A DNA stretch of 64,000 bases from a virus (taxonomy: Duplodnaviria > Caudoviricetes), in the IMG/VR virus record IMGVR_UViG_3300023213_000432, positions 32,001 to 96,000 of that record, one strand, 5' to 3'. Within the stretch, counting starts at the first letter, position 1. Each line of letters starts with the position of its first letter. A program made the position numbers and the translations under genes. The notes beneath the pieces were generated by a model that worked only from the letters and a program-made list of their open reading frames with translations, made no database searches and had not been told where the DNA came from. Shown piece after piece: positions 1-64,000 of the stretch.

Positions 1-133
1 CGCTCAACGTTAATAAGCGCCAAGCAAAATCGTCCAAGTAACTTTGTCAGTTTGTGGAAACTGATTGAAACGGGTGTGTAAATACCGCAGGGGCAATGTC
101 CAAAAAACTTGCCCCTAATTTTTAAAGGAAGTC

Positions 134-376
134 ATGCGTTGGCTCAACTCTATTGAACAACACGTTTTAGAATATGTTGCCACCGTTCCCTTTGAAGAAA
201 GAAAGTTAGCGGATCCTTTCAAAAAAGGAACGCCTGAAGATTTGGCTTTTGATGTGCTAGCGCATAGAGGATTGGTAGTTCCTGCACATTGCGATCAATC
301 AGGGATAACTTATATTCTTTCTGGTGTCGCAATTCTAATTCGTTCCGCTCTCAAAGTTAAAAATTGCTCTATATAG
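134..376 (+). CDS. hypothetical protein
   Basis: 80-aa ORF with AAGGAAG SD-like site. Confidence 0.55.
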   Translation: MRWLNSIEQHVLEYVATVPFEERKLADPFKKGTPEDLAFDVLAHRGLVVPAHCDQSGITYILSGVAILIRSALKVKNCSI

Positions 377-382
377 AATTCT

Positions 383-1648
383 ATGCCTTGGCTAAATTAC
401 AATCCTAAACGACCTCCGAATCCGGGACAACTAGTTCGTCAGGTTGATAAATATGGTATTCCGGGTCCCGCAATATCTCTTAGTGGCGGTTCTTGGATGG
501 TAACTGGGGAGTCTCATCCCGAAGGAATGGATCAATTTCAAGTTCTTTGGGGATTGGAAAAACCACCTCCTGTTGGAACTAAAGTCAAGATCCATATTAT
601 TGATCCTTCTGCATCTAGCCTTAGCCATTTGAACGGTGTAGTTGGAGAAGTCACTTATAGTAGCGGAAATGAAGCTCATATTAAGTGGGAAGAAAATTCC
701 GTACCAAAAATTACGAGGGATTGGAGGTTTCCCAATCCTAATTTGGAGTTGGTGCCTCCACTTACAGAAGCCAAACCTAAGATTGGGCAAATTTGGTATA
801 ATGATGCTCTTGAATGGAAAATCAAAATTGTAGCTTCTAAACATCCCAATCTACTTGGATGCGAAACGCTTGAAAGTGGGCGATCTGGATTTGTTAAGGG
901 ACAAATTTATGATGAGTTCTGTCATAATTTTCCTATATCAACCGGTCATCGCTTAGGGATGGGGTCTGCATGGAGACTTGTTTGGGATGTCTCTGCTGCT
1001 TCTGAACCTTCAAACAGTATCTCTGAAGCTCCTCAAGGTGTAGGAATGGAACCTTCTGCTATTAAACCAGTTAAAGTTGGGCAGATCTATCGAACCAAAA
1101 CAGGTTGGACAGTCAAGATTCATTCCGTTTTTGTTGATTATGCAGACGCGGAAGTAATTCATCCTTCGAATTCTGGTTTTAAAAGTGGAACCATTATCAA
1201 GAGGGTTGGAATTTTAAATAAAGATGGAACTCCTGATGGTTGGAAAGAATGGTCATTGGTTGAAGAGAACACTATGAGCAAATTCAAAACAGGAACTCGG
1301 GTTTGGCATGCTAAATATGGAGAAGGAACCATCGCTAGTGATGAGGCAAATGGTTATTTCGATGTGTGGTTTAACGAGGGCATCTTAAATATAAATTCTG
1401 ATAAATTGCTAGTTATTCCTAAGCGCAGAGAACGCGTTACTTTCACGATTGACGACGCAGAGATTACTGGAACTTTCATTGGTGGCGAAGCAGGCGGATA
1501 TCCTATAGTCTGGGTGGATGAACCATTCAAAACTGGTGGGCACCATTCTTGGTTTCCAGATGAATATCTTTCTAATAATAGAGCTAAAATTGTTAAGCAA
1601 TTTTTGGAAAAGGAAGGATTTTCTACCGAACTTAGGCGATGCTTTTAG
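383..1648 (+). CDS. family A modular protein, repeat-array part (SH3/KOW-like modules)
   Basis: Repeated KIGQIW/KVGQIY/KFKTGTRVW modules. Collinear with 2556-4598 at protein and DNA level. Ends at TAG in frame with 1706. Confidence 0.75.
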   Translation: MPWLNYNPKRPPNPGQLVRQVDKYGIPGPAISLSGGSWMVTGESHPEGMDQFQVLWGLEKPPPVGTKVKIHIIDPSASSLSHLNGVVGEVTYSSGNEAHIKWEENSVPKITRDWRFPNPNLELVPPLTEAKPKIGQIWYNDALEWKIKIVASKHPNLLGCETLESGRSGFVKGQIYDEFCHNFPISTGHRLGMGSAWRLVWDVSAASEPSNSISEAPQGVGMEPSAIKPVKVGQIYRTKTGWTVKIHSVFVDYADAEVIHPSNSGFKSGTIIKRVGILNKDGTPDGWKEWSLVEENTMSKFKTGTRVWHAKYGEGTIASDEANGYFDVWFNEGILNINSDKLLVIPKRRERVTFTIDDAEITGTFIGGEAGGYPIVWVDEPFKTGGHHSWFPDEYLSNNRAKIVKQFLEKEGFSTELRRCF

Positions 1649-1705
1649 CTTGACGAGTACAGTATAACAAACTATCTAATAATTGAATCAGAAAGAGAGG
1701 AAACG

Positions 1706-2284
1706 ATGAAAGAAGAAACGGCAACTCAGGAAACAAAAGAAGATCAGAAGTCATTCGGAAAAATGTTCAAAGCTGACTTTACTAAAGCAGCCTGGAGAAC
1801 AGGGGCCACTCAATTAACGAATGCAGCCCAAGCTGGCATTTTAGCTATGCTAAAAGATCGTGGCGCTGATGAAAACAAATTGGCATTGGCTCGGGAACTA
1901 TTGGACACTCCGATGGGAGCAGTCCTGATTCGAGCGGTGTTGGGCTATAGTTTGACTTATATGCCCATGGTCAAAGATGATCCTCGGGGTCAGCGATTGG
2001 CGGAAGAGCTACGTGTTTCCGCGATGGATCGTGGGAGCGAAGAAGTTCTGGGAGCCGTTTTCGAATATCTCATGCCCGCTGTGCAAACTGCGGTTGCAGC
2101 TCTTCCTCCTATCGAGACAGCTATTCCCGAGGTATTAAAACCGAAGCGAAAGCGCGTTTCCGCACCCAAAGCTCGTGTATCCCCTCCCGTGGAAGTTAAA
2201 GAAGAAATCGCCACAGAGACGACAGAAGAAACGGTTACTGGAGAAAAAAAGGCAGCAGAGCTTCCGACACCTGGCGTTGTTTAG
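1706..2284 (+). CDS. family A conserved C-terminal helical domain (stand-alone or read-through part of 383-2284)
   Basis: AWRTGATQLTNA...LLDTPMG...LGYSLTYMP...QRLAEELRV matches C-termini of 2556, 38267, 47577 and 52133; SD GAGGA before ATG. Confidence 0.75.
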   Translation: MKEETATQETKEDQKSFGKMFKADFTKAAWRTGATQLTNAAQAGILAMLKDRGADENKLALARELLDTPMGAVLIRAVLGYSLTYMPMVKDDPRGQRLAEELRVSAMDRGSEEVLGAVFEYLMPAVQTAVAALPPIETAIPEVLKPKRKRVSAPKARVSPPVEVKEEIATETTEETVTGEKKAAELPTPGVV

Positions 2285-2336
2285 TTAATGGAATAATTTC
2301 TGGACTTGTCTCTCTTAAATGTTTAAATCCTACGAG

Positions 2337-2413
2337 TGTTGCCATTAAAAAATAACCTCCTGCTTTTGGTAGGATGAGCGACAAGTCAAGGACTTTAGTC
2401 ATTGGTAATTGAC
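2337..2413 (+). mobile_element. orphan IS200/IS605 right end (TnpB reRNA 3' part)
   Basis: 74/77 nt identical to reverse complement of 62032-62108; hairpin then GTAATTGAC terminus. Confidence 0.8.
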
Positions 2414-2470
2414 AAAAATTACTATTACAGATGATGACTTTATTGGTGGAAGTTAGTGGAGGACGTGAAA

Positions 2471-4598
2471 GTGAATGCCGAAGTTGGCCAGGTTTGGTAT
2501 AATGAAAGTAGAGATTGGAAGGTTAGGATCACTGCTATCAAAAATAACATAGTTAGTGCCAATCCAAATTGGAACCAGCAATACATATTCTGATGGGCAT
2601 GAATATTCTTGTTTAACTAGCTTACCTTTTTATTCGAAATGGAAGATGATTAGGGAAGCTCCTAAAATGAAGGTGGGGCAAATATGGAAAAGCGACGGCT
2701 CGGCTAACTCTGAAGGTTGGACTGTTAAGGTTACTGATATTCATTTTAAAGGAGAGATAGCTATTGTTAACACCGAGACAATTGAGCCCGGTTTTAGTAG
2801 AGGCTACAAAGGAGAACAAAACTTCAATTTTGATTCCCTTAAAGAAAATGGGGAATGGAGTTTTTTAGGATGGAAGTTGGTCGAAGAGTCTAAAATGGAA
2901 GACACCAAGTATGATCGCCATCTCAAGATTGGCCAAATTTGGCAATGCGCTGATGGTTGGAAGGTTAAAATTACTGGTTACGCTGACAGTGTGTTTCAGG
3001 CTGAAACTTTAGAATCTGGCAGGTACAGCCACGCAAAAATAATTGATAATTTTCAAAGCCGTAGCTTTGAGATGACTAAAGAATGGACATTGGTTAAAGA
3101 TGTCGGAACCAAAGAGCGACCTCCTATCGGTACTATTATTGAAATAAATAATGGATCAGATAAAGGTGTTCGTGGTATTGTGATCGAACATAACAAAAGT
3201 GAATCAAAGCATGCTAAAATCAGATGGCTTTTTGCAGAAAGAAATCGAGATGCTGTTCAAGACTGGTCATTTCCTAATGAAAATGTAGATATTGTTTGTA
3301 TTCCTAAAGTCCGTGTTGGGCAATTTATTCAATATAAAAAGGGCGATATTGTCAAAATTACTGGGTTTGAGTTAAATGAGTATGAGTGGTTTATTCAAGG
3401 CGAAGTAATTAAAGGAGCTGTTTGGAATCAAGGATATTTTTCAGATCACTTTACTAAGCTAGATTCAGATGGTAACTTTTGGTATAAAGAAGATTGGAAA
3501 ATAGTAGAAGATCCATCTAAACAATCCATGCCGCCCACAACTAAATTCAAAACAGGAACTCGGGTATGGAACGATGCTTTAGGAGAAGGAATAGTTACTA
3601 ATATGGATACAGCCGAACACGCTTGTGTTCGTGTTAGATTTGATAGTTATACATACGCTGATGACAAGGATTATCATTATGTCCCACAACCTGAGTTAAT
3701 TGTTATTCCAAAGCGTGGGGATCGAATCGTTTTTACCATTGATGGAAGTGAAATCAGTGGAACATTTCTTGGTGGTGAAAAAGGCGGATATCCAATTGTT
3801 TATGTGGATAAAGAATTCGATATCAGTGCTTGTTGTTCTTGGTCGCCTAACCAATATCCGACTCTTCCAAAATTAACAATTGTTAAGAATTTCTTGGAAG
3901 AAGAAGGATATGATGTTCGAGAGAAAAGATATTTTCAATTGAATTTTCCTGAGGTGGAAGGGTTTCGAGTAATCGAGCCAGAAAATAAAGAGACGAGCCA
4001 AGTTGATAAAGAATTTTGGGATAACATCGCATTCTTTTATCGATTAAAAAACACAGAAGTAATTTCTCATCGAGGATCATTTGGACAAACCTTCAAAGGT
4101 GATTTGAAGAATGCACTATGGCGAACAGGTGCAACCCAATTGACCAATGCTGTCCAATCTAGTGTTCTTGCCATACTTCATGATCGTGGCATGAAAGAGG
4201 ACAGATTAACAGTAGTTCGGGAAATGATTGATACTCCAGTGGGAGCAGTTTTCATTCGGGCTTTGCTTGGTTATGCCATCACTTATATGCCGGTAGTGAA
4301 AGAAGATTTGTGGGCCCAGCGATTGGCGGAAGAGTTGAGAGTGTCCGCAATGGATCGTGGTGCTGAAGAAGTTATAGGAACTGTTTTCCAATATCTCATG
4401 CCCGCAGTGCAAGTAACGATTGCCGAACTGCCACCTATTGAAACGGTGGTTCCTAAGGTGGTTAAGCCAAAGAAAAAGCGGGTTGCATCTCCAAGAACCC
4501 GTGTGGATTCTTCTACGAAAGCTAAAGAAGAGGTAGTAGAAACATCAGAAAAGATAGTTGAAGAAGAAAAATTGAAATTGATGGAAGTTCCGACATAA
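2471..4598 (+). CDS. family A modular protein (repeat array + conserved C-terminal domain), apparent +1 frameshift near 2555-2565
   Basis: ORF 2556-4598 (680 aa). An upstream module MNAEVGQVWYNESRDWKVRIT starts at GTG 2471 after GGAGGA, in another frame. Confidence 0.7.
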
Positions 4599-4634
4599 AT
4601 TAGAAGAGTTGAAAAGAATCATTTGGGAGCACAT

Positions 4635-4805
4635 ATGAGTCAGCGAAGTCGGTTAGAAGATCGTTACACCGTTGTTTGTCTGGGATGCAACACAGAATGG
4701 TGCGATCCAGAAAAGAAGCCGCACCAAAAATATCCTAAAGTGTGTCCAGGATGTGGAAGAACAAGTCGAGAGAACAGAAATCTGGCTAGAAAGAAAAGCC
4801 TATGA
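4635..4805 (+). CDS. small Zn-ribbon protein
   Basis: CLGC...CPGC; GGAG SD. Confidence 0.55.
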   Translation: MSQRSRLEDRYTVVCLGCNTEWCDPEKKPHQKYPKVCPGCGRTSRENRNLARKKSL

Positions 4806-5038
4806 ATAAAGACTACAAATTAAAAGCATTAAGAATCAGTTCTATTAAAGCAATCATCAAAGAGATCGACGACTATAAAAAATACACACAAGAGAGCGAT
4901 TATACAGATACTGGCGATGTTTGGGAGTTGCTTGATAATATTCAAGAAGACCTTACTACATATATAAGTACATCCGCTCATCGGCGAAAGAGACGGCAAA
5001 AGAAACCCCAACGCCCCACAAGCTTGGACAAATTTTAG
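4802..5038 (+). CDS. hypothetical protein
   Basis: ORF with ATGA overlap. Confidence 0.55.
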   Translation: MNKDYKLKALRISSIKAIIKEIDDYKKYTQESDYTDTGDVWELLDNIQEDLTTYISTSAHRRKRRQKKPQRPTSLDKF

Positions 5039-5049
5039 GAGCAGAATTT

Positions 5050-5364
5050 ATGGCTACGCGTAAGTGGAGCGAGTTGAAGGACAGGATGGCGCCTGAGCGC
5101 AGGGCTCGGGTTGATGCAGCCGTGCGTCAAGAGCTGCACGCAATGAAGATCAAAGTTTCGGAAAAATTAAAACAGAAAAGTAAAGACATGATTCTGAAAC
5201 CTTGGATGTATTGGCTGCTTGCGGGCATGTATGCTGTTTTTATGGGGGCAAGTATCTATAAACAGTTTTGGCTTCCTACCATTATAGGTATCATTGGGAT
5301 TATAGTAATGGCGATTTGTGCCATAGATGCCAAAAGATATTGGAAAGAAAACAACCATGATTAA
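5050..5364 (+). CDS. membrane protein with HigA/XRE-antitoxin-like N-terminal segment
   Basis: MATRKWSELKDRMAPERRARVDAAVRQEL (GC-rich DNA) fused to two hydrophobic helices. Confidence 0.5.
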   Translation: MATRKWSELKDRMAPERRARVDAAVRQELHAMKIKVSEKLKQKSKDMILKPWMYWLLAGMYAVFMGASIYKQFWLPTIIGIIGIIVMAICAIDAKRYWKENNHD

Positions 5365-5620
5365 AGTTCTTGAAGTGGATCAATGGACTTCCACCGGCAA
5401 TGTTGCTAATTTCTCCATGGAAGAATGGGAAAAGGATACCCAAGGAACGTTAGCTAAAGTGGCAGGAGGAGATTCCGAAGCCATTAAGGTAATTTTTGGT
5501 GGTCGAGCACGAGTATTGACGGTTCATGATTTTTCTCAACCATATATTGGGGACGTTTGGTTCAAAGAAGAAAACGGCAAATTAGTTCTCTATAAGTGTA
5601 ATTACGATAGTAGCGATTAA
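5357..5620 (+). CDS. hypothetical protein
   Basis: ORF; start moved to the ATG after GGAAAG. Confidence 0.55.
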   Translation: MIKVLEVDQWTSTGNVANFSMEEWEKDTQGTLAKVAGGDSEAIKVIFGGRARVLTVHDFSQPYIGDVWFKEENGKLVLYKCNYDSSD

Positions 5621-6085
5621 ATTTCAGGACGAGTAGGAACAACATGGTTGGTCAGCAATATACGGATAGCATGGATCGGGACAGAATTCTAATCCCTGAA
5701 AAGGATTTAGGATTATATTTCTTGTGTCGGGTTTATTTTCGAAATACTGGGTATTGTGGGAAAATTAAGATTAAAAAGTCTTTGTTTGATAACGATAGGT
5801 ATGGATTTTTTCAGGGGTAGGATTTTGTGTTTCAAGTAATTGAGTTGCGATTTAATAATGGTATGATGAAAGAAACAGTGATTAAACGTGGCTTTCCCAA
5901 TAGATCAGGTGCGGAAAGCTACGCCCGCACAAGAAATCGAGGATATGATCTGCCAAAATCTACTAGTGATATTGTTTCTTTTGTAGTTAAGGTTCAGCCA
6001 TGATTTCTTGGATATTAAAGATTGCAATAATTGTAGTAATGGTTTTGGTTGCGTTCGTTTATAGATGATGTGATTTAGGGGCAAC

Positions 6086-6103
6086 TTCCCATCGCCTAAC
6101 GGC
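6086..6103 (+). promoter_or_regulatory. conserved intergenic 18-mer TTCCCATCGCCTAACGGC, copy 1
   Basis: Exact copies at 18837 and 38200. The repeat is certain; the regulatory role is inferred. Confidence 0.6.
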
Positions 6104-6124
6104 GCTGATTGAAAACGAAAGGTC

Positions 6125-6742
6125 ATGCGCATGGATGATAAAAATATGTCGATTAAACAATTTTTGCATCGCTCAGGACAAGTCAAAAGTGCAATGGCTT
6201 TTCTAGCTCAGTATCGTGAGTATCTAACCACTGGAGAGTTAGCTCCTATTGTCAGTCCTATTCTAGCTAAGATCGATGTGCATGAAATACAACCGGCGCC
6301 AGGAATAGAACTTATTAGAAATGCTGTTTTGGCGCACCATCTTGCCATTACTATTCGGCAAGAAGAAACTAAACAATCCCGACGAGAGACGTCAAACCTT
6401 TTTAACAAGCCCAATAAGAAAAATTACATAGCTACTGTTTTTAATGCTAAGGGTGAAGTATTAAAGAGCAAAGAATTACCGTTGGATACGGATGGGATTA
6501 GGTGGTGTGATAGAAGATTAATTGAAGCAGAGCCCGGTTCTTATGGAGAAGTGGCTCATGCGGTAATGACTGACAAAGAAGGTAATCCGTTGGTCATTTA
6601 TGTGTCTAGGTTGGAGAGTATGGGAAGATTGCTTCGAAAGAAGAAAGGACCAACGGTTCAAAAGAAATCACTTGGTTTGACAAAACCATTTGTGTGGTTT
6701 GCTCGGGCAAAACAAAGTAAAAGTAATTTTTCAGCAGGTTGA
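6125..6742 (+). CDS. hypothetical protein
   Basis: 205-aa ORF downstream of the 18-mer. Confidence 0.65.
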   Translation: MRMDDKNMSIKQFLHRSGQVKSAMAFLAQYREYLTTGELAPIVSPILAKIDVHEIQPAPGIELIRNAVLAHHLAITIRQEETKQSRRETSNLFNKPNKKNYIATVFNAKGEVLKSKELPLDTDGIRWCDRRLIEAEPGSYGEVAHAVMTDKEGNPLVIYVSRLESMGRLLRKKKGPTVQKKSLGLTKPFVWFARAKQSKSNFSAG

Positions 6743-7029
6743 ACATGGGAAATCCGAATAGTGGAAAAGTAAAATGGGTAATCCTTGTGGGTCTACCTGA
6801 TATGTTAGATCCCTACTGGAAAAGTATAGAGCCAAGCACTGGTGATATGACTCCATGTTGGTTTGGACAGACTGTTTGTAACGGCTCCATTAGTGATTTA
6901 CCAAAAATTTACGACACCAAATATGATGCCGAAAAAATAATGACTAAGTTGAAAGATAAGAAGAGTTCCCATACTTCAATATATACTCTATCAATCCAAA
7001 AATATAATCCACGCAAGTCTCATCCATGA
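6739..7029 (+). CDS. family C small protein (W...QKYNPR)
   Basis: Shares N-terminal W-x-hydrophobic-G and C-terminal KYNP motif with 59270-60318. Confidence 0.6.
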   Translation: MNMGNPNSGKVKWVILVGLPDMLDPYWKSIEPSTGDMTPCWFGQTVCNGSISDLPKIYDTKYDAEKIMTKLKDKKSSHTSIYTLSIQKYNPRKSHP

Positions 7030-7051
7030 TTTGATGCATTGAAAGGATTTT

Positions 7052-7181
7052 GTTCCGGGTCGCAGTATTCGGTTATCAATAAGCCAGAGATCGTGGGTGC
7101 GAATCCCACTACCCGTAAAACGGGTATCGTCTAGAAGCCTAGGACACTGACAAATCTCCGACCACGATTTTTATCCGGGAC
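7052..7181 (+). ncRNA. yrlA: YrlA-type Y RNA (circularly permuted tRNA mimic)
   Basis: Terminal stem GTTCCGGGT/ATCCGGGAC with GGGTCGCAG Ro-site variant; T-arm GTGGG-TGCGAAT-CCCAC (7093-7109); closed acceptor hairpin TACCCG-TAAAA-CGGGTA; D-arm GTCTAGAAGCCTAGGAC; lies upstream of the Ro60 gene. Confidence 0.85.
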
Positions 7182-7208
7182 ACAATTTTGTGTTAGCACT
7201 AAAACTAA

Positions 7209-7276
7209 CTTTGGGTCGAAGTTAATTCGGTTATCACTTTTGCGATTACCTCCGAATTACGCTTACTTATCCAAAG
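7209..7276 (+). ncRNA. minimal Y RNA-like hairpin (Y2)
   Basis: CTTTGGGTCGAAG...TAATTCGG TTATCA...CCGAATTA...ACTTATCCAAAG; matches bacterial Ro-binding motif GNCGAAN0-1G; T-run follows. Confidence 0.7.
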
Positions 7277-7299
7277 CTTTTTTAAAAAAGGAAAGACAT

Positions 7300-9024
7300 A
7301 TGTCATATTCATCTCATATCAGTAAAAATCCCTCCCAAACTGAAATGGCGCGCCCAGATCAAGTCCAGAACTCGGCAGGCGGATATGTTTTTCAGGTTGA
7401 TAAATGGCAACGTTTAGATCGTTTTCTCATTCTTGGGAACGAAGGCGGCACCTATTACGCTACGGAAAAACAACTTACCTTTGAGAATGTCAAGTGCATT
7501 TCAGAATGTCTCAAAGAGGATGCTTCTCGCACCATTCATCGGATCGTGGAGATTTCGTATGCGGGGCGAGCACCTAAAAATGATCCTGCCATTTTCGCTT
7601 TGGCATTGGCAGCCTCCCATCAGGATCTCAAAGTCCGACAAGAAGCGTTATCTTATCTTCCCCAAGTATGTCGAATTGGAACTCATTTGTTCCATTTTGC
7701 TAGGGACATCGATAAACTTCGAAAGTGGTCGCGAGGTTTGAGAACCGCAGTTTCCAAATGGTATCTTCGCCGTTCCCCGGAGAGCCTTGCTCTTCAAGCT
7801 ATTAAATATCAACAGCGAGATGGATGGAGCCATCGAGATTTGCTTCGTTTGGCTCGTCCTAATCCCAAGGATTGCAAGAAGCCGGTGGATACAGCTACGC
7901 ATGCCAAGTTTGTTCAGCAGTTTGGCTCTGCCTTCCGTTGGATTGTGGATAGGGATCATCTTGGAGAACGTAAAGTCGGAGGAGAATTGAAAACCAAATC
8001 TTTTCCGATTCGGGAGTATCAAGGATACCAGAAAACAGATCTTCCGGCTTTGATTCAAGCCTTTGATCAACTTCATGCTTCTAAAGATTTAAAAGAAGTT
8101 ATCACTCTCATTCGGGAATTTAAAATGCCCCACGAAGCTGTTCCTAATGAATGGAAGGATAAACCGGAAGTTTGGGAAGCTTTACTAGAAGGAATGGGAA
8201 TTACCGCCATCATTCGTAATTTGGGAAAAATGACCAATGTTGGATTGTTAAAACCCTTGGGAAGTAATACCACTCAGGTGGTGGAAAAATTGACTAATGA
8301 AAAAGTCCTGAAAGAAGGACGCGTTCATCCCATTGCTATTCTTTTCGCTCAAAAGGTGTATGCTCAGGGACATGGAGACAAAGGAAAGCTGTCTTGGACG
8401 ACTGTTAAGCCGATCGTAGATGCTTTGGATGATGCCTTTTATTTTGCTTTCAAGACGATTCGTCCTACTGGTAAAAATCATTTGTTAGCGTTGGATGTTA
8501 GTGGATCCATGGGATGTAGCTATATTGCAGGTACTAGTTTGTCAGCTATGGAAGCTTCGGCAGCTATGGCTATGATCACTATGCGAGCTGAGCCCAATTA
8601 TCATTTGGTTGGATTTTCTAGTGCTAGTGGTGGATATGGTGGTAAGTGGGGTGGCGGACAGTCCAAGATGATAGAGATTGACATTACTAAGAAGACTCGT
8701 CTTAACACAGTGATTGAAACTGTTTCTAAAATTCCGATGGGCGGAACAGATTGCGCTTTGCCTATGCTGTATGCTATGGATAATAAGTTGGACGTAGATA
8801 CTTTTGCTATATATACTGATAGCGAGACCTGGCATGGAGACATTCATCCTTACCAAGCTTTGAAGCAGTATCGAGAAAAATCAGGACGAAATGCTAAACT
8901 GGTTGTGGTAGGAATGACGGCAACGGAATTTTCCATTGCTGCGCCTGATGATAATGGAATGCTTGATGTCGTGGGCTTTGATACTGCGGCGCCTGACATC
9001 ATGGCAAATTTTTCTATGGGATGA
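7300..9024 (+). CDS. rsr: Ro60/Rsr RNA-binding protein (TROVE + vWA)
   Basis: GGYVF..RFLILGNEGGTYYA, GRAPKNDPAIFALA, KYQQRDGWSHRDLLRL, MIDAS LDVSGSM..GGTDC..YTDSETW; start ATG 7300 after AAGGAAAG. Confidence 0.97.
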   Translation: MSYSSHISKNPSQTEMARPDQVQNSAGGYVFQVDKWQRLDRFLILGNEGGTYYATEKQLTFENVKCISECLKEDASRTIHRIVEISYAGRAPKNDPAIFALALAASHQDLKVRQEALSYLPQVCRIGTHLFHFARDIDKLRKWSRGLRTAVSKWYLRRSPESLALQAIKYQQRDGWSHRDLLRLARPNPKDCKKPVDTATHAKFVQQFGSAFRWIVDRDHLGERKVGGELKTKSFPIREYQGYQKTDLPALIQAFDQLHASKDLKEVITLIREFKMPHEAVPNEWKDKPEVWEALLEGMGITAIIRNLGKMTNVGLLKPLGSNTTQVVEKLTNEKVLKEGRVHPIAILFAQKVYAQGHGDKGKLSWTTVKPIVDALDDAFYFAFKTIRPTGKNHLLALDVSGSMGCSYIAGTSLSAMEASAAMAMITMRAEPNYHLVGFSSASGGYGGKWGGGQSKMIEIDITKKTRLNTVIETVSKIPMGGTDCALPMLYAMDNKLDVDTFAIYTDSETWHGDIHPYQALKQYREKSGRNAKLVVVGMTATEFSIAAPDDNGMLDVVGFDTAAPDIMANFSMG

Positions 9025-9046
9025 AAGGATTTAGTTCTCATTTTTC

Positions 9047-9110
9047 GCTTTGGGTCGAAGCAATTTGGTTATCAATGGACAACACCGAATTGCAACCACT
9101 TATCCAAAGC
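9047..9110 (+). ncRNA. minimal Y RNA-like hairpin (Y3)
   Basis: GCTTTGGGTCGAAGCAATTTGGTTATCA...CCGAATTGC..ACTTATCCAAAGC. Confidence 0.7.
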
Positions 9111-9124
9111 ATCTATTTTTTTTG

Positions 9125-9194
9125 GTTTCGGGTCGAATTTACTCGGTTATCAATGTTATTGAATCAATCCCGAGTAGAAACACTTATCTGAAAC
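9125..9194 (+). ncRNA. minimal Y RNA-like hairpin (Y4)
   Basis: GTTTCGGGTCGAATTTACTCGGTTATCA...CCGAGTA..ACTTATCTGAAAC; compensatory changes relative to Y2/Y3. Confidence 0.7.
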
Positions 9195-9221
9195 AATTTT
9201 ATATCATGGAAAGTATCACTC

Positions 9222-9587
9222 ATGAATGATTTTTTGTTTTTTGGATGCTGGGAAGAAGGAATCTGTGGGCATTATTTGGCCAACAAATTCGGAGAGAGAC
9301 AATTGTTGGAAGACAATCGCCTTCCATTGGATGGCACCTTTCAGCCTATCAAAGAAGTAGTGGGAACTTGGCGCAGGATAGCTATTCACGGCAGGAACCA
9401 CAGAATTCTTACCATTTTGGCCGGATGGGATCAAACTGTGGATAAAAGACCCGGCTCCAACGCCGCTTTTGTTTCTGATGGTATTCAAACTGTAGACGAG
9501 ATGCTAGCACGAGCCGAGAAGATCTTTCCAAAACAGCATGCTCGATTGTTCAAAGGAAATCAAAAGTTTGAATTAGTGTCAGAATAA
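9222..9587 (+). CDS. hypothetical protein
   Basis: 121-aa ORF (LDGTF..WDQTVDKRPGSNAAF). Confidence 0.6.
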   Translation: MNDFLFFGCWEEGICGHYLANKFGERQLLEDNRLPLDGTFQPIKEVVGTWRRIAIHGRNHRILTILAGWDQTVDKRPGSNAAFVSDGIQTVDEMLARAEKIFPKQHARLFKGNQKFELVSE

Positions 9588-9736
9588 AACAACAGGAGAA
9601 AAAACATGAGCGAAAATAAATCAACTTGGACAAAACTAATTGTCGGCAACATAGTCTTGGCAACAGCATCAGTTTTAGCTAATAAAGGTGTAGATTATTT
9701 AGTCACAAAGATCAAACAGAAGCTGAAAGAGAAAAA

Positions 9737-10096
9737 ATGAGAAATTGGTTATGGCTCTTGACATTATGTGGGTGCGCGGCGTTTAGTAGGGATTGTTCTT
9801 CTTGCACAGCGTCTAACTTTGGTTCTGATTGGATTGTTGTACAATACAATTATAATGTAACTCCCATCAATTGTTGGATGCTAAGAAACACAGCCATTAC
9901 TAATGAAACTCAGACAGATGGAATATATTGGAAATCTTCAGATGGACATTTGGTTCATATTTCGGGATGGTATAATCGAGCCCAAGTTAATAATGGAGAC
10001 TGGAAAGGTGCCGTTCACCAATTAAATGTCGATTATGATGGTTGTACAGAGGGCGCTTATCGAATTCAAGATGCCGGATTGGAAAGGAAGGATTGA
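9737..10096 (+). CDS. putative lipoprotein
   Basis: Hydrophobic N-terminus with LCGC lipobox-like motif. Confidence 0.55.
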   Translation: MRNWLWLLTLCGCAAFSRDCSSCTASNFGSDWIVVQYNYNVTPINCWMLRNTAITNETQTDGIYWKSSDGHLVHISGWYNRAQVNNGDWKGAVHQLNVDYDGCTEGAYRIQDAGLERKD

Positions 10097-10098
10097 TC

Positions 10099-10347
10099 AT
10101 GGGCACACATTTAGATAGAGAAAAAGCAAAAACGTTTCGTCAAGAGCAAGCTCAAAAAAGGCAAGATGCTTATAATAAACTGACGATCGAGCAAAAGATC
10201 GATAAACTAGATTTTAAGTTCGGTAAAGGAGTTGGAGCTAAGAAAGAGCGCGCCCGCCTTCAAAAGCGATTGGAAGAACAATCAGGGCGCCGTATGGAAA
10301 CCAAAGTTCCAACTGAATTGGAAAAATCAGACGGAAAAACTAAATGA
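10099..10347 (+). CDS. basic hypothetical protein
   Basis: ORF after AGGA SD. Confidence 0.55.
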   Translation: MGTHLDREKAKTFRQEQAQKRQDAYNKLTIEQKIDKLDFKFGKGVGAKKERARLQKRLEEQSGRRMETKVPTELEKSDGKTK

Positions 10348-10538
10348 GTACATCAAAGTCTAAGGAATATGGCATTTGGGTCCAACCTAAAGATAACTCC
10401 AATAATGGTTATATTTGCCTTACATTTGATTGCAAAGAGCAAGCAGAGGAGTATTTGAAAGAACATGTTACATCCTTGAGATTCCACAATGAGATCAGAG
10501 AAATATTAGATGGGGTTATCAAAGGGCGCGCATCATGA
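10344..10538 (+). CDS. family B small protein (IWxxxKDxxxNG)
   Basis: EYGIWVQPKDNSNNG matches 61304-62050 paralogs. Confidence 0.6.
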   Translation: MSTSKSKEYGIWVQPKDNSNNGYICLTFDCKEQAEEYLKEHVTSLRFHNEIREILDGVIKGRAS

Positions 10539-10762
10539 AAGTATCCGAACTAATAGCACAACTTAAAGATGCTGATCCCGAAGCCATTGTGGTGGTAAGT
10601 TGTTTGGTTAATCGCAATGTCATGGGGCAGCGATGCGAAGTTCTGGTTAAAGTTAATTCCGTAGAACATGGCTCAGGAAAACCCAAGCTTCATTTTGACC
10701 GCGGACGGGAACCGGATGAAGGCGAAGATAAATTGACATGCTTAGTGTGTGAAGGATCATGA
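10535..10762 (+). CDS. hypothetical protein
   Basis: MKVSELIAQLK..DPEA start; ATGA overlaps. Confidence 0.6.
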   Translation: MKVSELIAQLKDADPEAIVVVSCLVNRNVMGQRCEVLVKVNSVEHGSGKPKLHFDRGREPDEGEDKLTCLVCEGS

Positions 10763-11145
10763 TTAACGCAAGAGTTTTGATTCAAGTAGATCAAGAAAAG
10801 CGATTGTTCGGCAGAGTGGTCGGGCAAAGTTTGATTGGCAATCCATTGATGGAACCCCAAACTGCCAAGTTATATTTGATGGTGGAATTGGATAATCAAG
10901 CCCAAGAAGAAAGTACTTCGACAGAACAACGTCCTATGGGAGAATCTATTACCAAGCATAAGCACGTTTGGATGTGCGAAACGGACGCCCAAGCATTAGT
11001 TAATGAAGGATTGATAATTAATTCAAGTGACAACAAGATTAGAGATCGGTCATTTGGAAATTTTCGAGGAACCAAGGTGAATATCAATGAGGAAGTTCAA
11101 CCGGGAACTTTCAAAACGTTGGATGGAAAGATTCACAAACTATGA
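10759..11145 (+). CDS. hypothetical protein
   Basis: ORF with ATGA overlaps. Confidence 0.6.
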   Translation: MINARVLIQVDQEKRLFGRVVGQSLIGNPLMEPQTAKLYLMVELDNQAQEESTSTEQRPMGESITKHKHVWMCETDAQALVNEGLIINSSDNKIRDRSFGNFRGTKVNINEEVQPGTFKTLDGKIHKL

Positions 11146-11531
11146 ACATAGTCTTTACTGACGACGAAATTCCGCGCCATGATTTGGCAGAGGAAATTTT
11201 AGGATCTCATCATACATTGTTTCATGCCTATAATGCGAATGAAGCCATTGCAATTATAGAAATCTTGACTAAAAGTGGAGAGGTGATTGGTCTTTATATG
11301 ACAGATCATGACATGCCATATTCTAAAAATGGCTCCGAATTAGCATCTGACATCATTAATGGCATATCCAACGTGGAAAAATTTATTGCTCAAGTGATTG
11401 TGCATTCCTTTAATCCCGATGGAGCTAAAAATATCGAAGCTAAATTTCGAGCAGCAAATATTCCGGTAACACGATGGATGTTCTCGGAGGACATGTTAAA
11501 ACAATTACAAAAGGAGTTAGAGCCACAATGA
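11142..11531 (+). CDS. stand-alone receiver-like domain, cyclic-phosphate-processing (cREC) type
   Basis: IVFTDDE, YMTDHDM, NGSELA, VIVHSFNPDGA. Confidence 0.7.
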   Translation: MNIVFTDDEIPRHDLAEEILGSHHTLFHAYNANEAIAIIEILTKSGEVIGLYMTDHDMPYSKNGSELASDIINGISNVEKFIAQVIVHSFNPDGAKNIEAKFRAANIPVTRWMFSEDMLKQLQKELEPQ

Positions 11532-11728
11532 AGAAATCTATTAAAAAGAAAACAACAAAAGTTTCTCTTGTAGAGAAACATTTGAAAGCCTACTACAAGG
11601 ATAAAGTTTCCTATGCTAAGTTGGTGGAGAAAACTGGAGGGTATCCGCTTTTTCATCCAACCAATGAAGTGGAACGAGCTAAGAAAGAAAAAATGCTCAA
11701 CGCCCATGATGAATGGACACAATCATGA
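11528..11728 (+). CDS. hypothetical protein
   Basis: ATGA overlap. Confidence 0.5.
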   Translation: MKKSIKKKTTKVSLVEKHLKAYYKDKVSYAKLVEKTGGYPLFHPTNEVERAKKEKMLNAHDEWTQS

Positions 11729-11943
11729 AATTTCCATTTACAGCTCAAGACATTGACGATCTGATTCACCATCTCCGAACCTTGGATGCCGAAGACAAAT
11801 TGTATTTAGCAGGAGAAATGTTCGGATGTGAGGAAGAAGCTGACAACTATGGTCAAATTATTCTTCATACTGGACTGACGTGGGACAAAGACGGGATGAA
11901 GGTAGTGAAACATATCGAAACCGACGATGAACTGGACTTATAG
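11725..11943 (+). CDS. hypothetical protein
   Basis: ATGA overlap, acidic. Confidence 0.55.
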   Translation: MKFPFTAQDIDDLIHHLRTLDAEDKLYLAGEMFGCEEEADNYGQIILHTGLTWDKDGMKVVKHIETDDELDL

Positions 11944-11951
11944 GGGATATC

Positions 11952-12233
11952 ATGAAATTTACTACTCTTTCTGGAAGTATTTACGAATTAGATCAAGAGA
12001 ACAAACGCCTTCGTCGTCTATACGGTAAAAGACCATCCACAGATCGTCAAGGGGACGACTGGAAATGTTATGTCGAAATTTTTCCTAATCCTATTGTTAT
12101 TGGAAGCCGAGTCTTGATTTACTGGATCCAAGAAGAAACGCCATTGCTGGAAGGTAGTCCAGAGAATTCAATTGCGACAACCTTAACTTCTCCAGTCCAA
12201 TCCATCGAGGAAAACCATGGAAATCCGAACTGA
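11952..12233 (+). CDS. hypothetical protein
   Basis: MKFTTLSGSIYELD start; GGGG SD. Confidence 0.6.
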   Translation: MKFTTLSGSIYELDQENKRLRRLYGKRPSTDRQGDDWKCYVEIFPNPIVIGSRVLIYWIQEETPLLEGSPENSIATTLTSPVQSIEENHGNPN

Positions 12234-12315
12234 CACCCTTCACTATAAGCTATATGCATTGACATATCGCTCTTTTGATAGTTTGCCACCAGATAAAACA
12301 AACCTATGTCAGTAT
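12217..12315 (+). pseudogene. 5' fragment of a membrane-protein gene interrupted by the IS200/IS605 element
   Basis: MEIRTDTLHYKLY...TNLCQY can join in frame to 13939 (LEIVRRLL...). Confidence 0.5.
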
Positions 12316-12380
12316 CTGATATACTCTCACGACTAAAGTCGTGAAGCTCTCAGGTTATTCAAATAAGTTATAAACATAAC

Positions 12381-13421
12381 TCATTGAACATTGCCCGATC
12401 GAGCCTTATCAGGGTTCATCTTCTCATAATTTGGGAAGATGGAGAGGCTCTCGCCAATATCTCTGTCTATTGACGACTGACCAAACATTTGTCTTTGCGC
12501 TATATTAAAGGCAGCATTAACATCTGCGTGATCTGTGTGTTCGCATTGTTGGCAAGCAAAACGCTTGCCGTCCCTTATTCCAAGAGCGCCGCATCTACTA
12601 CATTGTTGGGAAGTATAATGAGGTTCTACCTTGAAGATCGGCACTCCATAACGAAGCGCTTTATATATCAAAAAACTTTCTAATTGATAAAAGCTCCATG
12701 AATTTAACATTCCATTGAGCCTTCTACCTTTGGACTTCTGTTTTCGGATACCCTTCAAGTCTTCCAAAACTAATCCAACTTTATGTTCTACACAATATTG
12801 GATAACCACTTTAGCAATCTTATGATTGAGATCTCTCATAATGTTAGCTTCTCGTTTACTAAGTTGTTTCTTAACAAAACGATAAGCTCCTTGTTTTTGT
12901 GCTGATTTGCGAATGTTTCGATATTTGTTGCGAAGATGCGAACACTTTTTGCCTAGCTTTAGTATCTTTCCCGTGGATGGATTAGCTAACACCGCTATGT
13001 GGGAGGTAGCATTTCTATCTAAACCAACATAACCTGTTGGAGAAAAGACTATGGCTTCGCTGACTTCTACGGAAACATACGCGTATTCTTTGGATAATTC
13101 TACTTGTTTAATCTTCTTGAAGGAAGGCAAGTGGTGAATATCCAAATACAAACTCAAAGGAGTTATTTTGAGAATCTTATTTTGGAGTTTGAGGGATTGG
13201 TTGGGGACTATTAGATTAACATTTCTGATGGTGCGACACCTCTTATTTCTTCCATATTTACGAAGGATCTGATTGGATATAGCGGACTTAAGACCGATGT
13301 GAGAAACTTCTTTGGAGGAAAGCTTGTTGCGATTATGAATAGCAAACTCCGCTATTTTATGAGCTTTGACAAGTTCATCTGATAGATCGAATTGATGGCG
13401 GAGTTTGTAGGTTAGGATCAT
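12381..13421 (-). CDS. tnpB: RNA-guided endonuclease TnpB
   Basis: RuvC motifs VGLDRN, VLEDL, HADVNAAFNI; Zn finger CSRC..CQQC; TAATG coupling to tnpA. Confidence 0.92.
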   Translation of the reverse strand: MILTYKLRHQFDLSDELVKAHKIAEFAIHNRNKLSSKEVSHIGLKSAISNQILRKYGRNKRCRTIRNVNLIVPNQSLKLQNKILKITPLSLYLDIHHLPSFKKIKQVELSKEYAYVSVEVSEAIVFSPTGYVGLDRNATSHIAVLANPSTGKILKLGKKCSHLRNKYRNIRKSAQKQGAYRFVKKQLSKREANIMRDLNHKIAKVVIQYCVEHKVGLVLEDLKGIRKQKSKGRRLNGMLNSWSFYQLESFLIYKALRYGVPIFKVEPHYTSQQCSRCGALGIRDGKRFACQQCEHTDHADVNAAFNIAQRQMFGQSSIDRDIGESLSIFPNYEKMNPDKARSGNVQ

Positions 13422-13816
13422 TAGACGTTCTTTTGATTCTCTATATATTGTTTTACGGTTGCTTCTGATATACAACCTACACTTTCAGCAAAATAACTTC
13501 TTGTCCATAATGTGGGCAGCTTGCTTTTGAGATGTGGAAATTCAGTTCGTAAGATACGGCTGCTCTTGCCCTTGAGTTGCTGAACTACAAAATGTGGAGC
13601 ATGCACCGGACTACAGTGAATAAAAACATGTACATGATCTGGCATTATTTCCATTGTTTCAATGGTGCAATCAATTTCTTTAACTATTTCTGGTAAAAGT
13701 TGTCGAAGGCGTGTTTCCACCTCATCCACTAAAACTTTTCTACGATACTTTGGACACCAGATCAAATGATAGTTTATATTGAAAATTACTTTGTTGCTGT
13801 GTTTCCATCTCGACAT
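13421..13816 (-). CDS. tnpA: IS200/IS605 HUH (Y1) transposase
   Basis: YHLIWCPKYRR, MPDHVHVF, LWTRSYF, YIENQK. Confidence 0.96.
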   Translation of the reverse strand: MSRWKHSNKVIFNINYHLIWCPKYRRKVLVDEVETRLRQLLPEIVKEIDCTIETMEIMPDHVHVFIHCSPVHAPHFVVQQLKGKSSRILRTEFPHLKSKLPTLWTRSYFAESVGCISEATVKQYIENQKNV

Positions 13817-13938
13817 TGCTATACCTTTGACAACTATATATCAGAGTATGCATAGATTTTGACAACTATATAACATTTTTTCTGTTAGCAACTTGCAACG
13901 CCTTCATCCAACGACTGAATGTCGTTGGCTTTTGGCTA

Positions 13939-14376
13939 TTGGAGATCGTAAGACGCCTTCTAATTATGATTCCATTATCTGTGTTATGGTTAATTGCTGG
14001 TGTGTTTACTTCTGTTCTTTTTACACTCGTAGTAAATCCAATTAGTTCTTTGTTTGGATTCTGGTATGTCTTTAAATTATGGAAAATGGGAGATAGATCT
14101 ACTATTCAGGTAATCAGGCTTTCAAGGTTCCGATGGTTGCCTTGGATCTTGGTGTTCTATTTTTTGGTGCGGCTCAACATTTATGAATATCACAAGTATG
14201 GTTGGATTAACATATTGTCTATTGTAGAAGTAATGCTTGTTGCTTCATTAATACTTGTAAGTGCCTTTTGTTTCTACTACTACTCTGATACTGGAGATCT
14301 CATTCAAGAGTGGATTGCCGCCAAAACTCAAGGGATCTGTCCATTAATTACCTTCAAAGAAAAAGATAACAAATGA
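13939..14376 (+). CDS. multi-pass membrane protein (probably the 3' part of the split gene)
   Basis: Hydrophobic helices; TTG start directly at the IS boundary. Confidence 0.55.
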   Translation: MEIVRRLLIMIPLSVLWLIAGVFTSVLFTLVVNPISSLFGFWYVFKLWKMGDRSTIQVIRLSRFRWLPWILVFYFLVRLNIYEYHKYGWINILSIVEVMLVASLILVSAFCFYYYSDTGDLIQEWIAAKTQGICPLITFKEKDNK

Positions 14377-14573
14377 GCACTCACTGCTCTCACAATTATC
14401 ATGCTCTCTGCAAAGACTGTAAAGAGCTAAAACCTTATTGGATATTTAAATTTAATCTCGACTGCAATAAAGTGGGCGACGAAGATAAGTGTTGTGGATA
14501 TTTCTATGCAAATGGATGTTCCAAATCAGAATTGGTTGGTAAGAAAGTTATCACTACCACAAAAGAAATATGA
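14373..14573 (+). CDS. small Cys-rich protein
   Basis: ATGA overlaps. Confidence 0.5.
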   Translation: MSTHCSHNYHALCKDCKELKPYWIFKFNLDCNKVGDEDKCCGYFYANGCSKSELVGKKVITTTKEI

Positions 14574-14836
14574 AAACTTACATCAAAGTCATTGGGAAAC
14601 ATTGTGCTCATTTGAATAGAGTTGGTTACATAGATGATGAGGTTAGAATACCTGCCAGCATGACCTATCCCTATGATACGTGGTTATGGCACATTCGTAT
14701 TCCTTTTGTTAATACTCCGTATCGTATTTCCAACTATGTCATCGCCATGCTTCCCAAAGAGTTTAAGATAATTAGTTGGTTGGAATATGCTTTTGGTTGG
14801 TTAAAACAGTTCTTTGGAAGTTGGAGGAATAATTGA
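14570..14836 (+). CDS. hypothetical protein
   Basis: ATGA overlap. Confidence 0.55.
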   Translation: MKTYIKVIGKHCAHLNRVGYIDDEVRIPASMTYPYDTWLWHIRIPFVNTPYRISNYVIAMLPKEFKIISWLEYAFGWLKQFFGSWRNN

Positions 14837-15402
14837 AGAAGTTAATAATGATGCTTATCATAATGATGACGATAAGCAATTCAGCATATGCTGAAACAAG
14901 AAACGATCAAATAGTTGTCACTGATCGGAAACCGCATAGACGTTATGTTGGTTTGGATATTGCCGCTGGCGTTCCATCAGGCGTCATGCTTTCCGTTGCT
15001 TTCAAACCTTATTTCCAATGGATTCATCTTGGAGTTGGAGGAGGATACAATGGATTAAACGGTGGAATGCGAGGATTTCTTACTCTTGACCCGCTTCATT
15101 TCTTTCCGCTTGGCGTTTTGGGACAGGCAGAAATTGGACATTATTGGGGAGGAAGAATTCCTAGGTTGGATAAACCATTGGAAGTTTCATATGATTTCGC
15201 TTCTTTGATGGGTGGTATTCGAGGAGGCAACCCTAACATTTGGTCGATTTATGGACTGGTAGGCGTCTCCTGGATCGGGGCTCAAACCAATCATTTCGAT
15301 ACAACCATTAGTATAAAAGATCCAAGTATTAGTGTTAGTAATCCACGTATGGATGCAGTGGCGGCACCTGCGTGTCAATTAGGATTTAGACTATTTTTCT
15401 GA
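14833..15402 (+). CDS. secreted protein, outer-membrane beta-barrel-like
   Basis: Signal peptide (AYA-E); Gly/aromatic alternating strands; C-terminal LGFRLFF. Confidence 0.5.
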   Translation: MKKLIMMLIIMMTISNSAYAETRNDQIVVTDRKPHRRYVGLDIAAGVPSGVMLSVAFKPYFQWIHLGVGGGYNGLNGGMRGFLTLDPLHFFPLGVLGQAEIGHYWGGRIPRLDKPLEVSYDFASLMGGIRGGNPNIWSIYGLVGVSWIGAQTNHFDTTISIKDPSISVSNPRMDAVAAPACQLGFRLFF

Positions 15403-15416
15403 TAGGAAATTGAAAA

Positions 15417-15947
15417 ATGAAAAAGTTTCTAATAATATTAGTTTTTCTGGTAGGATGCATTCAAGGCAATATTCAAGAGGATATTACCAAAACGATGACA
15501 TTAGATCTTCCGGCTTCGTCTGTTTCTGGCGGAATGGCACCTTCGATTTCTGTGGATCGAATTAATGATGTCGATTTTCTGGAAGATTTCAAGCAGTTTA
15601 AAGATCTCGGAACATTCGATTTCTCCATTACCAATAATCAGTTAAAAATGGAATCTGGAGATTTTCATTTCATTGATCATGTTAAAGTTTCTTTGGATGC
15701 CACTTTTGGATCGGTTGTTCTAACGGATCATGATTTGACAGACGTAGAACGTGGATCATCGCTCATTTCGCTTCCAATTTCCCTAAAGCCGTATTGGTAT
15801 TTGGTGTTACTGGATGGATCAATTAAAGTCCACTATGTATTCACTATGAGTGGCAACGTTCCTGCTAATCCATCGATTATTCAAGCTAAAGTTACCTTGC
15901 ATGTTGTTGCTAATATAAATAAAAGCATTAATGATGTGGGTAAGTAA
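15417..15947 (+). CDS. putative lipoprotein
   Basis: MKKFLIILVFLVGC lipobox. Confidence 0.65.
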   Translation: MKKFLIILVFLVGCIQGNIQEDITKTMTLDLPASSVSGGMAPSISVDRINDVDFLEDFKQFKDLGTFDFSITNNQLKMESGDFHFIDHVKVSLDATFGSVVLTDHDLTDVERGSSLISLPISLKPYWYLVLLDGSIKVHYVFTMSGNVPANPSIIQAKVTLHVVANINKSINDVGK

Positions 15948-15949
15948 AG

Positions 15950-16135
15950 TTGAAAATTCAGGTTGGAATAGGGCGTAAAGGTTCGTTTAAGAACGTCTGG
16001 GAACATAGTAACCCTTCTATCGCACAAGCATTCTTTCTTGGATTGAGATTAAAAGAAAATCAAAAAGCGAGAATCGTTAATGAAAAAGGTGAAGTCGTCT
16101 CCAAAAAGACCAATGTCAAAAAAGAAACTAGTTAG
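15950..16135 (+). CDS. hypothetical protein
   Basis: 61-aa ORF. Confidence 0.45.
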   Translation: MKIQVGIGRKGSFKNVWEHSNPSIAQAFFLGLRLKENQKARIVNEKGEVVSKKTNVKKETS

Positions 16136-16324
16136 GGCGGGTTCTTATCTTAAAACCATTGAGGTGCTTAATGCTTCGATTGTTGGCATATTGCACCTCT
16201 ATTTGGATGCTAAGAATAATGGAGACAAAATTGCCATGTGGACGCTTGGAGATTTGTAAGAAGATTTAATTATGACCGCTAGGAGACTTAGCAATGTTCG
16301 TATGACCATTAAAGGAGATCGAAC

Positions 16325-16657
16325 TTGATTCTAGAATTGATTGAAGGTATTGTGGCGATGGGAGTAGGTGCGAGTGCTTATGGTTTGGGGCATTGGTTAT
16401 TAACTCAAAAAGGAACCCTAAATAATAATTCCATAAAACTTAATCTTAAGAAAGATAGCTACGGTGCGTATCCTTGGTTGTGGCACACGCAAAGTATGAA
16501 TCCTAGTGGATATTATTGTCCAGCTTGTGCAAGCGTTTCATCAAATAGAAAACAAATGCCAGCATGCCAATGTGATGAGTATCCTTCGATTCACTTTCAT
16601 TTTGTGTGTAATGATTGCGGGTATAAATGTTTCACGAGGACAGCAGAAGACAATTAA
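16325..16657 (+). CDS. membrane-anchored Zn-finger-like protein
   Basis: N-terminal TM; CPAC, CQC, CNDC. Confidence 0.55.
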   Translation: MILELIEGIVAMGVGASAYGLGHWLLTQKGTLNNNSIKLNLKKDSYGAYPWLWHTQSMNPSGYYCPACASVSSNRKQMPACQCDEYPSIHFHFVCNDCGYKCFTRTAEDN

Positions 16658-16799
16658 TAAAGGAGCAGCGATACAGTGTCAGAGAAGTTTCGAAAGCGCA
16701 TTCCGAGAAAATTTCGTCCAGAGCGAGAGTTGCAAGAAAAGCATCATCGGATGGATTTTCGTCGAGAGATGGAAGAATTAGAAGAGGAAGAAGATTGGG

Positions 16800-17087
16800 A
16801 TGAGGCAGATGATTATAATGATGTCCCCAGTTGAATTAGATCGTCAAAGCTCAGTTAAAATCGACAGATGGATCGAAATTGACAGCGAAGAGTGGCGAAA
16901 TATGGATGATAATCCTGACTTCACCAAGAAGATTTTGAAGCTTGGTATGAAAGAGCCGGCTTTCATTTTCTCTGATTCGCGGGGTAGGTTATGGGGTAAA
17001 GGAAAAGATGGATCATTTTACCCGTTTCATTTTGAATATGGTAGTTTAAGAATTGGTTATCGAATTAGCAGGATGGCAGCGAACTGA
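16800..17087 (+). CDS. hypothetical protein
   Basis: 95-aa ORF. Confidence 0.55.
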   Translation: MRQMIIMMSPVELDRQSSVKIDRWIEIDSEEWRNMDDNPDFTKKILKLGMKEPAFIFSDSRGRLWGKGKDGSFYPFHFEYGSLRIGYRISRMAAN

Positions 17088-17100
17088 AAGGAAAATAATT

Positions 17101-17508
17101 ATGGATTTCAAGTGTTATTCAGATGGTAATATTGTCAAAAAGTTTGGAAAGTTAGATGACGCTTTTGAATTCGCAGAAGATGATGAAAGCGTAGATGCTA
17201 TTAGTTTTACGCTTCCTACTGATGAAGAAGTGATGCTCAGTCGAGAAGATCTCGATGAATGGGTATATGATCCGCTAGCATTAGATAAAAATGAAGCTCG
17301 AATATTGAATCATCAGTTGGCGGAGATTAATGCAGGAAGAGAAGAAGAAAGTGATCAAAGGGACGATCAAGCTGTTGATGATTTGATAGATCGTAAATTT
17401 CTATATTCAGAGATCAGATCCATTAATGGTGAAGAATGGGACTATTATACTATTAATGATTTAGGAAGACTGGCATTGAAGAAATTCCAGAAAGCAAAAT
17501 CAGGTTAA
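17101..17508 (+). CDS. acidic hypothetical protein
   Basis: AGGA SD before ATG 17101. Confidence 0.6.
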   Translation: MDFKCYSDGNIVKKFGKLDDAFEFAEDDESVDAISFTLPTDEEVMLSREDLDEWVYDPLALDKNEARILNHQLAEINAGREEESDQRDDQAVDDLIDRKFLYSEIRSINGEEWDYYTINDLGRLALKKFQKAKSG

Positions 17509-17510
17509 AA

Positions 17511-17885
17511 ATGAAATCTGTTGCATTATGCGTGGCAATAACGATTATAATTGGATGTTCCGCAAAACCTAGTCCGGCACCCGTCTGTCCTTCGGCTGGC
17601 GAATTATTGTGTGGTAACTACTGTTGTCCCGACAGTGTGCATTATGCATGCGTGAGCGGACAGTGCCAATTGATTTCTTGTGATCAGGGATATCAATTAT
17701 GTGGAAAGGGATGTGTGGTTGCAACCGCGAATTGCTGTTCGCAAACTACTGGCACATATTGTCAAACGGGCGAAGTGTGTTGCGGAGATGGAACATGTGC
17801 CCCATGGGGCGCTTCTTGTTGTCACAATGGACGCTATTGTCCAGTAGGCCGAGTTTGTTGTAACAATGGACAAAACTGTTGTTAA
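17511..17885 (+). CDS. cysteine-rich lipoprotein
   Basis: IIIGC lipobox; repeated C..C..CC motifs. Confidence 0.65.
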   Translation: MKSVALCVAITIIIGCSAKPSPAPVCPSAGELLCGNYCCPDSVHYACVSGQCQLISCDQGYQLCGKGCVVATANCCSQTTGTYCQTGEVCCGDGTCAPWGASCCHNGRYCPVGRVCCNNGQNCC

Positions 17886-18093
17886 TAAGATGTTTGGAGA
17901 TCAAAAAGTGAAAGAAGAGAAAGAGCCTAAGCCCGATATTGAAATACCTTCATTATTTTTCAACGATGTTCAAGTTAAACCTATAAAAAACGTAGAAGGT
18001 TGGAGTGGTATTTCTTTTACCATTAATGAACGAAGATACCGTTTAGACATGGAAGATGAGTTTGCTCAAGAACTAGCAAAGAGGTTGCTATGA
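17866..18093 (+). CDS. hypothetical protein
   Basis: 75-aa ORF. Confidence 0.5.
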   Translation: MDKTVVNKMFGDQKVKEEKEPKPDIEIPSLFFNDVQVKPIKNVEGWSGISFTINERRYRLDMEDEFAQELAKRLL

Positions 18094-18593
18094 GTCGTCA
18101 TTGCGGTATTTGCAAACAAGAAGGACACAATGCACGCACTTGCACTCAACAAAACGAGAAGCCTGCTCCAGAAAAGGCTGAGCCCAAAAAGGAGACTTCT
18201 CCCCAAAACGAGCAATTGGAAAAAATCAAGCGAGCTGTGGCTATTCAAAACATCGGCTCCAAGAATTTAGATCAGAAAGTTAAAGAGGGTATGGTTCTTG
18301 ATAGCGTGGTGGATGATCCTAGTTTTTGGGATTGGGAACAACGAAAAATGATTTCTCGGGAATTACGAAAACTTCGAGATGAATTCAGAAAACACAAAGA
18401 ATCTAATGATAAATCCGTGTTGGCTTTGAAGGAAAAGTTTGACGAATTAGTTGTTCCAAACGAGATCGAAGTTTTGCCACATGTTCCCGGTAAGTTACTA
18501 GATGTTGAAATTGCCAATAATGAGTGCTTAGAAGGAATTATAGAGCATTCTGATTTTTCAAAAATAGTATTAGAGTCTGCTGAAATCAAATGA
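18090..18593 (+). CDS. CCHC Zn-knuckle protein
   Basis: CGICKQEGHNARTC at N-terminus. Confidence 0.65.
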   Translation: MSRHCGICKQEGHNARTCTQQNEKPAPEKAEPKKETSPQNEQLEKIKRAVAIQNIGSKNLDQKVKEGMVLDSVVDDPSFWDWEQRKMISRELRKLRDEFRKHKESNDKSVLALKEKFDELVVPNEIEVLPHVPGKLLDVEIANNECLEGIIEHSDFSKIVLESAEIK

Positions 18594-18836
18594 AACCAAA
18601 AAAGAAACCCATCAAAAAGAAGAAAGCAACCACTAAGTTATCCAAAAAGCGAATGTGGGAGAAACCTAGAGCACCGAGTGAGATGTCATTTCAGGAAATT
18701 GAAGAGTTTTGGAGGGGTAATTTTTATGAATAAAATTACTGTTAGCATGCTTATTTGGAGCGCTTGTATTCTAATTCTAATTGAGATTATGGCTATCTTA
18801 GCTTTTGTTTGGTTTGTGCCCGAGTTTCGATGACGC

Positions 18837-18854
18837 TTCCCATCGCCTAACGGC
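18837..18854 (+). promoter_or_regulatory. conserved intergenic 18-mer, copy 2
   Basis: TTCCCATCGCCTAACGGC followed by AGCGAT. Confidence 0.6.
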
Positions 18855-18895
18855 AGCGATCTGCCAAACGAAAACACGTTTCTAAAGGAGATAAC

Positions 18896-19240
18896 ATGGA
18901 ATTGACTATTGATGTAGAAATTAAAGATGGGCACATCGATCATGATGCTACCATTGTTTCTTTTAAAAGACTGTTAGCTAAAACTTCACTTGAGTATGAT
19001 ACAGAGCAATTAGTTCTAAAAACCACTATCAATCAAGTGTTTGTTCAAAATGAAGGACAAAGATTGACCACGGATTATGTAATTAGTTGTGCATTACTCA
19101 GACTCAATGCAACCTCCGAAAATTATAGTCAGCTCTCCAAAAAATTAAAATCTTTCATCAAAAACAACACAGGAGAGAATAAACTCTTCACAGTAATTAG
19201 TGGTTCTAATGGCGGGATCATTAGAAACAAACAAGTTTAA
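18896..19240 (+). CDS. hypothetical protein, paralog of 60865-61212
   Basis: G.ID..A...LNATSE...L.V..G..GGI.R shared; AAGGAG SD. Confidence 0.65.
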   Translation: MELTIDVEIKDGHIDHDATIVSFKRLLAKTSLEYDTEQLVLKTTINQVFVQNEGQRLTTDYVISCALLRLNATSENYSQLSKKLKSFIKNNTGENKLFTVISGSNGGIIRNKQV

Positions 19241-19280
19241 GATCCGTAGCTAGTTTAATAAACCGGCATTTGGGTCAAAA

Positions 19281-19371
19281 TCGCCCCACAGAGAAAGCAA
19301 TTCACGCCAAACTCTTACGTGGGAATGAAAAGAAAAGCACAATGGTGTTCTCATCTTTTCCCACGGGGCGA
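19281..19371 (+). ncRNA. candidate structured intergenic RNA
   Basis: TCGCCCC/GGGGCGA and GTGGGAA/TTCCCAC stacked stems plus internal hairpins. Confidence 0.35.
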
Positions 19372-19555
19372 AATATTTAGGCTCTGCCATCGCTAAGATA
19401 ACGGAGCATTTTAACATGAACATTGAATTGATTGAACTTTGGAAAGCAAAGGATACCATGGGCAAAATCAAATATTGGCAGGATAGTGCTAAGATCTTTC
19501 TTGGACTATTAATTATGTGGATTGCAGAGGGAAAGACTCTTAAAAGGAGATCATA

Positions 19556-19831
19556 ATGTTCAAGTGTCAAGTTCTTGGAATTCAATCTAAACTCGGTGAG
19601 AAATGTCATCGTTTGGTAATTTCTCGTGAATCTAAAGATTACTACGATTGGCGTCTTGATGAAGAAACCGATAAGTATGTTTGGACGAAGATTGGAACTG
19701 GTTGGCAAATCAAAAGAGAAATAAATGCTACTCAAGAAGGCGTCGAAGCATATAACTCTTGGACTCCTGAGCAACAAGAAACGTTTGCTAAATCTCTTGA
19801 CAAACCAATCAAGCAAGAGAAAACTTTTTAG
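19556..19831 (+). CDS. hypothetical protein
   Basis: AGGAG SD. Confidence 0.6.
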   Translation: MFKCQVLGIQSKLGEKCHRLVISRESKDYYDWRLDEETDKYVWTKIGTGWQIKREINATQEGVEAYNSWTPEQQETFAKSLDKPIKQEKTF

Positions 19832-19843
19832 AAAGTTTTATAA

Positions 19844-20509
19844 ATGAGCACTTTCAGCCTAGGCGACATTGTTCAATGGACTGATAGTCATGGAACCCAC
19901 ACTGGCACTGTAGTTGTGTTAGAATATAATAAACAGAAATGTCTTATTGGGTGGAAAAACAACTATTCTCCTTCGCACAACTTTTGGACAATTGATCATG
20001 GTTATTTTTTGAGTCAGTGCGCTAAGTTTTTAATTATTGTAGATTTTATCTCTTATATTACGGGGTATTGGGCTGATGATGGACAATTAACTTTGGTATC
20101 CAAAGCGAGACAATGGCAGCTTGGAAACAGAGTTAAAGTTGAGGGAATTGACACAGAGGGCATGGTCATTGGAATGGACGTTCGTCCTGTTTATGGCAAT
20201 GATCTTTTAGTTGGGTTTAGGACGAAGATTGAACATGGGGCGTCTTTTGTCATAGACCAAAAAACAATAAATCAACTAGATCATAATCTAAGTACTTATT
20301 GGACAGAGGGGATTGTATGTGCCTGTTGGTTTCAACTGCACCGTATTTCTTTAGTTAATGATGATAATACGATAGCACAAAAAAGTGCTGGATGTTTCTG
20401 TCGCAAGTGCCAGAATTTTTCGGGTTACGCGGAACCTAATCAAGCGGACGGTTTGTTTGTATGTTGGAGCTGTCGGACTACACCTTTTTATGGAAGTGCT
20501 GTATCGTGA
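19844..20509 (+). CDS. two SH3-like modules + C-terminal Zn ribbon
   Basis: FSLGDIVQW, WQLGNRVKV; CRKC...YAEPNQADG..CWSC. Confidence 0.6.
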   Translation: MSTFSLGDIVQWTDSHGTHTGTVVVLEYNKQKCLIGWKNNYSPSHNFWTIDHGYFLSQCAKFLIIVDFISYITGYWADDGQLTLVSKARQWQLGNRVKVEGIDTEGMVIGMDVRPVYGNDLLVGFRTKIEHGASFVIDQKTINQLDHNLSTYWTEGIVCACWFQLHRISLVNDDNTIAQKSAGCFCRKCQNFSGYAEPNQADGLFVCWSCRTTPFYGSAVS

Positions 20510-20730
20510 TAACAGAATGTCCATTCAAAGTTGGTCAAAAGATTGAGGGCAAAGATGCCGTACCTACTTTGCTCGGATTTGGCATCAAGGACATTTGGTA
20601 TGTTTGTATTGTGGAAAAAGTTGATGGAAATTTGATGCAAGTGGTTTGTCCTAATCTATATGGAGAAGTGAAGCCTTGGATCAATTATCATCCAGATTGG
20701 TTTCGAGAATTTAAAGAGAAAGAAGCATGA
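20506..20730 (+). CDS. SH3-like single-module protein
   Basis: PFKVGQKIE; GTGA overlap. Confidence 0.5.
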   Translation: MITECPFKVGQKIEGKDAVPTLLGFGIKDIWYVCIVEKVDGNLMQVVCPNLYGEVKPWINYHPDWFREFKEKEA

Positions 20731-21068
20731 AATATATTCTATTTGTTTTATTATTGTGTCTTGGTTGCGGAAGCCAGATTCGATTTCCTGACAGCGTTCA
20801 TGATGATAATAATGAAAAACGGTTTGATGCTTATATTTTGTTTATTGACGGCGCAGAATATGGCGATCAATGGTGGAGTTTTAATTCGGGAAATTCGACA
20901 GGCATTCTACGAACCACTAGTTGCGATCTATCAACAACAAAAAGCACCTCTAATAGAGTTATTCTTATTTACCGGCTTTATAGTTTGACGGGCTGGCTTC
21001 CAGATAGAATACTCTTCGAGAACGACAATACTGTTTGTAAGTGGAACACCATTTACTTTAAACAATAG
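20727..21068 (+). CDS. putative lipoprotein
   Basis: LLLCLGC lipobox. Confidence 0.6.
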   Translation: MKYILFVLLLCLGCGSQIRFPDSVHDDNNEKRFDAYILFIDGAEYGDQWWSFNSGNSTGILRTTSCDLSTTKSTSNRVILIYRLYSLTGWLPDRILFENDNTVCKWNTIYFKQ

Positions 21069-21126
21069 ATGTCACTGAATGAGTTTGGTATGGCTCTTAA
21101 AGAAACAATTAAACAACTGGCGATCG

Positions 21127-21768
21127 ATGAAGTATGTAAAGCATATATTTTCGTTAGCTAGCATTTCGGCGCTGATTATAAGTGCTTGTGGGCCTCACCA
21201 TCAGTCTTTCAAACGATGTGATCCTAAATTCTATTTTGTAGATCAAACTAACTACGATGTTAATCCTAAATTTTATACCCCTCGCAATATTGCGGTGGAT
21301 ACTTCAGGACTTGACATCAATTTAAACATGATTGATCGTTTAACTAATGAGACGGAGCAATGTCTCATGGATACCTTTGGTAATCCTCCAACTCTTTCTC
21401 CTAAAGTGGCGTCCAATGGGTGGTGTCAAAGTTTTACTTTTGATTTGCCAGTGCATCGGGAATGTTTGGTGGTTAAGGTAGCTTCGGATTGGTTTCTTTC
21501 TACGTATGACTATAATGGTAGCAAACAGCAGCAACTTCCTTATAGCAATGGTGGAAGCTGTACTGACAAAGGTTTGCCTCCAGGTAAATGCTACTATCGA
21601 GTAGGCATCCAGGATAATACTACTATTGCGGTACCACCTAGTTTCTACTTATATAAAGATGGATTGGTTAGAATTATTACTGGATGCAAAAATCCTTGGT
21701 ATTCTGATCCTTTAGCTAATTGTATGAATCCCACCACTCAACCGTTAGACAACGGAATGCAACCTTGA
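21127..21768 (+). CDS. putative Cys-rich lipoprotein
   Basis: IISAC lipobox. Confidence 0.6.
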   Translation: MKYVKHIFSLASISALIISACGPHHQSFKRCDPKFYFVDQTNYDVNPKFYTPRNIAVDTSGLDINLNMIDRLTNETEQCLMDTFGNPPTLSPKVASNGWCQSFTFDLPVHRECLVVKVASDWFLSTYDYNGSKQQQLPYSNGGSCTDKGLPPGKCYYRVGIQDNTTIAVPPSFYLYKDGLVRIITGCKNPWYSDPLANCMNPTTQPLDNGMQP

Positions 21769-21780
21769 TGGAAGCATCGA

Positions 21781-21827
21781 GTCAATAATCCGCGATTAAA
21801 ATCGTGTGTCTCTTTGAACAGATTTTC
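21781..21827 (+). mobile_element. solo-hairpin scar of the IsrB element family (47 bp)
   Basis: GTCAATAATCC..hairpin..TCTCTTTGAACAGATTTTC|ATGA: both element termini around one hairpin. Confidence 0.75.
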
Positions 21828-22400
21828 ATGAAAGTGTTTTTATTTTTAATGTTGATGATGTCTTGTTCGCTTTCCACTCCTACTTGGATTATTCACACGC
21901 CCCCTCAAAAGACGATTAAATATATTCCTATCGTAGTGGATGAAGTTTTTTCTTCTAAAGAGCAACACGAAATCCAAATAGCAGTAGAAGAATGGAATGT
22001 TGCTCTTAATGGAAACATCAAATTAGAAGTAGTTAATTGGACTTTTGACATGGAACCTGATCTTCTTTCAAAAATGATGAAGATTGGAATTGTGATTTTG
22101 TCAGTGAGTCCTGATGGCAGTGTCATGCGTTCAGTTGATGATGGAAACTTAGGAGCCAAGGTTGATGAGATAGGCGGACATGTTATTTATCTATTAAAGG
22201 GACGCGCCACTTTGCCTAGAATCAAGCTTGTGACGGAGCATGAGTTGGGTCATGTGTTGGGCGCGGAACATCAAGAAGGAACTTTAATGGATCCGGTTTA
22301 TAAACGTGTTTCTTCTTGTATTGATCATGAGACCATCAAGCAAATTGCTAAGTATAATAATCTTAATCCAGACACAATGAATTGGTGCCAAAACACGTGA
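21828..22400 (+). CDS. zincin metalloprotease, matrixin/M10-like, secreted
   Basis: HELGHVLGAEH + Met-turn TLMDP; signal/lipobox. Confidence 0.85.
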   Translation: MKVFLFLMLMMSCSLSTPTWIIHTPPQKTIKYIPIVVDEVFSSKEQHEIQIAVEEWNVALNGNIKLEVVNWTFDMEPDLLSKMMKIGIVILSVSPDGSVMRSVDDGNLGAKVDEIGGHVIYLLKGRATLPRIKLVTEHELGHVLGAEHQEGTLMDPVYKRVSSCIDHETIKQIAKYNNLNPDTMNWCQNT

Positions 22401-22768
22401 AATATCTATTATTACTATTTCTTTTAGGTTGTGCTTCTGCTGATAGAAACCTGATGCAAGTATCTTGCCCTCATCTCCAACCTCCTGCCAGCCCTCTTAC
22501 CACTTCCTCTATTTCTAGAGAATTTGGAAAAGACGGGCAGATTTTAGTTAAAATTTCTAATGTTTATCGAGTTGCAGTAGCTCATTGTGAAGCCCTTAAA
22601 GATTGTCATGTACAAATTGATTTGATGTGTGGGGAAGGCAATTGGACGATTCTACAAGAGAAGTATTTGATTAGCAAACTTCATGATAAGGGAAACGATA
22701 TATATCAATATGATATGTATGGTTTATATTTTATGATAGCGGGGTGTAAGTCAATAACCCACGACTAA
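22397..22768 (+). CDS. putative lipoprotein
   Basis: LLFLLGC lipobox; last codons supplied by the scar. Confidence 0.6.
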   Translation: MKYLLLLFLLGCASADRNLMQVSCPHLQPPASPLTTSSISREFGKDGQILVKISNVYRVAVAHCEALKDCHVQIDLMCGEGNWTILQEKYLISKLHDKGNDIYQYDMYGLYFMIAGCKSITHD

Positions 22769-22795
22769 AATCATGGGTCTCTTTGAACCATTTTC
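22750..22795 (+). mobile_element. solo-hairpin scar of the IsrB element family (46 bp)
   Basis: GTCAATAACCCACGACTAAAATCATGGGTCTCTTTGAACCATTTTC|ATGA. Confidence 0.8.
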
Positions 22796-23554
22796 ATGAG
22801 ATTAAAACCTACTACCAGTCTTATCTACGACAACATCAGAGCGCTCAATCAGAACGGAGAACTGATTTGTTTGATTGGGAAAAATAAAGCTGAATGGTAT
22901 CTATCCAAAAATTTAGCTAAGGTGGTTTCCGAAGATCCTTATACTATTCAATTGACCTTTCAAGCTAACGGTGATGGGCGGAAAGGTGACGCCTATTATC
23001 TTCAAGAAGTTAAAAACATTTGTGTGGTTTGTGGAACTACCGAACAACTTACCAGGCATCATGTGGTTCCATATTGCTATCGAACTTATTTTCCGGTAGA
23101 GACGAAAAGTCATTCGAGCCACGATGTTCTACCGACATGCGTTTCTTGTCACGATAATTATGAAGACTTTGCTAATCAATTTCGTCGTCAATTATCCAAA
23201 GAGTTTGACATTCCTTATAATGGACTTTGCGAATTAGATCGTGATTTAGTGAAAGCTATCCATGCTGCTCGTACATTGGTAAGCTATCAAGAAAAAATTC
23301 CTCAGATTCGTCAAGATGTTTTATGGGATAGAGTGAGAAAATGGGTTGATAAAAAAGATGTTTCTCAACAAGAGTTAAAAAAATTAGCTGACACCCACCC
23401 TAGGCAAGCTATCCTTAATATAGCCTCCCATGGAGAATTAATGATAAAAAAAATCAATGACATTCAAGGTTTTATTAAACGATGGCGAGAACATTTTCTC
23501 AAGTTTGCTAAGCCTAAATTTTTGCCAGAGCATTGGTCGGTAGAAAGAGAATAA
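22796..23554 (+). CDS. HNH-fold nuclease-like protein (resembles the C-terminal HNH-like region of EXD2-type proteins)
   Basis: KAEWYL, CVVCG...TRHHVVPYCYR..HSSHDVLPTCVSCH. Confidence 0.7.
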   Translation: MRLKPTTSLIYDNIRALNQNGELICLIGKNKAEWYLSKNLAKVVSEDPYTIQLTFQANGDGRKGDAYYLQEVKNICVVCGTTEQLTRHHVVPYCYRTYFPVETKSHSSHDVLPTCVSCHDNYEDFANQFRRQLSKEFDIPYNGLCELDRDLVKAIHAARTLVSYQEKIPQIRQDVLWDRVRKWVDKKDVSQQELKKLADTHPRQAILNIASHGELMIKKINDIQGFIKRWREHFLKFAKPKFLPEHWSVERE

Positions 23555-23820
23555 TGTTTAACTTGGAAACGGCATTAATAGAATGGTTGGAAAGCCAAGG
23601 TTTAGTGCTTGGTGGTTGGTCTAGAGAAAAATGGAACAGTATTCGAGTAGTATTTGCTAAAAAGAATAGCAATGCTTTTTTCTGTGTGAATCCGAAAGTT
23701 TCATTCAATCGGAAGGATTTTGTTAATGCCGATGCTTTGGATTATACGCTGTTTAATGAGGCAGTTTGGCTGATTGAACATCACCCTTTCTATTATTTTT
23801 TTAACGCCAGAGAAATCTAA
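23554..23820 (+). CDS. hypothetical protein
   Basis: TAATG overlap. Confidence 0.5.
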   Translation: MFNLETALIEWLESQGLVLGGWSREKWNSIRVVFAKKNSNAFFCVNPKVSFNRKDFVNADALDYTLFNEAVWLIEHHPFYYFFNAREI

Positions 23821-23840
23821 ATACAAGCAATATTGGGATT

Positions 23841-24179
23841 GTGTTAAAGATGTTTCGATCTTGTGAATGGAAATATCTGGATTATGACTCAAAAACAGAT
23901 CAGGATCGATACGAAATCACCATTGTGGATGATGATTTTATTGAAACCGTCGCCACTATTTCCGCCGCCTCTGTTTCCGCCGCCTACGCCATCGCCCTGA
24001 TCGATATTTACTCTCGGAGAAATCTCAATGTGGCTGGTAATCTAGTTTTGTATATGCAATATGCAGAACATAGATGGTCAGAATTAGTTATTAACCTACA
24101 AATTGAAGAGTATTCAAAATACGTTCCTGAATATTCAAAATATCATGATCAAGTAATGGGTTATTTAGTATTTATGTGA
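23841..24179 (+). CDS. hypothetical protein, paralog of 46236-46538
   Basis: YEITIVDDDF..YSRRNLNVAGNLVL..YVPEYS.YHDQVM. Confidence 0.65.
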   Translation: MLKMFRSCEWKYLDYDSKTDQDRYEITIVDDDFIETVATISAASVSAAYAIALIDIYSRRNLNVAGNLVLYMQYAEHRWSELVINLQIEEYSKYVPEYSKYHDQVMGYLVFM

Positions 24180-24284
24180 TTGCTTGCTGATATAGAGAAT
24201 GATATGATTGCTTTAAAATGTATTGAAATGGTGGAAAAAGTTCATGGCGCCTTTACTAAAGCGCTTAATACTGTGAGGAATAAA

Positions 24285-24524
24285 ATGATCGAAGAAAAAA
24301 AAGTTGAAAAGAAGGAAGAAAAGCCAGTGGAAGGCGAATTTGATCTAAAAGGGCTGCTCGGAAAAGATGAAGGCGAAGCGGTTAAGACTGCTTCCGAAGC
24401 TGGATTTAAAACTCGTGTTCTCCAACGAGATAGTGAAAGTTTTATGGCTACTATGGACATGAATATGAAGCGAATCAATTTCCATGTTGAAAAGGGATTA
24501 ATTACTAAAGTGTGGAAGGGTTGA
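24285..24524 (+). CDS. protease-inhibitor-like protein (potato I / I78 family)
   Basis: GLLGKDEGEA...RVL...MATMDMNMKRINFHVEKGLITKVWKG; start could be upstream (24180). Confidence 0.55.
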   Translation: MIEEKKVEKKEEKPVEGEFDLKGLLGKDEGEAVKTASEAGFKTRVLQRDSESFMATMDMNMKRINFHVEKGLITKVWKG

Positions 24525-25084
24525 TGCATTTTCTAAACAACAAGAAAAAATCTCTCTTTCGAGATTATCTTGAAACATATCTTGGTGATTTAGAATTGAT
24601 TGCATTATCTTTTGGTCGGAAGGAAGACAAACCCGTTTGGATAGTCACTTTTGAAAATCCTAGAGGTAGTATTCAAACCATTCACGTAGTGCTAAAAGAC
24701 GAGGATTTGTTTTCTAAGGAAACTGCTGAGGATGTAGCTGTAAGAATCAAAAAACAGGTCGCACACAAAGGCACTCAGAATGAGGAAAGCTCGCTCAACC
24801 GAAAATTGCGAGAACGATTAGAATCCGACGCCAACATTGGACTTGACTTGTCTCCCGGCAATGACGACATTAAAGACATGCTGGTTGCTTACGATAAGTT
24901 GGAACGAAGTTTCAATGAACTGAAGCGCAAAGTTACAGAATTAGAAGCAGAAAGGGATTTCCTGGAAAACATTGTGGAAACTGCTGCGATGGTCACGGAT
25001 CATAGCGGTGATTTCCAAAATCCCGATGGTTGTTTGGATGCATTGAGGGAAGAAGTCGCAGAGTATCGAGCGAACAAAAAATGA
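24524..25084 (+). CDS. hypothetical protein with coiled coil
   Basis: ORF with TGATG overlap. Confidence 0.55.
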   Translation: MHFLNNKKKSLFRDYLETYLGDLELIALSFGRKEDKPVWIVTFENPRGSIQTIHVVLKDEDLFSKETAEDVAVRIKKQVAHKGTQNEESSLNRKLRERLESDANIGLDLSPGNDDIKDMLVAYDKLERSFNELKRKVTELEAERDFLENIVETAAMVTDHSGDFQNPDGCLDALREEVAEYRANKK

Positions 25085-25431
25085 AACTCTGGTTCATTGG
25101 TCAATGGGGCAATCACGAAGAAGGCACTGATGGTAAAGATACTCAGTGTGTCATTCGTGGTAATGATATGATGCGAGTCATCAAATCTGCTGAGGAATGT
25201 TTCCAAATTTACCGAGAATATAGAGGAGGACGGGCGGATTTTATCTTCCTTTTGGGAGAAGATGGTCTCGATGACGATGGCAAGGAAGCTTTGATTATAC
25301 CGGTTTGGATAGGTTATTGTTTTAATCTTGGTAATTTACCGTTGTGGCATCGACGTTATTGGGATACTGATAAATGGGAAAGCACCAAGACATTATATGG
25401 AGTGCAATTTGAAACCGATCAACCAACTTAA
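25081..25431 (+). CDS. hypothetical protein
   Basis: ATGA overlap. Confidence 0.55.
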   Translation: MKLWFIGQWGNHEEGTDGKDTQCVIRGNDMMRVIKSAEECFQIYREYRGGRADFIFLLGEDGLDDDGKEALIIPVWIGYCFNLGNLPLWHRRYWDTDKWESTKTLYGVQFETDQPT

Positions 25432-25744
25432 TAACTATGACCTTATCGATACTTTGATTTGCAGGAGTTCTGGATATTCTTGCCCTGAACACGAAGTCTA
25501 TGGTCTCGCTGAAGTTTATGAAGAGATGATACTAAGGCTGGCTCGTTTGGACAAAGCAACAGAAATCATTCAGGGCTTTATGATTTCCGATGACAACTGC
25601 GGAGTAGATGGTTGCACCAAGACTAATTTGGGCGGCTTCCTTGGTATGCCTTGTCGAGAACATATGGGCGAGGAACCGATGTTCGAGCAAGATGAGGAGT
25701 TTGCTAAAATTGTTCATTTAGCGAGGGAGTGGCTAAAGCAATGA
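25328..25744 (+). CDS. hypothetical protein
   Basis: ORF; start uncertain. Confidence 0.45.
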   Translation: MVIYRCGIDVIGILINGKAPRHYMECNLKPINQLNNYDLIDTLICRSSGYSCPEHEVYGLAEVYEEMILRLARLDKATEIIQGFMISDDNCGVDGCTKTNLGGFLGMPCREHMGEEPMFEQDEEFAKIVHLAREWLKQ

Positions 25745-26049
25745 GGATTGTCTCTTTCAATGGTGGGCATTATCTAATCACCGAATTATTTTTTAATAAA
25801 TCGTTGGAGATTGGATATGCAAGAGATCCAGAAAAACACTTCGATCTTTATTTTCATTTTTGTCCCGCGGGGCACGATCATGCAGGATTGAGTTTTTCTG
25901 TTTCTTTGTTTGGATGGTTATTTGAATTTAGTCTTCGCGATCGTCGTCATTGGAATTATCAATTGAATCGTTGGATGACGGACGAGGAAGCCAAAACAGA
26001 AGCAGACGGTCGATGTATGTCTGATTCCATCGAGCATCGAGCAAAATGA
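25741..26049 (+). CDS. hypothetical protein
   Basis: ATGA overlap. Confidence 0.55.
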   Translation: MRIVSFNGGHYLITELFFNKSLEIGYARDPEKHFDLYFHFCPAGHDHAGLSFSVSLFGWLFEFSLRDRRHWNYQLNRWMTDEEAKTEADGRCMSDSIEHRAK

Positions 26050-26492
26050 AAATGGATAAAACAACCACTCAATTTCTAAATGATCATTGGCATCTTATTG
26101 TGGATACTCTTTCAAGCGAAATGGGCTCTATTGGCAAGAAATTGGGAGATGATCTTACTGTTATGCGTAATGAGATAGAAGAATTAGAACGGAGCATACA
26201 TCAAGCTTGCCCCTGTCTTCATACCACGCCGTGCAGCGAGAACTGTACTTGTGTCAATGGATTCTCTTCTCACGGTTGCAGACGATGTTGTTCCTATGGG
26301 AGCCAAGAGCAGCAAAAGAATGCGGCGATATATCTTGTTCAACAGGAAAAAGAATTACAAGCCTATCGAAAACTTGTTGAGCGATTGATAAAAGGACATC
26401 GCCCCTCAATACCTTTTGAGAGGGTTATCTATACTGAAACAGCATTAGATCTTCTTCTCGACGAACTAGATGCTATTAAAAAAGAACAATGA
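26046..26492 (+). CDS. Cys-cluster hypothetical protein
   Basis: CPCLH..PC..NCTC....HGCRRCC. Confidence 0.6.
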   Translation: MKMDKTTTQFLNDHWHLIVDTLSSEMGSIGKKLGDDLTVMRNEIEELERSIHQACPCLHTTPCSENCTCVNGFSSHGCRRCCSYGSQEQQKNAAIYLVQQEKELQAYRKLVERLIKGHRPSIPFERVIYTETALDLLLDELDAIKKEQ

Positions 26493-26509
26493 TTATCAGA
26501 GGAGATTAA

Positions 26510-26818
26510 GTGATTCATTTCGATGACATTAAGCCCGAATATTATTTAAAAGTGTTGTTTAAGGGTTGCGAGAAAGATGTCGATCTATGTTTTCGAGTTA
26601 TCTCTAATAAAAAGGTGGATGTTTATATTTTAGATCGAGACCATTCAGTTGAATTATATGATAAGGATATTGGGAATTTCGCTTGGGATGCATCAGAGAA
26701 CGGCTTGAATCATATTTTCAGGGTTCAATCACCTAAATCAAAAAGTAATCTTTGGCTTCTGATTGTCAATAGATCTAATAAACCTGTATCGATTACGTAC
26801 GAGTGCTATGAAGTTTGA
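26510..26818 (+). CDS. hypothetical beta-rich protein
   Basis: GAGGAG SD, GTG start. Confidence 0.55.
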   Translation: MIHFDDIKPEYYLKVLFKGCEKDVDLCFRVISNKKVDVYILDRDHSVELYDKDIGNFAWDASENGLNHIFRVQSPKSKSNLWLLIVNRSNKPVSITYECYEV

Positions 26819-27212
26819 AAGGAAAATGAAATGACACCAGAAGAAAAAGAAGTCATTCTTTGGGCATTATGTTGGAAACAAAATTGGGATGAAACTGGAA
26901 TGCCCGATTATAGAACTGTTACGTATGTTACCAAATGCGATATAGGTTTTATGAAGTAATTAAAAATTACGAGAAAAGTGTAATGAAGGAACATTTAGAG
27001 AGCAAGTGATGGCATCAAAACTGTCAAGTAAAGGTAGATTTTGGGGCAAGGACATGTTGTCCAAGGGCGTCGATTTTCATGATCTCAGAGTGGATAATCC
27101 TCATCCTGTTATTAAGAAGGTGAAGGGACGAATGACTACGAATGAGATTGAGGAGATGTTGGAAGAGTTGGAGAATCAGTAAGGGAAACTGCAAAAGAGT
27201 TTACGGAAGTGG

Positions 27213-28262
27213 TTATTCAAGTATTGCACGGGCTTTACCGGCTAATATTCTTCGTATGTACCGCTCACCAACACCGAATTGTTTGGCGATTTCCTTAACT
27301 GGTTTTTGGTTCCCCAATACTCTAATTGCAATAATATCTTCGTTTGAAAGTTTCACTACTCTCCCACCAAGTCCATGATGTTTAGGCGGGTTAACTGTCA
27401 TTGCAATGTCACGTTTCCTTTTTAGAAATATGATAGCGCCGTCATAGAGCCAGTGAATAATACGATTGAGTTCGGTTTGATCGCCATATCTCAATCCAAA
27501 TGTTTTAAGTAATTTACCATACTTTTTATCTCTAATAATCCTGTGTTTAGATTGTATGGAGCATCTTGTTGCGAAGACTCTTTCAATTGTTTTCAGCATG
27601 TTCTGAGTGCCAATTAAAGAGAGTCTTAAAGTATTATACCTATTATCTTGCCAAAAAGATCCGTCTCCATCGATAAATCCTCGAATGAAATGATGGACAA
27701 GTGGATGTTTAATTAATCGTTTAGGGAATTTGAGTGTAAGGCTTTTTTTTGGTGTGATATTGAAGCGAGCCATTAAATCATCAAACATTTTCTTGGATGT
27801 TATTTGGAACCCATATCCCCAACTATTTTTGGCTTTACAATACCATTTGTGCAATTTATGTTTGGATTTGAATAATTTTTTGATCAATTTCAAATAAGCA
27901 ATATCCTTATGTCCTAAAGCAATGCTTATTATTCCGTTGGGTTTTGATTTACTCTTGTGTAGGCATCCATCAGCGGCTATAAATCCCGCCAAATACATTG
28001 AGATTTCTGTGTCTGTGGAAAATAATTCATCATTGACACATTTTCTTGGTTTCTCTTGTTTGCCAGCCCCGATTCGCTTAAGCCTATGTCTATTCATATA
28101 ATTGATGATAGTAGTTTTGTCTATGTCAAGATGATTGCTAAGTTTATCTACACTTTTAAATTCGTTGTATTTTTCTCGAAGAAACTCTTTGGTTAGATAA
28201 TCTGCATATTTTAAAGGGGCTGCCATTTTTTGATCTCGTTTGCTCATCAATAGATATATCAC
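27213..28262 (-). CDS. free-standing two-motif LAGLIDADG homing endonuclease with HTH extensions
   Basis: YLAGFIAADG and FIRGFIDGDG; C-terminal KLSNEDII..IAKQFGV HTH; start uncertain (28262/28247/28226). Confidence 0.88.
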   Translation of the reverse strand: MIYLLMSKRDQKMAAPLKYADYLTKEFLREKYNEFKSVDKLSNHLDIDKTTIINYMNRHRLKRIGAGKQEKPRKCVNDELFSTDTEISMYLAGFIAADGCLHKSKSKPNGIISIALGHKDIAYLKLIKKLFKSKHKLHKWYCKAKNSWGYGFQITSKKMFDDLMARFNITPKKSLTLKFPKRLIKHPLVHHFIRGFIDGDGSFWQDNRYNTLRLSLIGTQNMLKTIERVFATRCSIQSKHRIIRDKKYGKLLKTFGLRYGDQTELNRIIHWLYDGAIIFLKRKRDIAMTVNPPKHHGLGGRVVKLSNEDIIAIRVLGNQKPVKEIAKQFGVGERYIRRILAGKARAILE

Positions 28263-28280
28263 TTGGAAAGGAAGTGTGAA

Positions 28281-29954
28281 ATGAAGAAATTGGTTTTGAT
28301 ATTAATGACTGTAGTGATGATGGGATGCGGAAATGATTCTGTTAAGGGAGTAAGACACAGGAACTATGATCTTAGGAATGCGGACGTCATTCCGGGGGAG
28401 ATTGTGATCGATCTGAAGGATAACGTTTCAGACAGTGATGTTGCGGAATTATCCAAGATAGCTGGCGTGAGGTTGCATGCAGACAATCCAACTGCTGAAA
28501 AATTCAAGATTGAGCACGGGCACGTGGATCCTAATTTGGAACAAGAAGTATTGGATCGATTAGCAAGTGATCCAAGAGTGGAACATTCAGAACCTGCTTA
28601 TCTTGCTCATGCTTTATTTATCCCCAATGATCCGATGTATAAGGAACAATGGGGTATCACTCGTATTGGAAGTGAGAGTGCTTGGAACATGACTTGCGGC
28701 AGAGGTTCCACTATAGCAATGTTAGATACGGGCATTGCAACTCATTTAAGCGACTTTGCAGAAACCAAGTTTCTTACTGGATATAACTTTGCCGATAATA
28801 ACGAAGATACTAATGATCGACAGAGTCATGGATCTCATACGGCTGCAACCGTAGCAGAGAGCACTTCCAACAATATTGGTGGTGCCGGTATTGCTTACTG
28901 TGCAACTATTCTTCCTGTCAAAGTTCTTGGGGATAATGGATCTGGATCTCTCTATAATGTTGCTGAAGGGATTAGATGGGCCGCCGATCAACGAGCCAAC
29001 ATTATTAACATGTCTCTTGGGGCTCATGTCAAAAGTGATATTATTGAAGATGCGGTAAATTACGCACTTGACCACGGATCTGTTGTGGTGGCAAGTAATG
29101 GAAATAGTGGTGGCAGTATTGGCTGGCCTGCCGCCTATCCGGGCGTAATAGCAGTGTCAGCAATCGATAATCGTGATCATATCGCTGATTTTTCTTCTCG
29201 TGGACCCGAGACTGTTATTAGTGGGCCTGGAGTTGATATTCTTCAAATCACTGTTGGGGAAGGTGGTAAAGGAGAACAGTATGTCAAGTATTCAGGAACT
29301 TCAATGAGTGCGCCCGGAATTTCTGGTGTAGGAGCAATGATTGTCAGTATGGGTGTCAATAAACCCGATGCAGTCAAAGCTATCTTGCAATCTTCTGCTG
29401 AGGATATTGGTCTTGATTCCGATGAACAGGGTGCCGGTATGGTTCGGGCAGATCGCGCAGTTAGATCGATTATTTTTACTCATACTCTTCTTCGATTGTT
29501 GGGATTGGCAGGACTTCTTTTCTTCTTCCGTAAGCAAATCAATACCGTTCTTGTGAAGAGTAAATTGTCAATCATTGGTATCGTTCTAGGAGGATTTGGT
29601 TTGGTACCTCTTTTCTTCTTGCACGTAATGCCTCATACAGGAATTGTTCGGGTATTAGTAGAGATGTTGGCTCGTCCAATTGGAGAGATGAATATTCCAC
29701 TAGGTTTCTTGATCAGCTACCTACCGTTAGCCAATTGTATTCCTGCAACCTTTGCCTCGCTGCTTTTCCTTAATAGTAGGTTGAAGAACTTTGCTGGTGG
29801 TTTAGCATTGGGCAGCGCTGCATTGTGTGCTCAAATGGCTTATAGCAATGACATGAATTTCGTTTTTGGAAGTTTAGTTATGCGAATGTTTATGGTTGTT
29901 AGTGTGGTGGTTTGTGGTTACTTCGTGAAGACGATTTTCGCCCAAAAACTCTGA
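28281..29954 (+). CDS. S8 subtilisin-like serine protease, lipoprotein signal and C-terminal TM helices
   Basis: Catalytic triad MLDTG / QSHGSH / SGTSMSAP; NMSLG, AAYP. Confidence 0.93.
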   Translation: MKKLVLILMTVVMMGCGNDSVKGVRHRNYDLRNADVIPGEIVIDLKDNVSDSDVAELSKIAGVRLHADNPTAEKFKIEHGHVDPNLEQEVLDRLASDPRVEHSEPAYLAHALFIPNDPMYKEQWGITRIGSESAWNMTCGRGSTIAMLDTGIATHLSDFAETKFLTGYNFADNNEDTNDRQSHGSHTAATVAESTSNNIGGAGIAYCATILPVKVLGDNGSGSLYNVAEGIRWAADQRANIINMSLGAHVKSDIIEDAVNYALDHGSVVVASNGNSGGSIGWPAAYPGVIAVSAIDNRDHIADFSSRGPETVISGPGVDILQITVGEGGKGEQYVKYSGTSMSAPGISGVGAMIVSMGVNKPDAVKAILQSSAEDIGLDSDEQGAGMVRADRAVRSIIFTHTLLRLLGLAGLLFFFRKQINTVLVKSKLSIIGIVLGGFGLVPLFFLHVMPHTGIVRVLVEMLARPIGEMNIPLGFLISYLPLANCIPATFASLLFLNSRLKNFAGGLALGSAALCAQMAYSNDMNFVFGSLVMRMFMVVSVVVCGYFVKTIFAQKL

Positions 29955-29995
29955 AAAATCGAAAGGTTGCATTGAGCATGATATAGTATTGTATT

Positions 29996-30898
29996 ATGCC
30001 CGATGAGCTATCTACACGAATTTGCCGTTCTTGCAAAGTAGAAAAGCCACTAAATACTTCTAATTTTCGTTGGAGAAACGATAATCAAAGATTTAGAACG
30101 GATTGTATCGAGTGTGAAAAGTTGTACCAACAACAATATAAAGAAGAAAACAAAGAAAAAGTCCTTCAAAGAAAGAAAAATTATTATTGGAACAATAGAG
30201 ATGCTATTCTAAAATATAAATTAGAAAACAAAGAGCGAGACGCCCGTAAAAATAAAGAGTACAAAAAGAAAAACAAAGAAAAGATTTTCATTCAACATAA
30301 AGAATGGGTCAAAAAGAACCCAGAGAAAGTCAAAAGTATCAATAAGAGATATGCCGCCAATAATAAAGAAAAAATAGCAGCCGCAGCACGAAAATATCGT
30401 CAAGATAATAAAGAGGAATATCGCGCGCGCCAACGTGCAAAATACTATAAAAAGAAGAACGATCTCAAATTTAAAGAAAGCAGAAGAAAACGACAAATCA
30501 AAAGATTGAAAAAGGATCTTATTTTTAAATTGAGAAAGAATATTTCTCGTGCAATTAATATTGCCCTCAAAGGAAACAAAAGGGGCGCCTCCATACTTAA
30601 TTATTTGTCATATACAATAGAGCAACTGTGGAAACATCTTGAAGTGCAATTTGAGCCGTGGATGAACAAAGATAATCACGGGCAATACGATCCCAAAATT
30701 TGGAATGATAATGATTCCTCTACTTGGAAATGGCAGCTAGATCATATTATCCCTCAATCTGATCTTCCATACATTTCGATGGAAGATGAGAATTTCAAAA
30801 AATGTTGGGCGTTAGAAAATCTTCGTCCATTAAGTGCCAAACAAAACTTGGAAGATGGCGCCCTTAGAACAAGGCATAAAATAAAAAAGAAAGCCTAA
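29996..30898 (+). CDS. HNH/His-Me finger homing-type endonuclease
   Basis: N-terminal CRSC..CIEC; basic helical middle; WQLDHIIP..CWALENLRPL..N. Confidence 0.75.
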   Translation: MPDELSTRICRSCKVEKPLNTSNFRWRNDNQRFRTDCIECEKLYQQQYKEENKEKVLQRKKNYYWNNRDAILKYKLENKERDARKNKEYKKKNKEKIFIQHKEWVKKNPEKVKSINKRYAANNKEKIAAAARKYRQDNKEEYRARQRAKYYKKKNDLKFKESRRKRQIKRLKKDLIFKLRKNISRAINIALKGNKRGASILNYLSYTIEQLWKHLEVQFEPWMNKDNHGQYDPKIWNDNDSSTWKWQLDHIIPQSDLPYISMEDENFKKCWALENLRPLSAKQNLEDGALRTRHKIKKKA

Positions 30899-30936
30899 CC
30901 AACAAAGTACAAGCAATCAAACAATAAGAAAAATCA

Positions 30937-31110
30937 ATGAACACAAAACTCTATTACGTTTGGGGACAATATAAGGATGGTCGCACAAATGGTTGGGTAG
31001 TAGGCTCTTATTATAATGAGAGTTTAGCCAAGGCAATTGTTGAACGCTGTAACGAAATACAAGATAGAATTTACGAAGCCAGAGAAGTTATTAACAAGGA
31101 AAATCAATGA
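30937..31110 (+). CDS. family B small protein (not in ORF track, 57 aa)
   Basis: YYVWGQYKDGRTNGW...YEARE. Confidence 0.6.
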   Translation: MNTKLYYVWGQYKDGRTNGWVVGSYYNESLAKAIVERCNEIQDRIYEAREVINKENQ

Positions 31111-31283
31111 ACGATAAACGGTACAGCATTTGGTGTCAGCCAAAAGATGGATCTTCAAATGGGAAATTTATTTCGCTTCTTCAGAATAATTTGGAATATT
31201 TAAAACATAAATGTGAAGAGTGGAATCGACGGTTTCACTGTTGGCACCACGAAGTTAGAGAATTGCCCAATAATAATTCATGA
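31107..31283 (+). CDS. family B small protein (not in ORF track, 58 aa)
   Basis: YSIWCQPKDGSSNG...HEVRE; ATGA overlaps on both sides. Confidence 0.6.
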   Translation: MNDKRYSIWCQPKDGSSNGKFISLLQNNLEYLKHKCEEWNRRFHCWHHEVRELPNNNS

Positions 31284-31567
31284 CTAAATGTATCGAGCCC
31301 GATTGTTTATCCCAAATTTCCCAAGAAGACCCTGACAACAAACACTATTGTTCAGAACATTGGGAACAATTCAAGCCAGCCCGCCAAAATCCTAATAGCA
31401 TTATTGATATTTTGCACAGTATTAAGAAAGTAGAAATTGCTCCAGATGGAACATTGGTGGTTTGGCAAGACGAATGTCAATATCCTGATAGCATTAGTGC
31501 CTTTATTCCTAAATCTTTTACTTACGATTTGTTGTGCCTGATCGAGGAACATTTAACTAAAGGATAA
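31280..31567 (+). CDS. hypothetical protein
   Basis: ATGA overlap. Confidence 0.55.
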   Translation: MTKCIEPDCLSQISQEDPDNKHYCSEHWEQFKPARQNPNSIIDILHSIKKVEIAPDGTLVVWQDECQYPDSISAFIPKSFTYDLLCLIEEHLTKG

Positions 31568-31931
31568 TATTACATGCATCAGTATAGCGTTTGCATACCT
31601 ATTACTATTAGTCGTCTTGACAAAAATGGTTCTCCCGAAGATAACCTTCATTGGAGTATTCATTTCGAAATGGAAGGTGAGACTCATGAGGAGGTTCATC
31701 AAAAGTTCGTTAAACTTTTCCAAGAGAAGTTGCGAGAACCTAAGTGTCAATAGCAGCTTTTGATCCCGAAATTCGTTTCACCCGCAGGTTAGTTAAGATA
31801 TATCCCGGCGAGTATATCAAGCCCACATTCATTATATTGCCACTTCCTGATGGATACCGAGAAGAGACCAATGATGAATTTAGATATAGAATTTCTGAGA
31901 GTCTTACGAAAGCCAATAGGAATCCATTAAA

Positions 31932-32231
31932 ATGATCGTTCCTAAAGTTGGGTTGAGAGTCAAAGGAAATGTTAAAGCTACCTTGCCTTACATGAGAGAA
32001 GAGGGAACTGTAGTTAGTGTTTTGAGCTTCGGAAGATTTTGTATTAATTTTTCTAACGGTATTACAAATCAATGGTTCGAAGGGAAACCTAGCATTCGTA
32101 AAGAAGATGAATGGTTTGATCCACTAGACGAAGTGCCAACCCTTCGCTCTGATGAATTATCAAAACCTAAGAACGATTGGTGTTTATGTGGAATTTGGCA
32201 ACAAGATTGTGTATATCATAAAAATTTGTGA
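31932..32231 (+). CDS. SH3-like module + Cys/His tail
   Basis: PKVGLRVKG; CLCGIWQQDCVYH. Confidence 0.5.
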   Translation: MIVPKVGLRVKGNVKATLPYMREEGTVVSVLSFGRFCINFSNGITNQWFEGKPSIRKEDEWFDPLDEVPTLRSDELSKPKNDWCLCGIWQQDCVYHKNL

Positions 32232-32418
32232 GGAAAATTATGAGATTAATATTTTGTGTGATGTGGACATTTATAGCGGTATGGAATGGATTTTCGGCTT
32301 ATTTGTGTTTTACGTCGCATCATCCAGTTTTTGGAGCTTTGTGCGCAGGTACGGCTCTATTATCTCTCTTAATGCTATGGTGGAATTTCAAACACCTACG
32401 CGAATAACGAGGTGATTA

Positions 32419-32616
32419 ATGAAAATAATATTGTGTGTGGTTTGGACGTTTTTTGTGATCTTGAATATTGCTTTTGCTTATTCGAGTTTCATGTCGCGGC
32501 ACTTCGGTATGGGAACACTGAATATAGCCACAACTCTAGTTTCTCTCTTGATGTTATGGTGGTGGAGCTATGGTGGTGGAGCTTCAATTTTACATAAAGA
32601 ATGGTGGAAAAAATGA
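32419..32616 (+). CDS. small membrane protein
   Basis: Two hydrophobic helices; GAGG SD. Confidence 0.5.
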   Translation: MKIILCVVWTFFVILNIAFAYSSFMSRHFGMGTLNIATTLVSLLMLWWWSYGGGASILHKEWWKK

Positions 32617-32725
32617 CTTTCTTTGTCTGCTTTTTTGGATTGTTTTTAATCCATCTGGTGCTACAGGATTGGTTAGACATTGAGGACGTAAAGAAAAGAC
32701 ACCCAAACTATTGGAGCAAAAGATC

Positions 32726-33004
32726 ATGAATCCATATCGCGAACAAGATATTTCTATTACCAAACCCACCTTTTGGGTTAAACATACAAAAAGTTTAGCA
32801 TATACATTTGTGCTAGCTTTAGGAATTGGTGCTGGAAGCGCATACACTTATTGGAAATTGACACACCCTAAACCTTGTGCGGATAAAGTTGAACGCGTTG
32901 GAGACCTCTTAAGCACTTCATGTCCCTCTAAATTAGAATTCACTAATGTTGGCTATCAACTATATGCTATTTGTCGATGTCAAGAAACTAAAAAGGAGAA
33001 GTAA
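32726..33004 (+). CDS. membrane-anchored hypothetical protein
   Basis: One TM helix, Cys pairs. Confidence 0.5.
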   Translation: MNPYREQDISITKPTFWVKHTKSLAYTFVLALGIGAGSAYTYWKLTHPKPCADKVERVGDLLSTSCPSKLEFTNVGYQLYAICRCQETKKEK

Positions 33005-33005
33005 T

Positions 33006-33140
33006 ATGTATGGAGAGCCTGAAGATGTAGCGGGACAATGCAATGCTCATCTTTATATTGAAGATAATTTTGGTGACAATCATGCTACTATGCGATGCCA
33101 ATTAGCTCTTGGACATGCGGGAAAACATCGAGGTCAATAA
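33006..33140 (+). CDS. small protein truncated by IsrB element insertion
   Basis: AGGAG SD; stop TAA comes from element end GTCAATAA. Confidence 0.5.
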   Translation: MYGEPEDVAGQCNAHLYIEDNFGDNHATMRCQLALGHAGKHRGQ

Positions 33141-33456
33141 CCCATGACTAAACTCATGGGCTTGTGCGAAGGGAACCAGTCATTCTCTTTTGATCAAGAC
33201 TAAAATATTGTACTAGACGCAGATCAGAATAGGAGACATTAAGTCAAATAATAGATCAAATAGGCAGATCAGGATCGCTAATGACGAGACTGGAAAAGAT
33301 TACGCTACTGGATGTTTCGCTAGTCTGTAGCCGCATCTCCGTAAGGAGATGCCGATATCTCATCGATAATTTTATGAGGTATTCGCTGTGTTCTGCTTAT
33401 GTCGAAGCGAGTTGAACAAGGCACGTAAGTGCAATTCTTTAGGAAAAGAAACAACA
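33133..33456 (+). ncRNA. omegaRNA (HEARO-like) scaffold of IsrB; guide is the ~16-20 nt just upstream
   Basis: Non-coding, multi-hairpin; near-identical copies at 41379 and 43938; lies directly 5' of the PLMP ORF. Confidence 0.8.
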
Positions 33457-34499
33457 TTGGTTCCCGTCATCGATAATCATAAACAACCATTAATGCCCTG
33501 CTCTGAGAAAAGAGCTAGGAAATTTATGGAGAAAGGCAGCGCTATCTCATATTGGCAGAAAGGTATCTTTTGCATTCGTCTAACTAAAGAACCTTCTAAC
33601 CGAAATAAACAACCCATTGCTCTTGGGATTGATCCGGGAAGTAAAAGAGAAGGATATACTGTCGCTACCAAGAAAGCGGTGGTTCTCAATATCACGACTA
33701 ATACTCCAAACTGGATTAAAGAACATATAGAAGCTCGTAGAAACCTTCGAAGATCTAGAAGATACCGAAAGACCCCTTATCGTTCTTGTCGAGAAAACAG
33801 AGCTACTTTACGAAAAAATCGTATTCCTCCTTCTACCAAAGCGAGATGGAACGCTAAACTGAGAATGGTTAAATTTCTTCTGAAAATTATTCCTATTACC
33901 ATCATTAATGTAGAAGATATTTCTGCTACCACTAAGAAAGGGCAGGCAAAATGGAATGCATCCTTTTCTCCTTTGGAGGTTGGAAAAACTTGGCTATATC
34001 AAGAGATAGAAAATTTAGGAGTTCAGCTTCTCAAAACCCAAGGATATCAAACTCAAGAAAAGCGAAATCAACGAGGCTTTCAGAAATCATCTTCTAAGCT
34101 TAGCTATTCTTGGAATGCTCATAACGTAGATAGTCATGTTCTTGCAGAGATAGCGTTAGGAACAGAAATCTCTCCATATTATGGATTGTGGAAAATAGAG
34201 TTTTTAGAATTTCATCGAAGACAACTTCATGTTCAGAATCCAATCAGAGGCAATATTAGAAAACAATATGGAACCACTATTTCTTTAGGAATGTCAAGAG
34301 GATCTATCGTGAAATATGAAGGTAAGCTTTATTATCTTGGAGGAAGCAGCAAAGATAAAATTGCTATTCATAATATCATTACAGGAAAAAGAGTTAAACA
34401 ATACGTCAAGATGGGAGATATTGACGTTTTATATACACAGAATAGGAGAGTTCAATTCCTCCCACGATTAAAATCGTGGGTCTCCTTGAACCAATTTTC
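33133..34499 (+). mobile_element. IS200/IS605-superfamily IsrB element (no tnpA)
   Basis: GTCAATAACCCATGAC..GTCATGGG end, omegaRNA, isrB ORF, CCCACGATTAAAATCGTGGG end, then ATGA. Confidence 0.88.
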
Positions 34500-34503
34500 A
34501 TGA
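33457..34503 (+). CDS. isrB: IsrB RNA-guided nickase (PLMP + RuvC, no HNH)
   Basis: PLMPC..RAR; RuvC-I GIDPG; Arg-rich bridge helix; RuvC-II VEDI; RuvC-III AHNVDS only ~70 aa later with no HNH; ~348 aa. Confidence 0.85.
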   Translation: MVPVIDNHKQPLMPCSEKRARKFMEKGSAISYWQKGIFCIRLTKEPSNRNKQPIALGIDPGSKREGYTVATKKAVVLNITTNTPNWIKEHIEARRNLRRSRRYRKTPYRSCRENRATLRKNRIPPSTKARWNAKLRMVKFLLKIIPITIINVEDISATTKKGQAKWNASFSPLEVGKTWLYQEIENLGVQLLKTQGYQTQEKRNQRGFQKSSSKLSYSWNAHNVDSHVLAEIALGTEISPYYGLWKIEFLEFHRRQLHVQNPIRGNIRKQYGTTISLGMSRGSIVKYEGKLYYLGGSSKDKIAIHNIITGKRVKQYVKMGDIDVLYTQNRRVQFLPRLKSWVSLNQFS

Positions 34504-35645
34504 CAACAGCATCCAAAATTTTAACTAAGATGTTAGGAAGCGTGGTTCAGTCTTCCGCCAAATCATTGCTCGGCACCCAAATTAAAAAGACAGTGAATGG
34601 TCTGATCAAAAATCTTACTAAGAAATCTCAAGAGAATATTGAGAAAGAAATTGTTGAAAGACTTGGCTATATGAGTAGCCACTATCGTCTTGATAAGGAT
34701 CAAAATATTCTTTTTAAGCCGAGTCCAATTTTCTTTCATGAGTGGCTGAATAACTCCCCGATAATGGCGGGCAGGATCATTAAAGATGAAGAGAACGGGT
34801 CGATTTTCATTGATGACAAACTAATCGAAAATTCCCATAAGGTGGAAATTATCAAAGAGTTCATTAAAAATACTGATGCTCAATCTGCTGCATTGGGATC
34901 CTATTTGACTAGGGCTTTGGATTTCTTTGATGCCAGCGATTTCATTGGTAAAAAATTCGCCAAGACTTTTGATGGTTGGACAGAAGGAACTCCTAGCGTT
35001 ATTGATGAATTCTTGCAGGGATGCTTTGGAACCGCTCTGGAAACTGACGAAGAATATAGTCGTTTAATTTTCAGGAGATGGATGATTAGTGCAGCCCGAA
35101 GGATTATGAAGCCGGGTTCGGTTGCCGATCTGTGCTTCACTCTGCAAGGAAAACCGGGCGTTGGAAAAAGTGCATTTCTCAAAAACCTGATGCCATCGCC
35201 TTTTGATGAGCGCACCGGCATCGTCTATTGTGACATTCGTAACCCACAGAAACTTGTGGAAAATTTGATTGGATTGAGCATTGCTAATATGGACGAATTG
35301 AATATTTTGGAGATCCCGAAGACGACTGAGGTATTCAAAATGCTTTTAAGCGCTACTTCGGTGATTACCAGACTGCCTTGGCGTCGTGATCCTAAAAAGT
35401 TCGACCTCCGAGTTGCTTTTGCGGCGACCACTAATAAATCAAAATTCATTAATGATGAAGCTCTTAAACGAAGGATGGGAGTGATTGAATTGAACGGAAG
35501 CCAAAAACTTAATTTTCAATATCTTGAAGAACAAAAATCCAATTTATGGAAAGAATCAGTTTGGCTTGCTAATCAAGGAATCAGTTGCACTCTTGATATT
35601 AGAGAGCAGGAGCGTGTGGAATCATTCAATACAAAATTTATCTAA
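34500..35645 (+). CDS. VapE/VirE-family P-loop ATPase (SF3-helicase-like)
   Basis: RRWMISAARR, LQGKPGVGKS, NMDEL, FAATTN, RRMGVI. Confidence 0.8.
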   Translation: MTTASKILTKMLGSVVQSSAKSLLGTQIKKTVNGLIKNLTKKSQENIEKEIVERLGYMSSHYRLDKDQNILFKPSPIFFHEWLNNSPIMAGRIIKDEENGSIFIDDKLIENSHKVEIIKEFIKNTDAQSAALGSYLTRALDFFDASDFIGKKFAKTFDGWTEGTPSVIDEFLQGCFGTALETDEEYSRLIFRRWMISAARRIMKPGSVADLCFTLQGKPGVGKSAFLKNLMPSPFDERTGIVYCDIRNPQKLVENLIGLSIANMDELNILEIPKTTEVFKMLLSATSVITRLPWRRDPKKFDLRVAFAATTNKSKFINDEALKRRMGVIELNGSQKLNFQYLEEQKSNLWKESVWLANQGISCTLDIREQERVESFNTKFI

Positions 35646-35650
35646 ATAAA

Positions 35651-35897
35651 GCAGAAAGCTCTCGTCTTTAAGCGAGAGATGAATGCGTTTTCTCAAAAAT
35701 ATTTTAACAAAAGTACGCATATGGTGATATATACATTAAACTAGATTGACGAAAACCAAGTCAATATAGCGGAATAAAACCTGTCTGGTTACGGAATATA
35801 GTCGGACATTAAACAAAAACGCGGTGAGGCGCTAGTAGAAGTATTAAACTAGGTCAATGAAACGCGAAGCTTTTGTTTTTAGGCAAAGGTAGTTCAC
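35651..35897 (+). mobile_element. non-autonomous IS605-type (TnpB-derived) MITE with putative reRNA
   Basis: LE CTCTCG-TCTTTAAG-CGAGAG ATGAATGCG; RE GAAGCTTTTG..TTTAGGCAAAGGTAGTTCAC; no ORF. Confidence 0.7.
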
Positions 35898-36802
35898 GTT
35901 ACCTTGATGAATTTCTGATGTAGCCGAGTTGCTTCTAATAAGATGATAAGAAGTTTTTCGTCTGGAGTGATATTACGCTCTATCATCCACTCCCACACAT
36001 CTTTATTGCATTTGGATTGATTGCAACTAAGACATGCTGGAACAACATTGATTTTGGTGTGTTGTCCTTCTTTGAGCAGGGCAACAATATGATCCATGGT
36101 AAGATAATGGGGATGGTGATAATCTCCTAATGTTAATAAAACAATAGAACAATAGGCACATTTTCCATCAAATTCTTCTATACGGTCGGTCCATTGTTGG
36201 GTTGTGAGATCACCGCGGGCCGCAATGCGAGTGCGTTTTCCATTACTGACTGCACTCATAGCACGCATCGCCATTCGTCGTTCTGGCTTTTGTTCATATT
36301 CTTTTCGCCACGCTCTTCCTTCTAAACTTTGTTGCCATGCTTTTGTAGCATTCCTTCTTTTGGGGGATGCCTCATAAGCCTTAGATTTAGGAGTTTGACG
36401 ATACGCTTTTTCCCACGCTTTTCGCTTTGGTGCCCGACAATATTCTTTGATTTTTGCTTTGCCCTTTGAGCTTTGTCGATATTTTTTGCCAGCGGTTTTA
36501 TTGACGAAGATTCCTCTTGGTGTTTTTCTGTATATTTCACCAGCAATTTTATTACATTTAGGACACGATGCTAGATCAGCCGGATATTCGTGCAATCCTT
36601 TTTGACAGATACGTGTTTTCCCAATTCCACCGATCATCCTTTTTGCAATCCAGATCTCTTGACTTATTTTCTTACATTCTGGACATATTTTTAGATGACT
36701 TAGATATTCATGTAGTCCTTTTCGACATTTTTTCAATTCTCCTGTGATTGGTAGCAGTTTGCTCCTCCACTTCCTACACTCACTTTTTTGCATTCTGGAC
36801 AA
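35894..36802 (-). CDS. HNH endonuclease (C-terminal part)
   Basis: CAYC..TMDHIV..G.HT..NVVPACLSCNQSK; CxKGLHEY..CPxC repeats. Confidence 0.85.
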   Translation of the reverse strand: MSRMQKSECRKWRSKLLPITGELKKCRKGLHEYLSHLKICPECKKISQEIWIAKRMIGGIGKTRICQKGLHEYPADLASCPKCNKIAGEIYRKTPRGIFVNKTAGKKYRQSSKGKAKIKEYCRAPKRKAWEKAYRQTPKSKAYEASPKRRNATKAWQQSLEGRAWRKEYEQKPERRMAMRAMSAVSNGKRTRIAARGDLTTQQWTDRIEEFDGKCAYCSIVLLTLGDYHHPHYLTMDHIVALLKEGQHTKINVVPACLSCNQSKCNKDVWEWMIERNITPDEKLLIILLEATRLHQKFIKVT

Positions 36803-37128
36803 GTGTAAGCGGTTTCAGGGTATTGATGCAATTTCTTTCGGCATAACTGCATGCCATCCACAATATCACCGCCTTTATATATACTGATAATGTTAGGATC
36901 GTTATGCCTTTGCATTCTGCCATAATGAACTATACAGTATCCTTTAGCGAGATTGCATGTCAAATTAGTTTCTGAACAACTATCGACTTTACATTTCTGT
37001 TCTTTTAACGGTCGCATCGGTAAACCCATGTCAATGTTATTTTTCCATCTATGGTAATGAACACGGCAATAACCTTTAGCGGAAGCGGGTCTTTCACACC
37101 ATTCTATCGAACATTTTGATTGGTTCAC
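36733..37128 (-). CDS. Cys/His Zn-repeat N-terminal part of the HNH protein (probable frameshift into 35894-36802)
   Basis: CSIEWC..AKGYCRVHY repeats and the CRKKLHQY..CPEC repeat shared with the downstream ORF. Confidence 0.6.
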   Translation of the reverse strand: MNQSKCSIEWCERPASAKGYCRVHYHRWKNNIDMGLPMRPLKEQKCKVDSCSETNLTCNLAKGYCIVHYGRMQRHNDPNIISIYKGGDIVDGMQLCRKKLHQYPETAYTCPECKKVSVGSGGANCYQSQEN

Positions 37129-37307
37129 TTCTCCTCCAATATCGCCCTAATTCTCCGCAGTTTCTCTTCCGCATTCGAGAAACCATTATCCACCAATATC
37201 GTTCCATTTTCCATTTGTTTGGCATTAGGTATCTTTCCAGCCTTGAACCAACGATACGCAGTTATGTAAGAAATACCTTGTTCTTGTGCCCATTTACTCA
37301 ACTTCAT
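37125..37307 (-). CDS. MerR/excisionase-like HTH resembling the IS607 TnpA N-terminus
   Basis: MKLSKWAQEQGISYITAYRWFKAGKIP..GTILV; GGAGG SD; GTGA overlap. Confidence 0.75.
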   Translation of the reverse strand: MKLSKWAQEQGISYITAYRWFKAGKIPNAKQMENGTILVDNGFSNAEEKLRRIRAILEEK

Positions 37308-37359
37308 TATAACCTCCAATGGTATGTAATATTATGCCCATAAATGATAAGAAATAATA

Positions 37360-37560
37360 ATGACAACACCTAAAAAGAAAAAGACGCCCGCCTCTATCAA
37401 AATAGAAATCAGACCTACAGATTTCAGCTTCTTATGCTGTGTTGTATGCAACGGATTCCATTGTGAATATGAATTGGTTTCCTATGTGTCGGAAGGCATT
37501 GTGGGAGAATCACAATATGGAATTCATAAGAATTGTATTAAGCATCTAAAAGGAAAGTAG
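37360..37560 (+). CDS. hypothetical protein
   Basis: CVVC...HKNC. Confidence 0.5.
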   Translation: MTTPKKKKTPASIKIEIRPTDFSFLCCVVCNGFHCEYELVSYVSEGIVGESQYGIHKNCIKHLKGK

Positions 37561-37574
37561 AAGGAGAAAAAATC

Positions 37575-38192
37575 ATGAGGAAACAATTAGATGAAGCGTT
37601 ATGTCGAGACTTCCCGCTTACCTTTCGTGATCGCCACGGAGATATCCGTTCCTCATGTATGCCTTGGGGCTTTGATGTTTCCGATGGTTGGGAGCCATTA
37701 ATCAGAAAAGCTTGTGAGAAAATAGAGCCTCGCATTCAACAACTCATTGATGAAGGGAAAGAGAATGAATTTGTTCAGTATAAAGCTTCTCAATGTAAGG
37801 AAAAATTCGGGTCTTTAAGGTTCTACTTTACCTTTTGTGATGATATCATTGATGCCGCTATTGAAGAAGCCGAAAACGCTTCCGAACATACCTGCGAACA
37901 TTGTGGTGAGGACGGCAAAACTCGCGATGATGGCTGGCTCATTACCCTCTGCGATGAGTGTCATATCGAACGCATCACCAGCAAAGCCAGTTCCAATACC
38001 TTCTACGGTATCCTCGCTCACCTTCAAGGGCGCCGCGAAAATGCGTTTGATGAAATTGGGAAAGACAAAAAGATTTCTTTCAGCGGAGATCAGAAAACTC
38101 CTTCCGATGAAGCATTGAAGCAATACTGTGATTTCATGGATGCTGAAATTCAACAACTTAAAGTTTGGTTTAAAGAGAAAGAGTCAGGATAA
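37575..38192 (+). CDS. conserved phage-type hypothetical protein with Zn finger
   Basis: WGFDVSDGWEPLI..KEKFGSLRFY..CEHCG..DGWLITLCDEC. Confidence 0.65.
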   Translation: MRKQLDEALCRDFPLTFRDRHGDIRSSCMPWGFDVSDGWEPLIRKACEKIEPRIQQLIDEGKENEFVQYKASQCKEKFGSLRFYFTFCDDIIDAAIEEAENASEHTCEHCGEDGKTRDDGWLITLCDECHIERITSKASSNTFYGILAHLQGRRENAFDEIGKDKKISFSGDQKTPSDEALKQYCDFMDAEIQQLKVWFKEKESG

Positions 38193-38199
38193 AGGACGT

Positions 38200-38217
38200 T
38201 TCCCATCGCCTAACGGC
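38200..38217 (+). promoter_or_regulatory. conserved intergenic 18-mer, copy 3
   Basis: TTCCCATCGCCTAACGGC followed by AGTGAT. Confidence 0.6.
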
Positions 38218-38266
38218 AGTGATCCTCAAAATCCGATGCAAGCTGCAATATGAAAGAAAAAACCTG

Positions 38267-39979
38267 ATGACCGAATATAAACTCAAACATTTTAAACCGG
38301 GAGATCGTATCCGAGTTAAAATCGGAGGAGCTAAACGTTGGGCAACCGTTGTTCATAAAGGAACAAAAGGAGATGCCGCGACTACCTTGTATCTTGATAC
38401 GCCTTATCGCGGAGTCATCGGGGAAAGTTGGAATATAAATGAAGATAAATTCCGTCTGCTCCGTTATGAGAAGATGATTGAAAAATTAGGATTAAACACC
38501 ACTAGCAACAAATTTTGGGAAGCTTATCCTAATGAAACCATAGTGATTGATGTTGGGACTCGTGCTTCTAAAATCCCTAAAATCTCCGATCTTAAAGAAG
38601 GAGATTACATCAAGATTAATCATCATGGACACGTTTCTTGGGCTACGGTTGTTGAAGGAGCTGAAGATGCCGCGGATGTTTATTTAGATACACAAATGGG
38701 GGCGCCCCACAAATCATGGCTTGGTGATTCACAACATTTAAAATTGGCTCAAAAGTTTGGATTGAATAGCGACGCTCCTAATTTTAGAAGGATACGTGAT
38801 GATGACACTAAAGTTTTAGAGGTTGGTATTCCCAAGAAACCAGTTAGTCTTCCTGAAAAGGTTTATCAACTTGGCGAGCGAGTGAAGATTAAGGTTCTGG
38901 ATGACGGTAGGCGAATTACTGATGCCACCGTTATTGATGATGGACAAAATAGTACAAGAAAAGTACCTTTGTTTTACTTGGATAAATCATATGGGTGGTC
39001 TCCCAAAAAAGCAAAAGATGAATTAGCACAAGAAGCTTGTAAGAACTTTGGATTTAATGATAAAGAAAGTAAGGCTTGGTATGGATTTGAAGGTGACTTT
39101 CGATTTATTAGAACACTTGACGAAGAAATAATTAAACCAAAAGGAGAGAAAGAAATGCGTAGGAAAAAAATAAAATACAAGGTTGGTGAACGTATTAAAG
39201 TTCAGATTACCAATGATGATGACAAAAAACATCTAACTTGGGCTACCGTTATCTCATCTAAGGGTTTGGACGACGATCCTTATATGCCATTGTTGTATTT
39301 AGATAATGAGACCGATGATAGTTGGACATGGGATGAGGATTGGCAACGTAAAGCTGCCGTAAAGCAGAAAGCTGATCCCGACGAACCCAAATTTTGGTGG
39401 TTGTGCGCTATAGATACTGAAGTTGTGCAACGAGGAGAAGGAGACAATGTTATGGAAGAAGATAATAAGGATCACAAATTCACGGAAATGGTTAAAAAAG
39501 ACATGGTGGATGCTGGCTATCGTGTAGCATCCAATCAAATGGTAAAAGGCATCAAAGCCGGAGTTTTGAAACTTTTCAAGGATAAAGGAGCCGATGATGG
39601 CAAAATTGCAGTCCTTAAAGAAGTTCTCGATAGTGATGTAGGAAGCATGGCTATTTCACTTTTACTTGGTTATGGACTTGGATACGTGCCTAAGATCGGA
39701 GATGATCCGAGAGTAAAGAAGTTGTCCAAGGAATTCAGAGTTGAAGGCTTCACATTTGGAGGTAACTTGGCTGCGGATACTATCATGCAATATCTGGCAC
39801 CGGCAGTTATGGAAGCTGTTAATGCCCTTCCACCAGTTTCGGAAGTGGTGGAGACCGTTGCCGAAAAAACAGGTCTCAAAAAGAAGACCAAGAAACGTGT
39901 TGGTACTTCTGTTCGTGTTAAGGAAGAGGAACAAGAGCACGAAGAAGAGGAAACCAATGGCAAGCGAGCCCACGCTTAA
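38267..39979 (+). CDS. family A modular protein (4 modules + conserved CTD)
   Basis: FKPGDRIRV/LKEGDYIKI/YQLGERVKI/YKVGERIKV..WATV; CTD AGYRVASNQ..LDSDVG..KEFRV. Confidence 0.8.
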   Translation: MTEYKLKHFKPGDRIRVKIGGAKRWATVVHKGTKGDAATTLYLDTPYRGVIGESWNINEDKFRLLRYEKMIEKLGLNTTSNKFWEAYPNETIVIDVGTRASKIPKISDLKEGDYIKINHHGHVSWATVVEGAEDAADVYLDTQMGAPHKSWLGDSQHLKLAQKFGLNSDAPNFRRIRDDDTKVLEVGIPKKPVSLPEKVYQLGERVKIKVLDDGRRITDATVIDDGQNSTRKVPLFYLDKSYGWSPKKAKDELAQEACKNFGFNDKESKAWYGFEGDFRFIRTLDEEIIKPKGEKEMRRKKIKYKVGERIKVQITNDDDKKHLTWATVISSKGLDDDPYMPLLYLDNETDDSWTWDEDWQRKAAVKQKADPDEPKFWWLCAIDTEVVQRGEGDNVMEEDNKDHKFTEMVKKDMVDAGYRVASNQMVKGIKAGVLKLFKDKGADDGKIAVLKEVLDSDVGSMAISLLLGYGLGYVPKIGDDPRVKKLSKEFRVEGFTFGGNLAADTIMQYLAPAVMEAVNALPPVSEVVETVAEKTGLKKKTKKRVGTSVRVKEEEQEHEEEETNGKRAHA

Positions 39980-40092
39980 AGAGGCCCTAGGTCTTGCTAG
40001 ACGTTGAGTCGATACCTCCATTGGCTCCGTCGCCCTAGACATACCTCGCAAATGGCAAGCTAGCGAGGCAATTCTTTAAAATTAAAAATCAA

Positions 40093-40455
40093 ATGAACAG
40101 TCAAGAAGTATTTGACCAAATTGTCAATCACCTTCGGCAACAAAGAGCTAAATCCATTGATATTTTAGGTCGGTGCGCCTATCGTGGATCGCAAGGTAAA
40201 AAATGTGCAGTTGGTGTTCTGATAAATGATGATGAATATTGTGATCAAATGGAGGGCAGCCCAGTGTGTGACCTTATTGATTCTGAGAGCAAGAGTCAAT
40301 ATGTGTCTATTGAATTGAGGGATCGTTTAAAACCTCATATGGAACTATTGAGAGCATTGCAGCTCACGCATGATCTGTCTGAGATTAAAATATGGGAACA
40401 ACAATTCAAAGAAATTGCCGAACATTTCAAATTGGAATATAAGGTGCTCAAATGA
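40093..40455 (+). CDS. hypothetical protein, tandem paralog 1
   Basis: QEVFD....HLRQQ..CAY....KCAVG. Confidence 0.65.
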   Translation: MNSQEVFDQIVNHLRQQRAKSIDILGRCAYRGSQGKKCAVGVLINDDEYCDQMEGSPVCDLIDSESKSQYVSIELRDRLKPHMELLRALQLTHDLSEIKIWEQQFKEIAEHFKLEYKVLK

Positions 40456-40904
40456 GATCTCAAGAGATTTTTGATTGTATATTGAAACATGCTCGCCAAC
40501 AAGGTAAAAAATCTTTGTTTCCATCTGAGGAAGTGACTCAGTGTGCATATTTAAATAAAGATGGATTGAAGTGTTTTGCTGGCGTCCTCTTCGAAAAAGA
40601 AGAATATTCTAAAGCAATGGAAGGTTGTTCTATTCGCAATATTCTTCTTGGTCGAGTTCCTGAAATTGACAAGAAAATTGTTGAACAACTTCAGAAGAGA
40701 TTGTGGCAGCATGTGGATTTGATAGAACGCCTTCAAATAATTCATGATGATTATCATGTGGAACAGTGGGAGGAGAAATTTGTCCAAACAGCTAGAAAAT
40801 TTGGTTTGGAATATTCTCTTCCTCCTAAAAAGGAAGAATTAAAAATGGAAGAAATTTTGCAAGAGACGAAACCAGAAAACAAATCAGAAAACAAACAGGA
40901 GTAG
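40452..40904 (+). CDS. hypothetical protein, tandem paralog 2
   Basis: QEIFD....HARQQ..CAY....KCFAG. Confidence 0.65.
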   Translation: MRSQEIFDCILKHARQQGKKSLFPSEEVTQCAYLNKDGLKCFAGVLFEKEEYSKAMEGCSIRNILLGRVPEIDKKIVEQLQKRLWQHVDLIERLQIIHDDYHVEQWEEKFVQTARKFGLEYSLPPKKEELKMEEILQETKPENKSENKQE

Positions 40905-41012
40905 TGCCATGTGGTGGATTTTACGTAGAGTGATTTATATGTTGCTTAAAAAATTGGCGGACTGGCTAATCAAACTTTTGAAGCGTTGGTTGCGACGAAG
41001 ATATTGATAGCA

Positions 41013-41122
41013 GCCAATTACCCATGACTAAAAGTTATGGGCTTGTGTGAAGGATCCTAGTTAGATTCTTTTGATCAAGTTAAATTATTGCATTAGACAC
41101 AGATCAGAATAGGAGACGTTAA
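41013..41122 (+). mobile_element. truncated IsrB-family end + 5' part of omegaRNA
   Basis: GCCAATTACCCATGAC..GTTATGGGCTTGTG..GATCAAG..CAGATCAGAATAGGAGACG then ATGA. Confidence 0.75.
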
Positions 41123-41386
41123 ATGACCCACGTTCGTATTTCTGCTGAACAAAATGAGCAAGAACTTACTATTCCTTGCACTAACTGCACTTCCGAATTT
41201 CGGGAAGAAAAGTTTGGTTGGCGTCCGGGATTAGTGTTTCATCCTTCATGGCATGAGTGGCTGGCTAAATTTCGTTTAGCGCGCGAAGAGAAAGTCGCTC
41301 CACCACCATTTCCCGAAGCACCATACTATATGGATTGTGATGTTTGTAAAGGTACTGGAGAAAAAGTAGTTTCGGTGGGTCAATAA
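41123..41386 (+). CDS. Zn-finger small protein between two omegaRNA heads
   Basis: CTNC..CDVCKGTG; SD AGGAG and stop both supplied by element sequence. Confidence 0.6.
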   Translation: MTHVRISAEQNEQELTIPCTNCTSEFREEKFGWRPGLVFHPSWHEWLAKFRLAREEKVAPPPFPEAPYYMDCDVCKGTGEKVVSVGQ

Positions 41387-41835
41387 CCCACGATTTTAAT
41401 CGTGGGCTTGTGCGAAGGGAATCAGTCACTCTCTTTTGATCAAGACTAAAATATTGTACTAGACGAAGATCAGAATAGGAGACGCAAGTCAAATAGAAGA
41501 AGATCAAATAGGCAGATCAGGATCGTTATGACGAGACTGGAAAAGATACGCTACTGGATGTTTCGCTAGTCTGTAGCCGCATTTCGTAAGAGATGCCGAT
41601 ATTCTATCGATAAATTATAGGATATCCGCTGTGTTTTGCTTATGTCGAAGCGAGTTGCACAAGCCCTTTACAGGGAAGGTTTTCTGAGGATTTTTCCTTT
41701 CTCTCACGAGAGAATAAAGTCTTCGTTTTACTAAACAATTCGTCAAGAAAAGAGATATTGATGTCTTATACAAACAGAATAGGAGAGTTCAATTCCTCTC
41801 ACGACTAAAATCGTGGGTCTCCTTGAACCAATTTT
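41379..41835 (+). mobile_element. non-autonomous IsrB element (omegaRNA intact, isrB deleted)
   Basis: Both ends plus full scaffold; only the isrB 3' tail remains; followed by ATGA. Confidence 0.88.
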
Positions 41836-42060
41836 ATGACACTCGATGAGATTAAGAAAGAACTTCAAGGCAGTCGGGATGAGACTGATAAGTTGGTCAA
41901 ATGTCTTCAGGACGCTATTCAGGCGGAAAATGAGGAAGATTTTATTCAAGCCTTGACTTGTGCTGATAGGATGGCTATTTCTTTATCAGGGACTATCTTT
42001 GAAGCATTATGCAAGATAGACCCAGAAGCAGCGATGGGTAATCTAGAAGACATAGATTAG
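41836..42060 (+). CDS. hypothetical helical protein
   Basis: ATG directly at the element end. Confidence 0.55.
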   Translation: MTLDEIKKELQGSRDETDKLVKCLQDAIQAENEEDFIQALTCADRMAISLSGTIFEALCKIDPEAAMGNLEDID

Positions 42061-42069
42061 AGGTCTAAC

Positions 42070-42474
42070 ATGTGGATCACTACTGGTATCATTATTATAT
42101 ACTTAATGGGCATTCCAGTGACATTTATATTGGAGCCTTATCTATATTGTCCAGATCCTGAAACGAAGGACAATCTGAAAGATGTCGTCCTTTTGTCTTT
42201 GTTTTGGCCCATTTTTTTGTTGATTGTATTACCCGTTAGCACACTCATCGTTCTTCGGGAAGCTACTCGTCAAAGAGTTCTTCGCAAGAAACAAGAGAAA
42301 AACCAAAAGACATCGCAAAAGAAAGATTCGGAATCATCGGTTCCTAAACGAGAGCCAATTAACTATCGTGTTGCCCCATGCCATATTTGCGGTCATGCAG
42401 TTCAATACCTTGATGAGATAGAAAAAGAATTAACTTCAGTTGAACACTATAATCCTCTGAAAAATCATTCATGA
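42070..42474 (+). CDS. membrane protein with NYRVAPCHIC motif
   Basis: Two TM helices. Confidence 0.55.
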   Translation: MWITTGIIIIYLMGIPVTFILEPYLYCPDPETKDNLKDVVLLSLFWPIFLLIVLPVSTLIVLREATRQRVLRKKQEKNQKTSQKKDSESSVPKREPINYRVAPCHICGHAVQYLDEIEKELTSVEHYNPLKNHS

Positions 42475-43718
42475 ACCCCATTGATAAAAACTACTTTGAG
42501 GAAAAGCTGGACGTAGCTAAAAAGCATTTGAAGAAAGTGCAACAGTTCCTCACCATTAACAAGCAAGTTATTAAGCTTGGGCAAATTGCATCTAATTCTA
42601 TTGTGGAAACTGTTAAAAACAAAACGCCGGTTTCTTTAGTTTCGGGTGCTTTGGAAGCTATTTCTGCCTTAACTATTGGGGATATGTGGTATGCGCGAGA
42701 CTATTTTCCTATTGGTCAGGGATGGTATGATCTTACGGTAGATGGAGAACGTAATCTTTCCGAGTTATTTGGAACTGTTATTCGAAAGTATCCCAGCAAA
42801 TCATTGTCAATTCTAGATGGAGATCGAACCCGAGTTCCAGAATTAATCGCTTTACCAATTGGCGTAATTGGGTGCATTTCCTCAGAAAGCGATATTTCGG
42901 TCTTGTATCAGCCCGAGAAGGTTGATAGAGACAAGCTCTTGTCCTTTTTAGTTAAAGAGAAAGTTAAAGAACTCAATAGCAATTTTTTCTCTTTGTTTTC
43001 CAAAAGCACTGGATATGGATCTCGGCACTTTTCTTTAGTTCCTGAGAAACTTAATCCATTACCTTCTCGAAGAGCCCAAGAGTATGTGGAATACTTCAAG
43101 CGATACTTCGACAAAGGCATTCATCGTTCAGTTCTATTTTATGGGCCGCCGGGAACCGGAAAAAGCACTTTAGTTCAATATCTTCTCAGTGAGTTTGGGT
43201 TCCGAACTTTCAAGTTTAGATGTGAAGGATTTATGGTGCCATTCGGTATGGTTCGTTTCATCATTGAGAATTTTGATTGCGAAGCAGTGATGATGGATGA
43301 TATGGATCATATGATTGGAAATGGAAGCAACTCTGATCTTTTGGAAACTCTAGAAGTAGCTAATAGGCATTCTAAGTTTGTTATTGGATGCGCAAACGTT
43401 TTGTCAGGTTTTCATAGCGCTCTTATTAGACCAAAACGTTTTGATGAAATAATTAAAATTGATACTTTGGATGAGGAAACTATTATCGGAGTATTGGGCG
43501 ATCTTAGCCCTGACTACAAAGATAAAGTTAGACATTGGCCTATTGCTTACGTTAGTGAGTTGAAGACCAAGAGCTTAGTAGTTTCTGCTAAAGAATTGGA
43601 AGCAGCATATGTTGAACTGAATGAGAGAGTTAAAAATCAATTGGTAATGGTGGGCAAAGAAAACGAAGATGGGGATGAAAAAAAGAGTAGTCCATCACTT
43701 GCGGAATCCGAATCATGA
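42471..43718 (+). CDS. AAA+ ATPase
   Basis: Walker A GPPGTGKST, Walker B MMDDMD, SRH ALIRPKRFD. Confidence 0.88.
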   Translation: MNPIDKNYFEEKLDVAKKHLKKVQQFLTINKQVIKLGQIASNSIVETVKNKTPVSLVSGALEAISALTIGDMWYARDYFPIGQGWYDLTVDGERNLSELFGTVIRKYPSKSLSILDGDRTRVPELIALPIGVIGCISSESDISVLYQPEKVDRDKLLSFLVKEKVKELNSNFFSLFSKSTGYGSRHFSLVPEKLNPLPSRRAQEYVEYFKRYFDKGIHRSVLFYGPPGTGKSTLVQYLLSEFGFRTFKFRCEGFMVPFGMVRFIIENFDCEAVMMDDMDHMIGNGSNSDLLETLEVANRHSKFVIGCANVLSGFHSALIRPKRFDEIIKIDTLDEETIIGVLGDLSPDYKDKVRHWPIAYVSELKTKSLVVSAKELEAAYVELNERVKNQLVMVGKENEDGDEKKSSPSLAESES

Positions 43719-43945
43719 GTCCTTATCGAACTGATATGGTAGTTCGGGAGCAAAAACAAGAATTTGGTTTGATTATTGCTCCCAAAGCTTATGTCCATGA
43801 GTGCCGACTTCCAAGATTATTGTTTCATCTTTGGATGTGGATGAGAGGTCAAAAAGTTGAGAATAAAAGCTTATACCGCTGCACCTGCGGAAAAGTGTTT
43901 CAGTATATAGCAGTAATTGGTCCATTAGGCTCTTGGTGTCAATAA
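43715..43945 (+). CDS. hypothetical protein, C-terminus replaced by element end
   Basis: ATGA overlap; TAA from GTCAATAA. Confidence 0.55.
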   Translation: MSPYRTDMVVREQKQEFGLIIAPKAYVHECRLPRLLFHLWMWMRGQKVENKSLYRCTCGKVFQYIAVIGPLGSWCQ

Positions 43946-44386
43946 CCCATGACTAAAAGTCATGGGCTTGTGCGAAGGGAATCAGTCACTCTCTTTTGAT
44001 CAAGTTAAAATATTGTACTAGACACAGATCAGAATAGGAGAAGAAGATCAAATAGGCAGATCAGGATCGTTATGACGAGACTGGAAAAGATACGCTACTG
44101 GATGTTTCGCTAGTCTGTAGCCGCATTTCCGTAAGGAGATGACAATACCTCATCGATAATTTTGTGAGGTATTCGCTATGTTTTGCTTATGTCGAAGCGA
44201 GTTGCACAAGCCCTTTACAGGGAAGGTTTTCTGAGGATTTTTCCTTTCTCTTACGAGAAAATAAAGTCCTTGTTTTTATAAAACAATTCGTCAAGAAGAG
44301 AGATATTGATGTCTTATATGTACACAGGATAGGAGAGTTCAATTCCTCCCACGACTAAAATCGTGGGTCTCTTTGAACCATTTTTC
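43938..44386 (+). mobile_element. non-autonomous IsrB element (omegaRNA intact, isrB deleted)
   Basis: Near-identical to 41379-41835; followed by ATGA. Confidence 0.88.
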
Positions 44387-44425
44387 ATGAGTTGGACGAT
44401 TGATATTTAATAGGAGTATATAAAA

Positions 44426-45043
44426 ATGAAAAAGTTTTTGATGATGTTAGTTGGATTGATGATGATGGCGTCACCGGTAATGGCGGAAGACAAAGATGCT
44501 ACGGCTGAAGTCACTCCAGTGGTCAAAGTGATAGAAAAGAAATCAGACGAAAACGCAGGGCAAAATACAAATCACAAATGGCATGGGCAAGTGGATGATT
44601 TTTTCCACTATACAGGCTTTGACTTGGACATTCAAGCAGGTATTGGTTATCATTTTGATACACGTATTGCCACCAATGATGCTAGTAATGGATTCGTTCG
44701 TGCAAGGATTGGTGTTCTCCATGTTCCTCAGTACCCGTGGGCAATTTTTGGTGGAATGACTTTGGAAGGAAATTATTTATCTGGATGTGTTTGGGGTTTG
44801 CAAGGCGAACTTATTCACCAAGCTTTTGGTGGATGGATTCGTGGTGGATTTGGTAGTGATCAATACGTTCGTCCTCACTTCAATGCAGCCATTGGTTATA
44901 GTCTATTTGGCGTGGAAGTGCAAGGATATAGCGTTGGACCATATGCTTCGGAATCATTCAATGATAAACGTGAAGGTATTGCAGTAATGGGTGTCGTTCG
45001 AATTCCCATTGGGTATATCGCTTACGTTTTTAGCAAGCGCTAA
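44426..45043 (+). CDS. secreted protein, outer-membrane beta-barrel-like
   Basis: Signal peptide (VMA-E); Gly/aromatic strands. Confidence 0.5.
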   Translation: MKKFLMMLVGLMMMASPVMAEDKDATAEVTPVVKVIEKKSDENAGQNTNHKWHGQVDDFFHYTGFDLDIQAGIGYHFDTRIATNDASNGFVRARIGVLHVPQYPWAIFGGMTLEGNYLSGCVWGLQGELIHQAFGGWIRGGFGSDQYVRPHFNAAIGYSLFGVEVQGYSVGPYASESFNDKREGIAVMGVVRIPIGYIAYVFSKR

Positions 45044-45621
45044 CGTTGGCACCATCTTAATCCATCTGTAGAGAGATGTTGGTATTTGGCTACGGTTAAC
45101 ACAGCAGACTGATCAATGCAACGATAAGCGTCTGACGAATACCATCTTCGCATTAAACATGCCTCACAATCTAGATGATTACTTCCTAACGCATGTCCAA
45201 TTTCGTGCAAAGCAATAAGTTTGAGAGCCATTTGGGAGTCAATTCTATCTCTAACAAAGTAAATGCGATTACCTCCTACACCAACAGTGAAGGCATACGC
45301 TACGAGCGTATCATCTTGATTAGCGGCTTCATTTTTGGAAGTGATTCTAATAAACATATAGCCCGGATCTCTTGATGTTGCATGGAGATGATAGTGGTAG
45401 TCATCTACTATTAATTGTAATTTTTGATCAAGAGCCCAATTCCATTCATTGATGGCTTCTTGTAATGCTGTAACATCTCCTTCGCTAAATTGGTCATCGA
45501 TATAGATAGGAACTACTCTCACTTCTTGACCACTAGGATCATGAGTTATTCTCATATAATCCTTGGATACACATGCACTAATTGTCAATAAAACTAGACA
45601 TAAAGCCCAAAATCTGCGCAT
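45040..45621 (-). CDS. zincin metalloprotease, matrixin/M10-like lipoprotein
   Basis: HEIGHALGSNH + CLM Met-turn; ISAC lipobox; paralog of 21828. Confidence 0.85.
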   Translation of the reverse strand: MRRFWALCLVLLTISACVSKDYMRITHDPSGQEVRVVPIYIDDQFSEGDVTALQEAINEWNWALDQKLQLIVDDYHYHLHATSRDPGYMFIRITSKNEAANQDDTLVAYAFTVGVGGNRIYFVRDRIDSQMALKLIALHEIGHALGSNHLDCEACLMRRWYSSDAYRCIDQSAVLTVAKYQHLSTDGLRWCQR

Positions 45622-46235
45622 ATCTTAATGATTATGCGATATTATTACCAAAGAAAGGAATCGTATTATGCTACCTTTAATTTTTGCTGCATTATTTGCT
45701 TATGGACTTTTTCACTTAGGATTAGGGATACCGCTAGTTGTCTTAGCCACTGTCGCCTATATTGTTTTTGGTGGAGTTCAAATTGTCGAGAACACTGTTT
45801 TCGATGAAGAAACAGCCAAACGTTTCTTTACCGAATGATGAGGCGATTTAAGCTGGTAGAATTTTCGGAAACTCTATCGGGCAAATGGGAAGTAATTTTT
45901 GTTTGGTCGGAAGAAGAGGCGCACCAAAAATGGAAAAAGCTAAGAGAGTGGATTGTACAAGAACAACCCTACGGCTTCTTTCGAATGATTAAAGAAGGAT
46001 ATGTCGATGAGTAGAGTGCCCATCGAAATAGTAGATTTTCAAGTGGCTCTGTTATATGCCGAACATCTTGACGATAAAGATTTGAAGGAAATTGATTTCA
46101 AATGTCGCTTGATTGCGGAATTCATCCAAGCGTGTGGATGGGACGAAACAGATTATTGGAATCATCAACTTGATGATTAAGATCGATTATAGATACAATC
46201 TAATACTTTGTTAATCATGTTTTAAATGGGATATA

Positions 46236-46538
46236 ATGTTTCGATCTGTTAATTATAAATACATTAGGTCTCAATATGAGATTACCATCGTGGATGATGA
46301 TTTTACCGAAATTGTCGTCGCCAGTAATACCTTCATCAACACCATCGTCTCCATTTTGATTGATGTTTATTCTCGAAGAAATCTCAATGTGGCTGGCAAT
46401 CTAGTGTTGTTGATGCAATGTATAGAACATAGATGGTCATGGCGAAATATTAAACAGCAAATCAAAGGATATCAGAAATATGTTCCTGAATATTCAAATT
46501 ACCATGATCAAGTGATGGACTATCTAGTATTCATGTAA
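46236..46538 (+). CDS. hypothetical protein, paralog of 23841-24179
   Basis: High DNA-level similarity. Confidence 0.65.
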   Translation: MFRSVNYKYIRSQYEITIVDDDFTEIVVASNTFINTIVSILIDVYSRRNLNVAGNLVLLMQCIEHRWSWRNIKQQIKGYQKYVPEYSNYHDQVMDYLVFM

Positions 46539-46575
46539 AAAGTAATTATCAAGGGAAAAGATTTTGGAGACTGAT

Positions 46576-46935
46576 ATGTGGCAACACAAAGCAGAATGGA
46601 TCCGACAACTCAAAGTAGGGGATCGAGTTTGCGACTGTAACTATGATCATTTAAAAATTGTCGCTATCACAGACGAATATTTTCCATGGAGACCGTGGTT
46701 TTTTTGGCTTGTATTTCATCTATCGTTACCATCTAAAGTTTTGGATTGGTATGAGAATATATGGTATGCGATATGCGCTAAAATGGGATGGAAAGAATTG
46801 ATGGATCGAAGCTTAACTTTAGAGGGCGGAAGACAATGCAGCGCCAATCATTGTTGTGATCCAGTGGAACATGAGTGGAATCATATTATCAAAGGAAAAA
46901 CTAATGGACAATCAAAGACAGAACAAGAAAATTAG
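46576..46935 (+). CDS. hypothetical protein
   Basis: GGAG SD; LKVGDRVCDC. Confidence 0.55.
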   Translation: MWQHKAEWIRQLKVGDRVCDCNYDHLKIVAITDEYFPWRPWFFWLVFHLSLPSKVLDWYENIWYAICAKMGWKELMDRSLTLEGGRQCSANHCCDPVEHEWNHIIKGKTNGQSKTEQEN

Positions 46936-47278
46936 AACATTCACTGTTAAACGGAGCAAATGGCTTCGAGGTGAATATGACAAGCGCTATGATCGTTGGA
47001 AGGGAAAACGTGCAACTTTGTTAAATAATAAAGGACATTCTTGCTGTTTAGGATTTGTTGGAATTAGTTGTGGTATTCCTAGAGTTCGACTTGCGAGTCA
47101 AGTCCAACCTGATATGTTAGATGAACAATTTTATAAGATGTATCCCAAACTAAAAAAGGATGACTGGGATAGCTTTATAGCTATTAATGATGATTGTAAT
47201 TTGTCTGATGCGGAGCGAGAAATAAAGTTGCAAAAATTAGCTAACAGAAACGGATTCCGATTTAAATTCGTTAAATGA
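46904..47278 (+). CDS. hypothetical protein
   Basis: FTVKRSKWLRG..CCLGF. Confidence 0.6.
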   Translation: MDNQRQNKKIRTFTVKRSKWLRGEYDKRYDRWKGKRATLLNNKGHSCCLGFVGISCGIPRVRLASQVQPDMLDEQFYKMYPKLKKDDWDSFIAINDDCNLSDAEREIKLQKLANRNGFRFKFVK

Positions 47279-47294
47279 AGAATAGGAACACGCT

Positions 47295-47573
47295 ATGAGT
47301 GAAGAACAAGTTCAAGAAAATCAAAGAGGTTCCCGTGGAGAAGTTGGCAAAGGAACCCCCTCTACCAAGATTAAAGCTCTTTGGAAGCGAGAAGGTAAAT
47401 CAAACGAGGCTTTAAAACGTTTTGCTCGCAGGATGATTAAAGAAAAGAAAAACACCGATGCTCAAATGTGGTTTGATTGTAAAGCTGGCAAGTTTGACAT
47501 GGAACGAAGCGAAAAGAATATAGCACGTATTCAGTTGGAACGTCAAGCTAGCAAGAGCACTAAAAAGAAATAG
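47295..47573 (+). CDS. basic hypothetical protein
   Basis: AGGA SD. Confidence 0.55.
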   Translation: MSEEQVQENQRGSRGEVGKGTPSTKIKALWKREGKSNEALKRFARRMIKEKKNTDAQMWFDCKAGKFDMERSEKNIARIQLERQASKSTKKK

Positions 47574-47576
47574 TTT

Positions 47577-49463
47577 ATGAAGTGTGATCATTGCGGAGCC
47601 CAAAAATCCGGTGCCCTTCCCACAGGAACTAGAATTGCTTGGTGCATTCAGTGCATCAAAGAAGAACATCTTTATTTAAGATCTTTGAATCTGGAAAGTT
47701 TTAGTTCATTCGACATTGATAATAGAATCAAAACTAATTCATGGCAAGAATTTGGGCTGCCTCAAAACATTAATAAACTTGGCGCTATCCCCAAAAAGGC
47801 ATCTATGAATCAACAATATTCTATCCCAACTCAATTTACTATTGGCTCTAAAGTTAAAGTTGGAGATGTTCCTTTAGGAACGGAAGTGGAATATAGTGGA
47901 ATTAAGGGCACTATTGTTGCAAAAGGCGGAAGCTCCTCCACTATTGCTTGGAAAATTGGAGACGCCCGCACATATAACGGAGCTTATGATATCACCAAAG
48001 CCGCTTCTGGAGCCGTTTCTGGCTCTGGAGAAAAGCTTCAAACGCTTTCCCAATATTCCTTGGGATACAATGTAGCAAATAGCGATCTAATTACTGTTAT
48101 CGCCAAACCAATAAGGATAGGTGATTTTCCTTTAGGAACTAGAGTTAAATGGAGTGGTTTGATTGGGACTATTATTGGGAATTATGCAGGCAGTTCTGTG
48201 AATGGTTCCGCTGCTATTGGCTGGAAATTAGGAGAAGAGCCCTATGTAGCTGCTCAGCAGAATTTTTTAGTTTCTAAATCTTATAACTATATTCCCAATA
48301 AAGAAAACTATGTAAATCATTATTGGGTTAACAATAATACTCAAATAGAAGTTTTGGAAAGTGAGGGCTGTATGAAAATATCGGAGTTGCAAATTGGTCA
48401 AGAGATAGAATGGAATGGAGTTAAAGGAATTATTGCAGGAAATCACACTAGTTCGGGAGAAAGATTATTTGTTAGTAAAGATCCTTTTCTTGGCACCTCG
48501 AAGCATACCAAAAGTAACGACACCAAGATAACTTATACTGATAAAGTAATTGATTACTCCTACTCCATTTGGCTTACGAGTCTTACCGAAGTGATAATGA
48601 TTGGAGAGAGGATTGGAAAGTTTGGATTGAAGTTAGGTGATAAAGTTGTTGTTTTCAGACGAAAGAACGATAACAGCCTAATGGATACCGGAGCTGAAGC
48701 GGATACCTCTCGTAGTTTAATAGGAACAGTAGCAGGGTTTAATGCCTTGGGAGAAGCCAATGTGTGGTTTGATCCCGCCCAATATGGAAATATTCAAGGC
48801 AATTCTACAGCTACTGCCAAAGCTGCGGTAGATAAGTCTTATATGGATAAAGTGGATCAAAATTATAACAACTTTTGGTTGATAAGAACGGATAAAGCAT
48901 TTATTAAAATCGAAATAAAGGAGAATAAAATGAGCAACGAAAAAAATGGTCAGAGTGAAACGAAGCCGACTTTTGTCGAAATGATGCGTACCGACATGAG
49001 CAGTGCAGCATATCGTGTAGCGGCAAATCAAATGAGCAAAGGCATTAAGGGCGCTATTTTGATGGCTCTCGAAAAGAAAGGCACTGATGGTGGCAAAGTC
49101 GCGGCTATTGCGGAAATGCTTGATACTGAAGTAGGTCAAGCAGCAATCAGCATGATGATTGGATTGGCACTAACGTATCTCCCGCATGTTAGCGCGGATC
49201 CGCGGGCTCAACGATTGGCAGGTGAATTCCGAGTGGAATCGATGACTATGGTCGGGAACACATTGCTAGATACAGTGGTGGAACATTTCCTTCCAGTGAT
49301 TACGGGAGCCCTCAATGCTCTTCCTCAAGAGACACCGGCAGTTCGTGTTTCCACTCCGCCTGTGGAGGAAACGAAATCAGTAGATAAACTGGCTTTGGAA
49401 GAAGCGGCACGGGAGGAAGCGGAGAAAGCCGCGGAGCCACAAGCCAAACAACAGCAAGCATAA
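47577..49463 (+). CDS. family A modular protein (~4 modules + conserved CTD)
   Basis: PLGTEVEY/PLGTRVKW/QIGQEIEW/KLGDKVV; CTD AAYRVAANQ..LDTEVG..LTYLP..QRLAGEFRV. Confidence 0.8.
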   Translation: MKCDHCGAQKSGALPTGTRIAWCIQCIKEEHLYLRSLNLESFSSFDIDNRIKTNSWQEFGLPQNINKLGAIPKKASMNQQYSIPTQFTIGSKVKVGDVPLGTEVEYSGIKGTIVAKGGSSSTIAWKIGDARTYNGAYDITKAASGAVSGSGEKLQTLSQYSLGYNVANSDLITVIAKPIRIGDFPLGTRVKWSGLIGTIIGNYAGSSVNGSAAIGWKLGEEPYVAAQQNFLVSKSYNYIPNKENYVNHYWVNNNTQIEVLESEGCMKISELQIGQEIEWNGVKGIIAGNHTSSGERLFVSKDPFLGTSKHTKSNDTKITYTDKVIDYSYSIWLTSLTEVIMIGERIGKFGLKLGDKVVVFRRKNDNSLMDTGAEADTSRSLIGTVAGFNALGEANVWFDPAQYGNIQGNSTATAKAAVDKSYMDKVDQNYNNFWLIRTDKAFIKIEIKENKMSNEKNGQSETKPTFVEMMRTDMSSAAYRVAANQMSKGIKGAILMALEKKGTDGGKVAAIAEMLDTEVGQAAISMMIGLALTYLPHVSADPRAQRLAGEFRVESMTMVGNTLLDTVVEHFLPVITGALNALPQETPAVRVSTPPVEETKSVDKLALEEAAREEAEKAAEPQAKQQQA

Positions 49464-49787
49464 GCGAAATAAAAAGGTTGTGAGAGCTTCCCTATAAAGC
49501 TCTTATTTAACAATTAACAATGGAGTATATTATGTTTCAATTTATTAAACGTACAGCATCGATGGTTCTGGCTAATTCAATCGTGGTCGGTTGCGATCAA
49601 TTTATCCGAACCCACGTCGAAGAAATTATTCGGGAACGCCGCCAGCGTAAGCAAAAAGAACAAGAGAACAAACGCTAAAACATTGCACCATTCGGGTTTT
49701 CGAACGATTTGAGGTGGTGTGCCTAGAACAGAAGAACTTAAGTAGTAGCCCGATCTTCTGATCTGCCTAATAACCTAGCATTTTATC

Positions 49788-50591
49788 ATGAAGAAAATCC
49801 TGTGGTTTTCAGATACTCATTTTTCTGTTTTTCATCCTTGGACGTTTTACACGTTTCTGCGAGAGGTTGAAAAAGAAAAACCCAACGGAATTTTTCTTAC
49901 AGGAGATATTGCGGATGGGGCGCCTCAATTATATTGGGTATTAGAGAGAATGGCCAAAAGCATTCCTTCTCCTATTTACTTTGTTTTAGGAAATCACTGC
50001 TGTTGGCTATCAAGCATGGCTCGGGTTCATCAAAAGGTAAGAGAGTTATGTCAAAAACATTCTAATCTTATTTGGATGCAAGACGCTGATGTCATTCATT
50101 TATCGGATGAAATTTCAATTTTAGGAGCCGACTCATGGTATTCTTGTGATCTTGGAAACACTGACTATTTGAAATGGACGGCAGATTGGTTTTTGATTGA
50201 AGATTTTCGAAAGTTGCCCTCATGGAATGATCGGATTGAAGCGTTTCGAAATTTGGCAGAACAAGCCAAAGATATAGTGGTCAGCAAGCTACAACGTGCG
50301 CTGGAGCAAGATTATAAAACTGTTTATATTCTTACTCATATCCCGCCATGGAAAGAAGCAACTAGAGATGAAGGATCTTTTTTAGAAAAATATTGGCTTC
50401 CCTATAATATCAATCTTCGAATGGGTAAAGCTATTGAGGATATAATGCGAGAACGAAAAAAGAAAAGAGTGGTTGTGTTAACAGGACACACCCATTCTCC
50501 GTTATATGTTCGAGTATCAAGAAACGTAGAATGTCAAGTTGGAGAAGGGCACTATGTTAAAGCGTCTCATTCTCAAAAGTTATTCATGTAA
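49788..50591 (+). CDS. calcineurin-like metallophosphoesterase
   Basis: SDTH, GDIADG, GNH, THIPP, GHTH. Confidence 0.9.
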   Translation: MKKILWFSDTHFSVFHPWTFYTFLREVEKEKPNGIFLTGDIADGAPQLYWVLERMAKSIPSPIYFVLGNHCCWLSSMARVHQKVRELCQKHSNLIWMQDADVIHLSDEISILGADSWYSCDLGNTDYLKWTADWFLIEDFRKLPSWNDRIEAFRNLAEQAKDIVVSKLQRALEQDYKTVYILTHIPPWKEATRDEGSFLEKYWLPYNINLRMGKAIEDIMRERKKKRVVVLTGHTHSPLYVRVSRNVECQVGEGHYVKASHSQKLFM

Positions 50592-50602
50592 AGAGGTTAA
50601 TT

Positions 50603-50881
50603 ATGTATTTTATGGGCGATAAGGTTAGTTATATTGGGTCCAAATTTAAAAATTTAAAGATGGGCACCATCATTTCTCGAGTGCAAAATCAGACCCAAAC
50701 GTTTGTTGTAGATTTTGGAGAAGATGCATATGTGATACATGAGAAACTTCTTACTAAATATGATCCTTCCAAATCTACTGAAAAAGTTGATACCGAAACT
50801 GTTCGCAAAAAGAAACCAAACCTTGACAATAAACAAGTGCGAGAATTTATTTCCGATGAAGACGGCACCTACGTTGATTAA
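50603..50881 (+). CDS. SH3-like hypothetical protein
   Basis: FMGDKVSY..GTII..VVDFG. Confidence 0.55.
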   Translation: MYFMGDKVSYIGSKFKNLKMGTIISRVQNQTQTFVVDFGEDAYVIHEKLLTKYDPSKSTEKVDTETVRKKKPNLDNKQVREFISDEDGTYVD

Positions 50882-51491
50882 AGGATTGTTCTGTCTGTTG
50901 CTATTGGGATGTGGTGGCTCTAGCTCTAACATTCTTGATGTTATCGATGCTGATATGGAAGAAGCAGTTGTTGATTTAGATAGTGCCATTCCACCAGACA
51001 CCACCCCTTTTAATAAATGTGTTTCTATTCGACAAGCTTTAACTGTCTATCCTAGATTACAGGAGCGAGATTGCGTCGCTTCTGATGGTACTATTTCCTT
51101 TAAGGATTACTGGGACATTAAACTCAAATTGGGATGTTATTGGAATATTGCAGGGGATGGGGTTGTTAGATGTCTTCCGGAAAGTGAAATGTCTTCTCCT
51201 TTCTATGCTGATAATATGTGTCAGAATCGGATTGCTTTAGCGGAAGTGAGCCAAGGAAAATTAGTAGAACCCTATATCGGATTAGATCGACTTGATGATG
51301 CTGGAACCTATTTAGACATGTATCTAGTAGGTGAGGTTTTTGGTGGAAGCACTATGTATCATTTAGAACAATGGGGTCAAGATTGGGGCTGTTATTCTTT
51401 TTGGATTAAGATACCGGGCACCGATCCCTATTACGTAGGTGCGAGTGTGGATCCATCAATATTTGTTCCTAAGATAGAAAGATCCTTGTGA
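50856..51491 (+). CDS. Cys-containing lipoprotein
   Basis: LLLLGCGG lipobox; C....DG...WD.KL..GC...DG..RCLP. Confidence 0.6.
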   Translation: MKTAPTLIKGLFCLLLLGCGGSSSNILDVIDADMEEAVVDLDSAIPPDTTPFNKCVSIRQALTVYPRLQERDCVASDGTISFKDYWDIKLKLGCYWNIAGDGVVRCLPESEMSSPFYADNMCQNRIALAEVSQGKLVEPYIGLDRLDDAGTYLDMYLVGEVFGGSTMYHLEQWGQDWGCYSFWIKIPGTDPYYVGASVDPSIFVPKIERSL

Positions 51492-51676
51492 TGTGGAAAT
51501 GGTTAACACACCATATTGCTTGGTTAGCTATTAGGTTTGGTGTTACATTAATTTGTTGTGTAGTTTTACAGAATTTAATCCGAGTTGAAACTGGACAATT
51601 TATTGGGCTAAATACCTTGTTGTGGGCGGCGGCACTGATTATTATTACTGTTAGATTTTGGACGCCTAAAGGATAA
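51488..51676 (+). CDS. small membrane protein
   Basis: Two TM helices; GTGA overlap. Confidence 0.5.
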   Translation: MMWKWLTHHIAWLAIRFGVTLICCVVLQNLIRVETGQFIGLNTLLWAAALIIITVRFWTPKG

Positions 51677-51679
51677 CAC

Positions 51680-51886
51680 ATGCTAAAGAAATATTCGCCT
51701 CGACAAATATTAGGCACGGCACTAATGGCTTCTGGGGCTAGCATTAGCATAATGTTATTAGTCATTTTGTTATTTGGATTTAAACATTATGATCTTTCAG
51801 CTCCATGGAAGATTCTAGGATGCGTGATATTTTATGGAGCATCATTTTGGCTTCTTCTTCCGGAGCAAGTGGACATTGATGAATGA
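51680..51886 (+). CDS. small membrane protein
   Basis: Two TM helices. Confidence 0.5.
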   Translation: MLKKYSPRQILGTALMASGASISIMLLVILLFGFKHYDLSAPWKILGCVIFYGASFWLLLPEQVDIDE

Positions 51887-52136
51887 GGGAGAGCTACTAA
51901 GTCAATTAGTAGAAGCGGAGAAAGAATTAAAAACAGCTCGGATGCGGATGGTTGAACACCGTAATAAATTATGGAAGGCAGAGGATGATTTGGTGTCTGC
52001 TAAACTTAAGGTGGATCGGTTACAGGATCAGATAAAATCTTTCCGCCGGAATAATGTTTTAATGGAAGATGAACAGCGGAATGAAGATATTGAACGATTT
52101 CGAAAAATATTGCCGGAGTTAATTAAAAAGGTTTGA
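51879..52136 (+). CDS. coiled-coil protein
   Basis: Heptad pattern. Confidence 0.5.
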   Translation: MNEGELLSQLVEAEKELKTARMRMVEHRNKLWKAEDDLVSAKLKVDRLQDQIKSFRRNNVLMEDEQRNEDIERFRKILPELIKKV

Positions 52137-54949
52137 AAATGCATTTTTGTTTTAATTGTGGCACTGAAATAATCGATAAAAAAGAATTGTTACGACAACC
52201 AAATCGTGTTGGTTTTTGCAAAGACTGTGCCCATGATGCTTGTAAAAGGACAGGAATTGCATTATTATCTAGTGTTATCGATACTTTATTGAAATATGAT
52301 GGCTTCTTTCAGGCCTCTAAAGAAGAAGCATTAATAGCCACCCCCAATGGACCCGCTCCTCCAAAGATGGTTAATCCTAATCCAGTTGAGATTGACCCTA
52401 CCAAAACCAAAGTTAAAGTGGAGGTAGGTCAAAAATGGAAAATTTTAGGCGATACCTATGAGATCGTTGCCCTTGATTTGATTAATGGGCGGTGTGATGC
52501 TATTCGAGACCATGATAAGCAGGAATATAAAGGTTTTGGACTAATTGACAAAGATGGCTATCCGGGTTGGACTGTAGTTGGATGGCGAGTAATTCCCGCT
52601 CCCAAAACAAAAATTGAAGTAGGACAAATATGGATGTCGCTTAACTCCAGACTTACGTATGAAATTACTAAAGTTATGCCAGGGCAAGCTAAAGCCGAAG
52701 CCCTACGTTCGGATGGTAGAAATGATCGGTTCATTGGAATTAAGTTAGATGGGTATCCTGAAGAAGGTTACTGGAATGGTTTTGTGTTGATTTCTAAAAA
52801 ACCTATTGGATCCAAAAATATGAATAACATTAAAGTAGAGGTTGGACAGAAATGGACTTATTTAAATCAGACATATGAAATTACCGACATTAATTTGATC
52901 GATGGATATTGTCATGCAATTGACGTTGATACCGGTAAAAAAGTATTGAATTGGGCGACAATTGACAAAAAGACTGGAAAGGCGAATTTTCCGTCAGTTG
53001 ATTTATGGGAAGTGGTTGCAGCTCCTAAATTCAAAGTAGAAGTGGGACAAGTTTGGGCACACATCGGTACTCCAAAAATTACTTACAAAATTACTACAGT
53101 TGATTCTAAAGGGCGCCATTGTAGTAGTGAGCACGGTGGGTTTGGTAGTTTGGATGTTGATGGATTTCCTTTATGGAACTTGGAGAATTGGAGGATGATC
53201 TCAAAGGATCCAAAACTAAGCAAAATCAAAGTAGCAGTGGGACAGATTTGGGAAACCCAATCTAGAAATGGAAATGAGGTTGTCATTACCTCAATCGATA
53301 AGAAAGGCAACGTTGGAGTCATTACACACAATGGTGGTGATTCTAAAGAATGCACGTTTGGGACTATTGATAATGAAGGATATGGCAACTGGTACGGTTG
53401 GCAATTAAAAACAGATGCTCCTCATGCTAGTCAAACCAAGATCAAGGTGGGACAAGTTTGGAAGCAACATTCTTACAACAAAGAATTTACCATCACCAGT
53501 ATCAAAGACGGTATTGTTATGGGAAAATTTGATGATGAAACTAAAAGTCTCTTTTGGAATCATCTTAATTCGGATGGATGTTTAACAGCTGATGTTCCTA
53601 ATTGGAGATTAGTTAAGGAAGTTATTGTTCCTAAACCTGCTGTAGGGCAAAAGTGGAAGTGGATTTCAGATATTGAACCATCTATTAAGGGGCACGTTTT
53701 CACTTTGAAAGAAATTGTCGACTGTGATTGTTATTTTGACAATTTGAGTCGCCGGATTGCTAGAATTAATAAAGATGGAACCATTTGGAAAGACAATTTA
53801 CTATATTGGGAATTGGTGGAATTGGAAGATCATAATACTTCTTCAGCTGTAAACGATTTATTACTTCTGGAAAAGTTAGAAGCCATTTATAATGGAGGAG
53901 ATTCTAGCCTTTTAGTTAAATATCCAGGTCTTTGGAACGAGATGTGCAGTCTTGGATATTTCAAGCACGGAGAATATCCTAACAATCGCAAGATTGAAGA
54001 ACGACTTACTGTTCATGGTTATGCTAGGATGATGGAGTTACGCAAGAAAATTAGAGGTGCTTCTGAAATCAAAGTAGGACAGATTTGGAAGTCACCTTCG
54101 GGCGTTGAATATCGTATTAGTAACATACCCACTACTGACAAGGATGGGACTTATTTAATAAGTATCGATTTGCTTTGTGACGGCTTTTGGAAAGGTGGGT
54201 ATTTGTGTAGCGCCCGTAATGGAGTGTTAAACGATAACGGGGAAAGCTGGGTATTGGTACAGGATGTTGTAGAACCCGCCCTCAAAATTTCTCCTGTTCA
54301 GCCGGGACAAGTATGGAAAGATAAAATTAATAATGAATGGCGAATTAAAAAAATTATAAATGATAAACGTGCCATAGCAGAAATCAAAGGATGTGATGAT
54401 CAGTGGAATGGTGACTACGATGTGGGTTTGGACGAAGGATATTTAATAGGTGATTGGATATTAATTACAAACTCTCAAGACATCCCCAAGAAGTTGAAAA
54501 AAAATCCCAAACGTCAATTCACTCTCCGAGAAACCATCAAGGAAGATATTGCCGATGCTGGATACCGTGTAGCCGCTAACCAACTTACCAAAGGAGCACA
54601 TGCAGCTATTTCAAAGTTGTTGGAAAGTCGAGGATATTCTTCCGAGAAAATTAAGATATTTATTGAGCTATTAGATACTGATTTTGGGAAATCATTGGTT
54701 GGAATGATTTTAGGAATGAGTTTAACATATACTCCCCAACTTAAAACCAATACTCATGCTCAGAAATTAGCCCGAGAGTTTCGGGTTGGTTCCATGAGCA
54801 CCATGGGAAATGCCATGGCGAATTATATTCTTCCGGCAATTATGGATTCCTTATCTGAGGATAATGTTAGAATTGCGCCCGAAGTGAGAGTGGAAGAGCA
54901 AGAAGAATTAGTATTGGAAGAAGAAGCGAATAAAGAGGCATATGTATGA
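52133..54949 (+). CDS. family A modular protein (9 modules + conserved CTD)
   Basis: Nine (K/E)V(E/A)GQ(K/I/V)W-type modules; CTD AGYRVAANQ..LLDTDFG..LTYTP..KLAREFRV. Confidence 0.85.
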   Translation: MKMHFCFNCGTEIIDKKELLRQPNRVGFCKDCAHDACKRTGIALLSSVIDTLLKYDGFFQASKEEALIATPNGPAPPKMVNPNPVEIDPTKTKVKVEVGQKWKILGDTYEIVALDLINGRCDAIRDHDKQEYKGFGLIDKDGYPGWTVVGWRVIPAPKTKIEVGQIWMSLNSRLTYEITKVMPGQAKAEALRSDGRNDRFIGIKLDGYPEEGYWNGFVLISKKPIGSKNMNNIKVEVGQKWTYLNQTYEITDINLIDGYCHAIDVDTGKKVLNWATIDKKTGKANFPSVDLWEVVAAPKFKVEVGQVWAHIGTPKITYKITTVDSKGRHCSSEHGGFGSLDVDGFPLWNLENWRMISKDPKLSKIKVAVGQIWETQSRNGNEVVITSIDKKGNVGVITHNGGDSKECTFGTIDNEGYGNWYGWQLKTDAPHASQTKIKVGQVWKQHSYNKEFTITSIKDGIVMGKFDDETKSLFWNHLNSDGCLTADVPNWRLVKEVIVPKPAVGQKWKWISDIEPSIKGHVFTLKEIVDCDCYFDNLSRRIARINKDGTIWKDNLLYWELVELEDHNTSSAVNDLLLLEKLEAIYNGGDSSLLVKYPGLWNEMCSLGYFKHGEYPNNRKIEERLTVHGYARMMELRKKIRGASEIKVGQIWKSPSGVEYRISNIPTTDKDGTYLISIDLLCDGFWKGGYLCSARNGVLNDNGESWVLVQDVVEPALKISPVQPGQVWKDKINNEWRIKKIINDKRAIAEIKGCDDQWNGDYDVGLDEGYLIGDWILITNSQDIPKKLKKNPKRQFTLRETIKEDIADAGYRVAANQLTKGAHAAISKLLESRGYSSEKIKIFIELLDTDFGKSLVGMILGMSLTYTPQLKTNTHAQKLAREFRVGSMSTMGNAMANYILPAIMDSLSEDNVRIAPEVRVEEQEELVLEEEANKEAYV

Positions 54950-55368
54950 TCTATGTTTTGATGCAACGCCATCCAAGTAAAAACGCTCTTAAGTTTTATA
55001 GCATGTATGCGGATCCTCATAACTTTCTCTTGCATGTTGCCGCGGATCATTTAGTCGATGATTATGCAGATAGGTTTTGTTTTGACGATCTGCATCCAGA
55101 AGATCAAGTCAAGGCAGTTAGAAAATTAGTCAAGGAAAATCTTCAATCTGAAGAAGAAGTTGTTTTAATCGTTAATTCTTTAGTTGTTATTTATGCCCTT
55201 AATAACGAACTTCTTAGGAACAACAAATTGAAAGTAAATGCTTGGGAAGTGTTACCCACAGGCAAAAGAAACTCAGCCATCAAAGATCGTTGGATTGATG
55301 AAAGTGTCTTGGGTCATGTATCGGAAAAATTATCTTTGGAATTAAACAAGTTAAGAGATGAATCATGA
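54946..55368 (+). CDS. hypothetical protein
   Basis: ATGA overlap; weak DDLHP..Q motif. Confidence 0.55.
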   Translation: MIYVLMQRHPSKNALKFYSMYADPHNFLLHVAADHLVDDYADRFCFDDLHPEDQVKAVRKLVKENLQSEEEVVLIVNSLVVIYALNNELLRNNKLKVNAWEVLPTGKRNSAIKDRWIDESVLGHVSEKLSLELNKLRDES

Positions 55369-55601
55369 AGATCAAATCCACATTGTTTCAGTTACGGCGC
55401 TTCATTGCTAAGACCATTCATATTGGTTGTGAGACGTGTCAAGATGGAAAGATTGAACTCACATTTTGGAGAGGAAAATGCCCGGTATGTGGAAGAGGTT
55501 TTCCATCGCTCCACGAAGTTAATTCTTTTACTCATCAAGAAATGAATCCTGAATTCCAAGACATTGAATGGCAACGTGTAAAAGAAGAGTTAGAAAAATG
55601 A
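55365..55601 (+). CDS. small Zn-ribbon protein
   Basis: CETC..CPVC. Confidence 0.55.
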   Translation: MKIKSTLFQLRRFIAKTIHIGCETCQDGKIELTFWRGKCPVCGRGFPSLHEVNSFTHQEMNPEFQDIEWQRVKEELEK

Positions 55602-56146
55602 TAATTAGATTTTTCAAGTACCTTTATGGAGATTTTCAAGAAAATGAAAAGTGGACAGCCATCGTATTCGGATCGACTGTTTGTTCCTTTTTGAGTTGGG
55701 CTTTGTTAGCTACATTCCACGTTATACCTGTTCCTCATTGGATAATAATATTAGATATTATTGCTGTCGGACTTTTAGTTATCGGATTTTTTGTTTCAGC
55801 TTTTGCAGGTATTAAAGATGATTGGGAAAGAAAATGGGCTCTGGCGTTTGGGACAGCGTTGTTCCCTGGATTTGTGATTACTAACGTTTTGGCTGGCATG
55901 ATTATTGGGGCGATAAAAATGGTTGGTATCATCGGCAACTTTCATAAATTTCTTGGTTCGCTTGAAGACAGGCGACGTATTCGTCAAGAAACTAAGCGAT
56001 TGGCTCAACAAAAAGAAGCGGAGAAAGTGCGAATTCCTTCCAGTGGTTCATATCGCACTTCAGCCCCGACGTGTAGAGAGTGTGGTCAAGAGGTATTTTG
56101 TTTGCCATCGGAAGCGGTTCAAGAACAGAAGTATATTGATGGTTAA
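55598..56146 (+). CDS. membrane protein with SYRT..CREC tail
   Basis: Three TM helices. Confidence 0.6.
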   Translation: MIIRFFKYLYGDFQENEKWTAIVFGSTVCSFLSWALLATFHVIPVPHWIIILDIIAVGLLVIGFFVSAFAGIKDDWERKWALAFGTALFPGFVITNVLAGMIIGAIKMVGIIGNFHKFLGSLEDRRRIRQETKRLAQQKEAEKVRIPSSGSYRTSAPTCRECGQEVFCLPSEAVQEQKYIDG

Positions 56147-56859
56147 ACCGATTCTTACCATTCAAGAAGCTATCGCCATTTCGTCATATCGGGCGCAACG
56201 TGGAATGCTGCCACGATTGATTATAGAAAATTTGATCAAGGATGGGTTTGGTGCTCATCAGATCGGGATAATTATGCGATGGTCTAAATTATCAAAAGGA
56301 ATGAACGTATGGTAAATAAGAAAAAAAAGAATGTCGATTTGCACAAACAACTGTGGGAGCATACACAAGCCATCTTAAAATTAATCGGAATCTTTTTACA
56401 AAATGGAGTGAGATTATCTAGCCTCAGGCATAGAGGAGATCCTTGTCAAAAATGTAAAAGACCAGTAGCTAATAATTTGGCTCGGGAGGAATTAATAACT
56501 GACGGAGATGGGCCTGATTTATGTTGGGGATACTGCGCATTTAAGGAAAGTGATGGAGAGTAATCAAGCAAAAGTTTTGTATGGCATATGGTGCCAACCT
56601 AAAGATGGAAGTTTAAATGGTGTATGGCAACATAGCGGAAGCTACATTTGTTTGTGGGATAGTAAAGATCTGGTTGGTTGCGAAGTAGAACGGTCAAGAT
56701 TAAACTGTCCTGGATGGATGTATGAGGCAAGAGAATACGAATACGTCCCCAAAAAACAAGATGTGTTATATAGATATAGCCACCTGCTGTATAGATACAG
56801 CAAAAGGAACAATAATCCAAGATTTTAATTATGGAGAGAAAAATATTAAGGAGTAACGC

Positions 56860-57912
56860 ATGTCGGATTTCAACGCCATAGTAGTTAAGCTCGGAAAGAT
56901 CGATCCGCTTCCCAATTCTGATTTTTTGGAAATCACTACTGTGATGGGGGAGTTTCCTGTAATTATTAAAAGGGGACAATATCGTGAGGGACAGCTGGTA
57001 AGCTTTATACCTCACGACGCAGTTTGTCCTGATACAAAAATGTTCCACTTCTTAGCACCTCCTCCTAAGAAAGATGCTGATGGAAATATTATTAAACCTA
57101 CGCCACCTGTAGGAGAAGTGTTGATCAAAAATCGTACTATTAGGGCCAAGAAAATACGCGGGACGTATTCGGAGGGACTTATTGTGGATGCTCCGCCTGA
57201 TTTCAAGGAAGGAGATAGTATCATTGAATATTTTGGGTTAACCAAGCGCGTTTATGAAGAAGAACTTCCTGAGCGTGGTGGGAGAAACGAAGTGGCACCA
57301 ACCACTTTCCAACTCTTCAAATATGATCTGGAAGGCTTTGCCAAGTATGGATATGTGTTTGAGGATGGCGAAGAAGTTTTGATCACCGAAAAGATTGAAG
57401 GTGAAAATTGTGCTATCGTCTATGCAGAAGATCGACTTTGGGTTAGAAGCCGTAACTGGTTTAAAAAAGACGAACCTGATAGTCATTGGTGGGAACTTCC
57501 TCGAAGGCTCAATCTAGTAGAAAAATTGAAAGAACTGCCGGAGCTGTGTTTGTTTTTAGAGTTGTATGGTGCTGTTCGGGGATGGAAATACGATTGCCAA
57601 GTTATCAACAGCAAGATCCAACGAAACGGTAGAATTTTTGATGTTTGGGACATTAAGAAGAAAAAGTTTTTGGAATGGAAAGAAGTTCAAAGCATTGCTA
57701 AGCAGATTGGAATGGAGACCGTTCCTATTTTGTATCAAGGCGGCTGGAAGACGGATCGATCTCTTCACGCTCTTGCTGAAGGTAAATCAACAATCGGAGA
57801 ATGTGTTCGTGAAGGCTGGGTAATGCGCAGTATTCCCGAAGGATGGCATGAAAAACTTGGCAGAAAGATCGTGAAACTCAAAGGAAGAGATTATAAGATT
57901 ATCAAAGGTTAA
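56860..57912 (+). CDS. ATP-dependent RNA ligase, Rnl2/DRB0094 family
   Basis: N-terminal I.PLPNSDFLE..G domain; motif I TEKIEG, III FLELYG, IIIa IFDV, IV REGWV, V KLKG. Confidence 0.88.
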   Translation: MSDFNAIVVKLGKIDPLPNSDFLEITTVMGEFPVIIKRGQYREGQLVSFIPHDAVCPDTKMFHFLAPPPKKDADGNIIKPTPPVGEVLIKNRTIRAKKIRGTYSEGLIVDAPPDFKEGDSIIEYFGLTKRVYEEELPERGGRNEVAPTTFQLFKYDLEGFAKYGYVFEDGEEVLITEKIEGENCAIVYAEDRLWVRSRNWFKKDEPDSHWWELPRRLNLVEKLKELPELCLFLELYGAVRGWKYDCQVINSKIQRNGRIFDVWDIKKKKFLEWKEVQSIAKQIGMETVPILYQGGWKTDRSLHALAEGKSTIGECVREGWVMRSIPEGWHEKLGRKIVKLKGRDYKIIKG

Positions 57913-57917
57913 TTCGC

Positions 57918-58196
57918 ATGCTTAAACTCAACAAAAACCAGCAAAATAAAGAATCCATCTTCAAGATTATAGATAGAATTGTCAATGAGTGTATTCTTTC
58001 TGCTAAGTCAGATAAAGCTAAAAAATGTTTAATGAGAACTGTGGTGGCGGTTGAAAACATTGGAGAAGGTGTTGCTAAATTAAAGGAAATGGTGGAAGAT
58101 GCTTATTCTTTATCTGGCGCCCTTTCTACTGTGAAACATGATCGGTTCTCTAAATGTCAGGATCATTTAGAACGTGCCCGCCAAGAATTGGAGTGA
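57918..58196 (+). CDS. hypothetical protein
   Basis: 92-aa ORF. Confidence 0.5.
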   Translation: MLKLNKNQQNKESIFKIIDRIVNECILSAKSDKAKKCLMRTVVAVENIGEGVAKLKEMVEDAYSLSGALSTVKHDRFSKCQDHLERARQELE

Positions 58197-58203
58197 TTCA
58201 ATT

Positions 58204-58572
58204 ATGTTTTTTAAAAAACCTAATCTCAAAGATAAAATCGCAGATGCTATAAATTACGTCACCAAAGTCAAAGGATATCAATTAATCGAAAATGAGTGGG
58301 GCTCGGATATAGAAAAGAAATGTTGTGCCCTTGGGTGTGTGCTAGTTGTTAATGGAAAGCCAATAGCTTCTGATCATATCAATATTGATTCTGTTATGAA
58401 ACTGTTGAAGGTAGATAAAGTATGGATACATTGTTTCATGAATGGGTTTGATGGTCTTAGTCGAGATGGAATGCAATCTCTGCCTGATTATATTGATGCG
58501 TTTGAATTAGGAGCTACATTGAGATGCGAGTATCTTAGTCATTTGATTAAAAATAGATCATGTGAGGAGTAG
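58204..58572 (+). CDS. hypothetical protein
   Basis: CCALGC..F..GFD. Confidence 0.55.
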   Translation: MFFKKPNLKDKIADAINYVTKVKGYQLIENEWGSDIEKKCCALGCVLVVNGKPIASDHINIDSVMKLLKVDKVWIHCFMNGFDGLSRDGMQSLPDYIDAFELGATLRCEYLSHLIKNRSCEE

Positions 58573-58574
58573 TC

Positions 58575-58817
58575 ATGGGCATGTGTCTTGAAGAATTTGG
58601 GCGTATTAGTATTGAAGTACGGCGCGAGAGCTTCATCGTTCATACGAACTATGGTTACGACGAATCCGGTGACCGGCACTCCGATCGTGACGGTAACTTT
58701 GGAGTCACTTGGCGTGAGAGTCCGAGTCCAGAATTCTATCTCTCCGATCTCGATGATCTGATCAAAGCGCTCGAAGACGCTCGCCATTACATCAAAAACA
58801 GAAAGAATAAATCATGA
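58575..58817 (+). CDS. hypothetical protein (GC-richer DNA)
   Basis: GAGGAG SD. Confidence 0.55.
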   Translation: MGMCLEEFGRISIEVRRESFIVHTNYGYDESGDRHSDRDGNFGVTWRESPSPEFYLSDLDDLIKALEDARHYIKNRKNKS

Positions 58818-59020
58818 AAAAATTATTTAGTGTATTAATAGTGTTAGCAGTTGGAATCTCGGCATGCACAGTATCAGTGTGCCGACCCGTGGTAAAACGT
58901 TGTCACACGGAATGTTATTCGGTATGTTGCGATCCTGTGTATGGCTATTGTTATGATTGTGATTGTCATCAGGTATGTGTGGATGATTGTGCAGCAGATC
59001 AAATTGATGGTGGAAGATGA
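58814..59020 (+). CDS. small Cys-rich lipoprotein
   Basis: ISAC lipobox; many Cys. Confidence 0.6.
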   Translation: MKKLFSVLIVLAVGISACTVSVCRPVVKRCHTECYSVCCDPVYGYCYDCDCHQVCVDDCAADQIDGGR

Positions 59021-59286
59021 AAGGCAATTGTATTTGCGGTGAACATTTTCGAGACGCGGAAGACTATCGAGATCATTTGCCGTGTCCGGGATCTCCTGAA
59101 GAACAAGCTGTTGTTAAAGAACGCTCTTTAATTGTTAAGTATCTTAAAATGATGCATTTCGAAATACACAAAGAGCCCATTGATTACGCCTTTGCTATCG
59201 AGCGTTGTGAGCACCATAAACTACCTCCTGATAAAAGTGTTCCTATTAAAGAGCTTTCCGAAAAATTAAATGAACCCAAACCGTAG
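59017..59286 (+). CDS. hypothetical protein
   Basis: CICG..DH..C. Confidence 0.5.
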   Translation: MKGNCICGEHFRDAEDYRDHLPCPGSPEEQAVVKERSLIVKYLKMMHFEIHKEPIDYAFAIERCEHHKLPPDKSVPIKELSEKLNEPKP

Positions 59287-60318
59287 AAAACAATGGTGCC
59301 TTATTTTCGGTAAACCAGCATCATCTCATCCTGCTCCGCATCATTATGCTAAGTTTGTTGGAACTCCAGTATTAGATGCCAATCGATTCAATCCACGTCT
59401 CTTCTTTACTAAACTAGAGGCAACAAAGTTTGCTTCTGATTTTGTTAAAAGATATCATAATCGTTGGGAATTGATCGTGCAAAAATATAATCCACGAACA
59501 ACTAAAAATAACCCCACCCAAATCTGTAATTTTTGATAAGGAAGAACGTGTTAGAAAAATTCCGTTTGGCCCCGAATTCTAATCAAAGAAAACAGTGGGG
59601 TGTGGTTTATGGCAAGACAACTCAAGACCATCCTTACCGAAATGATCCTCAACAGTTGCTAAAAGTAGAGCAGAGCAATACAGGAACGTGGGCTATAATG
59701 GCATGCTTCTACACGCGACGGGAAGCTCAAGAGTCCGCACATCGTTATGAGGTTTCCAATCGTTTCTGGCATTTCCTTCCCAAGAAATTTAATTTTCATA
59801 AAGATAATCCGTGGCGCTCCTTCTAAATAAGAAAAAACAGTGGGGCATAGTGTTAGGAGAGCCCACCGCTGATAATAAAGATACAAGTCTCCATATAAAC
59901 AAAATTGGTAAATGGGTTGAAGCATGTGTTTATGCTGGTTGTTGGCTTGTTACTAACGGAGAAAATAAATCTCTCTTTTTTACCAAAAAGGAAGCAGAGG
60001 CGTGTGCCAAAGAACTTTGTCAAAAGAATCGTCTATGGACGTATATAGCTAAGAAATTTAACCCTCACAAAAATAATTATGAATCCCAACCGAAAATTTA
60101 ATTGGACGATTGTTGCTTTTGAAGTTGGCGGTATCGTTTTTGACGGATATTGTGGCGATCCTGATAATGAAGGACAAGGACTTAGCGTTATTAAAACATC
60201 CATTCTATTTTATACTCGCAAGGCTGCCCGGAAGGTGGCTTACAAGTGGAATAGAGAAAATAATATGTCCGACTATAAATTTAAACCCGCTAAATATAAT
60301 CCAAGACAAGATACATGA
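59270..60318 (+). repeat. four tandem family C genes (59270-59536, 59533-59826, 59811-60101, 60079-60318)
   Basis: Each has KQW/FNW...(F/Y)T(K/R)xEA...W...K(Y/F)N(P/F). Confidence 0.7.
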
Positions 60319-60569
60319 ACCTTAACGAAACTATTCGTTATCCTAATGGCACTGTTTGTGTCGTTAAGAACGGTAAAGTATTCCATATTCACTACCATAA
60401 TGGAGATAAGATATGGTTTGACACCCACGGCAAGGTGATCAAATTGGAAACCCATGATGGTATTTTTTGGAAAGAATCTGACAATCGATTTTTCAATGCT
60501 AATGTTTTTGGAGTTGTTTTGATGGTTATCATTTTTGGATATTTGTTTGTTAGAGGTTTCTTTCTTTAA
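60315..60569 (+). CDS. hypothetical protein, C-terminal TM
   Basis: ATGA overlap. Confidence 0.5.
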   Translation: MNLNETIRYPNGTVCVVKNGKVFHIHYHNGDKIWFDTHGKVIKLETHDGIFWKESDNRFFNANVFGVVLMVIIFGYLFVRGFFL

Positions 60570-60570
60570 A

Positions 60571-60825
60571 ATGAACGTTCGAACTTTTATTGCTATTTCT
60601 GAGGCTCCTACCGCTGATGAAGCTTTTACTCAAGCTAAACAGGATGCCCAAAATTATGAAGACGATAGTGGAGAAGTTGGATCCATTGTAGGTAAAACAT
60701 CTTTATATATTGCAGGCGCCCAAAATGCCATCACGAGCAAGAAAAGCCGCCCGAATTTGGTTGAACAATGCTTTTCAAAACAAAGAAGAAATTTTTATCT
60801 CGACTTGATGTTCGAGATTAAATAA
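60571..60825 (+). CDS. hypothetical protein
   Basis: ORF. Confidence 0.45.
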   Translation: MNVRTFIAISEAPTADEAFTQAKQDAQNYEDDSGEVGSIVGKTSLYIAGAQNAITSKKSRPNLVEQCFSKQRRNFYLDLMFEIK

Positions 60826-60864
60826 GAGGCAATCAAGCCTTTTGATGTATTATGGAGAAAAATT

Positions 60865-61212
60865 ATGGATAAACATACAATTCGCAACGACAAAGGCGAG
60901 ATCGATATTAATGCGTCTGTTAATGAATACTCTAAAGCGCTCTCGCTTTGGGTAAAAGAAAACGAAGTTAACCAAGACGAGATCTCTAAAGCAATGGACA
61001 CGATATTGGATCGATTTGATCTTTTGCCTATTCAGATGTTGGTTCAGGAAACGGTGCAGGAATTAAATCCAACGCCTGAGAAATTCAACGTTCTGAAGAA
61101 ACAGGTGCAAGGATTTATTAAAGCCCAGCGAGAGATTGGTGTTTTAATGGTTAAGACTGGAAAACATGGTGGTATTCATCGAACTCAGATAGAAGATAAA
61201 ACGAGCAGTTGA
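60865..61212 (+). CDS. hypothetical protein, paralog of 18896-19240
   Basis: GGAG SD; shared motifs. Confidence 0.65.
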   Translation: MDKHTIRNDKGEIDINASVNEYSKALSLWVKENEVNQDEISKAMDTILDRFDLLPIQMLVQETVQELNPTPEKFNVLKKQVQGFIKAQREIGVLMVKTGKHGGIHRTQIEDKTSS

Positions 61213-61303
61213 TAAAGACAAAGGAGGTAAAACGGATCATCATAGTTAAAGAGCGTGTCCGTTCCCTGCCTCCCTTTCTTTAGAATACAAAGGAGAGCAA
61301 ATA

Positions 61304-62050
61304 ATGGAAACTAAAAAAGTATATTCAGTTTGGGCAGAATTAAAAGATGGATCAAAAAACGGTTATTGGCTTAATGATGCTGAGTGGAAATTTGAAAGTA
61401 TCGCAGATGCCCAAGATTGTGCGCAAAGATTTAACCGTTACTATCCTGACAGGAATTATCGAGCGAGAGAATATGAGGATTCGAAGTCATGAAGAAGTAT
61501 GCAATTTGGGTAGAATACAAAGATGGCTCGGCAAATGGTCGTTGGTTTCTGGAGTTTAATGGTCGTTTGGAATTTGACGATATCTCGAAAGCTAAAGATT
61601 ATGTCGCTCAACTCAACGAGTATTATGACGCTGTTCAGGTTCAAGTTAGAGAATGTGAGGAATTAAAATCATGAAGAAGTATGGAATTTGGGTAGAGTAC
61701 AAAGACAATTCAAAAAACGGTCGTTGGTATCTAAGTAATGGTCGGTTGGAATTTGACAATATCTCAGAAGCTAAAGATTATATCGCTTCACTCAACGAGT
61801 ATTATCACATCATACATTACCAAGTTAGAGAATGCGAGGAATTAAAGCCATGAAGAAATATGCAATTTGGATAGAAGACAAAGCCGGCTTAACAAATGGT
61901 AAGTGGTTTAGATCTCCCCATGCATTATTTGAATCAATCGCAGATGCTGAGAGACTTGCTGAACTTTCCAATTGCCAATCCGACAATTTCTATTATTATC
62001 AAGCGAGAGAGTACCAAGCGGATTACTGTCAGTCAATTACCAATGACTAA
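61304..62050 (+). repeat. four tandem family B genes (61304-61492, 61489-61674, 61671-61853, 61850-62050)
   Basis: MKKY(A/G)IW.E.KD..NG.W...FE/D.I..A......Y.(A/V)RE; ATGA-coupled. Confidence 0.8.
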
Positions 62051-62386
62051 AGTCCTTGGCTTGTCGCTCATCCTACCATAAGCAGGAGATTATTTTTTAA
62101 TGGCAACAATAGGCTGATTGACAGCAGCCCTTAATAAAGTTTGGCGTTTCTAATAGCGACCTTTTAGAAAACCGTTTGCTTATTCAATCATAAATGATCG
62201 AGTTAAGTGCCTTCTAGGTCTCGATTCGCTAAACGTAGGATAATAATTTTCTAACGCATATCTTACCTCTTTCTGTATTTGGATAGCAAAAGATATATAA
62301 CCATCATTCTGAAGTTTTTAAGAAAAAAGAAAGGAAAAAGCAATTCCTCCCATGATTAAAATCATGGGCTTCTTTGCTAATAGATC
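62032..62386 (-). mobile_element. non-autonomous IS200/IS605 element with a TnpB-type 3' remnant and reRNA
   Basis: Minus strand: LE CCCATGATTTTAATCATGGGAGGAATTG shared with the IsrB elements; remnant RAAVNQPIVA-like TnpB tail; RE ..GTAATTGAC. Confidence 0.75.
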
Positions 62387-62782
62387 GTGATTCGTTCCCA
62401 AATTCTCACTTTATGTGTTGCTATTCGAAAAGCCTGCTTGAACATTGGTTTTGATAGAGATTTGAATGGAGCTTGTGCCATCGCTTCTTATTTTCTTCAT
62501 TATAAACTTCATAGTCTAAAAGTTAAATCAAAATTCATTCAAGGAGAATATGAGGGATTGGCTCATTGTTGGGTGGAAATTGGAAACGCTATTGTAGATA
62601 TTACTGCTGTTCAATTTAGCGTGGATACTGATTTTTTATTGGTTGATGCCTTGGATGCTCGGTATAATTCGACAGTTAAGAGATATATAAAGGATAATTT
62701 GAAATCCTGGCCCGAAAAGCAGAAACCAGAGAACTATTGCGGGACATGGGTAAATGATAAGTTGAAACTGGTTAGGAGATAA
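62387..62782 (+). CDS. transglutaminase/papain-like fold protein (putative Cys-His-Asp)
   Basis: GACAIAS..AHCWVE..VDITA.QF. Confidence 0.5.
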   Translation: MIRSQILTLCVAIRKACLNIGFDRDLNGACAIASYFLHYKLHSLKVKSKFIQGEYEGLAHCWVEIGNAIVDITAVQFSVDTDFLLVDALDARYNSTVKRYIKDNLKSWPEKQKPENYCGTWVNDKLKLVRR

Positions 62783-62784
62783 AT

Positions 62785-62979
62785 ATGGATTTAGTGGAAT
62801 TGGAAGACGCAATTCAGGACTTGTTGGCGCCTGACTTTGAAATAACGATAGATAAACATGGACAAGTAATTATCCTCACTGGACTTCGAATTGATGATGA
62901 AAGTGGAGAACTAGTGCCCTTTGAGGAAGAGGAATTAGAGTTGCCAGAAGATGAAGACGACGAAGATGAGGACGATTAA
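62785..62979 (+). CDS. acidic hypothetical protein
   Basis: AGGAG SD. Confidence 0.55.
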   Translation: MDLVELEDAIQDLLAPDFEITIDKHGQVIILTGLRIDDESGELVPFEEEELELPEDEDDEDEDD

Positions 62980-63169
62980 ATTTTGTTTGTTATTTTTGAT
63001 GAGTTGTAATGATTTTAGCTTTGGTTCGATGGATTCCAATGCCAACTATCCTCGTCAAAAACCAACTACTATTGATGGACATTGCACCAATGATGAGCAA
63101 TGTGGGGAGGGATTAGTGTGTTGGAAACAAGGAGATAATTATGTGGGAGTGTGCGCCAGCGTAAGATAA
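62966..63169 (+). CDS. small Cys-rich lipoprotein
   Basis: FLMSC lipobox; CTNDEQCGEGLVC. Confidence 0.55.
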   Translation: MRTIKFCLLFLMSCNDFSFGSMDSNANYPRQKPTTIDGHCTNDEQCGEGLVCWKQGDNYVGVCASVR

Positions 63170-63430
63170 TTGTTAGGTATTGATTTTTCCACCATGAAAA
63201 CCAAAAAGAAACCCAAAATCCCACGCAATCCATATGTTCTTCCAGCTCGAAAACGTAACGGAGCAGGCTCTCATAAACCTAAAAAGCCTATTACTAAAAA
63301 ACAAGATATTAAAGAACGATTAGATGATACCTAACTGGGAAGATGTGGTTTGGTGGGGTTTGATTTGTTTGCTAGCTGGAGCTATTTTTGGATTGATGAT
63401 TTTTAGCAATAGGTAAAAGGAGAAATAGCC

Positions 63431-63841
63431 ATGCAGTATTGGTGGTTAGTTGGATTAACAATTTTAGGTTGGAGCGCCGGCGCGACCGCTTGTAAGGTAG
63501 CGACTAACTATGTGTCTCCCTTAATGCTTGCAGCAATTACGACAGGTATTTATGTTTTGCTGATGCCATTTCTGTTTGTCTTTATTAAGTTTGATCGAAC
63601 AGTTAATGCGGTTGGAATTGGTTATTCAGTGCTTGGCGCTTTGTGTATGGCGCTTGGTTCAGTTTTCTATTTTTTCGCTTTACAGAAAGGAGATGCGGGA
63701 ATCACCACATTACTAGCTGGGATTTACCCATCGCTGACTTTATTGTTATCATGTTTATTTTTAGGTGAGCCAATTACAGTAAAGAAGGTAGTAGGTTTTT
63801 TGGTAGTGTTGTTAGGATCGTTCATTTTGACGAGAGGATGA
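63431..63841 (+). CDS. EamA/DMT-family transporter (single domain)
   Basis: Five TM helices; YFFALQKG....YPSLTLLLSCLFLGEPIT..K..G. Confidence 0.85.
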   Translation: MQYWWLVGLTILGWSAGATACKVATNYVSPLMLAAITTGIYVLLMPFLFVFIKFDRTVNAVGIGYSVLGALCMALGSVFYFFALQKGDAGITTLLAGIYPSLTLLLSCLFLGEPITVKKVVGFLVVLLGSFILTRG

Positions 63842-63860
63842 TGTGGAAAAGAGGAAATGA

Positions 63861-64000
63861 TTACTTAACAAACGCCCAGCATTGACCAGTTTTTATGCGT
63901 AATATAGTTGATTGTCCAACACCATATTGAGCAGCAATTGTTGTCGCTGGTATTCCTTGTGCTAACAGCACCCTAATCTCTCTAACCTTGTCTTCTGTTA
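63861..64000 (-). CDS. partial gene: C-terminal HTH of a homing-type (HNH/NUMOD) endonuclease
   Basis: TEDKVREIRVLLAQG..TIAAQYGVGQSTILRIKTGQCW; runs off the window. Confidence 0.6.
   Translation of the reverse strand, partial: TEDKVREIRVLLAQGIPATTIAAQYGVGQSTILRIKTGQCWAFVK

Follow-up and report, generated by a model that had tools for sequence, protein, structure and literature searches.

The virus record IMGVR_UViG_3300023213_000432 (Duplodnaviria; Caudoviricetes) encodes members of a new and large protein family, as yet without a name, from huge (> 300 kb) uncultivated phages, in which a constant C-terminal domain (CTD) stands behind variable arrays of small modules. This architecture is real, and the family has been found so far only in huge phages. 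The analysis covered a stretch of 64,000 nucleotides, positions 32,001 to 96,000 of the record, here called the window, together with the record itself (198.6 kb); the head region of the genome, including the capsid gene, lies outside this record. With a probability of about one in three, we favor the reading that the CTD and its tail dock barrel arrays to a single assembly of the phage common to them all, the head being the likeliest.

A first-pass annotation of the window had proposed that five genes share one homologous helical C-terminal domain, and the alignment of the five CTDs (31–59% identity) bears this out. A profile search against the six-frame genome detected seven homologous copies in the record (E 1e-46 to 1e-81), so that "five-member" describes the window and seven is the total for the record. 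The consensus that had been read from the sequence, A[YW]R..A.Q, LDT..G, G..LTY.P and LA.EFRV followed by a charged tail, was correct; the length of ~ 110 aa was too short, the folded domain comprising ~ 130 aa in the structure model. The CTD had not been recognized by the earlier reader, and every library that we tried gave the same answer: Pfam, PHROGs, NCBIfam, PDB sequences and the deposited phage genomes all lacked a match. Rfam gave no match in the window. The family genes and the additional copies are as follows:

383..1648, + strand: paralog B, array part, 421 aa, ending in an in-frame TAG
1649..2284, + strand: paralog B, continuation after the TAG in the same frame, with the end of the type-2 module, the CTD (about 1745-2263) and the tail
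2471..2593, + strand: relic type-1 module in a different frame, upstream of paralog C
2553..4598, + strand: paralog C, frame open from 2553, GTG at 2556
38219..39979, + strand: paralog D, likely start ATG 38267
42471..43718, + strand: AAA ATPase (PF00004), between paralogs D and E
47577..49463, + strand: paralog E, CTD at about 48963-49460
52133..54949, + strand: paralog F (ATG 52139), CTD at about 54515-54946
G000 29864-31051, outside the window: extra CTD copy from the genome profile search
G000 115738-118326, outside the window: extra CTD copy from the genome profile search

Two of the seven copies are damaged, paralog B by an in-frame TAG and paralog C by a frameshift. Paralog B consists of an N-terminal domain in common with paralog A, a "PPVGTKV" barrel, two type-1 (VGQxW) modules, a "KTGTRVW" barrel and a truncated type-2 module, which is interrupted by the TAG at 1646-1648. 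ORFs 383 and 1706 are therefore a single gene split by this codon, at which a paralog has Gln; ATG 1706, preceded by GAGG, could be the start of a stand-alone CTD protein of 192 aa. An alternative genetic code as the general reason for the in-frame TAG was rejected, since TAG terminates 42 of 328 long ORFs, and TAG is not enriched among same-frame ORF pairs separated by a single stop (2 TAG, 7 TAA, 5 TGA). For paralog C, the frameshift (about 2556 to 2593) lies inside a first VGQxW module and splits ORFs 2471 and 2556; ATG 2646, an alternative start, fits the 650-aa form in the database. The protein contains type-1 modules, other barrels, one type-2 module, the CTD (about 4071-4589) and the tail. 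Paralog D carries four type-2 modules before its CTD (about 39470-39976) and a tail terminating in KRAHA. Paralogs E and F both start with a zinc ribbon (CxxC...CxxC in E), followed in E by three PLGTxV-type modules, one type-2 module, the CTD and a tail terminating in KQQQA, and in F by nine type-1 VGQxW modules, the CTD and a short acidic tail terminating in KEAYV.

The CTD was modeled with AlphaFold2 as five helices (pLDDT 90–97), built around a hairpin of two 40-residue helices. Near-invariant polar residues (K12, D14, Y20, R21, Q26, E59, D82, R84, E91, R93 and N102) fit a specific, conserved partner. Fold searches with two CTD models (Foldseek and VIA-align, against PDB, AFDB clusters, ESM Atlas and BFVD) revealed nothing above the helical background. 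Recurrent weak matches to RNase III domains were set aside because of TM values of 0.17–0.28, rmsd of 11–15 Å and a different motif spacing; BFVD matches to T5-like phage proteins were likewise discarded, as Pectobacterium phage My1 has no match to the CTD profile even at E ≤ 10. The predicted complex of two CTD copies scored 0.24, the mark being 0.42. Many of the weak fold matches are membrane proteins, and the most hydrophobic CTD helix looks like a membrane-spanning segment, as a match to bacteriorhodopsin helix B at chance level illustrates. This would suit a peripheral membrane anchor whose G.A.IS..LG.GLTY.P helix dips into the inner membrane and tethers cytoplasmic arrays, for instance where assembly or exclusion takes place. 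We regard such an anchor as improbable, since the helix is only 15 residues long and is packed inside a confidently modeled helical bundle, the flanking helices carry conserved charges, and the median of the best 19-residue hydropathy is 1.34, with values of at least 1.6 in 20 of 150 proteins and of at least 2.0 in none of the 150. An integral anchor, which calls for at least one ~ 20-residue helix whose hydropathy exceeds 1.6, was rejected for the CTD.

The tail that follows the CTD is disordered in both models (pLDDT < 50). It carries K-x-R-V, in which R-V is conserved, a stretch of poly-Glu and, at its very end, a conserved peptide, [KR]-x-[AM]-x-[AVG]-COOH, present in 40 of 155 proteins compared with 0.3% expected from composition. 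The family thus has a short conserved peptide at the extreme C-terminus behind a flexible linker, in the manner of the loading peptides of encapsulin cargo and the HK97 protease. A K-x-A site at the junction of array and CTD was not conserved among the paralogs.

The first-pass description of the arrays was about right in the number and kinds of modules, with roughly 3–9 modules per protein and several types. The arrays hold at least two module families, type-1 and type-2, which are unrelated in sequence. Only the type-2 module (~ 85 aa) was modeled, with a pLDDT of 88–95, and its predicted shape resembles an SH3/Tudor-like barrel: VIA-align matched it to CAP-Gly, Spindlin, Tip60, PWWP, SGF29, TDRD3 and BirA (Z 4.6–5.6, rmsd 2.7–3.4 Å over 55–70 residues), with Foldseek E-values above 0.1. 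From the fold alignment the module may be akin to SH3-like small barrels (Tudor, chromo, PWWP, CAP-Gly, KOW, BirA C-domain); it differs from them in an extra helix and two extra strands, and no Pfam model reaches the cut-off. Matches of window proteins to Pfam SH3_2, KOW and ProQ_C were below threshold. Similar modules had also been suggested in genes without the CTD (ORFs 19844, 20461/20506, 31932 and 50603), which we could not confirm: phmmer gave no match of these ORFs to any family member, the type-1 and type-2 module HMMs matched only CTD-bearing genes in the 198-kb record, and hhalign of the type-2 profile against ORF 19844 gave a probability of 11%, covering a single strand.

The kinds of modules also bear on whether the CTD is a self-assembling or nucleic-acid-organizing unit, whose helical hairpins would oligomerize and whose arrays would bind DNA or RNA as a scaffold for a very large genome or its transcripts. 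The array kinds pertinent here are Tudor/chromo/KOW-like modules, AbrB/MazE, CusF/OB and zinc ribbons. In keeping with such a scaffold, the two 40-residue helices form a hairpin, the Pfam matches of relatives include nucleic-acid-binding small barrels (MazE/AbrB, SMUBP-2 1B, ProQ_C), the zinc ribbons of E and F have four Cys, and one source names a member as an AbrB/MazE-fold DNA-binding protein. However, the arrays are near neutral rather than basic (pI 5.4–8.5, net charge −14 to +4) and all the Pfam matches are sporadic, and we consider the scaffold distinctly unlikely.

A CTD profile search over 1.84 billion representatives returned 1,216 clusters. The CTD was C-terminal in all 155 proteins examined, at a median of 1 residue from the end, in proteins ranging from 144 to 3,226 aa, and about 18 of 150 among the proteins listed were stand-alone CTDs. 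The family was multi-copy in each of the large relatives examined, with 1–6 CTD copies on phage contigs of 324–473 kb. In 59 diverse members we detected no enzyme or toxin domains, and the Pfam matches were to small barrels only (CusF, MazE, DUF6745, SMUBP-2 1B, Cul7, ProQ_C). Array type follows the CTD subfamily: D, F and G each have their module type in common with their nearest CTD neighbors, and the single type-2 module of E recurs in its own neighbors. Synteny of subfamilies D, E and F is conserved in contigs of related huge phages, which indicates that these subfamilies are kept and not redundant. The family looks like a set of old, vertically kept paralogs with changing numbers of repeats and no shuffling of cassettes.

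These observations divide the earlier proposal of a polymorphic adaptor or effector system. The constant domain with variable arrays stands, now across the full set of clusters; the effector half found no support. A constant domain whose partners vary strongly, present as many paralogs in a genome, would suit delivery of a rapidly swapped effector head of the MuF or Rhs type, yet the 59 diverse members lack toxin and enzyme domains, array type tracks CTD phylogeny, subfamilies are syntenic between phages, and no pattern of immunity-like small genes was found. We therefore hold an effector or toxin system to be highly improbable; polymorphic toxins of the MuF/Rhs type were rejected, as neither a toxin or enzyme in the variable part of the 59 members nor free swapping between constant domains was seen.

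The gene neighborhood points to a candidate partner of the family, the AAA ATPase at 42471-43718. In a gp23-type huge phage, a homolog of this ATPase (31% identity, E 9e-32) lies directly beside the only CTD gene, and two related contigs preserve the gene order D – AAA – E – F. A ClpB/C-like gene stands beside three tandem CTD copies in a complete genome of 428 kb, and one lies upstream in a 412-kb contig. The CTD and its tail may accordingly be a handle for a phage AAA+ machine, in which this ATPase or a ClpB/ClpC-like unfoldase would recognize the terminal peptide and the acidic tail, and the family would comprise substrates or adaptors that are remodeled, unfolded or degraded on schedule. 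ClpX tags are C-terminal, and the terminal K-x-A-x-A with its final Ala recalls them; the phage also has a tmRNA, whose tag ends in LAA. Even so, the AAA homolog is absent (E ≤ 1e-5) from two of five large genomes with the family and the ClpB-like gene from two or three of the five, a gene order shared by close relatives does not count as independent evidence, and a conserved folded domain of 130 aa far exceeds the needs of a degron. We judge this handle unlikely.

Docking to a shared assembly remains the best reading, and the "common address" idea of the first-pass annotation survives in it, now with a conserved extreme C-terminal peptide behind a disordered tail as the putative docking element. 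The CTD and tail would form a docking device common to all family proteins that fixes them to one phage-encoded assembly, the folded helices holding the protein in place and the flexible acidic tail with its terminal peptide acting as a tethered recognition motif. The most likely target would be the head, with family members either loaded into the prohead as internal proteins or placed on the capsid lattice. The barrel arrays would provide non-enzymatic binding or spacer surfaces, whose length varies through gain and loss of repeats. This reading is based on the homology of the seven copies, the invariable C-terminal position of the domain in the proteins examined, the conserved tail peptide, the restriction of the diverse members to small barrels, and the presence of family copies on large relatives along with the synteny of D, E and F. 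C-terminal targeting signals composed of a flexible linker and a short conserved end-peptide are known from the HK97 protease and encapsulin cargo. A further basis is that heads of giant phages contain families of paralogs that differ in copy number from phage to phage, along with long targeting propeptides (PMC5694885).

Several observations argue against docking to the head. The family genes sit in accessory-type surroundings and not in a head module, among small genes such as Ro60, RNA ligase, VapE and homing nucleases, with rIIA nearby, and the CTD copy of the gp23-type relative is ~ 125 kb from its capsid and terminase genes. The motif ATGATCTCGCAT, linked to the head region, has no exact copy in the 198-kb record and is absent upstream of the family genes. 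Known targeting signals of T4-type phages are short and N-terminal, no known fold resembles that of the CTD beyond the noise seen with helical proteins, and the damage to two of the seven copies implies that not every copy is essential. As a more specific and doubtful proposal, the CTD, acidic tail and terminal peptide may constitute a new, widespread C-terminal loading signal of huge phages, by which whole sets of proteins with SH3-like arrays would be placed in or on giant capsids, perhaps aided by a dedicated AAA ATPase.

To our knowledge, nearly all that is known of huge phages (> 300 kb) comes from metagenomes, and no role has been assigned to most of their genes. Naming the CTD, which marks more than 1,200 protein clusters, would annotate a sizeable block of this dark matter. 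If the CTD serves as a signal for head loading or docking, it would explain how accessory proteins are recruited to very large capsids and offer a handle for cargo loading, and the CTD with its tail could be used as a general tag for bringing foreign proteins into huge-phage heads; if it is instead the handle of an AAA machine, it would reveal a new phage-run circuit of protein remodeling. The family itself offers constructs for such work: the isolated CTD, the tail peptide and arrays of a set length.

Among known systems, a T4-type capsid targeting sequence (CTS; an N-terminal propeptide of 10–20 aa) was rejected, as the N-termini differ between paralogs and the shared part is C-terminal and consists of ~ 130 aa plus the tail. 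The disordered linker and short conserved C-terminal peptide on otherwise unrelated proteins resemble the tails of encapsulin cargo and the HK97 protease; the encapsulin motifs differ from [KR]-x-[AM]-x-[AVG], and those systems have no 130-aa folded domain before the peptide. T4 Hoc-type decoration proteins also string small beta modules, variable in number, on a C-terminal anchoring domain, but Hoc modules are Ig-like, the Hoc anchor is not a helical bundle with an acidic tail, and neither sequence nor fold matches the family. PF12699, the family of phiKZ/SPN3US inner-head proteins, had no match in window proteins (E ≤ 1) or in the 59 relatives (E ≤ 0.001). Those phages are chimalliviruses with virion proteomics, whereas the CTD family has no cultured member; their propeptides are N-terminal and cleaved, and the shared part here is C-terminal. 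The likeness to the phiKZ/SPN3US family lies in several paralogs per genome, one shared domain and a variable copy number, and its shared part has been proposed to direct the proteins into the head (PMC5694885), as we propose for the CTD.

Five loci of the window had been proposed in the first-pass annotation to end in one common region, and this C-terminal domain (CTD) can be seen by eye in their translations; the five-sequence alignment gives 31–59% identity with 18 invariant columns. The observation is sound, and a profile search of the whole 198,652-bp record (G000) returned seven copies (E 1e-46 to 1e-81), more than the five claimed:

G000 29864-31051: paralog A, just upstream of the window
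window 383/1706: paralog B
window 2471/2556: paralog C
window 38267: paralog D
window 47577: paralog E
window 52133: paralog F
G000 115738-118326: paralog G, downstream of the window

Paralogs B and C are damaged copies. Paralog B is a single reading frame cut by a TAG at 1646-1648, an ordinary stop in the source genome; the TAG interrupts a module at a position where paralog C has a Gln codon, and the similarity extends past the stop. As an alternative outcome of this TAG, the ATG at 1706, with GAGG upstream, could yield a stand-alone CTD protein, a form common in the family (~18 of the 150 proteins listed). In paralog C, the first VGQxW module lies in another frame, with a frameshift between ~2556 and 2593.

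The CTD represents a domain family that is new, although the logic of its architecture is familiar. It had no match in Pfam, PHROG, NCBIfam or PDB sequences, and tblastn of three different CTDs against 50,697 deposited phage records found nothing. Searched with a CTD profile, 1.84 billion cluster representatives gave 1,216 matches at E<=1e-3, including 202 at E<=1e-30. In all 155 proteins examined, ranging from 144 to 3,226 aa, the CTD is C-terminal, at a median of 1 residue from the end. IMG/VR relatives are contigs of 324–473 kb with 1–6 CTD copies each, one of them with terminal repeats; a gp23-type capsid gene is present in one relative phage, and three others had no match to that model.

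The source virus is a huge phage; the window covers bases 32001-96000 of its record, which CheckV rates as 46% complete, the record also encoding rIIA, a helicase, tRNAs and a tmRNA outside the window. Window genes are small, closely packed and largely on the plus strand, with a GC content of ~39%, and the region looks accessory rather than structural in character. Besides HNH nuclease, RRXRR, VapE and RNA ligase genes, we recognized the following in the window:

7240-9024: Ro60/TROVE and vWA gene (E 1e-47 to 1e-65)
12381-13475 (-): TnpB-like gene on the minority strand, Cas12f1-like TNB domain (E 2e-23)
27213-28262 (-): LAGLIDADG/NUMOD1 homing-endonuclease gene
28263-29954 (+): S8 subtilase gene, back-to-back with the preceding gene with zero gap
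42471-43718: AAA ATPase gene (PF00004)
49788-50591: ORF with the calcineurin-like phosphoesterase motif DTHF...GDIADG...GNHC
50739-51491: ORF just upstream of paralog F, lipoprotein-like start LLLLGCGG

Neither a Y RNA nor another Rfam family reached its gathering score at any point in the window. The phage-encoded tmRNA (G000 23279-23637; 3279-3637 of L009, another stretch of this record) specifies the tag peptide ANDNNAFVQMPLAA. Elsewhere, the record has nine tRNA calls; for one of them an odd anticodon of four bases was called.

Ahead of the CTD, two module families are definable by HMM, and within the record both are restricted to CTD genes. Type 1 (VGQxW...W.L, ~65 aa) is present in B and C and reaches nine copies in F; type 2 (GDRV..ATV..YLD..SW..LG..FW, ~85 aa) is found in A, B, C and E as well as in D (four copies) and G (three copies). 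Type 1 is carried by 10 of 155 family proteins and type 2 by 35 (96 modules, at most 10 per protein), in 24 of which it immediately precedes the CTD. Further pieces are common to A, B and C (BLAST). By hhalign, type 2 was related neither to type 1 (probability 0.5%) nor to the E-type (PLGTxV) modules. The type-2 model folds as a small barrel plus an extra helix and resembles CAP-Gly, Tudor, chromo, PWWP and BirA-SH3 domains (Z 4.6–5.6), so that the earlier label "SH3/KOW-like" is fair, if weakly supported, at fold level for type 2, the type modelled. The similar modules reported in four ORFs without the CTD share only a generic first-strand pattern with the family modules. The Cys-rich C-terminal 46 aa of one ORF (window 19844-20509) recur in another (G000 152460-152810; phmmer E 3e-9); this piece is small, zinc-finger-like and unrelated to the CTD family. 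A role of the family in organizing nucleic acid is possible, although the arrays are not basic.

In a tree of CTDs, paralogs A, B and C are one another's closest relatives, a pattern that points to tandem expansion at this locus. For D, E, F and G, the closest relatives are found in other phages and not in the same genome, and the set of seven is spread over the entire tree. The neighbours closest to D, F and G share their module type but differ in how many modules they carry; D carries 4 type-2 modules versus 1, 5, 9 and 10 in its neighbours. Two contigs, one of 412 kb from JGI and one of 32 kb from Logan, preserve the gene order D-like, AAA, E-like, F-like, RNA ligase. The CTD paralogs are old and retained, with arrays that lengthen and shorten, and are not shuffled cassettes. 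For this reason, and because none of 59 diverse members contains an enzyme or toxin domain, the polymorphic effector system suggested by the first-pass annotation is not upheld.

An AF2 model of the CTD was built from a 92-sequence alignment (a shallower model was also made) and reached pLDDT 90–97. Its helices (residues 99-139, 144-155, 157-171, 181-220 and 224-235) form a short hairpin flanked by two 40-residue helices, followed by a disordered tail. Column statistics over 150 sequences gave as near-invariant K, D, A, Y, R, Q, G, L, (D/E)(T/S)E, two invariant Gly, L.Y.P, D.R, L..EFR, G....GN, P and LP; these columns are followed by K-x-R-V, then a run of Glu and a peptide at the very end. 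Of 155 proteins, 40 finish in five residues matching [KR]-x-[AM]-x-[AVG], whereas 0.3% would be expected from the composition of the tail; D, E and F match, unlike the damaged B and C. Hydropathy makes a true membrane anchor unlikely. The flexible tail with its conserved end peptide, the strong conservation of the polar surface and a placement that is always C-terminal argue for a predicted docking unit with one conserved partner. The common address suggested by the first-pass annotation stands as a hypothesis.

A second lead for the CTD family is the AAA ATPase, which we regard as a candidate. A homolog of the window gene directly abuts the only CTD gene of the gp23-type huge phage (L020 3962-5470), and two related contigs (stretches L023, L024 and L025) preserve the location of the window gene between D-like and E-like genes. 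Moreover, in two other genomes a ClpB/C-like gene adjoins CTD copies. Huge phages encode full-length ClpB/ClpC-like AAA+ unfoldases, with Clp_N, two AAA domains and D2-small, beside or near CTD-family genes:

L017 (stretch from another huge phage) 6850-9246
L024 1491-4064

However, the AAA homolog and the ClpB/C-like gene are each missing from some carriers of the family. We rank docking to the phage head first, with a probability of roughly one in three, although the genes neighbouring the CTD copies are non-structural. This ranking is drawn by analogy: HK97-fold shells use C-terminal targeting peptides, and the heads of giant phages offer a second parallel. They contain paralog families and targeting propeptides (PMC5694885).

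What the first reader, a model, noticed from the sequence alone, without database searches (positions are those of the whole stretch)
7052..9194. Phage Ro60 gene bracketed by four Y RNAs: one YrlA tRNA mimic and three minimal hairpins with a shared GGTTATCA motif
Seen: four intergenic elements (7052-7181, 7209-7276, 9047-9110, 9125-9194) share GGGTCG(A/C)A..T(C/T)GGTTATCA..CCGA..(C/T)TTATC(C/T). Their stems covary. Terminal stems are CTTTGG/CCAAAG, GTTTCG/TGAAAC and TTCCGG/CCGGGA. Inner stems are TAATTCGG/CCGAATTA, GCAATTTGG/CCGAATTGC and TACTCGG/CCGAGTA. Each element is followed by a T-rich run. Known: bacterial Rsr binds Y RNA stems carrying GNCGAAN0-1G, and rsr loci, including some phage loci, usually carry YrlA plus one further Y RNA. 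Inference: this is an expanded 2+2 cassette. The three tiny RNAs keep the Ro site plus an unexplained invariant GGTTATCA. They could be exchangeable adaptors or gates for the phage Ro60, or decoys for host Rsr-based RNA surveillance.
Basis: partly seen in the sequence, partly recalled or inferred. Interest (0 to 1): 0.88.

Follow-up and report, generated by a model that had tools for sequence, protein, structure and literature searches.

The report
Phage Ro60 gene with four Y RNAs
A large uncultured phage carries the ring-shaped RNA-binding protein Ro60 flanked by four small partner RNAs (Y RNAs); these belong to a big, unannotated RNA family found beside Ro60 genes in phages and bacteria, and its shared "handle", including the puzzling GGUUAUC, closely matches the Y-type RNAs of nematodes and vertebrates.

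Summary
Four same-strand structured elements (7052-7181, 7209-7276, 9047-9110, 9125-9194) bracket a true Ro60 gene (7300-9024; TROVE plus Ro60-vWA).

A covariance model built from them finds about 155 relatives beside 65 of 79 viral Ro60 genes, 154 on the Ro60 strand. It finds 247 more beside 80 bacterial Ro60 genes. Covariation is strong: 93% of cells paired, against at most 52% when partners are slid.

The locus is therefore one member of a large Y RNA family, not a special "expanded" cassette. Three to five copies are common in viral loci, and bacterial loci have up to seven.

E1 is a divergent long, YrlA-like form. It keeps the handle and a T-arm, has no recognisable D-arm, and gives no hit to Rfam YrlA.

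GGUUAUC is family-wide (244 of 272 elements) and sits 12±1 nt after the bulged C. It corresponds to the published UUAUC motif of nematode stem-bulge RNAs and vertebrate Y RNAs. E3 and E4 score 34.8 and 28.3 bits on Rfam's nematode sbRNA model, and six bacterial relatives pass its threshold.

Binding, expression and function remain untested. This scan has reported similar phage and giant-virus Ro60/Y-RNA arrays on other DNA.

The parts
7052..7181 (+). E1: long Y RNA. It has the handle (Ro-site 5' strand GGGUCGCA at 7057-7064; GGUUAUCA at 7071-7078; 3' strand UUUAUCCGGGAC at the end). It also carries an inserted tRNA-like module: T-arm 7093-7109, acceptor-like hairpin 7110-7126, and a non-canonical hairpin at 7129-7145 where the D-arm would be.
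   Evidence: R2 gives 28.5 bits, E 2e-4, at exactly these coordinates. The long-type model R3 gives 39.9 bits; the T-arm aligns and the D-arm region is skipped. Rfam tRNA scores 15.7 bits on the T-arm only; there is no RF02553 hit. The GUCGCAG handle variant is shared with long forms in Verrucomicrobial loci.
7209..7276 (+). E2: minimal Y RNA hairpin, ending 23 nt before the Ro60 start codon and followed by a U6 run.
   Evidence: R2 61.3 bits. MFE -20 kcal/mol, z -4.55.
7300..9024 (+). Ro60 (TROVE + vWA) gene, 574 aa, with an AAGGA Shine-Dalgarno-like site upstream. The MIDAS motif DVSGS is intact. The residues aligned to X. laevis K170 and R174 are conserved (KYQQRDGW).
   Evidence: Pfam. PDB 1YVP at E 1.2e-123 and 2NVO at 1e-116.
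9047..9110 (+). E3: minimal Y RNA hairpin, starting 23 nt after the Ro60 stop codon and followed by a U8 run.
   Evidence: R2 69.8 bits. Rfam RF01656 (nematode sbRNA) 34.8 bits, E 8.5e-5, against a gathering score of 38.
9125..9194 (+). E4: minimal Y RNA hairpin.
   Evidence: R2 65.2 bits. RF01656 28.3 bits.
7040..7055 (+). 16-nt repeat TGAAAGGATTTNGTTC immediately 5' of the E1-E2 pair. The second copy lies at 9022-9037, 5' of the E3-E4 pair. Possibly a processing or promoter element, or a trace of duplication.
   Evidence: Two copies in the window; not statistically compelling (11 of 100 shuffles give at least 2 matches).

Best explanation
The locus is a virus-encoded Ro60 ribonucleoprotein module: one Ro60 gene plus four Y RNA genes on the same strand, probably read as one transcription unit and trimmed to the base of each terminal stem.

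Each RNA carries the same roughly 69-nt handle. It has a variable closing stem, then the Ro60-docking helix GGG(U/C)-C-G(A/G)A paired with UU(A/G)(U/C)CC and a bulged C. Next comes a 3'-side internal loop and an upper stem of about 9 bp closed by GG:CC. A single-stranded UUA(U/C)C follows, 12±1 nt after the bulged C.

Ro60 is inferred to bind this handle on its outer surface, as in the frog Ro60-Y RNA structure. E1 adds a tRNA-like T-arm module that would recruit a partner, by analogy PNPase or a tRNA-recognising factor. E2-E4 carry only a small loop. They most likely act as default lids or stabilisers of Ro60, or as minimal adaptors.

The GG of GGUUAUC closes the upper stem. I infer that UUAUC is a fixed-distance second recognition or hinge element of the Ro60 particle itself. 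It is conserved whatever cargo the RNA carries, and it is also found in animal Y RNAs and sbRNAs.

Shown here: the sequence family, the structure by covariation, the linkage to Ro60 and the motif conservation. Inferred: transcription, processing, binding and function.
For: Ro60 identity: Pfam vWA_Ro60 1.4e-64 and TROVE 9e-47; 1YVP E 1e-123. The residues aligned to X. laevis K170 and R174 are kept; their role in Y RNA binding is from my memory of Sim et al. 2009.

Family and linkage: model R2 gives 155 hits at E<=0.1 in the window plus 79 viral Ro60 loci, with 154 on the Ro60 strand, and 65 of 79 viral loci have at least one hit. There are 247 hits at E<=0.01 in 80 bacterial Ro60 loci. No other hit occurs in the window; R1 found none elsewhere in the 198-kb record. 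No flanking protein is conserved with Ro60, only the RNAs.

Structure: 93.3% of cells are paired, against 33-52% for slid partners. There are 241 double-sided changes against 36-67, and 18 of 20 pairs show compensatory change.

The known phage YrlA locus of mycobacteriophage ScottMcG gives three R2 hits, the middle one overlapping the sub-threshold Rfam YrlA hit.

Motif: GGUUAYC-type in 244 of 272 unique elements. Spacing from the bulged C is 12 nt in 181 of 249 and 11-13 nt in 232 of 249, the same spacing as in the RF01656 consensus.

Similarity to sbRNA: E3 scores 34.8 and E4 28.3 bits. Six bacterial relatives score 38.0-45.0 bits against a gathering score of 38. The alignment covers both helix strands and UGGGUUAUCA.

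The Ro-site variant is more uniform within a locus than shuffling predicts: 56 of 83 loci against a shuffled mean of 38.9 and maximum of 50.

Literature: phage Ro60 binds adjacent Y-like RNAs and host PNPase in vitro (PMC12135203). Bacterial Y RNAs lie next to rsr on the same strand (PMC4201824).
Against: There is no direct evidence of transcription, discrete RNA ends or binding for this locus.

Strict GNCGAAN0-1G is met only by E2 and E3.

None of the four elements reaches any Rfam gathering score, and E1 has no RF02553 hit even at E<=10.

The covariation counts come from a model-fitted alignment, which leans towards the structure.

The within-locus uniformity of the Ro site could reflect recent duplication rather than co-adaptation with Ro60.

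The proposed role of UUAUC as a Ro60 contact or hinge has no structural support. The published frog complex holds only the lower stem, and in nematodes UUAUC was tied to DNA replication activity, not to Ro60 (PMC4726728).

The host and even the phage status of the record are inferred. No capsid, terminase or sheath gene was found in the 46%-complete fragment.
Confidence: 0.82

Rival explanations
1. The elements are mainly cis-acting parts of the Ro60 mRNA, not stand-alone small RNAs. They would be a leader (E1, E2) and a trailer (E3, E4) that Ro60 binds to autoregulate its own translation or stability, or that act as terminators or attenuators.
For: E2 ends 23 nt before the start codon and E3 starts 23 nt after the stop codon. 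U-runs follow E2-E4. No sigma-70-like site lies between the elements and the gene. In many loci the proximal copy ends 20-70 nt before Ro60, and in L057 its 3' stem abuts the GGAGG ribosome-binding site.
Against: Arrays of up to 5-7 copies extend more than 1.5 kb from the gene, with tRNA genes interspersed. Some copies lie 2-4 kb away, as in L055 and L065. In Salmonella and D. radiodurans, co-transcribed Y RNAs are processed into stable Rsr-bound RNAs (PMC4201824; 10.1101/312249). The ribosome-binding site of the window's Ro60 is not sequestered by E2.
Confidence: 0.1
2. The RNAs are decoys aimed at the host's own Rsr/Ro60 surveillance. They would soak up host Rsr rather than serve the phage protein.
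For: The handle is similar between phage and bacterial loci, so cross-binding is conceivable.
Against: The RNAs are tied to a phage-encoded Ro60 in 65 of 79 viral loci. The Ro-site variant tends to be locus-specific. The host is unknown. No example of a Y RNA array without a Ro60 gene was looked for or seen here.
Confidence: 0.05
3. The elements are chance hairpins, generic repeats or decayed tRNA genes with no specific function.
For: ARAGORN and the Rfam gathering thresholds find nothing. E1 contains a T-arm-like hairpin.
Against: The pattern occurs 4 times with 0 expected. There are hundreds of covarying relatives, strictly on the Ro60 strand.
Confidence: 0.01

Closest known systems
Bacterial and phage YrlA/YrlB Y RNAs (Salmonella, M. 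smegmatis, mycobacteriophages; Chen et al. 2014, PMC4201824; Rfam RF02553)
   Same: They are encoded within a few hundred nt of Ro60/rsr on the same strand. They have a GNCGAA-type 5' motif in a stem formed by the two RNA ends. The long form carries T-arm, acceptor-like stem and D-arm in that permuted order. Model R2 also hits the YrlA locus of mycobacteriophage ScottMcG.
   Different: Here both strands of the Ro helix are conserved. The literature states that only the 5' strand is recognisable in YrlA RNAs. E1 lacks a D-arm and has a UGCGAAU T-loop. None of the four hits RF02553. Three of the four have no tRNA-like part at all.
Nematode stem-bulge RNAs and vertebrate Y RNAs (Rfam RF01656; Kowalski et al. 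2015, PMC4450293; Kowalski & Krude 2015, PMC4726728)
   Same: The architecture matches: lower stem with a bulged C in a GGUC-C-G / UUGACC-type helix, a 3' internal loop (CACCAACUUG...), an upper stem closed by GG(G), and UUAUC at the 5' end of the loop at the same 12-nt spacing. E3 and E4 score 34.8 and 28.3 bits, and six relatives score 38-45 bits on RF01656.
   Different: These are prokaryotic-virus and bacterial genes beside Ro60, not Pol III genes. They are much shorter (64-70 nt against about 130 model positions) and have no long pyrimidine-rich loop. The vertebrate Y_RNA model gave no hit. Whether the likeness is homology or convergence on the same protein surface is not decided.
Thermus phage phiLo Ro60 with Yrl1/Yrl2 (PMC12135203; PDB 9KOP, 9L5Y)
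   Same: A phage Ro60 with hairpin Y-like RNAs carrying CGAA just upstream of the gene. Binding to the phage Ro60 and to host PNPase was shown in vitro, which gives the best functional precedent.
   Different: phiLo has two RNAs, both upstream. No GGUUAUC or sbRNA-like features were mentioned in the text I searched. I did not test R2 on phiLo, which was not among the tblastn hits.
D. radiodurans Yrn1/Yrn2 with Rsr and PNPase (RYPER)
   Same: It is described as 'metazoan-like' in keeping both helix strands. The Y RNA tethers Rsr to PNPase. Several RNAs are encoded beside rsr.
   Different: The D. radiodurans genome gives no RF01656 hit in the control search, so the family described here is closer to the nematode model than Yrn1 is.

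Membership tests
Y RNA (Ro60 partner RNA, general) | Encoded beside a Ro60/Rsr gene, on the same strand (the criterion of Chen et al. 2014: within 4 kb) | tested here: met
   All four lie within 250 nt of the Ro60 CDS on the + strand. 154 of 155 family hits are on the Ro60 strand.
Y RNA (Ro60 partner RNA, general) | 5' and 3' ends pair into a long stem containing the conserved Ro60-binding helix with a bulged C | tested here: met
   Folds. Covariation: 93.3% paired and 241 double-sided changes, against at most 67 for slid partners. The helix is GGGU-C-GA / UU-AUCC in all four elements.
Y RNA (Ro60 partner RNA, general) | Physically bound by Ro60 and stabilised by it | not testable with these tools
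   The complex predictor does not take RNA. Only indirect support exists: the K170 and R174 equivalents are conserved.
Y RNA (Ro60 partner RNA, general) | Expressed as a discrete small RNA | not testable with these tools
   No sequencing run was listed for this DNA.
YrlA (Rfam RF02553) | GNCGAAN0-1G near the 5' end | tested here: not met
   E1 reads GUCGCAG, one base off. E2 and E3 meet it, and E4 (GUCGAAUU) does not. In the family this position is A or G, or C in the long forms.
YrlA (Rfam RF02553) | T-arm (GGUUCGAAUCC type) followed by an acceptor-like stem-loop | tested here: met
   E1 7093-7109 has the stem GUGGG/CCCAC with loop UGCGAAU, then a hairpin at 7110-7126. It aligns to the T-arm of R3 and to the Rfam tRNA T-arm at 15.7 bits.
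YrlA (Rfam RF02553) | D-arm (GUAGCUCAGUGGUAGAGC type) after the acceptor-like stem | tested here: not met
   E1 has the hairpin GUCUAG-AAGC-CUAGGAC without the GG of a D-loop. R3 skips this region (compare).
YrlA (Rfam RF02553) | Score at or above the Rfam gathering score (69 bits) | tested here: not met
   No hit at E<=10 in a 261-nt search. Bona fide phage YrlA loci reach only 33-42 bits, so the model is narrow.
Nematode sbRNA (Rfam RF01656) / metazoan Y RNA | Score at or above the gathering score (38 bits) | tested here: not met
   E3 scores 34.8 and E4 28.3 bits, with no hit for E1 or E2. Six bacterial family members reach 38.0-45.0 bits.
Nematode sbRNA (Rfam RF01656) / metazoan Y RNA | UUAUC at the 5' end of the loop, directly after the upper stem | tested here: met
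   Present in all four elements and in 244 of 272 family members. It has the same 12-nt spacing as the RF01656 consensus. The motif is defined in PMC4450293.
Nematode sbRNA (Rfam RF01656) / metazoan Y RNA | Eukaryotic Pol III gene with a 3' oligo-U tail bound by La | tested here: not met
   The context is a prokaryote-type viral record, with PHROG hits and a Shine-Dalgarno-like site before Ro60. U-runs follow E2-E4, but as bacterial terminator-like tracts.

The most novel reading that the evidence does not exclude
The minimal Ro60-linked RNAs of phages and bacteria are true homologues of animal Y RNAs and nematode stem-bulge RNAs. Ro60 and its RNA handle, including UUAUC at a fixed 12-nt distance from the bulged C, would be one ancient co-inherited or co-transferred unit, possibly moved between domains by viruses. 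UUAUC would be a universal element of the Ro60 particle rather than a eukaryote-specific DNA-replication motif. This contradicts published statements that bacterial Y RNAs keep only the 5' strand and are not homologous to vertebrate Y RNAs.
Probability: 0.35. Interest if true: 0.75.

Novelty: new variant of a known kind. Interest (0 to 1): 0.58.

Why it matters
Ro60-Y RNA particles are a conserved but poorly understood RNA surveillance system and a major human autoantigen. Their best mechanistic models come from bacteria.

This locus is a compact, natural minimal set: one protein, one tRNA-like Y RNA and three 64-70-nt Y RNAs. It could make two questions directly testable. What does a Y RNA without an effector module do? 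What does the conserved UUAUC do?

The family behind it has hundreds of members beside Ro60 in phages, Verrucomicrobiota, Chloroflexota and Myxococcota. The only Rfam model that detects it is one for nematode sbRNAs, so these genes are currently unannotated or liable to be mislabelled.

Phage Ro60-like proteins have been linked to counter-defence: Bas63 gp130 against the ppl system (bioRxiv 10.1101/2024.10.10.617714). Their RNAs may therefore matter for phage-host conflict.

Tried and rejected
- Rfam at gathering thresholds on the whole window gave nothing. ARAGORN found no tRNA or tmRNA.
- blastn against GenBank phages found only weak matches within the Ro60 coding region, and none for another 7-kb stretch of the window.
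- Public sequencing runs: none was listed for this DNA, and no RNA holder was listed. Expression could not be examined.
- Phage or giant-virus hallmark searches in the 198-kb record all found nothing: NCLDV capsid, terminase N and C domains, and tail sheath. 'Phage' rests on the IMG/VR classification, PHROG hits (helicase/primase, HNH, RNA ligase, protease), the Shine-Dalgarno-like site and the phage-like relatives.
- I looked for a conserved protein neighbour of Ro60, using seven flanking ORFs against all loci. There were no hits.
- I tested whether UUAUC is simply the 5' strand of a conserved hairpin. A stem of at least 4 bp starting at the Y of YC is not enriched (14% against 9-14% in controls). 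A stem starting at the first U occurs in 37%. UUAUC is therefore not universally paired, and I rejected a purely structural explanation.
- MAFFT alignments of the short elements (A2) and of all long elements (A7) misaligned the 3' strands. I used model-fitted alignments and a cleaner subset (A8) instead.
- The Annual Review on bacterial Ro60 (PMC10870794) and the supplements of Chen et al. 2014 were not available. I could not check whether UUAUC is visible in their alignments.
- I did not send a complex-prediction job, because the tool does not model RNA.
Full report
**What is there**

The window is bases 32001-96000 of a 198,652-bp IMG/VR viral record estimated 46% complete. It has about 39% GC, and nearly all genes are on one strand. 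PHROG hits include DNA helicase/primase, HNH endonuclease, an RNA ligase and a protease.

No capsid, terminase or sheath gene was found in the fragment. "Huge phage" is therefore likely but not proven.

At 7300-9024 (+) lies a 574-aa protein with Pfam vWA_Ro60 (1.4e-64) and TROVE (9e-47). It is as close to frog Ro60 (1YVP, E 1e-123) as to D. radiodurans Rsr (2NVO, E 1e-116). It has an intact DVSGS MIDAS motif. The residues aligned to frog K170 and R174 are conserved; their role in Y RNA binding is recalled from the literature, not tested here.

**The four elements**

- The combined pattern GGTCGMA-N4-12-GGTTATC occurs four times in 64 kb, with none expected.
- The short elements fold well below shuffled controls.
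- Each has a closing stem and then GGGU-C-GA paired with UU-AUCC, leaving a bulged C.
- Next come a 3'-side internal loop and an 8-9-bp upper stem closed by GG:CC, then UUAUCA opening the apical loop.
- E2 and E3 are close paralogues, with identical closing stems. Within-window covariation is therefore modest.

**The family**

I built model R1 from E2-E4 and searched 79 viral contigs encoding Ro60 relatives of 36-54% identity. It found 81 hits. I rebuilt it as R2 from 42 of them.

R2 finds 155 hits at E<=0.1, 154 on the Ro60 strand.

Copies per viral locus:

| Copies | Loci |
|---|---|
| 0 | 14 |
| 1 | 18 |
| 2 | 28 |
| 3 | 9 |
| 4 | 6 |
| 5 | 5 |

Several of the empty loci are truncated at the gene. 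Only the window has copies on both sides of Ro60.

In 80 bacterial Ro60 loci there are 247 hits at E<=0.01, up to seven within 2.5 kb upstream. These loci are mostly Verrucomicrobiota, Chloroflexota and Myxococcota, some inside multi-megabase contigs.

On the 42-sequence alignment, 93.3% of cells pair, against 33-52% when partners are slid. There are 241 double-sided changes against 36-67, and 18 of 20 pairs show compensatory change. The caveat is that this alignment was fitted to the model's structure.

No flanking protein is conserved with Ro60. The conserved unit is Ro60 plus these RNAs.

**Relation to known bacterial Y RNAs**

Chen et al. 2014 (PMC4201824) found YrlA RNAs near Ro60 in 254 bacteria and 22 phages.

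In mycobacteriophage ScottMcG, R2 hits three elements just upstream of the annotated Ro gene, in the order short, long, short. The long one overlaps a sub-threshold Rfam YrlA (RF02553) hit. The family therefore includes YrlA as its long form.

Long members typically insert a T-arm, an acceptor-like hairpin and a D-arm, in that order, after the UUAUC region. Others carry unrelated hairpins.

E1 has the T-arm (loop UGCGAAU) and the acceptor-like hairpin. Where the D-arm should be, it has a hairpin without the D-loop GG.

On R3, a model of canonical long forms, E1 scores 39.9 bits. The short elements score 24.6-28.5 bits, and canonical long forms outside the seed score 43-67 bits. The E1 T-arm aligns and the D region is skipped.

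E1 gives no RF02553 hit at all. Its GUCGCAG handle variant is the one used by long forms in Verrucomicrobial loci. E1 is thus a divergent YrlA-like RNA, not a canonical tRNA mimic.

**GGUUAUCA**

The motif is not peculiar to this phage. It is GGUUAUC in 178 unique elements, GGUUACC in 35 and GAUUAYC in 31, making 244 of 272 in all. It sits 12 nt after the bulged C in 181 of 249 elements, and 11-13 nt after it in 232 of 249.

The same UUAUC, at the 5' end of the loop directly after the upper stem, is described as highly conserved in nematode stem-bulge RNAs. It is also reported in vertebrate Y RNAs, and is required for sbRNA activity in a DNA replication assay (PMC4450293, PMC4726728).

Rfam's nematode sbRNA model RF01656 aligns E3 at 34.8 bits (E 8.5e-5) and E4 at 28.3 bits. 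The alignment runs across both helix strands and UGGGUUAUCA. Six bacterial relatives exceed its gathering score of 38, with 38.0-45.0 bits. In the L137 relative even the 3' strand reads CACCAACUUGUCCG, against the nematode consensus CACCAACUUGACCG. D. radiodurans gives no such hit, and the vertebrate Y_RNA model gives none.

**Is UUAUC simply part of a hairpin?**

A stem of at least 4 bp starting at the first U occurs in 37% of elements, against 10-14% at other offsets.

A mini-stem of at least 3 bp that includes the C, capped by a 7-nt loop, occurs in 98 of 244 elements, against 21±4 in shuffles. Of those loops, 52 read YU-NNN-RR like an anticodon loop, against 0.7 expected.

Of the window's four elements, only E4 shows such a mini-stem. 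Pairing therefore cannot explain the sequence conservation.

Three facts point to the one common partner, Ro60, or to a conserved hinge geometry. The spacing to the Ro site is fixed. The motif is conserved whatever the cargo. And it is also present in animal Y RNAs. This is inference and has no structural support yet.

**Mechanism proposed**

- The five genes are packed with 23-28-nt gaps on one strand. Only a weak promoter-like site lies upstream of E1, and none lies between the elements. Co-transcription and trimming to stable, Ro60-protected RNAs is likely, as in Salmonella and D. radiodurans (literature).
- Ro60 binds the handle. E1's T-arm module recruits a partner. E2-E4, which have only 16-23-nt loops, most plausibly act as lids or stabilisers of Ro60 or as minimal adaptors.
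- Phage Ro60 binding to adjacent Y-like RNAs and to host PNPase has been shown for Thermus phage phiLo (PMC12135203).
- A Ro60-like protein of phage Bas63 counters a defence system.
- The Ro-site variant is more uniform within loci than shuffling predicts: 56 of 83 loci against a mean of 38.9. This fits co-adaptation with the cognate Ro60, or recent duplication.

**Rivals**

- A purely cis-regulatory leader and trailer of the Ro60 mRNA is possible for E2 and E3. It fits poorly with arrays that stretch kilobases and interleave with tRNA genes.
- A decoy for host Rsr has no specific support.
- Chance is excluded.

**Verdict**

This is a real, well-supported Ro60/Y-RNA module in a probable huge phage. 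The kind is known. The locus is a new member, and the family it reveals is a variant not described in the papers I could search. That variant consists of minimal, sbRNA-like Y RNAs with both helix strands and UUAUC conserved.

This scan has already reported comparable phage and giant-virus Ro60/Y-RNA arrays on other DNA. I reached the same picture independently here.

Noticed in passing
Family-wide (e.g. L066:4566-4632, L131:2340-2408, L165:2690-2821); window E4 9146-9163 only weakly: In about 40% of family members the YC of UUAYC starts a 3-6-bp mini-stem capped by a 7-nt loop with an anticodon-loop signature (C-U-N-N-N-A-A, e.g. CUGUUAA, CUUGAAA). This occurs in 98 of 244 elements against 21±4 in shuffles, and 52 loops fit YU-NNN-RR against 0.7 expected. 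It may be the 'V' stem-loop of YrlA, but the anticodon-like loop was not mentioned in the texts I read.
   Followed up: partly
L137:2257-2328, L131:2339-2408, L098:2346-2415, L147:2140-2209, L139:330-398, L090:2331-2401: Short RNAs directly upstream of bacterial Ro60 genes (Verrucomicrobiota and Chloroflexota MAGs) pass the Rfam gathering score of the nematode family RF01656, with 38.0-45.0 bits. Automatic annotation would label them nematode sRNAs.
   Followed up: partly
L163 (Mycobacterium phage ScottMcG) 2583-2657, 2681-2826, 2859-2930: There are three family hits in the unannotated 480-nt gap before the annotated Ro gene. Two short hairpin Y RNAs flank the YrlA-like one, and none is annotated in the GenBank record. 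Similar unannotated sets occur in Gordonia phage Cashline, Microbacterium phage FuzzBuster and Streptomyces phage Beuffert.
   Followed up: partly
window 7040-7055 and 9022-9037: A 16-nt repeat, TGAAAGGATTT(T/A)GTTC, sits immediately 5' of each RNA pair. The second copy overlaps the Ro60 stop codon. It could be a processing or promoter signal or a duplication scar. It is not statistically compelling on its own.
   Followed up: partly
window 56860-57912 (+): A 350-aa ORF matches PHROG RNA ligase families (phrog_968, 1.4e-23) about 48 kb downstream of Ro60. In bacteria Ro60 is often linked to RNA repair (rsr-rtcBA), so the phage may carry an RNA-repair toolkit, though not as one operon.
   Followed up: no
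window 7300-9024, residue aligned to frog Ro60 H187: The residue aligned to frog H187 is arginine in the phage protein, while the K170 and R174 equivalents are conserved. From memory, H187 is a central-cavity residue important for binding misfolded RNA. The significance is unknown.
   Followed up: no
L055:1009-1434, L062:1049-1492, L016:6439-6663: Several related viral contigs carry tmRNA genes (standard or permuted) and large tRNA arrays within a few kb of the Ro60/Y-RNA cluster. The window's own 64 kb has no tRNA, though the 198-kb record has six elsewhere.
   Followed up: no
L098, L090, L093 and window E1: Within one locus, two handle subtypes coexist. Long tRNA-like forms use GGGUCGCAG...UUAUCCG, while short forms use GGG(C/U)CGAAG. 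E1 shares the long-form subtype with Verrucomicrobial loci. This hints that long and short forms are old, separately maintained lineages.
   Followed up: partly
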